Source of the DNA: Polyangiales bacterium
Lineage (GTDB): Bacteria > Myxococcota_A > Polyangia > Polyangiales > Polyangiaceae
Assembly: GCA_038231275.1 (NCBI GenBank)
Contig: JBBRLQ010000048.1
Coordinates: forward strand, 1-41,794
Direction: 5' to 3'
Length of the DNA: 41,794 bases
The notes below the pieces were generated by a model. The model saw nothing but the letters and a program-made list of their open reading frames with translations. It ran no database searches and was not told where the DNA came from. The position numbers were made by a program, and so were the translations under genes. Every line of letters begins with the position of its first letter. Within the stretch, counting starts at the first letter, position 1. Positions 1 to 41,794 of this stretch are shown here, one piece after another.

Positions 1-62
1 AGCGCCTCCACGAGGTTCTGCGTGTGAAGCCGGTCGAGCTTGGAGGGCCGATGGGTCGACAT
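1..62 (-). CDS. possible 5' end of a gene running off the window (MSTHRPSKLDRLHTQNLVEA...)
   Basis: ATG at 62, open to the window edge, host-like codons, preceded by TGT-TAACGC (imperfect extended -10); only 20 codons visible. Confidence 0.3.
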   Translation of the reverse strand, partial: MSTHRPSKLDRLHTQNLVEA

Positions 63-102
63 GCACCGCGCGTTAACACGAACGCGGCGCCATGGACAGC
101 TG

Positions 103-219
103 TCAGGCGAAATCGCCTACGAAACGAGGGGATCCCTCAGCGTTGGTGGGGTTCGTCTGCTCTAGGAAGTAGCCGAACGCGGCGAGCTCAAGGCGGTCGA
201 GGAGCGCATCGTCCTCCAT
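103..219 (-). pseudogene. 38-aa remnant resembling the N-terminus of a glucoamylase-like/GH144 family protein
   Basis: MEDDALLDRLELAAFGYFLEQTNP resembles the LLDxLqxxAFxYF...NPxNG start of this family, then diverges and stops; TGT-TAGGGT -10 box 7 nt upstream of the ATG. Confidence 0.5.
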
Positions 220-351
220 CCGCGCGACCCTAACACCGTGTGCCCATCGTAGCGACGCCCGCACACGACCCGAGCACGCGGAGTGCAGCGATTTCGCAGC
301 GAACTCGCGGTAAGCTTGGGGCCGCGGGAAGTATGAGACAATCGTTCGGGC

Positions 352-4206
<3,855 letters not shown>

Positions 4207-4227
4207 TGAAAGGCGCGAGCCCTCACC

Positions 4228-6402
<2,175 letters not shown>

Positions 6403-6546
6403 CGGCAGCCTCGTGGCGGAGGAGTGTGAGCGAGAAACCGAGAACGGTCTACGCCCGCACGGCATTCCAAAGAGGCGCTCTCACGAATCGGAGCGCCTGC
6501 GTCCAGAAGTGCTCGACCTGACCGCGTTGCACGGGCTGACGCTGCA

Positions 6547-7524
6547 TCACGGTTTCGGCGAGACGAGCGGATTCACGCCAGCGCCTTGAAATAGCGCCCT
6601 TTGGTTCGTGGTCGGGTCGGTGAACTGGTTGTAGAGCGTGCCAGTGCCCGTCGAGGGGTCGATCGCGATCACGCCGCCCGTGCCGTCGTGCGTGAACGCG
6701 AAGACCTTGCCAGCGCCGAATGCGACGCCGAAGAGCCTCCCATATCCGATCCCGCCATCGGACGCGGTGGCGTTCACGTTCGAGAGATCGATCCGCACGA
6801 GCAAGTTGTTCGTGAGCGTCGCCGGTGACGCGACCGAGTACGCGCTGCCAAACGTGGTGCCGTCGCCAATCGTAGCGAGGTCGCCCACAAGCGCGAGTCC
6901 GCCGTTCAGTGAGCCGATCAGCGTCACCTTAGGAGGCGTCGTCGCCGGGTCGAGGCTGCAGATCGCTCCCTTTTCGTCCCCGAGGTAGAGCTTGCCGCTC
7001 GTGGTGGCCGTAAGCGCGACGTTCCCCGCACCGCACGGCGCGATGTCACCGACCTTCGTGACGTGCCCCGTCATCGCGTCGGCGCGGTAAAGCGCGCTCT
7101 GCGAGACGACCCAAACGACGTCGTCCGGCGTCACCGCGAGGTCCAGAAGACTATCCTCGCCAACGCCCGCTTCCGTCGTCGGCGGCGCCTGAAACGGGCC
7201 CACCGGCACCAGCGACGTCGTCGTCAGATCGACGTAGTAGAGCGAGTGATCGGTGTGCGCGTAGATGGTGTAACAACCCGTCGAGGAAGGCGGGCACCCG
7301 CGCTGCGGCGAGCGCGCGTCGGCATCCGTTGCGTCCGAGACATCCGCGAGGCCGCCGTCCGATGGCGTGGGCCCGTCGACCGCGCTCGGCGCATCGCTCG
7401 TGGCGTCGCTCGTCGACGCGTCGACTGCAGGCGCGGAGGGGGAGCCGTCCGAGCCCCCGCACGCGACCGCCCCGGAGGCCAGCGACAGAGAGGCGAAGAC
7501 CACAGAGAGCAAACGGTGACGCAT
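6547..7524 (-). CDS. lipoprotein with predicted beta-propeller-like domain
   Basis: signal peptide with AVAC lipobox, DA-rich linker, repeated beta-strand units (DLAVTPD, LYRAD, LVRIDL, IAIDP). Confidence 0.75.
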   Translation of the reverse strand: MRHRLLSVVFASLSLASGAVACGGSDGSPSAPAVDASTSDATSDAPSAVDGPTPSDGGLADVSDATDADARSPQRGCPPSSTGCYTIYAHTDHSLYYVDLTTTSLVPVGPFQAPPTTEAGVGEDSLLDLAVTPDDVVWVVSQSALYRADAMTGHVTKVGDIAPCGAGNVALTATTSGKLYLGDEKGAICSLDPATTPPKVTLIGSLNGGLALVGDLATIGDGTTFGSAYSVASPATLTNNLLVRIDLSNVNATASDGGIGYGRLFGVAFGAGKVFAFTHDGTGGVIAIDPSTGTGTLYNQFTDPTTNQRALFQGAGVNPLVSPKP

Positions 7525-7577
7525 GCGTCAGGTTAGCAAGATACGAGGGGAGATACGACGACGAGCGCGCCGGATCA

Positions 7578-7895
7578 TCAGTCGTACCTTACCAGCACGC
7601 TCATTCGCGTGTCCGTGGACGAGGTCGTCCAAGGCGTTCCGTTCGCGTCCTGCCAGTGAACGGACCAGTCGACGCTGGCCGCGTCGGGATGGGACAGCAG
7701 GTACTGCCTCGCGTCCGCCTTGCCCTCCGCGTATGCCTTGTTCTGATCGACTTGGAGGTCCGGCCCCTTTTTCTTCTTGTCGGTCCGCTGAATGCTGGCG
7801 CAGGTAACGCAGCCGTGGATGCGCGGAGCCTGGTCGTAGGCGGGCGTGTTTTCATCGACGCGCTCGAGCGCGATCTCTTTCTTCGCTTCGCTCAC
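7578..7895 (-). CDS. small hypothetical protein with CxTC leader (cassette A cargo)
   Basis: GTG start overlaps the stop of the upstream DcrB-like gene (GTGA); N-terminal motif shared with 40400..40876. Confidence 0.75.
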   Translation of the reverse strand: MSEAKKEIALERVDENTPAYDQAPRIHGCVTCASIQRTDKKKKGPDLQVDQNKAYAEGKADARQYLLSHPDAASVDWSVHWQDANGTPWTTSSTDTRMSVLVRYD

Positions 7896-8422
7896 GGACG
7901 CACCCGCCGAGGGCCGGGTATCGGGACGGTGGGGAGCATGGCCAACGGCGGCGGCGTGACCGACCGCGGGCCGCCGGGCGTCGTGGACGACAGCGTCGCC
8001 GCCATGCCGACGCTCAAGCTCGAGAGCATGTGCTCGAAGGGCTCGGACGCGTCACCGGCGAGCATGGTGCACGTGGCGACGAGCACGCCCTGCTCCCCGT
8101 CGTCCACCCACGCGAGCATCTCGCGCACGACTCCGTTCTCGCTGTCCCATTGCATTGAAGCCCGGAAGGCGCTTTGGCCGCCGAGCCTCGTCGGCTGGCC
8201 TTCGACGAGTCGACGCTCGGGAGCGTTTCGCGAGATCTCGACGAGACGGCGCCACGCGTACGCCGACAACGGCTCGCTGGGCTCGCGCTGATCACGGGTG
8301 ACGACGACGCTGGGCACGGGCGACGCGCCCCTCGCCGGATCGACGAAGACGAGGATCTCGCGCCGCGGCCACGCGCCAGGAGCGTCGAACGAGAAGGGGC
8401 CGAACTCGTGGCGATGAGGCAT
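7892..8422 (-). CDS. DcrB/DUF1795-like (Mog1p/PsbP-fold) putative T6SS adaptor
   Basis: EFGPFSFDAPGAW...SVVVTRD...TRLGGQSA...VATCT...FEHMLSS pattern typical of DcrB/EagR-like proteins; clear paralog of 39835..40380, which precedes vgrG. Confidence 0.7.
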   Translation of the reverse strand: MPHRHEFGPFSFDAPGAWPRREILVFVDPARGASPVPSVVVTRDQREPSEPLSAYAWRRLVEISRNAPERRLVEGQPTRLGGQSAFRASMQWDSENGVVREMLAWVDDGEQGVLVATCTMLAGDASEPFEHMLSSLSVGMAATLSSTTPGGPRSVTPPPLAMLPTVPIPGPRRVRP

Positions 8423-8435
8423 TCGCAAAATTAGA

Positions 8436-8450
8436 GCAAGAGTGAGGCCA
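8436..8450 (-). promoter_or_regulatory. sigma54 -24/-12 promoter for cassette A
   Basis: TGGC-CTCACTC-TTGC(T) on the minus strand; GG-N10-GC spacing. Confidence 0.65.
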
Positions 8451-8561
8451 GCCCGCTTTTGCTCGAGGAGGAGCCGCAGGCGGCAAGCGTCAGCCGAGAC
8501 ATGAGCACCAGGTACGAAGCGCTGCGCAGAGGGCGCCCCGTTCCGAGGCCCTCTCGCGCTG

Positions 8562-8602
8562 TCGGACCTCTGGAGTCCGATGCTCGGACCGTTTCGGTCC
8601 GA
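8562..8602. promoter_or_regulatory. tandem palindromic upstream activator sites (UAS A)
   Basis: TCGGACC-tctgg-AGTCCGA (8562-8580) and perfect TCGGACC-gtttc-GGTCCGA (8584-8602), 22 bp period. Confidence 0.75.
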
Positions 8603-8651
8603 GATGGATCGGGGGAGGGCAGGCTGCGACCTCTTTCCGATGGAGTGGCAC

Positions 8652-9782
8652 TCACTGCTTCGGGGCGAAGCCGATCGTCCCCGCCGTGAAGTCGAAGAAG
8701 ACGTCCCTTTGGTAGAAGGGGATGGGGCCCAAGTTGTTGCCGATTGCCGTGCCGGCGCCGAGGACGAACGCGTCCTTGCCGACGACCGCGGGCGTGCCGA
8801 CCGTGAACGTCCACGACGCGTTCGTTGCGAGCTTTCCGGTGACGACCGTGCCTGCGGGAAAAGAGGTGCTTCCGTCAGGTATGCCGAGCGCGGCGTAGTC
8901 CGCCGGCGTCGAGACCGCGACCTTCGCGGCGTTGCCGCCCGTATCGATGATGCCGGTCGCGCAGAACGCGTTCAGGCAAAAGGGAACCTGCGTGTCCAAC
9001 CAACCAGGAACGCCGGACGCCGAGGTTTGCCCGTTCGTCGTCAGATGCACGAGATTCGCGTTGAAGCGGGCGATCTCGGCGGCGCTGGGGTCGACGTGCA
9101 GAACGCCCGCGCCGTCGCCGAACGCACCGAATGCAAGGATGTATTGTGCATGCGTTCCGAGCGCCGCGAGTGGGCTCGCGAGGTTCTTGGACGCACGCAT
9201 TCCTACACCGAGAATCGCGTTGAATTGGCCGCGGAAGCGAAACATGTCGATGGTCTTCCCAGCCGCTTCGCAGTTCGGCGCGCTCGCCGTGCAGGTCGCG
9301 CTGGTGACGTCTTCGACGGCGATCATTTTCGTCGTCTTGACGCCGCCGATCGTCACGAACGCATTGGCGATCGAGCCCCCAACCGTGACCCCGCTGCCGT
9401 ACGTCTCGGAGGCGGCAGCGGTGGCGGTGACGGTCCATGCGCTATCGGGGACGGTCCCCGTAATCACACGTAGCCCCACCGAGCCCGTGTCGAAGAATGC
9501 CGTGAACGGGGGGCTATCGCCGACGGAGATCTGGACGGTGCTGAAGGTGCCGTTCGGTCCGTTGGTCATCGGAGAGATTGGAATGTCGAACGCGGATCGC
9601 GGGCCCGCGGCCTCGACGTTGGCGTCGTGCGCCGGCGCGGCGGCGTCCGCCGGCGGAGTCGTGGTGCCGCCGTCGGCGCCGCCGGCATCGGCTTGGTCCG
9701 CCGGCGTGGCCGAGGCACCGCCTCCACACGCGGCCCCGAACGAGGCGAAAAGGATACTGAGGTTACGAAGCTTCATTGGCAT
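8652..9782 (-). CDS. pepsin-like aspartic protease lipoprotein (DUF3443-like)
   Basis: lipobox GAAC; two DTG motifs (FFDTGSVG, IIDTGGN), ILGVG, NLGPIPFYQRDVFFD...IGF ending. Confidence 0.75.
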   Translation of the reverse strand: MPMKLRNLSILFASFGAACGGGASATPADQADAGGADGGTTTPPADAAAPAHDANVEAAGPRSAFDIPISPMTNGPNGTFSTVQISVGDSPPFTAFFDTGSVGLRVITGTVPDSAWTVTATAAASETYGSGVTVGGSIANAFVTIGGVKTTKMIAVEDVTSATCTASAPNCEAAGKTIDMFRFRGQFNAILGVGMRASKNLASPLAALGTHAQYILAFGAFGDGAGVLHVDPSAAEIARFNANLVHLTTNGQTSASGVPGWLDTQVPFCLNAFCATGIIDTGGNAAKVAVSTPADYAALGIPDGSTSFPAGTVVTGKLATNASWTFTVGTPAVVGKDAFVLGAGTAIGNNLGPIPFYQRDVFFDFTAGTIGFAPKQ

Positions 9783-10012
9783 GCGTCGCAGACCGTGATC
9801 CTCGTGAGAGCGGCGTCGAGAACGACCAGAGTGTTGGCGGTGCATTGCCTCCGATACGCAATTGTCGGGCCGCACACGCTGCTGGCGCAGGGCTACTCGA
9901 CCTCGTCGCGCGCTCGCAGTGCACGACGACTACGACGACGTCGCCTAAGCCGTAAGCGCGCGTAAGCACCGTGGGGCATCGTTCGCGGCGAACGGCGCGC
10001 TACCTTGAGCCC

Positions 10013-11623
10013 ATGCTGTTTCGTCCGTCCGCGCTCACGCTGCTCGCCCTCGCGACGATGGGAACTTCTTGGGTCGCGTGCGTCACCTCCTCGGACAGTC
10101 CACCTGGCCCGCAGGCCTTCGACGGCGGCGGGTTCGACGCCGCTTGCACGTCCTGCGCGCCCGACGGGGACCTGCCGCGGGATGCCGCCACCGACACGGG
10201 GAGCCTCGACGCCGCGACGCCCGACGACTCCGCGGGCGGCGGCGACGCGGCGTCCGCGAAGGACGTGTACGTCGATCCCGCCGCGGGCCTCGACACGAAT
10301 GGCGGAACGAGCGCGTCGCCCTTCAAGACGATAGGGCGCGCGTTTACCGTCGTCCCCGCGGGAAGCACGGTATGGCTCGCAGACGGCACGTACCTCGCGG
10401 CGGCGGAGGGAAACAAAGTCCTCGCCATTCCCGACGGCACGACCCTCGCTGCAAGAAACGCCGGGCTCGCCGTTTTGTCGGCAATCGGATTCACGGCGAA
10501 CGGCGCGTCGACGGGAATCGCGGGCGTCGTCTTCGCAAGTGGCGCGACGCTCACCGCGAAAAATACGGCGATCGCGACGCCGACGCTCACCCTCACGGGC
10601 GTCCTGTTCACGTCGACGAGCAGCGCCGCCTCCACGCTGGCCGTTGGCGGCAACGTTCATGCGACGGTGAGCCAAACCTCCTTCTCGGGGAACCTGCCGT
10701 ATGGCACGCTCACCATTTCGGAAGCCGCCACGCTCGTGATGACGGGCGGGACGATCGACGCGAAAGGGACGGGCTCGGTGGCGTTCGGGGGCGGCGTCGT
10801 CACGGCGACCGGAACCTCGAACGTGACCCTCGACGGGGTGACTCTCAAGAACGTCCTCGCGACCGGGATCGTCGCCGGCGGAAACAACGCGGCCACCCCC
10901 TTGAAGCTGACCCTCCGCAATGGAACGACCCTCGATGCCGTCGGCTGCAACGGCACTCCTGGGGCGTGCGGAGCCATCGTCATCGGCGCGAACGCGAACG
11001 TGACCATCGATGGGTCCGAGGTAAAGAACTCTCCAGGCTCGGGCCTCTGCGTTCGTGCCTCCGGCGTCACATCGAACGTGACGGTCACCGTCCAAAACGC
11101 GGCGAAATTCACGAACGACGTCCGCGCGATCACGAGCGAGCCGGGAAGTGGTCAATCGTTTTCCGTCGCGACCTTCAAGATCGCGGGCGCGACGTTCGCG
11201 TCCAATTCGAGCGCGGCGATCTATTGGGAAGGGACCGGATCGTTCGATATCGGCGCGACAACGTTCAGCGCCAACGGCATTGGCATGCAGGTGTGGTCGA
11301 CGCCGTCGGTGAAATTGCGAAATAACGTATTTGCAGCGAATACGACCTACGCGTTCTTTGCGAGCAGCGTGTCGGCCGTGTTGCCCCTCGACCTCGGCAC
11401 GACCGCCAGCGCCGGCGGGAACACGCTCACGTCGGCGACGGGAACGGGGCTGTACCTCAGTCTTCCGAGCGCGCCGACGATCGACGCGGTGGGCAACACC
11501 TGGAACGCGAACGCCCAAGGGGCCGACGCGGCCGGTCACTATCCGGCGGGCACCACGATCGCCGGTCCGGTCGGCACCGGCGCGAACTATGTCCTCTCCA
11601 GCGTCGAGACCTTGCACCTCTGA
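10013..11623 (+). CDS. DUF1565 / parallel beta-helix lipoprotein
   Basis: lipobox WVAC; VYVDPAAGLDTNGGTSASPFKTIGRA...LADGTY motif; repeated beta-helix turns. Confidence 0.8.
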   Translation: MLFRPSALTLLALATMGTSWVACVTSSDSPPGPQAFDGGGFDAACTSCAPDGDLPRDAATDTGSLDAATPDDSAGGGDAASAKDVYVDPAAGLDTNGGTSASPFKTIGRAFTVVPAGSTVWLADGTYLAAAEGNKVLAIPDGTTLAARNAGLAVLSAIGFTANGASTGIAGVVFASGATLTAKNTAIATPTLTLTGVLFTSTSSAASTLAVGGNVHATVSQTSFSGNLPYGTLTISEAATLVMTGGTIDAKGTGSVAFGGGVVTATGTSNVTLDGVTLKNVLATGIVAGGNNAATPLKLTLRNGTTLDAVGCNGTPGACGAIVIGANANVTIDGSEVKNSPGSGLCVRASGVTSNVTVTVQNAAKFTNDVRAITSEPGSGQSFSVATFKIAGATFASNSSAAIYWEGTGSFDIGATTFSANGIGMQVWSTPSVKLRNNVFAANTTYAFFASSVSAVLPLDLGTTASAGGNTLTSATGTGLYLSLPSAPTIDAVGNTWNANAQGADAAGHYPAGTTIAGPVGTGANYVLSSVETLHL

Positions 11624-11792
11624 CGGTGTGCGTGCTGAGCGCGCCAGAGCTCACGCCGCACACTGCTCGAGAGGTCGCCGGAGATCTCGACGCGAGCTAC
11701 GGTCCCACCTTCGCGCGAGCCAGCGCGTCGCCGATGGGCCCGAGCGTGATGTTCTCGTCGGCTCCGAGGCGCGTGCGCTATCGTCCGTGCTC

Positions 11793-12683
11793 GTGCAGGT
11801 CAGACAGTCCATCACCGTGCTCCTTGCGCTCTTTCTCCTCGGTGGCTGCCGACCGAAGCCCGGGCCGGTCGACGTCGTGGCGGACGCCAGCGCGCCGGTC
11901 CCGCGCGCGACCGCCGCCGCCGATTCGGGATTTGCGCCGGCGAGGCCTTCCGCGCACGACGTGGTCGACGCATGGAACCAAGCGCACGTGAAGCACGACG
12001 CGACCGCGCTCCTGGGACTGTACGCACCTCGCGTCTCCTTCTACGGACGCACGCTGACCAATCGAGCGTGCGCAAATTCGAAGAAGGCGGCCTTCGCGAG
12101 CGACCCCAGCTACACCCAATCCGTGCGCGACGTGACCGCGCTGACCCTCGACGCGGGAGCGTCGGGCCCGACCGTGATGAGGTTCACCAAGACGAGCACC
12201 ACCAAGGGCAAGAGCACCGACTACCCGTCCACGCTCGTCGTCGACGCGAGCGGCCTCATCGTCACGGAGACCGACGCCGTGACCCAGCAGAACCTCGCCA
12301 GGCTAGCCCGTGACGAGTCGTCGTGGTGCACCGACAACGAGTACCCGGCGTTGGATTCGACGGCCACAGGCAAGCTCATTCCGCCGTTCAAGGTGAGCTC
12401 GCTGCGCGCCAGGCAACTCGGCATGCAGAGCAAACACTTCCGCACCCTCGCGGCGACCGAGCCTGACCACGCCATCGTCATCGACATCATCGGCTGCCCG
12501 ACCGCCTGCGACCGCGCTGCGAAAGAGTGCGGCTACCTCCTGCGGGTCGCCGACCACTCCAACATCGGAAAGTATGCATCCATCCTCGTCGGCTGGATCT
12601 ACGTCGACGCCATCGACGGCACGGTGTGGGACGAGACCGAGTCGGGTTGGCAATCCGAGCCGCCCTCCACCGGCGATTGGTGA
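11793..12683 (+). CDS. hypothetical lipoprotein with NTF2/SnoaL-like domain
   Basis: LLALFLLGGC lipobox; VVDAWNQAH..HDATALLGLYAPRVSFYG; start uncertain (11787 or 11793). Confidence 0.65.
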   Translation: MQVRQSITVLLALFLLGGCRPKPGPVDVVADASAPVPRATAAADSGFAPARPSAHDVVDAWNQAHVKHDATALLGLYAPRVSFYGRTLTNRACANSKKAAFASDPSYTQSVRDVTALTLDAGASGPTVMRFTKTSTTKGKSTDYPSTLVVDASGLIVTETDAVTQQNLARLARDESSWCTDNEYPALDSTATGKLIPPFKVSSLRARQLGMQSKHFRTLAATEPDHAIVIDIIGCPTACDRAAKECGYLLRVADHSNIGKYASILVGWIYVDAIDGTVWDETESGWQSEPPSTGDW

Positions 12684-12799
12684 GTGAGCTGCTCGCACGC
12701 CACATCTGCTACGGCGAGTGATCTTTGGCGGCGACCCCGCAGAACGCTCCGTGAACATCAAGCCGGGGCGGCCTCAATGAGTGGTTCATCCGCGGGTCG

Positions 12800-13435
12800 T
12801 CACGGCCCGCAGAGGCCCGCGCTGCAGGGCTGCGCATTCGAGCCGGCGCTCCGAAGAATGGCGCACGCGTTGACGTCCGCGCCTGAGCAATGCCGCTCGT
12901 AGAGGCGATGCGCGTCCTCGTAGATCAAGCGCTCGCATTCGGGGCGCGGCGGCGTCGCGCCGGACCAGATCCGTCGAAGGCTCTCGACGTAGAGCTGCGC
13001 CGCGAAGGGCCCGACGTCGGAGTCTGGACGCGCCTCGCCAAACGCGACGCGGCCGAACCAACGCGCGGCTTCCGGGTAGTGTCCAACGTCGAAGTAGATG
13101 CGCGCGATTCCGTAATGACACTCGTCCACAGGATAAGGAGGAGCTCCCCCGAACCGTCCCGGCCCCAGCTCCGGATGGATGTCTCGGCACTCTCGTTCGA
13201 GAATTTCTAGCCGCTCTGCGGTCGCGTCCGAGAGCGGCCTCGGTCCGTCCTTGGCCGCCGGTGCCGACCACGGCGTGGCCAGGCATCGGGCCTCGAGCTG
13301 CGCGCGGCGGTCCGCGGGCGCCGTGCGCGCAGGCGTCGCGGGCGACGGCCTCGCGACGGTGATCGGGTCGCGACCTACCTCCGGCGCGCCGCAACTCACG
13401 AGCGGCAGCAAACAGAGCAGAATGGCGAGCTTCAC
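12800..13435 (-). CDS. hypothetical lipoprotein with TPR-like helix pair
   Basis: GTG start, KLAILLCLLPLVSC lipobox; CHYGIARIYFDVGHYPEAARWF TPR-like segment. Confidence 0.65.
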   Translation of the reverse strand: MKLAILLCLLPLVSCGAPEVGRDPITVARPSPATPARTAPADRRAQLEARCLATPWSAPAAKDGPRPLSDATAERLEILERECRDIHPELGPGRFGGAPPYPVDECHYGIARIYFDVGHYPEAARWFGRVAFGEARPDSDVGPFAAQLYVESLRRIWSGATPPRPECERLIYEDAHRLYERHCSGADVNACAILRSAGSNAQPCSAGLCGP

Positions 13436-13456
13436 GTCACGAGGAATGTACGCGCG
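13425..13456. repeat. direct repeat copy 1 (26 bp exact with 22021..22046)
   Basis: GCGAGCTTCACGTCACGAGGAATGTA identical in both places, then one mismatch and GCGCG. Confidence 0.9.
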
Positions 13457-13569
13457 TCGCCGGATTGCGATCGGACAAAACCGAGACTCGTGTTCAACGA
13501 CGAAGAAAGCCACGACGCGGACCGCGCGAACGCGGCGGCCCTCCGTCGGCCTGCTCGTGAGGCCTGCGA

Positions 13570-13617
13570 TTGACAACCAAGGAGGGATCCTCAATAGTAT
13601 ACCGAATGGTGAACTAT
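13570..13617 (+). promoter_or_regulatory. sigma70-type promoter and probable ArsR operator
   Basis: TTGACA (13570), TAGTAT (13595; 19-nt spacer, longer than optimal); imperfect palindrome ATAGT..ACC....GGT..ACTAT (13594-13617) over the -10 box and ATG. Confidence 0.6.
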
Positions 13618-13977
13618 CGCCCGCGCGACCTCGACCGCGTCTTCGCCACGCTCTCCGACCCGACGCGTCGGGCGATCCTCGCGCGCCTCGCGAAGGCGGA
13701 GAGTCTGTCGATCAGCGTTCTCGCCGAGCCTTTTGCGATCACGCTGCCTGCGGTGATGAAACACCTCGACGTCCTCGGCGACGCCGGCTTGGTCACGCGC
13801 TCGAAGCAGGGGCGCACCGTCGCAGTGCGTCTGTCCCCGGCGCCGCTGCGCAGGGCCACCGAGTGGCTTCGTCGGTACGAGCGGTTCTGGTCCTCGGCCC
13901 TCGACCGCCTCGCGGCCCAGGCCGAGCACAAGGAAGCGGAGGCTCGCGATGCCGAGTCCGGGGAGGCCCGGCGATGA
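13606..13977 (+). CDS. ArsR/SmtB family transcriptional regulator
   Basis: LDRVFATLSDPTRRAIL...AVMKHLDVLGDAGLV..SKQGR...EWL..YERFW. Confidence 0.93.
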   Translation: MVNYRPRDLDRVFATLSDPTRRAILARLAKAESLSISVLAEPFAITLPAVMKHLDVLGDAGLVTRSKQGRTVAVRLSPAPLRRATEWLRRYERFWSSALDRLAAQAEHKEAEARDAESGEARR

Positions 13978-14435
13978 GTGGTGTCACCCTCGTCCGCCGG
14001 ATCGCCGCGCGTCCGACGATTGTCTTCGACTTGATGACGACGGCCGAGGGCGTCGCGTCGTGGTGGGGGCCGCAGGACTTGCCGGTTGTCCGGGCCGAGG
14101 TCGACGCCCGCGTCGGCGGCGCCTACCGCGTCCACTTCCGCACGCTCGACGGCGGCGAGCACGAAGCGTGCGGCGAATTCCTCGAGGTCGTGCCTCCGCG
14201 CCGCATCGTCATGAGCTATCGCTACACCCTCGGAGGCGAGCCCGGAGAGGAAGGTCGCACCTCGCGCATCGAGGTCGATCTCACGCCGATCGCCGACGGC
14301 ACCGAGGTCACCCTGAAGCACGTTGACCTCCGGAGCGAGGTCTCGGAGAGGAGTCACACCTGGGGATGGTCTGGTGCCTTGGACAAGCTCGTTCGGCACG
14401 CCGCGACAGTCGATGCGGAAGGACGGAAGACATGA
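13974..14435 (+). CDS. SRPBCC/AHSA1-like ligand-binding protein
   Basis: RRIAARP..VF....WWGP...DARVGG.YR...GEFLEV.PP.RIV...GW...LDKL; ATGA coupling to ArsR. Confidence 0.9.
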   Translation: MSGVTLVRRIAARPTIVFDLMTTAEGVASWWGPQDLPVVRAEVDARVGGAYRVHFRTLDGGEHEACGEFLEVVPPRRIVMSYRYTLGGEPGEEGRTSRIEVDLTPIADGTEVTLKHVDLRSEVSERSHTWGWSGALDKLVRHAATVDAEGRKT

Positions 14436-15244
14436 CCCATTCGATGCAGAAGAAGAACGCGGGCTGGGCCAACGTTGTCTGGGCCTCGCCGTTCTTTGCG
14501 ATTGGCGTCGGGTGCGCGCAGCCCGCGGTCGGCCCCGCGAGCCCGCAGGCCGCGCTCACCGCCGCCACCCCGCAGGCCGCGGCGGGCGCGACCCCGCCGG
14601 CGCCGAAGCCCAGCTATCCGACGATGGCGCCGGTCGCGCAGTACATGGCAAAGAGCGCGGCCGACGAGGTCGCGCTCGCGCGCACCGCGGCCCCACCGTC
14701 GATTTCGGCGGACGCCGAAGTCCTCGTGCTTGGCAGCCGCGGCTACGAGACCACGGTGAAGGGCAAGAACGGTTTCGTGTGCTTCGTCCAGCGCGCGTGG
14801 GCCGGCGGCTTCAACGACGCGGAATTCTGGAATCCGCGCTCGCGCGCACCGAACTGCTTCAACGCGGAGGCCACGCGCACGGAGCTGCCGCAATACCTGA
14901 AGCGCACCGAGTGGGTGCTGGCCGGCGTCAGCAAGGAGGACATGATTGCCCGAACGCGAGCCGCCGTCGCCGACCACAGCTTCAGGAGTCCGGAGCCGGG
15001 CGCGTTCTCATTCATGCTGTCGAAGGACGGCTACCTCAACGACGAGGCCGGCGGCCCCTGGTACCCGCACGTGATGTTCTTCATTCCGCACGGCCAAGCC
15101 GCGGCGTGGGGCGCCGGCCTGGACGGCTCGCCCATCCTCGGGCAGGAAGGCACAGAGATCGAATCGACCGTGCTCTTCATCCCCGTGCGCCGCTGGTCGG
15201 ACGGCTCGCTCGTCAAGCCGCAAGCGGCGCAACACAAGCACTAA
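14432..15244 (+). CDS. hypothetical exported/lipoprotein
   Basis: ATGA coupling; GVGC lipobox-like; ALARTAAP, GKNGFVC, PNCFN, FMLSK, WYPHVMFF blocks; host codon bias. Confidence 0.75.
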   Translation: MTHSMQKKNAGWANVVWASPFFAIGVGCAQPAVGPASPQAALTAATPQAAAGATPPAPKPSYPTMAPVAQYMAKSAADEVALARTAAPPSISADAEVLVLGSRGYETTVKGKNGFVCFVQRAWAGGFNDAEFWNPRSRAPNCFNAEATRTELPQYLKRTEWVLAGVSKEDMIARTRAAVADHSFRSPEPGAFSFMLSKDGYLNDEAGGPWYPHVMFFIPHGQAAAWGAGLDGSPILGQEGTEIESTVLFIPVRRWSDGSLVKPQAAQHKH

Positions 15245-15300
15245 CGCCGGCACCTGCGCGAGGGCGGGAAACAAGGACCCGCGTGGCCGGTCCTGCGAAC

Positions 15301-15426
15301 CGCATCGACGTCCTCGACGACTTTGCGATGGCGCCGCTGACCGAGCGCGCACGACGCGATCTCCTCGAAGACCGCTACGGCCTCCGCGCCACCCTCATCA
15401 CCGGCCAGCTCAAACACGAGCGCTGG
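15301..15426 (+). mobile_element. istB: decayed IS21-family istB ATPase fragment
   Basis: RIDVLDDFAMAPLTERARRDLLEDRYGLRATLITGQL..ERW matches the IstB Walker B-to-sensor segment (LILDD...RDLLEILEDRY...TIITSQL) with small deletions; no start or Walker A. Confidence 0.75.
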
Positions 15427-15661
15427 CGGCGGTGCGCGTCGTCATCCCTGCGCGTCCCGCCGACGCTCGAGCGGCTAGGCGCGGCTCGGCGCATCGCGAT
15501 CACCCGTGACCTCCGTCGCGCATGACGTTGTCGTGGTGGTGCCGGCGCCATTGGCGACGCGATCGACGACGACGGTGTACTTGCGCATCTTCTCCCGGTG
15601 CCTCTTGTCCTTGCCTGCTCGGGTGATAGGGTCGTCGCCTCGCCCAGGGGGGGCGAACGAA

Positions 15662-16087
15662 ATGACGCTGAAAAGGCCACGTTCTGCGACTGCCGCTCTT
15701 CAGGTTCGGGTGATGCTCGTCGATGATGACGACGACTCGCGCGAATTGGTCGGAGAATTGCTGCGATTCAGCGCGGGCTTCCTAGTATCGACCTTCGAGA
15801 GCGCGGAGGATGCTTTGGACTCGCTCGACCGTTCAATCCCGCATGTGGTGATCACGGACGTGAAGCTTCCGGGAATCGACGGGTACGAGTTGGCTGCACG
15901 CCTGAAAAAGGATCCTCGCACGAGAAGCCTCTCCATCGTAGCGATGACCGGCCTGTCGGATCCGAGATCTGCGGACGGCACGAGTCCGTTTAGCGGTTAC
16001 ATCGTGAAGCCGACTTCGACGGAGGCACTCGTGGCAGTGGTGCGTCGCCTCGTGTCCGCGAAGGTTGCCGTGGCGCGACACGCCTGA
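15662..16087 (+). CDS. single-domain response regulator (CheY-like)
   Basis: VMLVDDD, ITDVKLPGIDG, AMTG, IVKP. Confidence 0.88.
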   Translation: MTLKRPRSATAALQVRVMLVDDDDDSRELVGELLRFSAGFLVSTFESAEDALDSLDRSIPHVVITDVKLPGIDGYELAARLKKDPRTRSLSIVAMTGLSDPRSADGTSPFSGYIVKPTSTEALVAVVRRLVSAKVAVARHA

Positions 16088-16154
16088 TTCTTGCTCGTCC
16101 TCAGGGTCGCCCCCCTTCCTCTACCGCAGGAGCGCAAACATGAGGTTGAGCCCA

Positions 16155-17336
16155 CTAGCCGGGACTGGATCGCGTCTTGGGCTTCTTCTTCCTCAGGGTT
16201 GGGGCTGAGGATGCCGAAGTGGGAAGGACATGCTTTTGTTGGCGACTGCCAATCGGAGTAGGCGGTGGTGGTTGCTTAGGTAGGTCGATGGTGAACACGC
16301 ATCCCTTGCCAGGGATGTCGCGTACCCGCAGCTCACCGTTCATCGCTTTTGCAGCCTTGAGGCAGATGGAAAGACCTAGGCCAAGTCCCGACCGGTCGCC
16401 GCCGCGTTGCGAGTACGGTTGAAACAATTCCGCAATTTTTCCAGGCGGAAGTCCACCACACTCGTCCTCTACCTCGATGAGAACGCGGTCAGAGGTAGTG
16501 CTCGTCGTCAACCAAACACGGCCTTTTTTCTGGGTGAACTTGAGGGCGTTCTGAACCAAATTTGCAACCGCTGCTGTCAGAATCTGCCGGTCCGCTTCGA
16601 CGATTACGGTGGGTTCACCAAGCTTGACAGTGAGGTGAATCCCCTTCGCTTGTGCCTGAACGGATCCGGTGATCTCGACCTCTTCGATGACTTCGGCGAC
16701 GGCCACTCGCTCCGGATTCTGGATGCCGGAATCGATACGTACATCGGCAAACGAACGGTCGATGAGATTGCGAAGGCCCAAGAGACTTCGGACGTGCATG
16801 AGGCCGGTGCTGCCGTTGACAGCGACAATACCCATCTTGATGCTTTCGAAGGAGAGAATGGCTGTATTGAGAAGGTTGCGCATTTCGTGAACGAGGACAC
16901 CAAGACGCTCGGTTCCCTCGTCACGGATGGATCCCTCGCTCTGGCGAGCGTAGGCAGTGACGGCCTCGGCAATTGCATCGTCGAGGCACAGGTTGAGGGT
17001 CCGAAACTCGTCCGTCGTGACCGGCGCATTGCGTTCGACCGCCAGCGTCGTCACCACCTGGCAGATGTCGCCATAGTCCTGGACAACCTGCCGCACGGTG
17101 AAGCCTTCGCGCCAGAGGTCCCTGCCATGGCGCGTGGCCGCTCGGACAATTGGGTCTTGATTTTCCGTGCCCGTCCGCTCTTTGAGCAGCAAAGCATCCC
17201 GCAGTTGGTCCAAAAAGATGGGGAGGCCCGTTTCCAGCTCCAACGCGGTGTGTTCGGTCTCGCTTCTCGACGCTACCCTTTGTTTTACCCGAGTGAGAAT
17301 CTCAGTTCGATTAGCTTGTAGAAATTGGTAAAGCAA
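16155..17336 (-). CDS. cytoplasmic sensor histidine kinase
   Basis: H box VHEMRN, N box NLVQNALKFT, DECGG, GLGLGL, GKGCVF; N-terminal RsbRD-like helical region; no TM segment. Confidence 0.9.
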   Translation of the reverse strand: MLYQFLQANRTEILTRVKQRVASRSETEHTALELETGLPIFLDQLRDALLLKERTGTENQDPIVRAATRHGRDLWREGFTVRQVVQDYGDICQVVTTLAVERNAPVTTDEFRTLNLCLDDAIAEAVTAYARQSEGSIRDEGTERLGVLVHEMRNLLNTAILSFESIKMGIVAVNGSTGLMHVRSLLGLRNLIDRSFADVRIDSGIQNPERVAVAEVIEEVEITGSVQAQAKGIHLTVKLGEPTVIVEADRQILTAAVANLVQNALKFTQKKGRVWLTTSTTSDRVLIEVEDECGGLPPGKIAELFQPYSQRGGDRSGLGLGLSICLKAAKAMNGELRVRDIPGKGCVFTIDLPKQPPPPTPIGSRQQKHVLPTSASSAPTLRKKKPKTRSSPG

Positions 17337-17928
17337 GACGTTCCTCCACGCGCTTTATCAACGCAGTAAGGTCAATCGGCTTTCCGATGATCCGACCTGA
17401 CATGGTCGGGATGAAGGCACGCGTTTGTGCGGTGGTGCCGCCACCGGTGACGAAGATCATTCGCTCGGCCTGTTCAGGAGCCGCAACCAGCAGCTTCGCA
17501 TACAGTACATCCCCGCTCATCCCGGGCATCATGATGTCGGAAATAATCACTTGGAACGATTCTCCCTCCACGATGAGGCGGAGCGCCTCCAATGGATCGG
17601 TGATGACCGTAACGTCGTATCCGACGAGGCAAAGAGCAATGGCCTCCGCACTGTCTTCGTCATCGTCCACGAGCAGGATTCGGGCGAGCTGAGGATCGCT
17701 CGGGCTTCCTATGGGGTTGGCTAACGCGCATGCTGCCGACGTGAGCGAGGTGTTGGTCAGGGTCTCCCTACGATTGGAAGTGCGACTGCTGCCTTGGGTG
17801 GTGGGCAACTTCCCCACCGCCTTTTTTCTCGAACGACTCTCGACGACCTCCGTGCGGGAGACCGGGGCCGGTGGGGCCGATGCGGAAGGAACCACGGCGG
17901 CCACTGGTATCGGCTTCAGGCGAATCAT
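17311..17928 (-). CDS. response regulator with N-terminal low-complexity extension
   Basis: ILLVDDD, ISDIMMPGMSG, FVTG, GKP; start uncertain. Confidence 0.82.
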   Translation of the reverse strand: MIRLKPIPVAAVVPSASAPPAPVSRTEVVESRSRKKAVGKLPTTQGSSRTSNRRETLTNTSLTSAACALANPIGSPSDPQLARILLVDDDEDSAEAIALCLVGYDVTVITDPLEALRLIVEGESFQVIISDIMMPGMSGDVLYAKLLVAAPEQAERMIFVTGGGTTAQTRAFIPTMSGRIIGKPIDLTALIKRVEERLALPISTS

Positions 17929-18017
17929 TACTGCAGCTCTAGGCAGAGCAATTAGCCGGCCGAGAGGACGTGTGCGGTAAAGCGCCGTTTTTCGTCGACC
18001 AGCACGTCCGCGGCAAG

Positions 18018-18047
18018 CAGGAGCGCCTCACCGGTGAGGCGCTCCTG
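18018..18047. repeat. perfect 30-bp palindrome
   Basis: CAGGAGCGCCTCACCGGTGAGGCGCTCCTG equals its own reverse complement. Confidence 0.95.
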
Positions 18048-18322
18048 TTGGCCGTCCGCGCATCTAGGGGTCGCGCATGATGTGCGTCGCACGTGGGCGG
18101 ATACGCGGCCTGCCTCCGGGCTACCGAACAGTCGCTTCGTTCCAATGCACGTTCCGGGCTGCTGAGATGCCTTCTCGCATCCTTCAAGGAGCCCAAACGA
18201 ACCTTCGAGAAGTCGGACAGCCACTTCGGTTCTACGCGCCCGTCACTGCGGTAGATCCGATCAGGAGGATCGTCGCATCGCGAAGCAACCGCTTCGCGCA
18301 CTCGCGCGTAAACCCGGCAACC

Positions 18323-18862
18323 ATGAGCCACATCCCGGCCCGTTCGCTGCTTCTCGCGCCGCTCCTGCTCATCGCCGCCTGCTCGCAAGCGCCCGCCGAG
18401 GCGGGGCCCGCGTCGGCACGCCACGCCGCCCGGACGACGCCGGCGTTCACGCGGCCCGCTCCCGATGTGTTCTCGAAGCGGTCGATGACGACCGCGCAGC
18501 GAATGGACTTGGAGAAGACTTCGCGCTCCGCCGCGACCCCCAGGATCGAGGACGTGCTCGTCGCGCTCGGAAGCGCCGGCGTCTCGGTCGCCGAGGCGAA
18601 GCAACACGTGGCGGCGCCGATCGGCGCGCGCTACTGCGTAGGCGCGAAGACTGCCCACGACGTGGCTCTGAGCTTATGCGAGTACTCCGACGAAGCCGCC
18701 GCGAACACGTGGCGCGACGCGAACGCGCGGACGTTTCATGCGATCAAGACGCGCGACGACTACGTGAACAAGGCGACGACCTTGACCGTCCTGAAGCCGA
18801 CGGCGACGCCCGACAGCGAGGCCGACGCCCAACGGGTGGCCTCCGCCTTCGCGCGGCTCTAA
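18323..18862 (+). CDS. hypothetical lipoprotein
   Basis: MSHIPARSLLLAPLLLIAAC lipobox; host codon bias. Confidence 0.75.
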   Translation: MSHIPARSLLLAPLLLIAACSQAPAEAGPASARHAARTTPAFTRPAPDVFSKRSMTTAQRMDLEKTSRSAATPRIEDVLVALGSAGVSVAEAKQHVAAPIGARYCVGAKTAHDVALSLCEYSDEAAANTWRDANARTFHAIKTRDDYVNKATTLTVLKPTATPDSEADAQRVASAFARL

Positions 18863-18914
18863 AGCCGTCCGACAGGAGATCTCGCTCCACAACCCCCCAC
18901 CGACCGGGAACCAA

Positions 18915-19403
18915 ATGATCCGAAAAGGCCTCCTTTCTGCCTGCCTGTCGCTCTCGCTTCTCGCTGCCGCCCCCGCGTCTGCTGGGGAGCGGTTCGTCGA
19001 TGATCGCCTCGACGACGCCGCCTCACGACTCTCGGCGGCGGCCCAAGAGCTGGCCCTGGCCCAGAACCGATTCCAACAGGCTGGCGACTGGGACAATGCG
19101 ATGGAGGCCGCCTGGGTGCTGAGCCTGGTGAACTACTCCCTCGGCCAGCTCGCCCTCGGCGAAGATTCCCTGAACGCACTCTCCATTCCTTCTTCGTTGG
19201 TGCTCAGCGTGGAGATGCAATCCAGTCTCGCCAACTACTACGCCACACGCGACGTGAACTGGCTCACCTCCTATCAAGACTACGTCGGCGGCGAGCACAC
19301 CGCGCCGCCCGAGAACACGCCGGAGACCGTGGCCACGCAGATGGACACGTTCAACGAGGCGATGGACGAGACGTACTCCGAGCCGAACGACGAGCCCTGC
19401 TAG
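18915..19403 (+). CDS. secreted acidic helical hypothetical protein
   Basis: signal peptide ending APASA; GGGA RBS-like sequence; acidic tail ending EPNDEPC. Confidence 0.7.
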   Translation: MIRKGLLSACLSLSLLAAAPASAGERFVDDRLDDAASRLSAAAQELALAQNRFQQAGDWDNAMEAAWVLSLVNYSLGQLALGEDSLNALSIPSSLVLSVEMQSSLANYYATRDVNWLTSYQDYVGGEHTAPPENTPETVATQMDTFNEAMDETYSEPNDEPC

Positions 19404-19405
19404 CG

Positions 19406-20188
19406 ATGGCGTATGGGACCCCGCCCGCACCCTCCGTCCACGTCACCTCGACTCTGCGTATCCGACTCACTGCGGGATGCTCTCAATCCTGCGAGCACTG
19501 TCCGGACTCCGCGCTCTATCGCGCCTCGGTCCGCTCCATGCCCCTCGAGGTGTTGGAGACTTCGCTTCAGGGCCTCTTTGCGGATCGCTTCGATCCGAAG
19601 CAGACCCAGATCATCCTGAGTGGAGGGGAGCCGCTCGAACACCCCAGCTTCTTGGAGGCGCTGGACCGTGTTCGCCGCTACCCGGTGGCCCGCGTGAAGC
19701 TGGCGACCAACGGGCTCCGGTTGGTGTCCGATCCGGCCTTTGCCGCACAGGTTCTTCCGAGCGTGGACGACTTGCTGCTGTCGGCCGATCTGGCGCCAAG
19801 CGGGTTCCGACCGTTCCGGAGCCCGCAGCACCTGGGCGCGGTCGAGGAGCTGGTGGGCAGGCTGCGGGCCAAGCCGATACACGAGCGCCCCCGACTTGCC
19901 CTGAACGTGGTGATCTTCGACGCTCGGATCGAGAGGGTCAAACTCGAGCTCGCGCGGCTGTCGCAGCTCGGCCCGGATGAAATGCGCCTGAATCGCTTCG
20001 ATCCCGGTGGGGTGGTGGAGCAGTTCGCGGCCTCGATCCGAGTGCCCAGCGATGAGAGCTGGGCAGCACTCCGCGCGTGGGTGAAGAGCCACGCCGGCAA
20101 GAGCGAGCAGGGATGTCGCTGGACCTGCGTGGATCGCCAGCGCAGTCTCCGCGCCGGCTCCTCCCACTCGGTCGAGCTCTGCGCCTGA
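19406..20188 (+). CDS. radical SAM protein (short, possibly truncated)
   Basis: CSQSCEHC (CxxxCxxC), SGGEP, ATNG; no SPASM/twitch Cys cluster. Confidence 0.8.
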   Translation: MAYGTPPAPSVHVTSTLRIRLTAGCSQSCEHCPDSALYRASVRSMPLEVLETSLQGLFADRFDPKQTQIILSGGEPLEHPSFLEALDRVRRYPVARVKLATNGLRLVSDPAFAAQVLPSVDDLLLSADLAPSGFRPFRSPQHLGAVEELVGRLRAKPIHERPRLALNVVIFDARIERVKLELARLSQLGPDEMRLNRFDPGGVVEQFAASIRVPSDESWAALRAWVKSHAGKSEQGCRWTCVDRQRSLRAGSSHSVELCA

Positions 20189-20697
20189 GGGGATCCGGCC
20201 GACGCAGCCGTCACCATGCGGTGGCCGAGATGCCGACGGGCTGCTGGAGCTTGAGCGCGGACGCCAAGCTCGGGCATCGGTCGCCGAAGATCCCGCGATT
20301 TCTCGGCGGGCCGCGAAGGGCAGGTCATCGCGCGGGACTCTAGACGCCCGCGCCGCATCGTTCGCGAAGGTGCGGCCTTTCGGCGATCGTCTGGACGATC
20401 CGTGAGGAGCTTCCGCGCAGAGGCCGCTCGTCGCGCTCCGCCCATGGTAGGCACGCTCGCGGTGGGCTCCTACTCGAGCGACTCCCAGCGGGCGCGCAGT
20501 TCTGGGTCGAGGTCGACACCAACGGAAAGAAGGACCTCGGCTCGATCGCGTGGACTGCGCCAGCGTCCTGCACGGCCTTCGAGTCGAAAACGCGTCCGCC
20601 GAGGATCTGGCGCGCGTCGATGCCACGTCCGGCGGCGCGCGAGTCGGAGTGGGTCTTCGTATTGGCGAGTGAAGGGCGGCGCGTTACTTACTTGAGG

Positions 20698-21297
20698 ATG
20701 GTCGATCGCCCGACACCCGACGCTTCACTCCCCGCTGAGCCGGCTGAGTCCGCCGAGCTCACGGCGATCCTGGGGATGATGCGCACGGTCGATCTCCGCG
20801 ACATCTACATCGAGGGCTACGTCGACGACGGCCACGGCGTGAACCCGACGTACCTGGTCCGGAAGGGCATCCGCCACTTCGTATCCCGATGGTCGGCGGT
20901 CTACCTGGACCTCGAAGGCACGCTCGTGCGCCTCTCGGTGGACGAGCCCAGCGCCGGTGTGAAGGTGGCGAGCGTGACGAGCTTCACGATGGGCCAAGAA
21001 GTCGACGAGGAGGACGAGCCGGCGATCACCAGCCTCGGCGCACTCCTGATGAACATGGAAGGGCAGGGCGTGCGACTCACGCGCTTCGAGGCGTTCCTCG
21101 GCACGCCGGAGCAGACGCGCGCCGGAATTTTTCGTGCGCTCGGCTTCGCGTTTCCGCACCCGCACAGCGCCCCGCCGGAGCGGTACCTCTTCGTCGATCC
21201 GCTCAACCTCGACGGCATCGCGATCGGGCGGCGCGAGGAGCGCGAAGCGTGGATCACCGCCGCGCCCGGCGTCGTCGCGCACACCTGGTCGTTCTGA
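20698..21297 (+). CDS. hypothetical cytoplasmic protein
   Basis: strong coding bias, GAGG before ATG; no recognised family. Confidence 0.65.
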   Translation: MVDRPTPDASLPAEPAESAELTAILGMMRTVDLRDIYIEGYVDDGHGVNPTYLVRKGIRHFVSRWSAVYLDLEGTLVRLSVDEPSAGVKVASVTSFTMGQEVDEEDEPAITSLGALLMNMEGQGVRLTRFEAFLGTPEQTRAGIFRALGFAFPHPHSAPPERYLFVDPLNLDGIAIGRREEREAWITAAPGVVAHTWSF

Positions 21298-21415
21298 TCG
21301 GATTTCGGCGACGCAGAGGATGGGGTGTCGGCGCCGACCACCCGCGACGCACCAGTGCGTCGTTGCCGCGCCGCTGAAGTGAGCCGTTGGTGTGGCTGGC
21401 GTGTACCCTCCGAGG

Positions 21416-21901
21416 ATGAGCCTCCGCCCGCGCAAACGACGCGCAACTTCGTGGCTTCTCGCAGTGAGCGTTTTCCTTGCCGCGTCCGTCGTCGGGGCTA
21501 CCCAGGTCTCGTACCGGGCGCTCGAGCAGGTCGTCCCGGATTCCCCGCTGATTTTTACGGCGGACATCGCGCGGGCGATTCCGACCGACGCTCTGGCCGA
21601 GCACACTACGGAGTACGAGCTTCGCGACGTCCGCGTTCTTCGGGGGGCGCCGCCGGCCGGCTTGGGTCGTGTTCGTCACATCGAGCCTCTGCCGGTCCTG
21701 CGCGACTCCTCGGGCCGAATCGTGATGGAGCAATCCTTTACGCTGGACGCATCGGGCCACGAGCGTGAAGCGACCTCCGGCCGCTGGATTTTCTTCGGAG
21801 TCGCGGCGACGGGCACGTGGCTCCCTCTCCCGGTGCGCCGCGTCGAGCCGATCGCGAGCGAAGCCAACGTGCGCGCGATGCTGGGGTCGCGCCGGCGGTG
21901 A
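21416..21901 (+). CDS. hypothetical exported protein
   Basis: Arg-rich N-terminus plus hydrophobic stretch; TACCCT -10 box 6 nt before ATG. Confidence 0.6.
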   Translation: MSLRPRKRRATSWLLAVSVFLAASVVGATQVSYRALEQVVPDSPLIFTADIARAIPTDALAEHTTEYELRDVRVLRGAPPAGLGRVRHIEPLPVLRDSSGRIVMEQSFTLDASGHEREATSGRWIFFGVAATGTWLPLPVRRVEPIASEANVRAMLGSRRR

Positions 21902-22020
21902 TACGGGAGATGGCCTCGCGGAACCCCAGGTGGGGAGCTGAAAGAATTCGGATGCGAGCTCCTCGGCGCGCAGTGCGCCGTCGGGCAGGCGTGCATGGAC
22001 TCAGGTTTCGGCGATCACTC
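21898..22020 (+). mobile_element. remnant of an integrase-core (rve) transposase plus possible IS end
   Basis: VIREMASRNPRWGAERIR then ELL after a frameshift, matching the IRRMARENPxWGxxRIxGEL motif; followed by GGTTTCGGCGATCAC. Confidence 0.6.
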
Positions 22021-22063
22021 GCGAGCTTCACGTCACGAGGAATGTAGGCGCGAACGCTGCGGC
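22021..22063. repeat. direct repeat copy 2 (relic of the 12800..13435 gene start and promoter)
   Basis: 26 bp identical to 13425..13450; 22048-22063 matches 13524-13539 at 15/16. Confidence 0.85.
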
Positions 22064-22299
22064 AGGGCAGCTCCGCAGACGGCGGAACGTAGTAGAGGAG
22101 GAGAGGTGTCGTCCTTGAGGCGTCGCGCCCGTTGGGCGTGGATCGTGGCCGCCGCACGTGCACCGTACGCAGAGCGACCGACCACCCGGAGCCGGGGAGG
22201 AGCCGTCACGTGCGCGGCGAGCACGAGCGCGCGGCGAGAAGTATCGGCTTCAGCGTCCGGCTTCGGGTCGCCGATCGGGGCGTTCCGCGGAGGCCTCGT

Positions 22300-23559
22300 T
22301 CAAGCCGTGCGCTCGGGGCTCGGCGTGTCGGGGCTCGGCGTGTCGGGAAGCGCCTTCGCGCCGCCCCGCACCATCACGTGGATCCGGTACATGAGGACCA
22401 CCGTGATCACCGACGCGCCGCTGACGACGTAGCCGAGGACCGGGTAATTCATGAGCGGTCCGTCCCCGTGCTGCGTGACGATGAGCCCTGCGACGAAGGC
22501 GGCGACCCCTCCTGACACCTGCTGAAGCGACGACGAGATCGCCATGTACGCGCCGCGATCCTGCGGCTGCGGGACCGCGGAGGTCAGCGCTTGCGACGAG
22601 ACCATGCGCGCGTTGATCCCGACGAAGAGGACCACGTTCACGCCGATGACCACGGCGAGTGGCGTGGCGCCGAGCTGTGTGTAGTAGAGGATGAGCGCAA
22701 CGCCGAGGATCGAGCCGCCGAGAAACGTCGCGTACTTTCCAACCGAATCGCTGACCCTTCCGACAATCGGGCCAGTGAACATCGCGGCGACTCCGGTGAC
22801 CATGTAGATCATCGGCAGCTTCTCGAGCGGAATGCCGAGGTTGTGCACGGTGAACGCGCTGCCAAACGGCATCAACATGAAGCCGCCCACAGCGAGGAGC
22901 ATGGTCGACGAGAAGCCCAACTGGTAGCGCGGCTTCGCGAGCGTCGCGAGGAGATGCCGCAATGCATTGCGATTCGACGGCGCTTTCAAGTGGCCATCGA
23001 TGGGCTGCAAACGCCACGCGATGACGACGCCGACGGCGGCGCTGAAGCCGGCGATCATCAAGAACGGCGCGTGCCAGCCGAGGCCGTTCGACAGGTAAAG
23101 GCCGATGGGAATGCCTAGGACCTGACTCGCCGCGAATGCGCTCATGACGAAGCCCATGACCCGCCCGCGCACCTCCAAGGGAAAGAGGTCAGCGATGATG
23201 GCGAAGCTGATCGAGCCGATCACGCCGCCGAAAAGGCCGGTCACGATACGCGCCGCGAGCAGCGATCGGTACCCGGGCGCGATGCCGCACAAGAACGTGC
23301 CGATCACGAAGCCCGAATAGAAAAACAGGAGGAGCTTCTTGCGATCGAACTTGTCGGCGAAGCCGGCGGCCAAGAGTCCGGCGGCGCCGGCACTGAATGC
23401 GTACACGGACACGACGAGGCCGAACTGCGACGGCGTGATCTCGAGCTCGTCCATGAGGAGCGCGCCGAGCGGCGAGAGGATCATGAAGTCGAGGACGACG
23501 GTGAACTGCAAGAACGCCAGGATGGCGATGACGGTCTTTTGGTAGCTCGTGAACTTCAT
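22300..23559 (-). CDS. MFS transporter (DHA1-like)
   Basis: about 12 hydrophobic segments, motif A ADKFDRKK, ARIVTGLFGG, RGRVMG. Confidence 0.93.
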   Translation of the reverse strand: MKFTSYQKTVIAILAFLQFTVVLDFMILSPLGALLMDELEITPSQFGLVVSVYAFSAGAAGLLAAGFADKFDRKKLLLFFYSGFVIGTFLCGIAPGYRSLLAARIVTGLFGGVIGSISFAIIADLFPLEVRGRVMGFVMSAFAASQVLGIPIGLYLSNGLGWHAPFLMIAGFSAAVGVVIAWRLQPIDGHLKAPSNRNALRHLLATLAKPRYQLGFSSTMLLAVGGFMLMPFGSAFTVHNLGIPLEKLPMIYMVTGVAAMFTGPIVGRVSDSVGKYATFLGGSILGVALILYYTQLGATPLAVVIGVNVVLFVGINARMVSSQALTSAVPQPQDRGAYMAISSSLQQVSGGVAAFVAGLIVTQHGDGPLMNYPVLGYVVSGASVITVVLMYRIHVMVRGGAKALPDTPSPDTPSPERTA

Positions 23560-23700
23560 GATCTCCGCCTGCGGATCGATGCTCCCTACGAAGGGGCGGT
23601 TCCGCGCGCGACCAGGGCGCCGATCGGCCACGCAACATGCGGTTACTGTAGGCAAAAAAAATGTTCGCAACCAGGAGTTGCGAAGGGCATCTTAGCGCCT

Positions 23701-24774
23701 ATGCGATTCATTTGGGCGGCGGCCATCGCCGCGACCTCGATCTCGATGCTCGGCGGATGCAAAGGGAGCGGCGGCAACGCGACGAGGGAGGACGCGTCCT
23801 CCCCGGCCGTTCATGTCGAGAGCGCGCCCGCCACGGAGATCGACGTGCCGATCCAGCTCCGGCTCACCGGATCGCTCAAGGGCATGCGCGAGGCCGATCT
23901 CGCCGCGAACACCGCCGGTCGCGTCACGAAGACGTTCGTCGAGCGCGGCGACCAGGTGCAGGCCGGTCAGATCATCGCGCAGATCGACACGAGCAACGCC
24001 GCGCTGACGCTCGCCGAGGCCCACGTGCAGCTCGACACCTCGCGTACGCAAGACGAGATCAACCAAGCGGACTGCAAGCGCGTCGAGCAACTCCTCGCGA
24101 AGGGCGCGATCAGCCAGGCCGAATACGACAACGTCACCGCGAAATGCAAGACGGCGCAGCTCGGGGTCAAAGCCGCGGAGGCCCGCCAGAGCACGGCCGC
24201 CAAGGTCGTCGGTGACGGCACCATCCGGGCCCCGTTCGCTGGCGTCGTCTCCGAGCGCTTCGTCGACGTCGGCGCGTACGTGAAGACCGATTCGAAGGTC
24301 ATCGCGCTGACGCAAAACGGCGAGCTCCGCCTCGAGTTCACCGTTCCGGAGGCCAACGTCGGCGAGGTGAAACAGGGCGCCGACGTCGCGTTCAACGTCG
24401 CGGCGTACGCGGACAAGACGTTCCACGGAACCGTCCGCTTCGTCTCCGGGTCGGTGCGCGCGGCCACGCGTGACCTCGTCGTCGAAGCGCTCGTCGACAA
24501 CAGCGACAAGAAGCTCTTCCCCGGTATGTTCGCCGATGTCGCGCTGTCGACCGGCACGCGCAAGCTTCCTTCCGTACCGCTGTCTGCGGTGTTCGAACGG
24601 CAAGAAAAGCGCCGCGTCTTCGTCGTCACGCCGGACAGCCGCCTCGAAGAGCGCGTCCTCCAGGTCGGACCGGAATCGAACGGACGTCTCTCCATCGAGT
24701 CGGGCGTCAAGGCGGGCGAGCTCGTCGTCACCGCCAACGCCGATCGACTCACCAACGGCGCTCGCGTCCAGTAA
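23701..24774 (+). CDS. RND efflux periplasmic adaptor subunit (MFP)
   Basis: lipobox LGGC; GRV..FVERGDQV.AGQ, IRAPFAGVV, TRDLVVEA, LFPGMF. Confidence 0.92.
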   Translation: MRFIWAAAIAATSISMLGGCKGSGGNATREDASSPAVHVESAPATEIDVPIQLRLTGSLKGMREADLAANTAGRVTKTFVERGDQVQAGQIIAQIDTSNAALTLAEAHVQLDTSRTQDEINQADCKRVEQLLAKGAISQAEYDNVTAKCKTAQLGVKAAEARQSTAAKVVGDGTIRAPFAGVVSERFVDVGAYVKTDSKVIALTQNGELRLEFTVPEANVGEVKQGADVAFNVAAYADKTFHGTVRFVSGSVRAATRDLVVEALVDNSDKKLFPGMFADVALSTGTRKLPSVPLSAVFERQEKRRVFVVTPDSRLEERVLQVGPESNGRLSIESGVKAGELVVTANADRLTNGARVQ

Positions 24775-24787
24775 GTCAGGAGCTCCC

Positions 24788-27700
24788 ATGCAGTGGCTCG
24801 CACGAATCTGTGTCCAGCGCCCGGTGTTCGCATCGGTGCTCATTCTCGCGATCGTCGTGCTCGGCGTCGTCGGGTACGGGCGCCTCGGCGTCGACCAGTT
24901 CCCGAACGTCGACATCCCGATCGTGGTCGTCACGACGCGGCTCGACGGCGCTTCACCCGAAGAGGTGGAGATCGACATCACCGACAAGATCGAATCCGCG
25001 GTCAACACCATCAGCGGCATCGACGAGCTCAACTCGGTCTCGAGCGAGGGCGTCTCGCAGGTCATCATCACGTTCAAGCTCGAGAAGGACACCGAGTCCG
25101 CCGCCAACGACGTGCGCGACAAGATCAATCAAGCGACGAAAAATCTCCCGGAGGGCATCGACCCGCCGATCGTTTCGAAGGTCGACCCGGGAGCGTCCCC
25201 CGTTCTCCTCATCGGCGTGCGCGCGGCCAAGGGAGCCAAGGTCGACATCCGCGATCTCACCGAGGCCGCCGACAAGAAGGTCCGCCGCCAGCTCGAATCG
25301 ATCAGCGGCGTCGGCCAGGTCAACGCCATCGGCGCGCGCGACCGCCAGATCAACGTCCTCATGAACCCGCTGGCGCTGCGGGCGGAGAACGTGACGCCAC
25401 TCGACGTGATGCGCGCGCTGCAGTCGCAAAACCTCGTCACACCGGGCGGCTCGCTCGAGACGGGTCCGAAGAGCGTCACCCTCAAGATCGACGGGCGGGT
25501 CAGCTCCGTCGAGCAGATCGAGCGTCTGTCCGTCCGCGCCTCGAACGGCCGCATCCTCCGGATCGCGGACGTCGCGAAGGTCGTCGACGGCAAGAAGGAG
25601 CTCGAGAGCATCGCTCGCTACGAAGGCGAGGATCTCGTCGCCCTCTCGATCATCAAGCAGGGCGGCACGAATACGATCGACGTCGTCAACGCGATCCTCA
25701 AACGTATGGACGCCATTCGAAGCAGCCTGCCGAAGGGCATGGAGCTCGTGATGATCCGCGACAACTCGCAGACCATCCGCACCGCCGTCCATTCGGTGAC
25801 CGAGCACTTGATGCTGGGCTCGGCGCTCGCCGCGCTCGTCGTCCTCTTGTTCCTCGGAAACGTGCGCAGCACGATCATCGCCGCCGTGGCCATCCCGGTG
25901 TCCGTGATCGGGACGTTCGGCTTGATGTACGTGCAGGGCTACACGCTCAACATCATCACGCTGCTCGCGCTGGCGCTCGCCGTCGGCCTCGTCATCGACG
26001 ACGCGATCGTCGTCCTCGAGAACATCGTGCGGTTCATCGACGAAAAGGGCGTCAAACCCTTCCCCGCCGCGGTGCTCGCCACCAAAGAGATCGGCCTCGC
26101 CGTCATGGCGACGACCCTCTCGCTCATGGCGGTCTTCATTCCCGTCGCGTTCATCGGGGGTATCCCCGGAAGGTTCCTCAAGAGCTTCGGCTACACGATG
26201 GCCTTCTCCGTCGGTGTATCGCTCGTCGTCAGCTTCTCGCTGACGCCGATGATGTCGGCGCGCCTCTTGAAACCGCACGTGGACGGCTTCCTGACGAAGA
26301 TCGTCGATGCATTTTACAAGCCGATCGAGCGCGCGTACCTCGCGATGCTGCACTTCTCGCTGAAGAGGCGTTGGGTGATCGTGCTCGCCTGCGGCGCGGT
26401 GCTCGGCTCGTGCGTACCCGTTGCAAAATCGCTCCCCGCGGGCTTCTTGCCCGAGGACGACAAGGCCAAATTCCAGATGACGATCCGCGCCCCCGAAGGC
26501 ACGAGCTCGGAGGAGACGCTGCTCATCGCGGAGCGCGCGGCCGTCGAGCTCCGAAAGCTCCCCGGCGTCGCCCACATCCTCATCACGGTCGCAGAAGACG
26601 ACGCCCACACGCGCAACTTCTCGCAGATCTACGTCGACATGGTCGATCCGGAGCAGCGGACGATCACACAGTTTCAGGCCATGGCGCGCGCCCGCACCGA
26701 AATCGTTCCGAAGATGCCGACCGGCATGCGCATCACCGTCGCCGAGGTGCCGGACTTCGCGGTCGGCTCGAACCTCCAGAACATCCAGCTCGTCATGAGC
26801 GGTCCGGACTTCTCGCAGCTCGAACGGTACGCGGACGAGATTACGAAGGGTCTTCGAGCGACGAAGCTCGCGGTCGACGTCGACACGACGAATTTGCCGG
26901 GCCGCCCCGAGGTGAAGGTCAGTATCGATCGGGATCGCGCCGCCGACCTCGGCGTGAGCGTATCCGACGTCGCCACGACACTGCAGATGCTGGTCGCGGG
27001 GATCAAGGCGTCGACGTACCCTGAGGCCGGCGAGGAATACGACATCCGCATCCGCGCCGCAGACCAGTACCGCATCGATGCGTCGGCGCTCTCGCTCATG
27101 AACGTGCCGTCCACACGCCTCGGCAACGTGCCGCTCTCGTCGGTCGTGAAGTGGCGTGACGGCAGCGCGCCTTCTCGCGTCAATCGCTACGGCCGTGAGC
27201 GACAGATCACGCTCCTCTCGAACGCTGCCCCCGGCGTCGGCGACGACAAGGTCATCGGGTACATTAAAGACAAGTTCGCCGAGCTGCATCCACCGGCCAA
27301 CTATCGCCTCCAACCCACCGGCCGAAGCCGTACGCAAGCGGAGACCGCGGCAGGCTTCGCGCTCGCTCTCGGGATGGCGTTCGTCTTCATGTACCTGATC
27401 CTCGCGGCGCAGTTCGAGTCTTGGCTGTACCCGCTGATCATCCTCGTCTCGCTACCGCTCACCGTTCCGTTCGCGTTCATCGCGCTGAAGCTGTTCGGCC
27501 AGAGCCTCAACATGTTCTCGATGCTCGGACTTCTCGTGCTCTTCGGCGTCGTGAAGAAGAACGCGATCCTCCAGGTCGACCACACGAACCACCTTCGCCG
27601 CGAAGGGATGGGCCACTTCGAGTCGCTCATGCAGGCGAACAAGGATCGACTTCGGCCGATCTTGATGACCACCATCGCGTTCGTCGCCGGCATGCTGCCG

Positions 27701-27943
27701 CTCATCGTGTCGAAGGGCATCGGCTCCGGTTTCAGCCGCGCGACGGCCAGCATCGTCATCGGCGGCCAGACCATGTCGCTCCTCCTCACGCTGCTCGCGG
27801 TGCCCGTGTTTTACAGCCTGATTGACAGCCTTCGCGCGCGCATTTCGCGGCGCCGGGAGGGCCGCGCGGTGGTCGATCGCGGCGAAACCGAGCTCGACGC
27901 AATGAGTGGAGGTCCGGCGCCGGCGGGTGAGGCGGCGGAGTGA
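24788..27943 (+). CDS. RND efflux permease (AcrB/AcrD/AcrF family)
   Basis: RPVFA, FPNVDIP, GASPEEVE, GLVIDDAIVVLEN, SLTPMM, KNAIL, RLRPILMT. Confidence 0.95.
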   Translation: MQWLARICVQRPVFASVLILAIVVLGVVGYGRLGVDQFPNVDIPIVVVTTRLDGASPEEVEIDITDKIESAVNTISGIDELNSVSSEGVSQVIITFKLEKDTESAANDVRDKINQATKNLPEGIDPPIVSKVDPGASPVLLIGVRAAKGAKVDIRDLTEAADKKVRRQLESISGVGQVNAIGARDRQINVLMNPLALRAENVTPLDVMRALQSQNLVTPGGSLETGPKSVTLKIDGRVSSVEQIERLSVRASNGRILRIADVAKVVDGKKELESIARYEGEDLVALSIIKQGGTNTIDVVNAILKRMDAIRSSLPKGMELVMIRDNSQTIRTAVHSVTEHLMLGSALAALVVLLFLGNVRSTIIAAVAIPVSVIGTFGLMYVQGYTLNIITLLALALAVGLVIDDAIVVLENIVRFIDEKGVKPFPAAVLATKEIGLAVMATTLSLMAVFIPVAFIGGIPGRFLKSFGYTMAFSVGVSLVVSFSLTPMMSARLLKPHVDGFLTKIVDAFYKPIERAYLAMLHFSLKRRWVIVLACGAVLGSCVPVAKSLPAGFLPEDDKAKFQMTIRAPEGTSSEETLLIAERAAVELRKLPGVAHILITVAEDDAHTRNFSQIYVDMVDPEQRTITQFQAMARARTEIVPKMPTGMRITVAEVPDFAVGSNLQNIQLVMSGPDFSQLERYADEITKGLRATKLAVDVDTTNLPGRPEVKVSIDRDRAADLGVSVSDVATTLQMLVAGIKASTYPEAGEEYDIRIRAADQYRIDASALSLMNVPSTRLGNVPLSSVVKWRDGSAPSRVNRYGRERQITLLSNAAPGVGDDKVIGYIKDKFAELHPPANYRLQPTGRSRTQAETAAGFALALGMAFVFMYLILAAQFESWLYPLIILVSLPLTVPFAFIALKLFGQSLNMFSMLGLLVLFGVVKKNAILQVDHTNHLRREGMGHFESLMQANKDRLRPILMTTIAFVAGMLPLIVSKGIGSGFSRATASIVIGGQTMSLLLTLLAVPVFYSLIDSLRARISRRREGRAVVDRGETELDAMSGGPAPAGEAAE

Positions 27944-28506
27944 AGGCGCATCGCGGGGAGTCGGTGGTTCGCGACGTCCTCGACGCGGTCCGCGACGAAA
28001 TCGCAGAGGTCGGATTCGGTGCCATGCGCATCGAGAACGTGGCGCTCCGGGCCGACGTCGCGAAGACGACGATCTATCGCCGTTGGCCAAAGAAAGAGGA
28101 CCTCCTCTTCGAGCTCCTCCAGTCGATGATGAGCGACGCGATCGAGGTCCCCGAGACGGGCAGCCTGCGCGAGGATCTTCTCGCGATCGCGCGTCACCTG
28201 CGGAACGTGATGACGAGCACCGACGGCCAAGCGATCGCCGGCATGATGATGGCCGAACGGAGCGATCCGGACGTTCGCCGCGTCCTCGAGCGCATTCGGG
28301 AAGAGAAGATGCACCTCCCGAGGATGATCGTGGAGCGGGCGCGCGCGCGAGGCGAGATCGAGGCATCGGTCGATGCGGAGCTGCTCCTCACCACGCTCGC
28401 GGGCAGCATCCACCATCGCGTCTTCATCATGTCGGAGGGTCCATCCGACGCATACCTCGAGGCCCTCGTCGGCCTGCTCATGTCGGGCGCGCGTACCCGA
28501 GCGTGA
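27940..28506 (+). CDS. TetR/AcrR family regulator
   Basis: GFGAMRIENVALRADVAKTTIYRRWPKKEDL HTH; GTGA coupling. Confidence 0.93.
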   Translation: MKAHRGESVVRDVLDAVRDEIAEVGFGAMRIENVALRADVAKTTIYRRWPKKEDLLFELLQSMMSDAIEVPETGSLREDLLAIARHLRNVMTSTDGQAIAGMMMAERSDPDVRRVLERIREEKMHLPRMIVERARARGEIEASVDAELLLTTLAGSIHHRVFIMSEGPSDAYLEALVGLLMSGARTRA

Positions 28507-28522
28507 TCGCGGATCCGAAAGC

Positions 28523-31500
28523 TCAGATCGGGCTGTACGTCGAATTGGACGGCTGGAACGTCTGCCACGTGCCGTTCTGAACGTGGTCGGAGAGCTCGCC
28601 GGAGTGCGGGTCTCCGAGGACGAGCGTGTTGGGCTCGTTCGCACCGAACCACCTCGAGTTCGACGCGAGGGGGCTGTTCGAGGTGGCCGCGCCGACCGGA
28701 GAGCCGGTGGTGTCGGAGAGCTGCCGCGCGCTCGAGTCGCCCATGACGTAGTTGCCGTTCGGCCCCGCCGCGACGATGGGCTGCGTCCCGCCGTTGCACG
28801 AGTGGAGCGTGACGGGGCGGTTCGGACCGCCCTTGAAGCCTGCCGCGTTCAGGTCCTGACCGAGCTGCACCCCGTTGACGGGCTTCCCGTCGAACCACGT
28901 CTGCCCCGGCGCGCCGTGGGCGTCGATGATCACGCTGTCGGCGCCGGCCAGGCTGCCCGGCGTGAGCTGACTCGGCGTGAAGAGCTGCGCCCCGGGGTTG
29001 GCTGCGACGTCGTAGTTCCCCCAGGTCTGGACGGCGGAGTCCCCGAGGTCACCCTCGATGACGGCGACGAATAGGCCGAGCGGGTCGACGCTGCACGTCG
29101 GATTCGGCACGAACGCGATGTCTTGGCCCGAGCCGCGAAGCTCCAACGGATCCGGGGACAAGAAGACGCCGAGCTCGGGCGAGTAGGTGCGGTGCCGATT
29201 GTACGAGAGGCCGGTGAGCGAGTCCGCGCGCTGCCCGGCGAAGCGCAGGCGCCCGGGATTTTCGCTGGCGCGCGCGACGGCCCCGGTCGCCGTGAGATCG
29301 ATGTCGGCGATCCCACCGGTCGCGTCGAGGTACGTCCACGGCGTGCCGGCGGCGTCGGTCGCGACGAGTCGAAACCCGCCGCCATCCGTGGACTCCAGGA
29401 GCAGCGAGTAGGCGTCGTCCTTGAACACGCGACGCGTCGGCAGCGTCCCGGTCCCTTGCTCCTCGACGAGGCCGTCGCCGTCCCAGCCATAGCGCGTGAC
29501 GTTGCCCTCACAGAGCTCGAGGAGTCGCCGGCCCAGCGCGTCGGACACGTAGTCGACGCGAAGCCCGTCGCCGCGCACCGCCGCCGCGAGCTGGTGGCGC
29601 TCGTCGTATTCGTATGCCCAACACATGAGGGGATCGGGATCGCGTCGCGAGGCGAGCCTTCCGAAGTCGTCCCACGCGAGCGTCGACGTGCGGGTGTTGA
29701 GGGGGCGACCGCCCCGGCCGAGCTGCGCGGTGGCCGGCCCTCTCGAAGAGACTGGCGTCCCGTGCGCCGAGTAGACGAAGCGCTCGTCCGCGCCGAGCCC
29801 GTCGACGCCGAGGATGCGGCCGCGCGCGTCGAGCGAATAGGACCGCGTTCCGTACTGCGCGTCGCCAATCGCGGTGACGGCGCCGTGCGCGCTCCACGCG
29901 TACGTCCGCTCGCGCACCGGCCGCCCGGCGTGGACGACGGTGACGCGCTCCGGGAGGCCCTCGGCGTTGCGCTGGGTGAGCACTGCCTGGCCGGCGCGGC
30001 GCCGAGCGAGCTCGTTCGCGCGCGCGTCGTGCTCGAGCTCGAGGACCTCGTGCGCGGACTCGCCGCCGACGCGCACGCGCACGGGGAGGCCTGATGGGCT
30101 GCGCTGAACGTCGACGCTCCATCCGCTCGAATAGCGGCGCGAGACGGCGCGCGAAGCAGCGTCGCGGACGTAGTCGACGGAGAAGCGCCAGTCGCCCACC
30201 GTCTGGACCTCGCGGACGACCGCGCCGAGCGCGTCGCGCGTGTACTCGACCGCCACGGTGCGGCCGCGCGTCGTCAGCTCCGCGAGGAGGAGGCGGCCGC
30301 CGGGATCGTACGCGTAGCGCTCGCTCGCGCCGCTCGAGTGGGCGCACGTGAGCACGCGACCCGCCGCGTCGTAGCTGATGGCGACGCTGCTGCCATCCGA
30401 GCGAACGACGTGGGACAGCCGCCCTTCGGCGTCGTATTCGCACGACTGGCGGACGCCCGCGAACGTGGACGCCGCGGCCGGATTGCCGCGCGCGTCGCAG
30501 CGAATTTCGTACCGCTCGCCCGCCGCGTTCACGAGCCACGCCGGACGCAGCACCGCGTCGAAGCCCATTCGCCAGACGGCGCCGTCGGGGAGCGTCGTCT
30601 CCACGAGCGCGTCGGCGACGTAGCGGCATCGAATCACCGCGCCGCTCGCGTACTTCGTCGCGACGATTCGCTTGAGCGCGTCGAGCTCGTATTCCGTGCG
30701 AAGACCCGCCGTGTCCTTGGCCACGAGGTTGTTGCCGTCGTCGTAGAAGAGCGTCGTCTTCTTGCCGGTCGGATCGGTGAGCGTGGTGAGAATGCCGAAC
30801 GGGTCGTACTCGAAGGTCCAGGTCGCGCCGTCGGCGTTGGCGCGGCGAATCAGGTTCCCTTGCGCGTCGTAGGCGCTCGATACGACGCCGCCGTCGGGCA
30901 GCGTCACGCTGGTCCGTTGGCCGCGTGCGTCGAGGCCGTAGCGACGACGACCACCCGACGGGTCCGTCACTTCGACGACGCGTCCGCGCGCGTCGCATCG
31001 CGACTGCCACACGCTGCCGTCGGGGTTCTTGACCGCCCGGATCCCGCCGCGGCCCGCGAGGACCTCGGTGGTCCCGTTCGCGTCGCTCTTCGACGTCGGG
31101 CGCCCCTCGTCGTCGTACGACAGCGTCGTCTCGTTGCCGAGCCCGTCGGTGAACGACGTCTGCCGACCGCCGGCGTCGTAGGCGTACGTCCGCGCGACGG
31201 CGCTCGGGTCGGTGTACTTCGTGACGACGCCGAGCGGAGACAATTCGTAGCGATGCGTCGACCCCACCCCGTCGATGACGGTCGACTCGGCCGGCCCGTA
31301 CCGGAGGCTCGTGTGGAAGATGCCCTTCGGCGGCACGTCGGCTGGGAGGTGGACGCGCGACGGCGCTGGCCCCGGACCGAACGCGAGCGACGAAGGCGGC
31401 GGACCGACGGGCCGCGGCGAGGGCGGCGCGCCGAGCTCGCGCAGGACGTCGCGCCCCGGGATCTCGCCCCACGTCTCGACGCAGCGGGCTTCGTCGCCGA

Positions 31501-32536
31501 ACGTGGCGTAGCGGAACTGGAAGACGAGCCCGTCCGCGCGACGCTCGGACATCATGCGGTGCGCGTGGTCGTACGTGTACTCGGTGGTTCGCCGCCTTGC
31601 GTCGGTCGCGCGAACGAGGTCGCCGCGCGCGTCCAGCTCGTAGACCGCGAGCGTTCGCGGTGACGCCGCGCCGCGCGCGTGCGCGAGCCACGCCCGACGG
31701 TGACCTTCCTTGACCAGGAACGCGCGACGCCCGACCGAGTCGATGACGCGCGCGATCTCGTGCCCATTCCAGCCGACGCGCGCGATGTTGCCCGACGCAT
31801 CGGTGAGCTCGGTCAGGCGGTGCATACCCTCGGGGCTACGGCGGAGAACGCGGAGGAGCCCGTCGCGCAGATCGAGGAAGAGCGTGTCGCCGCGGCGAAA
31901 GAGCGCGCGCCCGAACGGCAGGGCGACGACCCGACCTTCGACGGGGAGCAAAGCCTCGACCGGTTGCCCATCGGGGCCGAGGAGGAACACGCGATCGCCG
32001 ACGCGGTCCGCGCTCCAGTAGAGATCGTGTGACCAACCGAAGCCGAGGCCGCAGTCGCGAAGCGCGCTCGACGAGCGGTAGGACCTGCTCCACGCGACCG
32101 GGAAAATCCCGGGGAGGACGAAGTCCTCGCTGGGATGGGTGAACATCCTCCCGCTCGCGACGTCGACGGGATGGCCGGCCGACGCCGTCCCGGGGCCCGA
32201 CGCCGAGCCAGTCGGCGCGCCGCCGACGTCGACGTTGGGGCTACCGACGATGAGCTGCCCCATGCCGCCGCAGTGGGTCGTCTGATCGCCGACGCGGTGC
32301 GCCGGGAGGTTGTTGATGGTGACGGTGGAGCTGCCTTGTGAGGCCTTCCAGGTGTTCGCCCCGCAGCACGCGCTGTGCTTGCCGGGATCGGTCACCCGCA
32401 GCGCCTTCTGGTCGTTCACCGTCACGTTCGGCGACCCGTTCGTCCCGGGGCCGACGCACGTGTGCGCGCAGCACGGGTTGCCGTGCGAGTCCGCCGGCAC
32501 CTTTGCATTGTCCCCGACGCGACCTTGTGCGGCCAT
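28523..32536 (-). CDS. PAAR-Rhs (YD-repeat) T6SS effector with C-terminal His/Cys peptidase-like domain
   Basis: N-terminal PAAR (GSPNV, PAHRVGD), HPVDVASG (DUF6531-like), YD repeats, core end GQRADSLTGLSYNRHRTY...FLSPDP...NPTCSVDPLGL, 182-aa CT with IDAHG and LHSC. Confidence 0.92.
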   Translation of the reverse strand: MAAQGRVGDNAKVPADSHGNPCCAHTCVGPGTNGSPNVTVNDQKALRVTDPGKHSACCGANTWKASQGSSTVTINNLPAHRVGDQTTHCGGMGQLIVGSPNVDVGGAPTGSASGPGTASAGHPVDVASGRMFTHPSEDFVLPGIFPVAWSRSYRSSSALRDCGLGFGWSHDLYWSADRVGDRVFLLGPDGQPVEALLPVEGRVVALPFGRALFRRGDTLFLDLRDGLLRVLRRSPEGMHRLTELTDASGNIARVGWNGHEIARVIDSVGRRAFLVKEGHRRAWLAHARGAASPRTLAVYELDARGDLVRATDARRRTTEYTYDHAHRMMSERRADGLVFQFRYATFGDEARCVETWGEIPGRDVLRELGAPPSPRPVGPPPSSLAFGPGPAPSRVHLPADVPPKGIFHTSLRYGPAESTVIDGVGSTHRYELSPLGVVTKYTDPSAVARTYAYDAGGRQTSFTDGLGNETTLSYDDEGRPTSKSDANGTTEVLAGRGGIRAVKNPDGSVWQSRCDARGRVVEVTDPSGGRRRYGLDARGQRTSVTLPDGGVVSSAYDAQGNLIRRANADGATWTFEYDPFGILTTLTDPTGKKTTLFYDDGNNLVAKDTAGLRTEYELDALKRIVATKYASGAVIRCRYVADALVETTLPDGAVWRMGFDAVLRPAWLVNAAGERYEIRCDARGNPAAASTFAGVRQSCEYDAEGRLSHVVRSDGSSVAISYDAAGRVLTCAHSSGASERYAYDPGGRLLLAELTTRGRTVAVEYTRDALGAVVREVQTVGDWRFSVDYVRDAASRAVSRRYSSGWSVDVQRSPSGLPVRVRVGGESAHEVLELEHDARANELARRRAGQAVLTQRNAEGLPERVTVVHAGRPVRERTYAWSAHGAVTAIGDAQYGTRSYSLDARGRILGVDGLGADERFVYSAHGTPVSSRGPATAQLGRGGRPLNTRTSTLAWDDFGRLASRRDPDPLMCWAYEYDERHQLAAAVRGDGLRVDYVSDALGRRLLELCEGNVTRYGWDGDGLVEEQGTGTLPTRRVFKDDAYSLLLESTDGGGFRLVATDAAGTPWTYLDATGGIADIDLTATGAVARASENPGRLRFAGQRADSLTGLSYNRHRTYSPELGVFLSPDPLELRGSGQDIAFVPNPTCSVDPLGLFVAVIEGDLGDSAVQTWGNYDVAANPGAQLFTPSQLTPGSLAGADSVIIDAHGAPGQTWFDGKPVNGVQLGQDLNAAGFKGGPNRPVTLHSCNGGTQPIVAAGPNGNYVMGDSSARQLSDTTGSPVGAATSNSPLASNSRWFGANEPNTLVLGDPHSGELSDHVQNGTWQTFQPSNSTYSPI

Positions 32537-32552
32537 TGATGCGCTCCACCTA

Positions 32553-32567
32553 GCAAGACGCAGACCT
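32553..32567 (-). promoter_or_regulatory. sigma54 -24/-12 promoter for the Rhs gene
   Basis: AGGT-CTGCGTC-TTGC(TA); context CGAGGTCTGnnTCTTGCTA shared with 39805-39823. Confidence 0.7.
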
Positions 32568-32629
32568 CGCGCGATGGAGGCGCGCGGGCGGCGAAACGGC
32601 CGAAGGTTCGCCGGCCTATCGGCACGGCA

Positions 32630-32670
32630 TCAGACCAAATCGTTCCGATGGATGGACCGCGAAGGTCCGA
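32630..32670. promoter_or_regulatory. tandem palindromic UAS (UAS R)
   Basis: TCAGACC-aaatc-GTTCCGA (32630-32648) and ATGGACC-gcgaa-GGTCCGA (32652-32670), 22 bp period. Confidence 0.75.
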
Positions 32671-32694
32671 CGAGGTGCTGGTAACCTGCTGCGA

Positions 32695-34836
32695 GTGACG
32701 GCCGTGTCCAACGTACCGCTCGTCATCGGACGCTACGTCCTGCTCGACAAGATCGGGGCGGGCGGGATGGCGTCCGTGTTCCTGGGTCGGATGACCGGCG
32801 CGGCGGGGCTCTGCCGCACCGTCGCGATCAAGCGCCTGCACCCGCACCTCGCCGAGGATCGCGAGCTCCTGACGATGCTCCTCGACGAGGCGCGCATCAC
32901 GATGCGAATCCGGCACCCCAACGTGGTGCCGACGATCGACGTCGTGCAGTTGGATCGCGAGCTCTTGATCGTCATGGAGTACGTCGTCGGCGTGACGCTC
33001 GAGCGGGTCCTGCGTCAGGCCGCGCAGCGCAGCGAGGCGCCGCCACCGCCGGTCGCCGCGACCCTCCTCGCCGGCGTGCTCCACGGCCTGCACGCCGCTC
33101 ACGAAGTCCAGGACGAGCGCGGCAGGCCGCTCGACGTCGTCCACCGCGACGTGTCCCCGCAGAACATCCTCGTCGGTGCGGACGGCGTCACCCGGGTCCT
33201 CGACTTCGGCATCGCGAAGGCGGTCGGACGCATGCTGCAGTCGACGCAGTCGGGGCAAGCGAAGGGCAAGCTCGCGTACATGGCCCCCGAGCAGCTCGAA
33301 GGCGGCGCGGTCGATCGTCGGACCGACGTCTTCGCGGCGGGCATCGTGCTTTGGGAGACGCTCACGCTGGCGCGTCTGTTCTCCGCGCCGACCGAAGCGC
33401 TCACGATGGCGAAGGTCCTTCGCGGCGTCGTTCCTCCGCCTTCGACGCTCGCGCTGGGCCTCGACCCACGCTTCGACGCCGTATGCGCGAAGGCGCTCGC
33501 GCGGAGCCCGCAGGCTCGATTCGCGACCGCTCGAGAGATGGCGCTCGAGCTGGAAGCCATCGCGGCCCTCCCGATGTCGGCGATCGCGAGCTACGTCGAG
33601 CGCACGTGCGGCGACGAGCTTCGCGCGCATTCGGAGCGCCTTCGAGCGTCGGAGCTCGGTCCGGGCGAAATGTCCGGCGTGTCGACGGTGCGCGATCCGC
33701 CGCTCATCGCGACCGCGCCGGGAGGACGCGCGTCCTCTGGCAACGTCTTGGTGGCGCCGACGTTACGCTCTCCCGACGCTTCGAAAAAGAAGCGGGCCCT
33801 CGGGGGGCTCGCGCTGGCTTTGGGCGCGCTCTCGCTCGCCGCGGCCTCCGTGACGGCGTGGGCCGTGAAGCACAAAAGCACCACGACCCCCGACGCGGGA
33901 TCGCGCGCCATCGCGGCCAGACGAATCTGGAGCGGCCAGGCGGACGCGGTGCCGGGCGCGTTCGTCGGCGACGCGACGGAGGACTTCGTCGGCGCGATGC
34001 TGGTCGCGGACTCGCCGGTCTCCACGACGTTCAGCGCGGTCGTCACCATGGTCGACGGCGCCACGCTCGAATCGGTGTGGAGCACGCAGCCGATCGAGGA
34101 CGCGATGTGGGCCGCGTTCGGCGCCAACGCCGGCCGCGTGGTGGCCACGACGCATCCGCACGAGGTCACCGTCTACGTGGCGGCGACCGGCGCGATCACC
34201 CACGTCGTCGACACGGCCTTCGCCGTCAAGCAGCTCTGCGCGTCGCCCGACGATCCGCACGGGCTCTGGATGGAGCTCGCCGGCAAACGCGAAGCCGCGA
34301 TCGACCTCGAGACCGGTGCGCTACGACCCACGACGGCGCCGCCGCGCGGCTGCTTCTACCGAGACCCCGCGGGTAAGGCGGGCGCCGAGGCCGTCTTATT
34401 CGCCCACGCGCAGGCGCAGCATGCGTTCCGTCCGATCGACGGTCCCGCGTACAAAGGGCTGCTCCTCGAGGGCGACGTGGCAGTGCACGGCGCCAAGCAA
34501 CCCAGCGGCGACGATCTCGTGGTCGCCTACGACTCGCGGACCTGGAAACAGCTTTGGTCGCGAACCGATCCTCCCTCCACGTCGGTTCCGCACGTGCTCG
34601 ATCTCATCGGCGGGCGCGTGTACATCCAGAGCTCCACGTCGCTGGAGTGCACGGACGCGCGCACCGGCAAGCTGATTTGGAAGGCGGTGCCCGGCCAGAA
34701 GCTGGGAGCGATGACCTCGGGCATGACGCATCTCCGCGCGGGCCCGCAGCGCGTCTACCTCTCGACGCTCGCCAGGCTGATCGTCCTCGACGCGGCGACG
34801 GGCCGCGAGGTCGGCATGTTCCCCAAACCGTTTTGA
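32695..34836 (+). CDS. membrane Ser/Thr kinase with C-terminal PQQ-like beta-propeller
   Basis: GAGGMA, VAIK, HRDVSPQN, DFGIAK, GKLAYMAPE; TM segment; AYDSRTWKQLW, DARTGKLIW, DAATGREV repeats. Confidence 0.92.
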   Translation: MTAVSNVPLVIGRYVLLDKIGAGGMASVFLGRMTGAAGLCRTVAIKRLHPHLAEDRELLTMLLDEARITMRIRHPNVVPTIDVVQLDRELLIVMEYVVGVTLERVLRQAAQRSEAPPPPVAATLLAGVLHGLHAAHEVQDERGRPLDVVHRDVSPQNILVGADGVTRVLDFGIAKAVGRMLQSTQSGQAKGKLAYMAPEQLEGGAVDRRTDVFAAGIVLWETLTLARLFSAPTEALTMAKVLRGVVPPPSTLALGLDPRFDAVCAKALARSPQARFATAREMALELEAIAALPMSAIASYVERTCGDELRAHSERLRASELGPGEMSGVSTVRDPPLIATAPGGRASSGNVLVAPTLRSPDASKKKRALGGLALALGALSLAAASVTAWAVKHKSTTTPDAGSRAIAARRIWSGQADAVPGAFVGDATEDFVGAMLVADSPVSTTFSAVVTMVDGATLESVWSTQPIEDAMWAAFGANAGRVVATTHPHEVTVYVAATGAITHVVDTAFAVKQLCASPDDPHGLWMELAGKREAAIDLETGALRPTTAPPRGCFYRDPAGKAGAEAVLFAHAQAQHAFRPIDGPAYKGLLLEGDVAVHGAKQPSGDDLVVAYDSRTWKQLWSRTDPPSTSVPHVLDLIGGRVYIQSSTSLECTDARTGKLIWKAVPGQKLGAMTSGMTHLRAGPQRVYLSTLARLIVLDAATGREVGMFPKPF

Positions 34837-34855
34837 GAGCCGGTGTCGTGCCGCG

Positions 34856-36190
34856 TCACTTCGAGCGATTGCGGATCCGCTGGAAATAACGGCGACCGAT
34901 GCCGGACGCGTCGCTCGCGCGTCCGACGTGCCCGCCGTGCGCGGCGAGGACCCGCTCGACGTACCTTCGCTCGTACTCCGCGACCACGTGCTGCCGACCC
35001 ATGATGAGCGGGAGGTTCTGATCGAGCAGCGACTCGAGGAAGTCTCCGCCCGTTGCGGCGTCGTCCTTCGCCGCTACGGCCGGCAGCGTGCCCACGTGAG
35101 GCCCGATCTCGCCCATCGTGAGGTAGCGCGCGATCGTGTTCTGGAGCTCGCGCACGTTCCCCGGCCAGGAGTGCCGCTCGATGCGGGCCATGATGTCGGG
35201 GGGAATCGGCGGAACGCCGCCCAGGTCGGACCAGAAGACCTCCGCGAGGAACGGCACGTCCCCTGCCCGATCGCGGAGCGGCGGCAGCTCGACGCGACCG
35301 ATCGCGAGGCGGTAGAAGAGGTCGTCTCGGAAGCGCCCGTCTTGCACTTGCTTGTCGAGATCGCGGCGCGTCGCGCCGATGACCCGGACGTCGACGTGGA
35401 TCCAGTCGTTCCCGCCGACGCGGCGAACCTCCGAGCGCTCGACCGCGCGGAGGAGCTTGGCCTGGAGAGAGAGCTCGAGATCACCGAGCTCGTCGATGAA
35501 GAGCGTCCCGCCGTCTGCCTGCTCGAAGACTCCTTTGCGCGCGGCCTGCGCGCCGGTGAAGGCTCCGCGCTCGTGGCCGAAGAGCTCGCTCTCGACGAGG
35601 TTCGCGGCGAGCGTGGTGCAGTCGATGACGACGAAGGGCGCCGCCGCGCGCGCGCTCGCCGCGTGGATGGCCTCCGCGAGCGCCTCCTTCCCGGTGCCGG
35701 TCTCCCCTTCGATGATCGTCGGGATGTCGCTCGCGGCGAGGCGCTTGGCGATGGCGTAGACGCGGCGCATCTCCGAGCTCGTGCCGAGGACGCGGCCGAA
35801 GCCCGGCACACCGGGCAGCTGCGCCTTGCCGGCGAGCGCATCGACGCGGAGGGTGCTCTCGCCGACCTGGATCGTCTCGCCGCCGGAGAGGATCGCCTCC
35901 ACGATCGACACGCCCTGAAGACGCGTGCCGTTCGTCGAGCCGAGGTCACGCAGACGAAGCACGCTGCCCACGAGCTCGAGCGACGCGTGGCGACGCGAGA
36001 CGAGGCGATCGGCGAGGCGAATCGCGCACGCGGGACCGGTGCCGATGAGAGAGCGAAACGCCGCCGTCGCGTCGAGCTCAATCGCGGCGCCGGCGTCGGG
36101 TCCGGCGACCACCGTGCAACGGTACGTGGTGACCGGCGCGGAACGCAGCGCGCGCGGGTCCACGGAGGTCGCTTCCTCCTCGGGTTTCAC
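34856..36190 (-). CDS. FHA-domain sigma54-dependent enhancer-binding protein (Fis-type HTH)
   Basis: FHA (VSRRHA, DLGSTNGT), GETGTGKE, ELFGHERGAFTGA, LFIDE, RFRDDLFYRL, WPGNVRELQN, C-terminal HTH. Confidence 0.95.
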   Translation of the reverse strand: MKPEEEATSVDPRALRSAPVTTYRCTVVAGPDAGAAIELDATAAFRSLIGTGPACAIRLADRLVSRRHASLELVGSVLRLRDLGSTNGTRLQGVSIVEAILSGGETIQVGESTLRVDALAGKAQLPGVPGFGRVLGTSSEMRRVYAIAKRLAASDIPTIIEGETGTGKEALAEAIHAASARAAAPFVVIDCTTLAANLVESELFGHERGAFTGAQAARKGVFEQADGGTLFIDELGDLELSLQAKLLRAVERSEVRRVGGNDWIHVDVRVIGATRRDLDKQVQDGRFRDDLFYRLAIGRVELPPLRDRAGDVPFLAEVFWSDLGGVPPIPPDIMARIERHSWPGNVRELQNTIARYLTMGEIGPHVGTLPAVAAKDDAATGGDFLESLLDQNLPLIMGRQHVVAEYERRYVERVLAAHGGHVGRASDASGIGRRYFQRIRNRSK

Positions 36191-36288
36191 AGCGCAAATC
36201 GTAGCCCAAAAGAAGGCGCGTCCGGCGATTCCGTTGGCGCGGTAACCGCGATTGGTCGACCGCGAACCGCGCTGGTACCCTTCTCACG

Positions 36289-37773
36289 GTGACGGCATTG
36301 TCCGAGCTGCCGCTTGTGATCGGGCGCTACGCGCTCTTCGACAAGATCGGTTCCGGCGGAATGGCGTCGGTGTTTCTGGGCCGCATGAGCGGCGCCGCCG
36401 GGCTCACCCGCACCGTCGCCATCAAGCGCCTGCACCCCCACCTCGCGGAGAACCGCGAGCTGGCGTACATGCTGCTCGACGAAGCGCGGATCACGATGCG
36501 GATTCGGCACCCCAACGTGGTGCCGACCGTCGACGTGACGCAGCTCGGGGACGAGCTTTTGATCGTGATGGATTACGTCGTGGGCTCGTCGCTCGCGCAG
36601 CTCTTGAGCCACGCCAACGAGCAGCGCGAGCTGCCTCCCCCGGCGATCATCGCGACGATCGTCTCCGGCGTCTTGCATGGGCTGCACGCGGCGCACGAGG
36701 TGAAGGACGAGCGGGGGCAGCCGCTCCGCGTCGTGCACCGCGACGTCTCTCCACAGAACATCCTCGTCGGCGCCGACGGCACCGCGCGCGTGCTCGACTT
36801 CGGCATCGCGAAGGCAGCGGGGCGGCTCCACTCGACGCAGGACGGGCAAGCGAAGGGCAAGCTCGCGTACATGGCGCCGGAGCAGCTCGAAACGAGCGAC
36901 ATCGATCGACGGGCCGACGTCTTCGCGGCGGGCGTGGTCCTGTGGGAGGCGCTCACGTTGAAGCGGCTCTTCGCAGAGGCGAGCGAAGCGCTGACGATCG
37001 CGCGGGTCCTTCGCGGCGTCGTCACGCCGCCTTCCGAGCTCGTGGCGGGGCTCGACACGCGCTTCGACGAGGTGTGCGCCAGGGCGCTCCAGCGCAATTC
37101 TCGCGCCCGTTACGCGACGGCGCGCGAGATGGCCCTGGCACTGGAGGCGTGCGGGACGGTCCCGACGTCGGTGGTCTCTTCGTACGTCGAGCGGTTGTGT
37201 GGAGACGATCTGCGCGCCCGCTCGGCGCGTGTGCAGCGGACGGAGCAGGCCTCCCCCGACGAGTCGGGCGAGTCGACGATCAAGGATCCGACGCCGCAGG
37301 TCAGCACGCTGACGCCGGTGCGCGCGCCGACCCCGGTACGCACGCAGCCGCCGGAGAACGTTCCGACGCTCATCTCGGTGACGCCCCAGCCGATCCAGCC
37401 AGAGCCGCGCGAGGCACGGGGGCTACACGGCTGGCGCCTCGCGCTGCCGATGCTCGCGGTCGCTGGCATCGGGGCCTTCGCGCTGCGCGCGTCGATTCGT
37501 CCCGAGGGCGCGCCGATCGCGGCGAGCCCGGCGCCCGTCTCGCCTCCCGTCCCTGCGCCGCCGCCGATCGGCGCCGTCGACCCGATCGTCGCCGACGCCG
37601 CGGCGATCGCGCAGGCGGTGACCGACTCGGCGGGCGTGCCCAAGCCCATGAGCCGACCGGCGATTCCACCGAGCGCGACGCGGACTGCCGCGCCGGCGGC
37701 GAAGCCCAAGTGCAAGGTCGTGTCCGTGGCGCGCGCCGACGGCACCCTCGATTTCCAGGAGAAGTGCGAGTGA
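36289..37773 (+). CDS. membrane Ser/Thr kinase
   Basis: same kinase motifs as 32695..34836; TM, Pro/Ala linker, C-terminal C...C mini-loop. Confidence 0.92.
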   Translation: MTALSELPLVIGRYALFDKIGSGGMASVFLGRMSGAAGLTRTVAIKRLHPHLAENRELAYMLLDEARITMRIRHPNVVPTVDVTQLGDELLIVMDYVVGSSLAQLLSHANEQRELPPPAIIATIVSGVLHGLHAAHEVKDERGQPLRVVHRDVSPQNILVGADGTARVLDFGIAKAAGRLHSTQDGQAKGKLAYMAPEQLETSDIDRRADVFAAGVVLWEALTLKRLFAEASEALTIARVLRGVVTPPSELVAGLDTRFDEVCARALQRNSRARYATAREMALALEACGTVPTSVVSSYVERLCGDDLRARSARVQRTEQASPDESGESTIKDPTPQVSTLTPVRAPTPVRTQPPENVPTLISVTPQPIQPEPREARGLHGWRLALPMLAVAGIGAFALRASIRPEGAPIAASPAPVSPPVPAPPPIGAVDPIVADAAAIAQAVTDSAGVPKPMSRPAIPPSATRTAAPAAKPKCKVVSVARADGTLDFQEKCE

Positions 37774-38552
37774 CGTGGATGGCGCGGGTCGCCGCAACTG
37801 CGGCGCTGCTCCTTTGCGCGGGGCGTGCCGACGCGGCCGACGCGGACTTCGAGTCGTGCCGCGCGGCAGCGCTCGAGGCGCAGCGGCTGCATGCGGCGCA
37901 GGCGCTGCTCGAAGAGCGCGGCGAGCTCCTCAAATGCCTCCGCCCCGAATGCCCGGACGTCATCCAGGCTTCGTGCCGCGGCTGGCTCGAGGAGAACCAC
38001 GAGGCGCGCCCTAGCCTTGTCGTCATCGCAAAGGACGCGCGCGGCAACGACGTCGTGGGCGCGACGTTCACGGTCGACAAAGACCGCACGGCTCGCAAGG
38101 TCGACGGCAAGCCGCTCGAGCTGAACCCCGGCACGCACACGATTCATGGAGAGGCGCCGAGCCTCGCGCCGCTCGAGATGGAGATCATGGTGGCCATCGG
38201 CGTGAAGCTCCGCCCCGTGACGCTCAGCTGGCCGGCCGCCGCGGAGACGCCGGAGCCGACCAAGCCGCCGCCTCCTCCGAAGACCGTCGAGGTCCGCCCG
38301 ATCCCCGCGCGGGTCCTCGTTCTCGGCGCCGCGTCGGCCGTCGCGCTCGGCGCCGCGACCGTCTTCGGCGTCCTCGCGTGGCGCGAGTACGACGATCTGC
38401 GCGCGAGCAACCGCGGCGATCAGCAGCCGCTCCCCACGTACCGCGTCGCCGGCGACGTTGCGCTGGGCGTCGGCGTCGTCCTCGCGGGTCTCACGCTTTG
38501 GCAATTTCTGACGCGCCCCGCCGTGCGTCAGTTCGAGCACTCGTCCTTGTAG
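37770..38552 (+). CDS. exported PEGA-like protein with C-terminal TM helices
   Basis: GTGA coupling to the kinase; signal peptide, C..CP....C..W, PSLVV.AKD, LELNPGTH, two hydrophobic helices. Confidence 0.75.
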   Translation: MTWMARVAATAALLLCAGRADAADADFESCRAAALEAQRLHAAQALLEERGELLKCLRPECPDVIQASCRGWLEENHEARPSLVVIAKDARGNDVVGATFTVDKDRTARKVDGKPLELNPGTHTIHGEAPSLAPLEMEIMVAIGVKLRPVTLSWPAAAETPEPTKPPPPPKTVEVRPIPARVLVLGAASAVALGAATVFGVLAWREYDDLRASNRGDQQPLPTYRVAGDVALGVGVVLAGLTLWQFLTRPAVRQFEHSSL

Positions 38553-39664
38553 TTGGGGCCGCACGGCGAGCTGGCGTCGACGACCGGGCCGAGCGGACCG
38601 GCGAGCGCCTGCACCGCCGTGAAGCCCACACCCATCGAGAACGCGTCGCACGCGGCGCCGGTGCGGTCGCCAGCGGCGTCGGCCGTGATGTCGGGAGCGC
38701 CGCAAATTCGCGGTTTGATCGCAGCGTAGGTCAGGCTCCCCTTGCAGAGCTTTCCGCCGTCGACGAAGGGGTCGTCGAATTCGGCCAGCGCGGCGAGGGC
38801 GTCGACGGTGGCCCAGCGGCCCGCGATGACTCCCTCCCCCAGCCGTCCGAGACCGCCGTCGCTCGTGACGCGCGCAGCCAGAACGCCGCCTTGCAGCTTC
38901 ACGGTCAGGTTGAACGCGCCCGAAACGGTCAGGGGAAAGTCCACGTGCGCGACGAGGACCCCGCGGGCGACGTAGGCGACGGGATCGACGTACACCGGCA
39001 GGAACGGCGGCCCCTGCTGTCCGGCGACCGAGCTTCGGTTGAGCGTCCAGACGTCTGTTCCGTCGAAACGCGCGGGCGGATGGAAGCCCGCGTCGTTGAC
39101 CGGCGTTCCGTCGGAGATGAAGAGGGCGAGCTCGACCTGCGGGTCGTTCTGCGTGCCGTTGTACTTGTGGAGGACGAAGAGCAGGCTCGCGTGCCCAATC
39201 GCGATGATCTCGTTCGCGCGCGCTTGATCGATGACCTTGCCGAAGCCGCTCAGGCTGGTGAGGAGATCGCCGCCGCCGTTGTCCACGCCGCCGTCGCGAT
39301 CGCACATCAACCCCGTGCCGGCGCAGGCCGGCGCGTCGGGGCAGGTGCACAGACCGTCCAGATCGAAGCCCGGCGCGGGGCCGGCGTCGCCGAAGCCGAG
39401 CTCCACCGTCTGGAGCGCGAAGGTCAGGTCGACGTCGGCGCCGCCCGGATCGTCGGCCGCGGGGCGCGCTGGCCAATGGACGAGCGGACAGCCCGGGGGC
39501 GGCGTGGCGTCGGCGACGTCGTTCGCCGCGTCGCCGGCATCGAGCGGCGGCGCGGCGTCCGCGGGACCGGCGCCGGGGCCGTCGAGCTGAAAGAGCAGCG
39601 AGCAGGCGGCGATCAAGGGCATCCCCACGATGACCACGGCCTTGACCACGCGCCGGCGCATCAC
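38528..39664 (-). CDS. hypothetical Cys-containing lipoprotein
   Basis: LIAAC lipobox, DAG linker, GFDLDGLCT and DRDGGVDN motifs; TACGCT -10 box 6 nt before GTG. Confidence 0.78.
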   Translation of the reverse strand: MMRRRVVKAVVIVGMPLIAACSLLFQLDGPGAGPADAAPPLDAGDAANDVADATPPPGCPLVHWPARPAADDPGGADVDLTFALQTVELGFGDAGPAPGFDLDGLCTCPDAPACAGTGLMCDRDGGVDNGGGDLLTSLSGFGKVIDQARANEIIAIGHASLLFVLHKYNGTQNDPQVELALFISDGTPVNDAGFHPPARFDGTDVWTLNRSSVAGQQGPPFLPVYVDPVAYVARGVLVAHVDFPLTVSGAFNLTVKLQGGVLAARVTSDGGLGRLGEGVIAGRWATVDALAALAEFDDPFVDGGKLCKGSLTYAAIKPRICGAPDITADAAGDRTGAACDAFSMGVGFTAVQALAGPLGPVVDASSPCGPNYKDECSN

Positions 39665-39683
39665 CCGCGCAGCGTACCGCCAG

Positions 39684-39724
39684 TCGGACCACCGCGGTCT
39701 GGTGATCGGACCGAACGGTTCCGA
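39684..39724. promoter_or_regulatory. tandem palindromic UAS (UAS B)
   Basis: TCGGACC-accgc-GGTCTGG (39684-39702) and TCGGACC-gaacg-GTTCCGA (39706-39724), 22 bp period. Confidence 0.75.
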
Positions 39725-39806
39725 TGCTCGCCCGCGACGTGGGTCGTCCCCCGGGAAAAACAGGGCATTTGCCGCGCGACGCACCTCTCCGCACGGTCAC
39801 CGCCCG

Positions 39807-39821
39807 AGGTCTGGCTCTTGC
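39807..39821 (+). promoter_or_regulatory. sigma54 -24/-12 promoter for the DcrB-like/vgrG operon
   Basis: AGGT-CTGGCTC-TTGC(TA); GG-N10-GC. Confidence 0.7.
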
Positions 39822-39834
39822 TACGAGAGAGCAC

Positions 39835-40380
39835 ATGGCCCATCGCCGCGAAGAGTTCGGCCCGTTCACGTTCGAGGCGCCGGCCGAGTGGTCGCGCCGA
39901 ATGGTGCTCGTCTACTCCGACCCATCGAAGTCCGCGTCGCCGATCGTCTTGACGCGCGACCAGCGCCTCGCCGGGGAGGCGCTACCCACCTACGCGTGGC
40001 GGCGCCTGTTCGAGATCGCGCGCGACACCCCCGATCGGCGCGTCGTCGACGCGCGCGCGACCCGGCTCGGCGAGCAGCCGGCGTTCCGCGCGACGCTGCA
40101 CTGGATGACTCCCTCGGGCCCCGCGCGCGAGGCGATCGCCTGGGTGGACGGCGGAGACGGCGCGGTCCTCGTCGCGTCGTGCACGTCGATGGAGGAGGAC
40201 GACGCCTTCCAGCCGTTCGAGCAAGTGCTCGCGGGCATCCGCTTCGGCGCGAGCCCGCCGATCTCGAGCGTCCCTCCCACGCCGCCGGCGCCGCCGCGCT
40301 CGAGCCCGCCGCCCGCGTTCGACAACTCCGCGCTCTACGGGTCGGTGCCGATGCCCGGCGCGCGGCCGATGCGCCGATGA
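39835..40380 (+). CDS. DcrB/DUF1795-like putative T6SS adaptor
   Basis: EFGPFTFEAPAEW, LTRDQR..GEAL.TYAWRRL.EI.R, TRLGEQPAFRA; paralog of 7892..8422; in operon with vgrG. Confidence 0.72.
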   Translation: MAHRREEFGPFTFEAPAEWSRRMVLVYSDPSKSASPIVLTRDQRLAGEALPTYAWRRLFEIARDTPDRRVVDARATRLGEQPAFRATLHWMTPSGPAREAIAWVDGGDGAVLVASCTSMEEDDAFQPFEQVLAGIRFGASPPISSVPPTPPAPPRSSPPPAFDNSALYGSVPMPGARPMRR

Positions 40381-40399
40381 GCCTCCGGGAGCCGAAGCC

Positions 40400-40876
40400 A
40401 TGAATCCTGCGGACCAACAGAGCTACGACCTCGATTCGCCGGGCGACGTCTACCAGCTCAAGCGAATGGACGACAACGAGATGGCGCGCAAGCCCAAGCC
40501 GGCGTGCCCGACGTGCAGCGCCGCCGACAAGGACAAGCCCAACCCCAAGCACAAGCTCTCCGTCACCACGTACCAAGGCGGTCCGTTCACGGCGACCAAG
40601 ACGATGGACCTGACCGACGGCACCTCGTACACGGGCGTCGGCGTGGCGTTGCCGCCGGGCATCGGGATGTCGCAGGAGGTTTGCGTGGTGCAACCATTCC
40701 CCGGCAACAGCGCGGCCGACGTGATCACCGGCACCGGCGCGACGCTTTCGTACAACGGGGAGATCGCGGGCCCGTCCGCTTCGATCGGGGGAAACACCAG
40801 CGGCGTCATCGGATGTGTGGGCGTCTCTACCGGCGTCGGGGGCGGCTGGGCGGCGGGCGGTGGCTACACATGGTGA
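40400..40876 (+). CDS. small protein with CxTC leader and Gly-rich beta C-terminus (cassette B cargo)
   Basis: GGGAG RBS; overlaps the vgrG start; leader shared with 7578..7895. Confidence 0.78.
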   Translation: MNPADQQSYDLDSPGDVYQLKRMDDNEMARKPKPACPTCSAADKDKPNPKHKLSVTTYQGGPFTATKTMDLTDGTSYTGVGVALPPGIGMSQEVCVVQPFPGNSAADVITGTGATLSYNGEIAGPSASIGGNTSGVIGCVGVSTGVGGGWAAGGGYTW

Positions 40877-41794
40877 CGACCAACGCGCTCAAGCTCGCGT
40901 TCGCCCAGTCCACCGAGACGCTCGACGTCCGTACGTTCACCGTCAAAGAATCGCTGAACGAGCTCTTCGAGCTCGAGGTCACCGCCGTCTCGCAGAACGA
41001 CGCGGTCGATCTCGACGCGATCGTCGGCAAAGGGGCCGCCCTGTGGGTGCGCCCGGTGCTCGACGAGCTGAGCCTCGGCTCGCCGGCGATGCCGCGCGCG
41101 TGGGCGGGCGTCGTCGCGGACATGTCGGTCTCGGCGCTGTCGCGCGCGCAGGCGACCTATTGCCTCAAGATCGCGCCGATGCTGTGGCGGACGACGCTCC
41201 GCAAAAACCTGCGCATCTACCAGCACAAGAGCACCGTCACGATCGTGAAGGAGCTGCTCGCGGAGTGGGGGATCACGCCGGAGCTGCAGCTCACGCTCGA
41301 TCGGTACCTGCCGCACGAGTACTGCGTGCAGTACGACGAGAGCGATTTCGCCTTCATCTCGCGCCTCCTCGAGGAGGCGGGCATCACGTTCGCGTTCGCG
41401 CACGACGCGACGAAGCGGCGCGGCGACGAGATCACGCGCCTCGTCCTCAAGGACCACCCCACCGATACGAAGAACCGACGCAAGGCGCCGCTCGCGTACA
41501 CCGATCAGATCGAGGCGATGACCGCCGATCGCGATTTCTGCTCGGACGTGACGCTCCGCCAGCGCGTTCGGCCGGGGCGCTTCGCGGTGCGCGACTTCGA
41601 CTTTCGCGCGCCGACCTTGCCGCGTTTCGGCAAGTCGTCGAGCGGCACCCGCGAGGACGCGATCGAGCAGTACGGCTACGATCCGGGCACCTTCTGGTGG
41701 GACTCCGAGCGCGTCGAAAAACCGGTGGCCGATCGCGACCACGGTCCCAACGTGGTCACCACGACGATGGATCCGACGGCGCGCCGCGAGATGG
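40870..41794 (+). CDS. vgrG: type VI secretion spike protein VgrG, 5' part (truncated by the window)
   Basis: manual translation: MVTTNALKL...ESLNELFELEV...RKNLRIYQHKS...YCVQYDESDFAFISRLLEEAGI...VRDFDFRAP; open to the window end. Confidence 0.93.
   Translation, partial: MVTTNALKLAFAQSTETLDVRTFTVKESLNELFELEVTAVSQNDAVDLDAIVGKGAALWVRPVLDELSLGSPAMPRAWAGVVADMSVSALSRAQATYCLKIAPMLWRTTLRKNLRIYQHKSTVTIVKELLAEWGITPELQLTLDRYLPHEYCVQYDESDFAFISRLLEEAGITFAFAHDATKRRGDEITRLVLKDHPTDTKNRRKAPLAYTDQIEAMTADRDFCSDVTLRQRVRPGRFAVRDFDFRAPTLPRFGKSSSGTREDAIEQYGYDPGTFWWDSERVEKPVADRDHGPNVVTTTMDPTARREM

Follow-up and report, generated by a model that had tools for sequence, protein, structure and literature searches.

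The DNA analysed here (the window, 41,794 nt, belonging to genome G000; two sister genomes are denoted G001 and G002) harbours two adaptor genes, each followed by a small gene, and these pairs are referred to as cassettes A and B (Table 1). The gene for small protein A starts inside the sequence GTGA, giving a 4-nt overlap with the stop of adaptor A, and the stop of small protein B overlaps the start of vgrG (ATGGTGA); judged from the sequence, both adaptor/small-gene pairs look translationally coupled. The small ORFs have GC3 values of 0.83 (A) and 0.88 (B) and the adaptor genes values of 0.87 and 0.93, in the range of real genes in the window. The order proposed in the first-pass annotation, with a small gene after both DcrB-like genes, was confirmed by the coordinates, the overlaps and the GC3 values. 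A scan for promoters and terminators in the region 7300..8800 gave no promoter-like site on either strand and no informative feature on the minus strand.

Except for the Rhs gene at 28.5 kb, there is no T6SS gene within ~20 kb on either side of cassette A. The first 140 aa of this Rhs protein are free of hydrophobic stretches, in agreement with the earlier remark that no obvious transmembrane (TM) segment follows its PAAR domain. For the vgrG gene of cassette B the C-terminal part is probably found at the end of contig C34, and about nine VgrG-like regions are present in G000. Nothing in these data connects cassette A with the VgrG of cassette B, which the first-pass annotation had it use.

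Table 1. Genes and motifs of the two cassettes and of their surroundings in the window.
Feature	Position	Strand	Description and basis
Predicted lipoprotein, 325 aa	6547..7524	-	ORF; 53 nt downstream of small protein A, same strand
Small protein A (P0001)	7578..7895	-	ORF and translation; 105 aa, GTG start; leader 1-47, payload 48-105
CVTC motif, residues 29-32 of small protein A	7800..7811	-	Followed by RTDKKKKGP
Adaptor A	7892..8422	-	Eag/DUF1795 (DcrB-family), 176 aa from ATG; body, Pro-rich linker and C-terminal tail
Tail VPIPGPRRVRP, C-terminus of adaptor A	7895..7927	-	Variant of [VF]P[MI]PGxRxxRR
Rhs	28523..32536	-	Opens directly with PAAR
Adaptor B	39835..40380	+	Eag/DUF1795 protein, 181 aa; Pfam, alignment, tree
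Tail VPMPGARPMRR, adaptor B	40345..40377	+	Alignment
Small protein B (P0004)	40400..40876	+	158 aa; leader LKRMD...PKPACPTC...DKDK, payload residues 51-158
CPTC motif of small protein B	40505..40516	+	Translation
vgrG, N-terminal part	40870..41794	+	Cut by contig end; Pfam Phage_GPD, E 3.1e-56

Family, tail and phylogeny of the adaptors

Both adaptors match the Pfam family DcrB (PF08786) above its gathering cut-off of 27.2 bits, adaptor A with 46.1 bits (E 6.5e-12) and adaptor B with 38.2 bits (E 1.8e-9). They are 52% identical to each other over 141 aa (E 9e-50) and adaptor A is the closest paralogue of adaptor B. When a profile of seven adaptors was compared with known proteins, EagT6/PA0094 was matched with E 2e-11, SciW with 5e-7 and DcrB with 0.052, and by sequence the adaptors thus group with the T6SS Eag chaperones rather than with the DcrB lipoprotein, which bears out their initial assignment to the Eag/DUF1795 type.

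Compared with the solved Eag proteins (146–153 aa), the adaptors described here contain in addition a Pro-rich linker and a PMPGxRxxRR tail. The tail had at first been described as shared by adaptors A and B; this resemblance is real, but the feature is broader, being present in all seven aligned adaptors, two of which precede classical prePAAR effectors. A search of the genome with the tail as a regular expression gave 12 matches, eight of them adaptors, and among 30 loci examined in the order [VF]P[MI]PGxRxxRR is confined to genus g1. The tail belongs to Eag-like proteins across the genus, among them those that serve prePAAR effectors, and is not specific to the cassettes. Sister adaptors carrying it are encoded ahead of classical prePAAR-TMD-PAAR effectors.

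In the adaptor tree, eight out of ten adaptors linked to a CxxC-containing small protein (see below) are placed in one genus-specific clade (support 95/90) that contains none of the 23 prePAAR-linked adaptors, and two fall outside it. The label "CxxC-linked" requires two changes on the tree compared with a mean of 8.8 when shuffled (0/500 shuffles as low), with the labels coming from close kin and hence not being independent. Adaptors A and B are both placed on the tree, adaptor A inside this clade. Several adaptor genes are neighbours of spike or effector genes: adaptor B is part of a cassette that abuts vgrG, paralogues abut PAAR-vgrG or prePAAR effectors, and the clade member on contig C14 and its G001 orthologue are divergent to PAAR-vgrG. 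Cassette A itself has no adjacent spike gene. Scanning genome contigs with the adaptor alignment revealed one locus, on a G002 contig. A conserved adaptor cysteine was also considered as a third zinc ligand and was rejected, a cysteine on the same beta strand being found in prePAAR-linked adaptors of other genera as well and hence not specific.

The leader of the small proteins

Small proteins A and B both have a disordered, charged N-terminal leader containing CxTC and a Lys-rich run, followed by unrelated C-termini. BLASTP of one against the other aligned nothing but the leaders, with 13/36 identities (E 0.023), and left the C-termini unaligned. The elements of the two leaders follow each other in the same order (L-x-R-x-D, P, CxxC, K run) and at equal distance from the start. 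When cassette A and its orthologue were omitted in building the leader HMM (leave-one-out), cassette A came out at rank 40 among 105,785 six-frame ORFs (E 10), and the chance that a top-40 ORF falls directly after one of the ~10 adaptor genes was estimated at ~0.4%. By sequence alone the similarity between the leaders of A and B is weak, yet it is supported by the recurrence of such leaders next to adaptors.

Using tblastn, a third paralogue was detected (P0005 on contig C6, E 2.45e-5), with another adaptor gene just upstream of it. In G000 a CxxC protein follows four out of ten adaptors (including two on C6), and a looser fifth case is located upstream of an adaptor on contig C28. Orthologues exist as well (P0007, P0008), and there is one such protein in G002; P0008, the orthologue of small protein A, is 76% identical to it and has CAAC in place of CVTC. 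In G001, which played no part in defining the leader pattern, 4/11 of the proteins encoded downstream of adaptors have CxxC in their first 70 aa, compared with a background of 4.2% of small ORFs with an N-terminal CxxC in G000 (binomial P ~8e-4, the paralogues not being independent).

The leader pointed out in the first-pass annotation was recovered in homologue searches; CxxC and the K-rich run recur, while the LERVDEN/LKRMDDN portion defines a single sub-branch only. From the sequences compared, the invariant core consists of CxxC and a Lys/acid-rich run. The leader has only two invariant cysteines, a third one, 2–11 residues further on, being limited to P0005 and three proteins of G001, and the four conserved metal ligands that define a zinc ribbon or zinc knuckle were not found in it. 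With the leader HMM the upstream protein on C28 was absent at E up to 10, and with its leave-one-out version this protein and the C6:92k protein were both absent at E up to 100; these two are tied to the family only by the CxxC/K-run pattern and their context.

The leader family is very small, with five true matches among 1.84 billion representative proteins, and its range is one uncultured genus together with a few metagenome contigs, so that few lineages stand behind all that is concluded here. Scans of metagenome contigs gave none with P0015 and one with P0010, a homologue on contig L059 that has no adaptor upstream.

A regular expression for AARxxDxxxH was without match in 10/10 small proteins, and no match to Pfam PAAR, DUF4150 or DUF4280 was obtained for small proteins A and B or for the five proteins with payload B. 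The maximal Kyte-Doolittle mean over 19 residues ranges from 0.09 to 1.59 and in no case lies inside the leader. By these sequence measures the clients have neither a prePAAR motif nor a PAAR domain nor a TM segment. The idea that the leader was copied from the N-terminus of PAAR (GKPCCxHTC compared with PKPxCPTC) was rejected, with an hhalign probability of 7.3% over 10 columns.

Payload domains and neighbouring genes

The C-terminal parts of the small proteins, here called payloads, are of at least four kinds: an orphan beta domain (A), a Vap-like beta-barrel (B), a weakly DUF4329-like domain (E 0.0036, below cut-off) and a HExxH domain. They are kept only within orthologues, and the G001 cassette on contig C52, syntenic with cassette A (neighbour 42% identical), has a different payload. 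The C-termini are thus variable, as had been proposed. None of the three outcomes that the first-pass annotation had listed as speaking against its own proposal was encountered, the leader being found again in homologue searches, the C-termini varying and the upstream genes belonging to the DcrB family.

For small protein A the AF2 model is unusable (pLDDT 43.7); its payload is an orphan and beta-rich. A homologue search with residues 46–105 as query, covering proteins of near length only, returned nothing but P0008. No Pfam family was assigned to small proteins A and B at E up to 1 or to P0008 at E up to 5, and NCBIfam gave rows at noise level only for the small proteins. The five proteins with payload B, searched against Pfam at E up to 10, gave a single noise row (Fve, E 0.72), and a PDB sequence profile search with the same family only XPA zinc-finger rows (E 0.8–3.9), not significant. 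Ntox25, a toxin lead from an Atlas match of 0.91 with a recognition value of 1694, lower than the 2300 mark, was not confirmed by Pfam. For P0006 there is an Atlas match (0.83) only.

Residues 51–158 of small protein B were modelled by AF2 with pLDDT 81–93 and its leader with values below 50, and payload B is in this model a confidently predicted 8-stranded beta-barrel. The closest fold is that of VapB (4cv7; Z 8.7, rmsd 3.0 Å, 99 residues aligned), with a Z near the "common" level of the tool, and Foldseek gave E 0.046, probability 0.99 and TM 0.40/0.51 for the Vap fold, values not far from those of common arrangements and unaccompanied by any sequence signal. Taking VapB and VapG (5aeo, Z 7.7) of Rhodococcus equi together, 99–101 of 110–111 residues are aligned at rmsd 3.0–3.2 Å, and the predicted fold of small protein B may correspond to the closed 8-stranded barrel of the Vap proteins, in which a disordered N-terminal region likewise lies ahead of the barrel. 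The Vap proteins differ in being Sec-secreted and from an actinomycete, and the identity is 9–11%, with no sequence similarity and no Pfam match. Homologues of payload B form about ten clusters, in every one of which that retains the N-terminus CxxC and the K-rich run are found behind a variable head; P0019 is an N-terminally truncated fragment. The barrel profile also weakly matched (E 3.1e-4) an Rhs protein of another genus, in its C-terminal domain.

Behind the genes of P0005 and of the HExxH protein on C28 there is in each case an ORF that abuts or overlaps them, and by their position these ORFs could be immunity genes. A 418-aa gene at 38528..39784 likewise counts among the candidate partners of the payloads. 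For the barrel payload no linked immunity gene was found in any of the three contexts with readable downstream DNA, which contain vgrG followed by a convergent gene, a convergent peroxiredoxin gene and a convergent esterase gene, respectively. The 325-aa lipoprotein downstream of small protein A gave only a weak match to DUF4394, below cut-off; with this query it was found in G000 and in neither G001 nor G002, as is also the case for payload A, and it is an uncertain candidate for an immunity or partner gene of small protein A.

A putative cargo class and its relation to known systems

Eag/DUF1795 chaperones are understood as cytoplasmic shields of the transmembrane segments of prePAAR effectors. 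When comparing the cassettes with such pairs, for example EagT6-Tse6, EagR1-RhsA and SciW-Rhs1 (PMC7773334), the adaptor is of the same family (Pfam DcrB, matches to EagT6 and SciW) and is located directly upstream of its client, vgrG/PAAR loci are linked, and classical pairs coexist in the same genome. The clients differ: here they are without AARxxDxxxH, PAAR and TM segment, have a charged leader predicted to be disordered and consist of 103–253 aa, compared with about 450 or about 1200 aa in the classical pairs. Because PAAR fusions make up 96.5% of the toxins encoded behind DUF1795 genes, according to a survey (PMC7714669), the CxxC clients are atypical. Searches of full-text literature brought up no CxxC leader on Eag clients; the supplementary tables of PMC7714669 could list such proteins.

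We propose, and give it an even chance on the genomic evidence above, that the cassettes represent a lineage-restricted, PAAR-less class of polymorphic T6SS cargo loaded by a specialised Eag clade. A genus-specific Eag/DUF1795 clade would have switched its client from a prePAAR-TM effector to a small PAAR-less protein. The leader, with its variable head, CxxC knuckle (which may bind a metal) and Lys/acid-rich run, would be the handle gripped by the cognate adaptor, and the C-terminal domain of the client an interchangeable payload, putatively secreted and toxic: the orphan beta domain in A, the Vap-like barrel in B and DUF4329-like or HExxH domains elsewhere. The flexible Pro-rich linker and the C-terminal PMPGxRxxRR peptide of the adaptor may then dock the loaded adaptor on a shared part of the T6SS (VgrG or baseplate). 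A more specific version of this proposal is tentative and, to our mind, rather doubtful: the Eag clade would have been retooled from shielding TM helices to recognising a short, hydrophilic, disordered CxxC/Lys-rich peptide as a portable tag for loading small PAAR-less payloads, and all Eag-like adaptors of the genus would engage the machine by a common C-terminal PMPGxRxxRR docking peptide on a flexible Pro-rich tether.

Alternatively, the small proteins might be accessory or structural parts of the spike, with the CxxC leader as a metal-binding element at the VgrG/PAAR tip or close to it and with the adaptor keeping the protein soluble until assembly; we hold this to be unlikely. The organisation of cassette B would suit such a role (adaptor, small protein and vgrG with overlapping codons, in an operon without PAAR or immunity gene), as would the stand-alone PAAR that occupies the same pre-vgrG position on C14, but neither the orthologue of B in G002 nor the copy on C6 adjoins vgrG. 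The absence of a linked immunity gene in all three barrel contexts also fits, but P0005 and the C28 protein resemble toxin-immunity pairs and the barrel profile has its weak match in an Rhs C-terminal domain. DUF2169-PIPY provides a precedent (PMC11883445), but the payloads of different cassettes are unrelated and neither the Pfam searches nor the comparison with the PAAR N-terminus connect the leader with a PAAR-like protein.

It is likewise improbable that the modules are not T6SS cargo at all and that the DcrB-fold protein and the CxxC protein form an intracellular pair (for example a metal or redox factor and its chaperone) or belong to another contractile system. Non-adaptor roles were suspected for many DUF1795 homologues in the survey mentioned above, where 448 of them, from genomes without T6SS or spike genes, may not be adaptors (PMC7714669); the adaptors studied here, however, cluster with the Eag chaperones and not with DcrB. 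CxxC is a generic metal or redox motif, and cassette A and the C6 copies are located among unrelated genes, but clade members abut vgrG or PAAR-vgrG and the tail is common to adaptors preceding prePAAR-PAAR effectors. That the leader of cassette A resembles that of B by chance, small protein A being an unrelated small gene or another client with CxxC and lysines, would agree with the weak pairwise and leave-one-out values, the CAAC of the orthologue and the background frequency of CxxC, but is very improbable given the HMM rank combined with the position after an adaptor gene, the equal order and spacing of the elements, the close relationship of adaptors A and B and the CxxC client of the syntenic G001 cassette.

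The proposed loading of PAAR-less cargo through a leader has parallels in other T6SS adaptors. DUF4123 proteins (Tap/Tec) are non-secreted adaptors that tie diverse and mutually unrelated PAAR-less cargo to a conserved part of the spike (PMC11582642), a logic like the one proposed here; they are of another fold and family. The N-lobe of Tap binds a C-terminal helix-turn-helix of VgrG, whereas the sole candidate docking element here is a short C-terminal peptide.

Besides MIX, FIX and RIX are N-terminal marker domains of polymorphic T6SS effectors. With MIX the cassettes share a conserved N-terminal module ahead of variable C-terminal domains, which are toxins in MIX effectors (PMC10673891) and only putatively toxic here. 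Such marker domains are folded, exceed 100 aa and are widespread in Proteobacteria, whereas the leader is a disordered region of about 40–60 aa, defined by CxxC and the Lys/acid run, found in one myxobacterial genus and beside a DUF1795 gene in all examined cases except one contig.

The T6SS effectors of predatory myxobacteria are poorly charted, and the payloads described here are without a named family. In the more specific and doubtful version of the proposal, tag and docking peptide together would form a two-part loading code and a new mode of effector recognition by Eag proteins. Should the clade load small, soluble, PAAR-less proteins via a charged, disordered leader, the known role of the Eag family would be widened, and the leader would provide a short tag that can be tested directly for being sufficient for T6SS loading.

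Adaptors and their C-terminal tail

The genome is an assembly of 9.28 Mb in 164 contigs with ~68-70% GC, and the window is its contig C48 (41,794 bases), which carries two cassettes, A and B, each of an adaptor gene followed by a small gene (see table). The GC3 of the small genes, 0.83 and 0.88, is like that of nearby real genes. A low-GC stretch elsewhere in the window, covering a histidine kinase and a response regulator, may be foreign DNA.

Both adaptors pass the Pfam cut-off for DcrB/PF08786 (46.1 bits for A and 38.2 for B against 27.2) and share 52% identity over 141 aa. A profile of seven adaptors of the genus matches the T6SS chaperones EagT6 (E 2e-11) and SciW (5e-7) and, far more weakly, the lipoprotein DcrB (0.052). 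The DcrB-like (DUF1795/Eag) assignment of the first-pass annotation is borne out. The profile has 10 matches in this genome and 11 in a sister genome of the genus, G001, and at least one (E up to 1e-8) in 26 of 301 genomes of the order.

The seven adaptors that were aligned all finish with a Pro-rich linker and the peptide [VF]P[MI]PGxRxxRR, a tail that the solved Eag proteins (146-153 aa) lack and that may be a docking peptide. It is present in nearly all Eag-like adaptors of the genus, with 9 of the 10 in this genome if the variant FPMPRQRR is included, and as a regular expression it matched 12 six-frame ORFs, eight of them adaptors. The tail is limited to this genus when compared with 30 loci from other genomes of the order and is found also on the adaptors of contigs C28 and C25, which precede textbook prePAAR-TMD-PAAR effectors; it therefore marks the Eag-like proteins of the genus generally. 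The shared tail noted in the first-pass annotation is thus real but not specific to the CxxC cassettes.

Features in the window and at related loci (G001, sister genome; C, contig; L, examined locus)
Feature	Position	Strand	Remark
Small protein A, 105 aa	7578..7895	-	GTG start, overlaps adaptor A stop (GTGA)
Adaptor A, 176 aa	7892..8422	-	ATG start; TGA stop inside the GTGA that starts small gene A
Tail peptide, adaptor A	7895..7927	-	adaptor C-terminus
Low-GC stretch	16001..18000		GC 0.58-0.59 vs 0.65-0.74 elsewhere
Histidine kinase	16155..17336	-	
Response regulator	17311..17928	-	
PAAR-DUF6531-Rhs protein, 1337 aa	28523..32536	-	PAAR from residue 4
418-aa protein	38528..39784	-	divergent from cassette B
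Adaptor B, 181 aa	39835..40380	+	19 nt before small gene B
Tail peptide, adaptor B	40345..40377	+	adaptor C-terminus
Small protein B, 158 aa	40400..40876	+	stop overlaps ATG of vgrG
vgrG	40870..41794	+	ATG overlaps small gene B stop; runs off contig end
Tail-bearing adaptors elsewhere	L002:5900-6433; L003:4338-4928; L004:7036-7590; G001 loci L037, L044-L049		
HExxH protein and 151-aa ORF	L003:3232-4289		C28
Adaptor, PAAR and vgrG	L002:3208-6433; L011:1498-3546		C14; G001:C41
Two tandem cassettes	L047 (G001:C30:16000-24000)		
Tandem-domain adaptor	L050 (G001:C135:146000-153500)		
Match to C14 VgrG	L051:8587-9924		C34 end; residues 321-724
Homologue of 418-aa gene	L059:1-648		metagenome contig
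Rhs-type protein	L055 (G545:C744:1052-4321)		another genus

The leader and the adaptors that precede it

Small proteins A and B are identical in 13 of 36 residues within the leader (E 0.023, a weak match), while their C-termini gave no alignment in direct comparison. With protein B as the tblastn query, one more leader protein emerged, P0005 (236 aa, E 2.45e-5), encoded directly 3' of another adaptor on contig C6, and a three-sequence leader HMM matched only the same three ORFs in this genome. Among 40 relatives, only G002, which belongs to this genus, has an adaptor and a leader gene arranged in this way. When 5.8 billion proteins were searched by a word index, five came back, namely the three of this genome with P0007 and P0008 (the orthologue of small protein A), and exhaustive HMMER of 1.84 billion representatives gave six at E up to 0.001, five of them true (P0004, that is small protein B, with P0007, P0008, P0010 and P0011) and the sixth a TPR-repeat false positive. 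The family is thus genuine and tiny, and the leader similarity put forward in the first-pass annotation was recovered in the homologue searches.

The place of cassette A was examined with a leave-one-out HMM of five relatives, cassette A and its orthologue excluded, in which it ranks 40th of 105,785 ORFs (E 10), and sequence alone does therefore not prove its membership. However, as small protein A sits directly after one of ~10 adaptor genes, a chance match is unlikely (~0.4% by estimate), and that the leader resemblance of cassette A, and of this cassette only, is coincidental is in our view improbable. The leader claimed earlier for both cassettes thus stands as a family, although the match between A and B is weak on its own.

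The invariant core of the leader is the CxxC and a Lys/acid-rich run, and the LxRxD head belongs to one sub-branch only, because looser members keep the CxxC and charged run. These include a 185-aa protein with DCKSCKKAKDKQDKKAK after a tail-bearing adaptor at 92 kb of C6 and a 201-aa HExxH protein with PCATCDADKKAKKKK upstream of an adaptor on C28. All homologues of protein B with an N-terminus (P0010, P0012-P0018) keep the CxxC and charged run, while the preceding head varies. A loose CxxC-plus-K-run pattern, defined post hoc, gave 16 ORFs in this genome, five of them beside adaptors. In G001, which was not used for pattern definition, 4 of 11 adaptor-downstream proteins have a CxxC in the first 70 residues (GCTACGKKKK on C80, GCPACK on C52, GCETC on C135 and VCAHC on C30) against a background of 4.2% (294 of 6,936 small high-GC3 ORFs in the window's genome), giving a binomial P of ~8e-4, with paralogues that are not independent.

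In a maximum-likelihood tree computed from 50 adaptor bodies, trimmed to their first 150 residues and without the tails, a 12-member clade, all of this genus, stands apart with support 95/90. Eight of the 10 CxxC-linked adaptors fall in it, together with two linked to PAAR-vgrG (C14 and G001:C41) and two others, and not one of the 23 that are linked to prePAAR; the CxxC-linked adaptors outside it are that at 92 kb of C6 and the second domain of the tandem adaptor G001:C135. The CxxC label requires two changes on the tree against a shuffle mean of 8.8 (0 of 500 shuffles as low), but close kin share labels and the result therefore shows clustering, not independent co-evolution.

The prePAAR effectors, which are clients of Eag proteins, are defined by the motif AARxxDxxxH, transmembrane segments and a PAAR (PMC7773334), and the small proteins are without all three. 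The motif was found in none of 10 small proteins tested, their peak 19-residue hydropathy is 0.09-1.59 and never in the leader, and no PAAR-type Pfam family was matched by those tested. In a survey of the literature record, PAAR fusions made up 96.5% of the toxins encoded within two genes downstream of a DUF1795 homologue (PMC7714669). K+R and D+E counts are roughly equal in the leaders, and the AlphaFold2 pLDDT of the leader is below 50 in B and below 40 in A.

Payloads and gene neighbourhoods

For payload B (residues 51-158) AlphaFold2 predicts a closed antiparallel beta-barrel (pLDDT 81-93). Foldseek gave nothing at E up to 0.001, the best rows being R. equi VapB and VapG (E 0.046-0.055, probability 0.99), and an all-against-all structure aligner gave VapB at Z 8.7 (rmsd 3.0, 99 aligned), VapG at 7.7 and a COG5400 barrel at 7.0, the VapB/VapG values being near the level at which the aligner warns of a common arrangement; small outer-membrane barrels followed at Z 5-6.5. 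Its profile weakly matches the post-Rhs-core domain of a large Rhs-type protein of another genus (E 3.1e-4, profile positions 71-161), which hints that this type of barrel serves elsewhere as a toxin tip, and also weakly a 246-aa protein of a third genus whose N-terminus is different. Payload A (residues 48-105, model pLDDT 43.7) has P0008 as the sole homologue found, with 75% identity over these residues. P0005 has a DUF4329 match below threshold (E 0.0036) and an HTHP...S..D pattern, which we take to be JAB-like. At least four unrelated payloads are found behind one kind of leader, in agreement with the variable C-termini proposed earlier.

The 407-aa gene flanking cassette A has a G001 homologue (42% identity) ~900 bases upstream of a same-strand adaptor, whose client, a CxxC protein of 103 aa, carries a payload that is not related to A. 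Protein A was not found in G001 or G002, and the gene of a predicted 325-aa lipoprotein 53 nt downstream of small gene A has the same distribution among the three genomes, making its product a candidate cognate partner. An abutting or overlapping ORF directly follows both P0005 and the C28 HExxH protein; on C28 the ORF is of 151 aa, overlaps, and both genes lie just upstream of a prePAAR-effector adaptor; they resemble a toxin-immunity pair that makes use of this adaptor as well. No such partner gene follows the barrel payload in three of three readable contexts, where vgrG (window), a convergent peroxiredoxin (C6) and a convergent esterase (G002) were found. The probable C-terminal part of the cassette B vgrG lies at the end of C34, followed by a convergent gene; from the match to C14 VgrG there, C48 and C34 probably join at vgrG with ~28 codons missing.

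The barrel homologue P0010 has no adaptor upstream on its metagenome contig; the gene directly before it is a homologue of the 418-aa gene in the window. No such gene lies beside the G002 and C6 copies. The 418-aa protein, secreted and of no known family, may have a functional link to the barrel payload or be its immunity. Of the two tandem cassettes on G001:C30, the first has an adaptor and a 215-aa Gly/Ala-rich, glycine-zipper-like protein without prePAAR, and the second a tail-less adaptor and a CxxC protein of 253 aa whose C-terminus is barrel-like. On G001:C135 an adaptor whose single open frame encodes two DcrB domains in tandem, with the variant tail SIPGTRRSDA, precedes a 193-aa protein beginning MGCETCNPCKGRK. 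At the C14 and G001:C41 loci the layout is conserved, with a CxxC-clade adaptor divergent to a stand-alone PAAR (110-118 aa, N-terminus GRVGD...GKPCCxHTC) and then vgrG; the adaptor has no leader protein after it and may serve the adjoining PAAR itself. The Rhs protein of the window has a PAAR closely like that of C14, with neither the prePAAR motif nor a hydrophobic stretch in its first 140 residues, as the first-pass annotation had observed for transmembrane segments. The proposed use of the cassette B VgrG by cassette A found no tie, ~nine VgrG-like regions being present in the genome (tblastn).

Proposed function

Neither adaptor-effector cassettes nor polymorphic toxins are new in themselves. 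We consider it about an even chance that the cassettes are adaptor-cargo modules of the T6SS; in these, an Eag clade specific to the genus would take small PAAR-less proteins as clients, the disordered CxxC/Lys-rich leader would be the part by which the clade serves them and the payload behind it would be interchangeable between modules. Binding, metal coordination, docking of the tail, secretion and toxicity would all follow as predicted properties. It is rather unlikely that the small proteins are instead a non-toxic spike accessory, a reading suggested by the operon of adaptor, small protein and vgrG without PAAR or immunity, and equally unlikely that the modules act outside the T6SS.

In the literature, supplementary tables aside, no description was found in the parts consulted of CxxC-leader Eag clients or of a shared adaptor C-terminal peptide. 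The C-terminal peptide common to the adaptors is new, and so, on the adaptor-cargo reading, would be an Eag clade with hydrophilic clients that have neither PAAR nor TMD and are marked by a short CxxC leader. As far as the searched sequences go, all members of the class come from a single uncultured genus, apart from those on a few metagenome contigs.

Follow-up and report, generated by a model that had tools for sequence, protein, structure and literature searches.

Three intergenic regions of this locus carry the same pair of palindromes in front of genes linked to the T6SS (type VI secretion system). This raises the question of which protein acts at these sites and which genes it serves. 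The window (the whole stretch of 41,794 nucleotides analyzed here, on contig C48 of genome G000) had been described in a first-pass annotation as holding six dyads of the form TCGGACC-N5-GGTCCGA. A mismatch search of the window and reading of the sequence found all six where they had been placed, with one mismatch at 8562, none at 8584, two each at 32630, 32652, and 39684, and one at 39706. The members of each pair start 22 bp apart in 3/3 pairs, again as described. The pair-to-promoter gaps given earlier (111, 62, and 82 nt) are right under the counting used there; below, we give the distance from the pair end to the first G of the promoter GG.

8562 to 8602, no strand: tandem dyad pair 1, proximal dyad at 8562-8580 and distal dyad at 8584-8602 relative to the minus-strand promoter P1; 112 bp from the GG.
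32630 to 32670, no strand: tandem dyad pair 2, flanked by the divergently oriented genes for PAAR-Rhs (minus) and a Ser/Thr kinase (plus); 63 bp from the GG.
39684 to 39724, no strand: tandem dyad pair 3, with the 22-bp spacing and conserved in genome G002; 83 bp from the GG.

Counted within the window, single sites were not significant: 12 had at most three mismatches where 7.35 were expected, and in 6 of 100 shuffles the count was at least as high. Across the 9.28-Mb genome, we found 701 sites with at most three mismatches and 53 with at most two, and 6 of these 53 fell in the window, which is 0.45% of the genome. Six site pairs in the whole genome were no more than 60 bp apart; the three spaced at 22 bp were those of the window, and the rest were spaced at 10, 10, and 48 bp. 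With 701 sites over 9.28 Mb, we calculate about 0.05 expected pairs at any one spacing. Elsewhere in the genome, three sites had at most one mismatch, all within coding sequence, and a reversed control pattern gave no match across 383 genomes. The dyad observation is confirmed as far above chance expectation.

Downstream of each pair is a GG-N10-GC element, and reading the sequence bore out all three that had been annotated.

8436 to 8450, minus strand: sigma-54-type promoter P1, TGGCCT-CACTC-TTGCT; its GC stops 13 nt short of the ATG (8422).
32553 to 32567, minus strand: sigma-54-type promoter P2, AGGTCT-GCGTC-TTGCT; its GC stops 17 nt short of the ATG (32536).
39807 to 39821, plus strand: sigma-54-type promoter P3, AGGTCT-GGCTC-TTGCT; its GC stops 13 nt short of the ATG (39835).

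The extended sigma-54 consensus is TGGCAC-N5-TTGCW. P1 fits it well, with a canonical TGGC..TTGC match, and P2 and P3 (AGGTCT) fit it at -12 but only in part at -24, a poor match that speaks against the proposed control. The -12 TTGCT of P2 is exact and its -24 is weaker, with just the GG and one more base fitting TGGCAC. The P3 block is conserved in G002 (GGGTCTGCGTCTTGCTA), and the string CGAGGTCTG-NN-TCTTGCTA, reported as common to the Rhs (P2) and dcrB2 (P3) promoters, is present in both. The genome has one match to rpoN (PF04552, 219 bits, C8:218289-218768). The genes under and around the sites are as follows.

7578 to 7895, minus strand: small open reading frame (ORF) of 105 amino acids directly 3' of dcrB-like 1; no Pfam family.
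7892 to 8422, minus strand: dcrB-like 1 (DUF1795/DcrB family), putative T6SS effector chaperone or adaptor; PF08786, 46.1 bits.
28523 to 32536, minus strand: PAAR-DUF6531-Rhs toxin gene; Pfam PAAR_motif, DUF6531, and RHS_repeat (six stretches).
32695 to 34836, plus strand: Ser/Thr protein kinase with a C-terminal PQQ/beta-propeller region (Pfam); starts 25 nt past pair 2.
34856 to 36190, minus strand: enhancer-binding protein (EBP) with FHA, sigma-54 AAA+, and helix-turn-helix (HTH) domains (Pfam, alignment), recognition helix RRYFQRIRNR; proposed cognate activator.
36289 to 37773, plus strand: second Ser/Thr protein kinase (Pfam), divergent from the activator gene.
38528 to 39661, minus strand: putative lipoprotein with a signal peptide ending ..IAAC, no Pfam family; starts 23 nt from pair 3.
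39835 to 40380, plus strand: dcrB-like 2; PF08786, 38.2 bits, reading frame checked.
40400 to 40876, plus strand: conserved small ORF of 158 amino acids between dcrB-like 2 and vgrG.
40870 to 41794, plus strand: vgrG (Pfam Phage_GPD), running off the contig end.

Both DcrB scores exceed the PF08786 cutoff of 27.2 bits, and the two genes are 52% identical. We take DcrB/DUF1795 proteins to be Eag-type T6SS effector chaperones. While dcrB2 sits in the vgrG operon, dcrB1 has no adjoining spike or PAAR gene, so its T6SS role is suggested by paralogy; the 105-amino-acid ORF may share an operon with dcrB1. The likely start of vgrG is the ATG at 40870, judging from the N terminus MVTTNALKLAF that it has in common with G002. 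Several neighbors recur in related genomes: a homologue of the 158-amino-acid ORF follows a dcrB gene on G002:C297, the lipoprotein gene (divergent from the dcrB2-vgrG operon) also lies beside the vgrG module of G002, and a homologue of the 36289 to 37773 kinase adjoins the activator in G002 and G001.

We then compared eight modules from five genomes. In every module, two 19-bp dyads are spaced at 22 bp, or at 23 bp in one case from G002, and a GG-N8-TTGC element lies 50 to 112 bp past the pair. The GG and GC doublets are exactly 10 nt apart in all eight, the three window promoters among them, and the promoters of the G054 and G223 modules read GGCAC-N5-TTGCT. Given the genome scan and this coupling to promoters in 8/8 modules, the dyad is not the scattered repeat unlinked to GG-N10-GC that the first-pass annotation had named as its own refutation. 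Such likeness could also arise if the modules were copies of one duplicated promoter cassette that moved with shuffled cargo, so that they look alike through recent descent and not function. The string common to P2 and P3, the near identity of P2 to the G002 vgrG promoter, and the paralogy of the dcrB genes would all fit such copying. However, the dyad spacers, the linkers, and the 50- to 112-bp stretch between pair and promoter do not align. In a five-module alignment, the half-site and -24/-12 blocks alone aligned, and upstream of vgrG in G000 and G002 these same elements were kept and the remainder had diverged. That half-sites and -24/-12 elements are kept amid unalignable flanks is a pattern of selection, not of recent copying. 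In addition, the same dyads precede unrelated GH81 or GH16 glucanase genes in three other genera that have the same activator. We therefore consider recent copying very improbable.

A role in RNA, with the palindromes forming tandem 7-bp hairpins that serve as terminators or stability elements, has in its favor that pair 1 lies directly 3' of the stop codon (8652) of the upstream minus-strand peptidase-like gene. Pairs 2 and 3, however, are in divergent promoter regions where no transcript is predicted, and the stems have no following T-run. The loop sequence is free, and the stems are kept as sequence, without compensatory change. Thus, a function as RNA is scarcely credible.

The position of the promoters relative to start codons led to a second observation. 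Genome-wide, GG-N8-TTGC elements followed by the ATG of an ORF of at least 100 codons peaked at distances of 12, 13, and 14 nt (29, 66, and 49 sites), compared with 8 to 23 sites at each remaining distance within 5 to 30 nt. GG-N9 and GG-N11 spacer controls gave no distance peak genome-wide. The peak was specific to ATG, and its 144 sites gave the consensus YGGC(A/C)CG-N4-TTGCT. This pileup suggests that sigma-54 promoters in this genome often yield leaderless mRNAs. Two of the three window promoters (P1 and P3) are at the modal distance of 13 nt; P2, at 17 nt, is outside the modal 12 to 14 nt. The P2 region has a Shine-Dalgarno-like GGTGGAG, which would be cut by transcription starting 12 nt past the GC. 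Starts at about that distance from the GC would lie 2 to 5 nt from the ATG, so the window mRNAs would be leaderless or nearly so. The first-pass annotation had missed this implication of promoter placement. ATG-specific sigma-54 promoters 12 to 14 nt before start codons point to enhancer-dependent leaderless expression, of which our literature search found no description.

Which protein, then, acts at the dyads? The EBP encoded at 34856 to 36190 appears intact. Its AAA+ domain matches PF00158 (Sigma54_activat, 216 bits), and GETGTGKE (Walker A), GAFTGA, and DELGD are invariant in the EBP alignment. The C-terminal HTH_8 match (21.4 bits) is just below the cutoff of 22, and this segment is conserved in orthologues and paralogues. 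The FHA domain (PF00498, 46.6 bits) has the GarA FHA domain as its best solved match (E = 1.9e-9) and keeps the S-R-R-H and S-T-N-G motifs. In FHA domains, the G-R arginine binds phosphothreonine, and S-x-x-H and N-G are also pocket residues. The residue aligned to the GarA G-R Arg is Thr here and in three aligned relatives, and Gln in G054 and G223. The conserved phosphothreonine-pocket set is thus incomplete, which weakens the case for a kinase-to-FHA step.

We searched the 383 family genomes for the helix RRYFQRIRNR as a DNA pattern and found it in five (G000, G002, G012, G054, and G223). The tandem site pattern occurred in eight of the 383, including 5/5 helix-bearing genomes and 3/378 of those lacking the helix. 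With G000 excluded the comparison is 4/4 against 3/378, and since the helix-bearing genomes are related (five in four genera), the co-occurrence overstates their independence. In G054 and G223, which belong to two other genera, 49 bp separate the dyad pair from the EBP gene start; in G012, EBP and tandem site are on separate contigs. G001, of the same genus as G000, has an orthologue of 82% identity whose helix is one residue off (N to S), and we found no tandem site there, with single sites barely exceeding the control (39 versus 27). The G054 and G223 EBPs are 52% identical to the window EBP and the paralogues within G000 are 56 to 58% identical. Overall identity therefore fails to separate the two groups, and the link between EBP and site rests on the 10-residue helix.

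It could instead be that the dyads are true regulatory sites of another protein, whether an FHA-EBP paralogue or some dimeric regulator outside the EBPs (a repressor, for example), and that the neighboring EBP acts elsewhere. Candidates are plentiful, as EBP-like matches number more than 40 in the genome and seven close paralogues have most of the helix in common (RRYFQ-x-[IL]R-A-R); pairs 2 and 3 are also just 23 to 25 nt from the opposite genes' start codons, a position compatible with a repressor. However, it is the exact helix that tracks the site across genomes, and the helices of the seven paralogues differ from it. The paralogues on C11 and C35 each have, a few kilobases away, sigma-54 promoters accompanied by tandem dyads of another sequence, likewise spaced at 22 bp. 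The G054 and G223 sites abut the gene of the same helix-bearing EBP, and all eight modules are tied to a promoter type that requires an EBP. We therefore regard another binder as unlikely. That the neighboring FHA-type activator is the protein acting at the dyads is well supported by the sequence comparisons. Uniqueness of the motif, promoter coupling, rpoN, an intact EBP, and helix co-occurrence support the core proposal of the first-pass annotation, and we consider it probable that this EBP uses the three tandem dyads as its upstream activating sites at three sigma-54 promoters.

How far this control extends is another matter. Tandem sites had been said to precede all three T6SS-cargo units; this holds within the window but not genome-wide, where there are eight DcrB-family genes with sites at the window's two only. 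The other six dcrB-like genes lack the tandem site, as does the core T6SS cluster with the sheath genes (contig C25), and the genome scan found none anywhere outside C48. The EBP gene, on C48 beside vgrG and Rhs, is not in the core T6SS cluster; an EBP within that cluster and controlling it, as in the VasH/Sfa2 type, is not what we found.

The most likely explanation is that one nearby activator switches on the spike, toxin, and loading-helper gene sets together. The sequence itself shows the motif, that it is unique, that it is coupled to promoters of the sigma-54 type, and that it co-occurs with the EBP recognition helix; from these we infer EBP binding, looping, activation, and an input signal. 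Two EBP dimers would bind a dyad pair on the same helix face, 22 bp or two turns apart. They would then form an AAA+ ring and touch sigma-54 RNA polymerase at the GG-N10-GC promoter 63 to 112 bp downstream. The promoter would open, and transcription from 0 to 5 nt before the ATG would give leaderless or near-leaderless mRNAs. The genes expressed together would be the dcrB2-orf158-vgrG operon for the spike, a single PAAR-Rhs toxin gene, and an additional adaptor cassette of the DcrB type. In this way, the EBP regulon would pick the T6SS load, with the core machine on another contig under separate control. Input might conceivably come from the two flanking Ser/Thr kinases via the FHA domain.

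A broader proposal can be put forward only tentatively. The myxobacterial order may routinely start sigma-54 transcription at AUG, with about 100 enhancer-dependent leaderless genes per genome. The FHA-EBP clade with a noncanonical FHA pocket and RRYFQRIRNR may have been rewired from secreted beta-1,3-glucanases (GH81 and GH16, three genera) to a T6SS set (spike, PAAR-Rhs toxin, and two adaptors) in this genus, and Ser/Thr kinases may choose cargo independently of the core machine. Such a regulon would have exchanged glucanases for T6SS cargo as its targets from one genus to another.

The window EBP resembles several known regulators. Our literature search found no paper combining myxobacteria, T6SS, and sigma-54. 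Jelsbak, Givskov, and Kaiser (2005, PNAS 102:3010) reportedly described FHA-domain EBPs of Myxococcus xanthus tied to fruiting-body development. These proteins share the FHA, sigma-54 AAA+, and HTH plan and the phylum of the window EBP, and the usual proposal links them to Ser/Thr kinases; we know of no T6SS targets or binding site of this form for them. As for VasH, to our knowledge it lacks an FHA domain, nor do we know of a comparable tandem motif of 19-bp dyads for it. As cited in PMC8855297, VasH (VCA0117) of Vibrio cholerae is likewise a sigma-54 EBP, required to express auxiliary T6SS clusters, with an IHF-assisted arrangement cited for it; VasH is encoded in the main T6SS cluster, whereas the window EBP is outside the core cluster. 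Sfa2 is a sigma-54 activator coordinating several separate vgrG/effector loci, much as proposed for the window EBP. In that system, RpoN sites precede the vgrG islands, and conserved upstream inverted repeats were suggested as transcription factor targets. The Sfa2 gene, however, lies within the core T6SS cluster, and Sfa2 was concluded to link core and vgrG-island expression, whereas the window EBP lies in a cargo island. For Sfa2, a single clear binding site was seen, 2132 bp from the RpoN site, whereas here a sharply defined tandem site lies 50 to 112 bp upstream at each putative target. FHA is the input domain in the present case, with mRNAs that are probably leaderless. Accessory T6SS loci are known to be under sigma-54/EBP control in Vibrio and Pseudomonas, although the DNA site of the activator is poorly defined there. 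Here, sequence alone yields a sharp 19-bp dyad, a fixed two-turn tandem layout, a probable recognition helix, and a putative three-promoter regulon that separates cargo from core machine. It therefore offers a good system in which to ask how specificity is kept in bacteria that have dozens of EBPs. The window system reads as a variation on VasH/Sfa2-type control of T6SS.

For the genes that bear on the proposed regulon, the protein families named below were assigned through Pfam.

Genes of the window
7892-8422, minus strand: DcrB-family protein (dcrB-like 1)
28523-32536, minus strand: PAAR-DUF6531-Rhs protein
32695-34836, plus strand: Ser/Thr kinase
34856-36190, minus strand: FHA + Sigma54_activat + HTH_8 protein, the enhancer-binding protein (EBP)
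36289-37773, plus strand: second kinase
39835-40380, plus strand: DcrB-family protein (dcrB-like 2)
about 40870 to the contig end, plus strand: VgrG

The vgrG operon has the order dcrB2-orf158-vgrG. The DcrB paralogues match each other at the N-terminus from the first Met, and the PAAR protein begins with a typical N-terminus, so all three ATG codons are likely the true starts. The middle gene, orf158 (40400-40876, plus strand), is a conserved small ORF of 158 aa with no Pfam family; in the window it overlaps the start of vgrG. ORFs of this type come after dcrB-like genes both in the source genome, G000, and in G002 of the same genus (L021, G002:C297, about 6300-6765), and orf158 could encode a small partner protein, either cargo or adaptor.

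The six dyads reported by the first-pass annotation were all present, with 0 to 2 mismatches to TCGGACC-N5-GGTCCGA, and in all three pairs they were 22 bp apart, start to start (8562/8584, 32630/32652, and 39684/39706). The three GG-N10-GC elements were likewise found where claimed: P1 (8436-8450, minus strand) before dcrB-like 1, P2 (32553-32567, minus strand) before the PAAR-Rhs gene, and P3 (39807-39821, plus strand) before the vgrG operon. So was the string CGAGGTCTG-NN-TCTTGCTA, said to be common to two of the promoters.

We then considered whether the dyad is a common scattered repeat. Within the window alone, single dyads with at most 3 mismatches were not significantly enriched (12 versus 7.35 expected, with 12 reached in 6 of 100 shuffles). 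G000 is a draft genome of 9.28 Mb (69% G+C, 164 contigs), of which the window is one entire contig, C48, of 41,794 bp. Across its 9.28 Mb there were 701 dyads when 3 mismatches were allowed and 53 when the limit was 2, and 6 of these 53 fall in the window, which is 0.45% of the genome. In the whole genome, only six pairs of dyads are within 60 bp of one another, of which the three spaced by 22 bp are those of the window. The three other dyads with at most 1 mismatch are all within coding regions, including one inside a Walker A motif. Thus, given the genome-wide counts, the confinement of the 22-bp pairs to the window, and the coding location of the other near-perfect sites, the motif is not a scattered repeat.

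The recognition helix of the EBP reads RRYFQRIRNR, and the helices of seven EBP paralogues in G000 differ from it. Two of these FHA-EBP paralogues have their own, different tandem dyads, again 22 bp apart. Both pairs adjoin a sigma-54 element that lies 13 nt before an ATG.

Tandem dyads within 3-5 kb of an FHA-EBP paralogue gene in G000
C11:44529-44590: GCGAACG-type dyads (paralogue gene at C11:47846-49135)
C35:25722-25762: CACGTCC-N5-GGACGTG dyads (paralogue gene at C35:19529-20815)

Elsewhere in G000, at C67:10088-10150, three successive CACGCG...CGCGTG dyads at 22 bp are followed by many more CACGCG/CGCGTG repeats, near a TGGACT-N5-TTGCA element.

To compare site and helix across the family, we ran two patterns, each derived solely from the window, on all 383 genomes of the family. 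The tandem dyad pattern (at most 3 mismatches) occurred in 8 of 383 genomes and its reversed control in 0 of 383. The helix, searched as a degenerate DNA pattern, occurred in five (G000, G002, G012, G054, and G223), which are related genomes from 4 genera and not five independent events. All five of the helix-bearing genomes carry the tandem pattern; when G000 is left out, it is found in 4 of 4 helix-bearing versus 3 of 378 helix-less genomes. Helix and site thus covary, and among computational evidence this is the best available for the predicted assignment of the dyads to the EBP.

The helix pattern was absent from all three of G053, G137, and G150, and we regard the tandem matches in these genomes as unrelated. 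The G053 match has 3 mismatches and is seen on one strand only, that of G150 comes from 22 bp repeated exactly in tandem, and that of G137 exists in triplicate, with identical copies spaced by about 8.7 kb. These TCAGACC-type tandems (G137:C6:5893, 14644, and 23363) probably belong to a large repeat. A 62-residue HTH query retrieved EBPs with other helices in G053 and G137 and had no match in G150. An additional match, at G002:C426, is also unrelated, as it lies inside a coding sequence that is acyl-CoA-dehydrogenase-like (named from translation only). Homology searching returned only distant relatives of the EBP (at most 52% identity), the closest named being a Polyangiales MAG. We scanned 80 distant EBP-homologue loci (1.30 Mb), which serve as a negative control only, and found that none held a pair spaced by 19-26 bp or a dyad within 1 mismatch of the consensus.

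In the other genera, the dyad pairs stand before beta-glucanase genes, GH81 in two genera and GH16 in one, rather than before T6SS genes.

Dyad pairs with glucanase genes
L109 (G054:C555), 1501-1541: before a gene for a secreted GH81 protein
L112 (G223:C177), 1501-1541: before a gene for a secreted GH81 protein
L022 (G012:C97), 9239-9279: before a GH16 gene

In both G054 and G223, 49 bp separate the pair from the beginning of the divergent FHA-EBP gene (52% identity), and the pair is 50 bp upstream of GGCAC-N5-TTGCT. The targets of the regulon would differ between genera, glucanases in some and T6SS cargo in others. In the GH16 gene of G012, the lipoprotein signal peptide is followed by a TAG in frame (L022, about 9397-9505), so the gene is either a pseudogene or misassembled.

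Within the genus, the G002 orthologue of the EBP is 86% identical, and its neighborhood has the order kinase, lipoprotein (minus strand), dyad pair, GGGTCTGCGTCTTGCTA, vgrG, PAAR-Rhs. The dyads of this pair have 3 and 2 mismatches and are 23 bp apart, and pairwise alignment of G000 with G002 limits conservation to the half-sites and the -24/-12 block. A second G002 contig (C297) has a dyad pair with 1 and 2 mismatches and, 52 bp downstream, TGGTCC-N5-TTGCT; a dcrB ATG follows 14 nt past the GC, and an orf158 homologue comes after dcrB. The EBP of G001, from the same genus, shows 82% identity and has a helix ending in RIRSR. Tandem dyads were searched for in G001 and not found, beside its EBP not even at up to 4 mismatches, and single dyads there are near the control level (39 versus 27). 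One lone dyad with 3 mismatches lies near the EBP orthologue (L014, G001:C52, 2540-2700). Some 90 bp downstream of it is a -12-like CTTGCTCTA element with AG instead of GG at -24, and 14 nt separate this element from the start codon (ATG) of a gene for a peptidase-like lipoprotein. The lone dyad may be a decayed module or reflect altered specificity.

The first-pass annotation had placed the dyads before all three T6SS-cargo units. This is true of the window but does not extend to the genome, where the dyad pair occurs at those three only. G000 has eight DcrB-family genes, another divergent PAAR/dcrB pair on C14 lacks dyads, and the core T6SS is on C25. The predicted regulon comprises a single cargo set rather than the T6SS as a whole.

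G000 has one match to rpoN, a gene reported to be essential in M. xanthus (PMC12316311). From the end of the GC to the ATG there are 13 nt at P1 and P3 and 17 nt at P2, a closeness that seems excessive at first but is usual across the genome. We found that GG-N8-TTGC elements before ATG-initiated ORFs of at least 100 codons peak across G000 at 12, 13, and 14 nt (29, 66, and 49 sites), versus 8 to 23 sites at each remaining distance from 5 to 30 nt.

Examples of peak sites in G000
C1:359557-359587
C3:399282-399312
C14:5569-5599

Neither the spacing controls GG-N9 and GG-N11 in G000 showed an ATG-distance peak, nor did the start codons GTG, TTG, and CTG give one comparable to that of ATG. The 144 peak sites yield the consensus YGGC(A/C)CG-N4-TTGCT, which is the textbook consensus for sigma-54. 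Of 102 sites with TGGC(A/C)-N6-TTGC, which has true GG-N10-GC spacing, 22 have their first ATG 13-14 nt past the GC. That the elements pile up 12-14 nt before ATG suggests that sigma-54 promoters in G000 commonly place the start site at or within a few nucleotides of the AUG, giving leaderless mRNA; about 100 such enhancer-dependent mRNAs are suggested. In 41 genomes of the order, TGGCM-N6-TTGC-N13-ATG had 183 matches versus 14 for the reversed control, and therefore this geometry may be general in the order. P1 (TGGCCT-N5-TTGCT) and P3 fit it exactly, and P2, at 17 nt, has a Shine-Dalgarno-like GGTGGAG. The -24 elements of P2 and P3 are weak (AGGTCT). The sequencing runs listed as matching 32000-41794 were of DNA type and came from one study, and no RNA run was among them. 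Another sigma-54-like element, 12 nt before the ATG at 9845 (minus strand), lies 5' of a peptidase-like gene; it has no dyads and is probably a background match. Our literature search found no description of sigma-54-driven leaderless mRNAs; a sigma-A-type leaderless mRNA is described in PMC12754779.

The Walker A, GAFTGA, and Walker B motifs of the EBP are all intact, and its C-terminal domain takes up about residues 380-444. EBP rings usually assemble on two dyads that share one helical face. The pair-to-promoter gaps (50, 50, 52, 61, 63, 69, 83, and 112 bp) follow no single helical phase. Ser/Thr kinases are encoded on both sides of the EBP gene in the window, and one kinase homologue is beside it in G002 and G001. 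Because of these neighbors, we tentatively propose, at somewhat less than even odds, that phospho-signaling would reach the EBP through its FHA domain. Against this step, the FHA domain, although it keeps S-R-R-H and T-N-G, has G-T at residues about 49-52 where the aligned GarA has G-R, whose arginine has a phosphothreonine-binding role in the FHA pocket. The G054 and G223 relatives have G-Q at this position. The FHA pocket of the EBP may be noncanonical.

Taken together, the results confirm the sites described by the first-pass annotation and, within a narrower scope, support its interpretation that the EBP would act through the dyads on sigma-54 promoters of spike, Rhs, and adaptor genes. 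We think that a specialist would be most surprised by the leaderless sigma-54 geometry and by the target switch from glucanases to T6SS cargo. FHA-EBPs are known from M. xanthus development, reportedly the subject of work by Jelsbak in 2005. None of the papers listed in our literature search linked myxobacterial T6SS to sigma-54. The kind of control itself is already known. To our knowledge, neither Sfa2 nor VasH has an FHA domain. The closest systems are RpoN/Sfa2 of P. aeruginosa and VasH of V. cholerae, in which, according to PMC8855297, one EBP likewise ties together orphan vgrG islands. Sfa2 is described there with one site only, 2132 bp from the RpoN site. Sfa2 and VasH are encoded in the core T6SS cluster (PMC8855297), unlike the EBP of the window.
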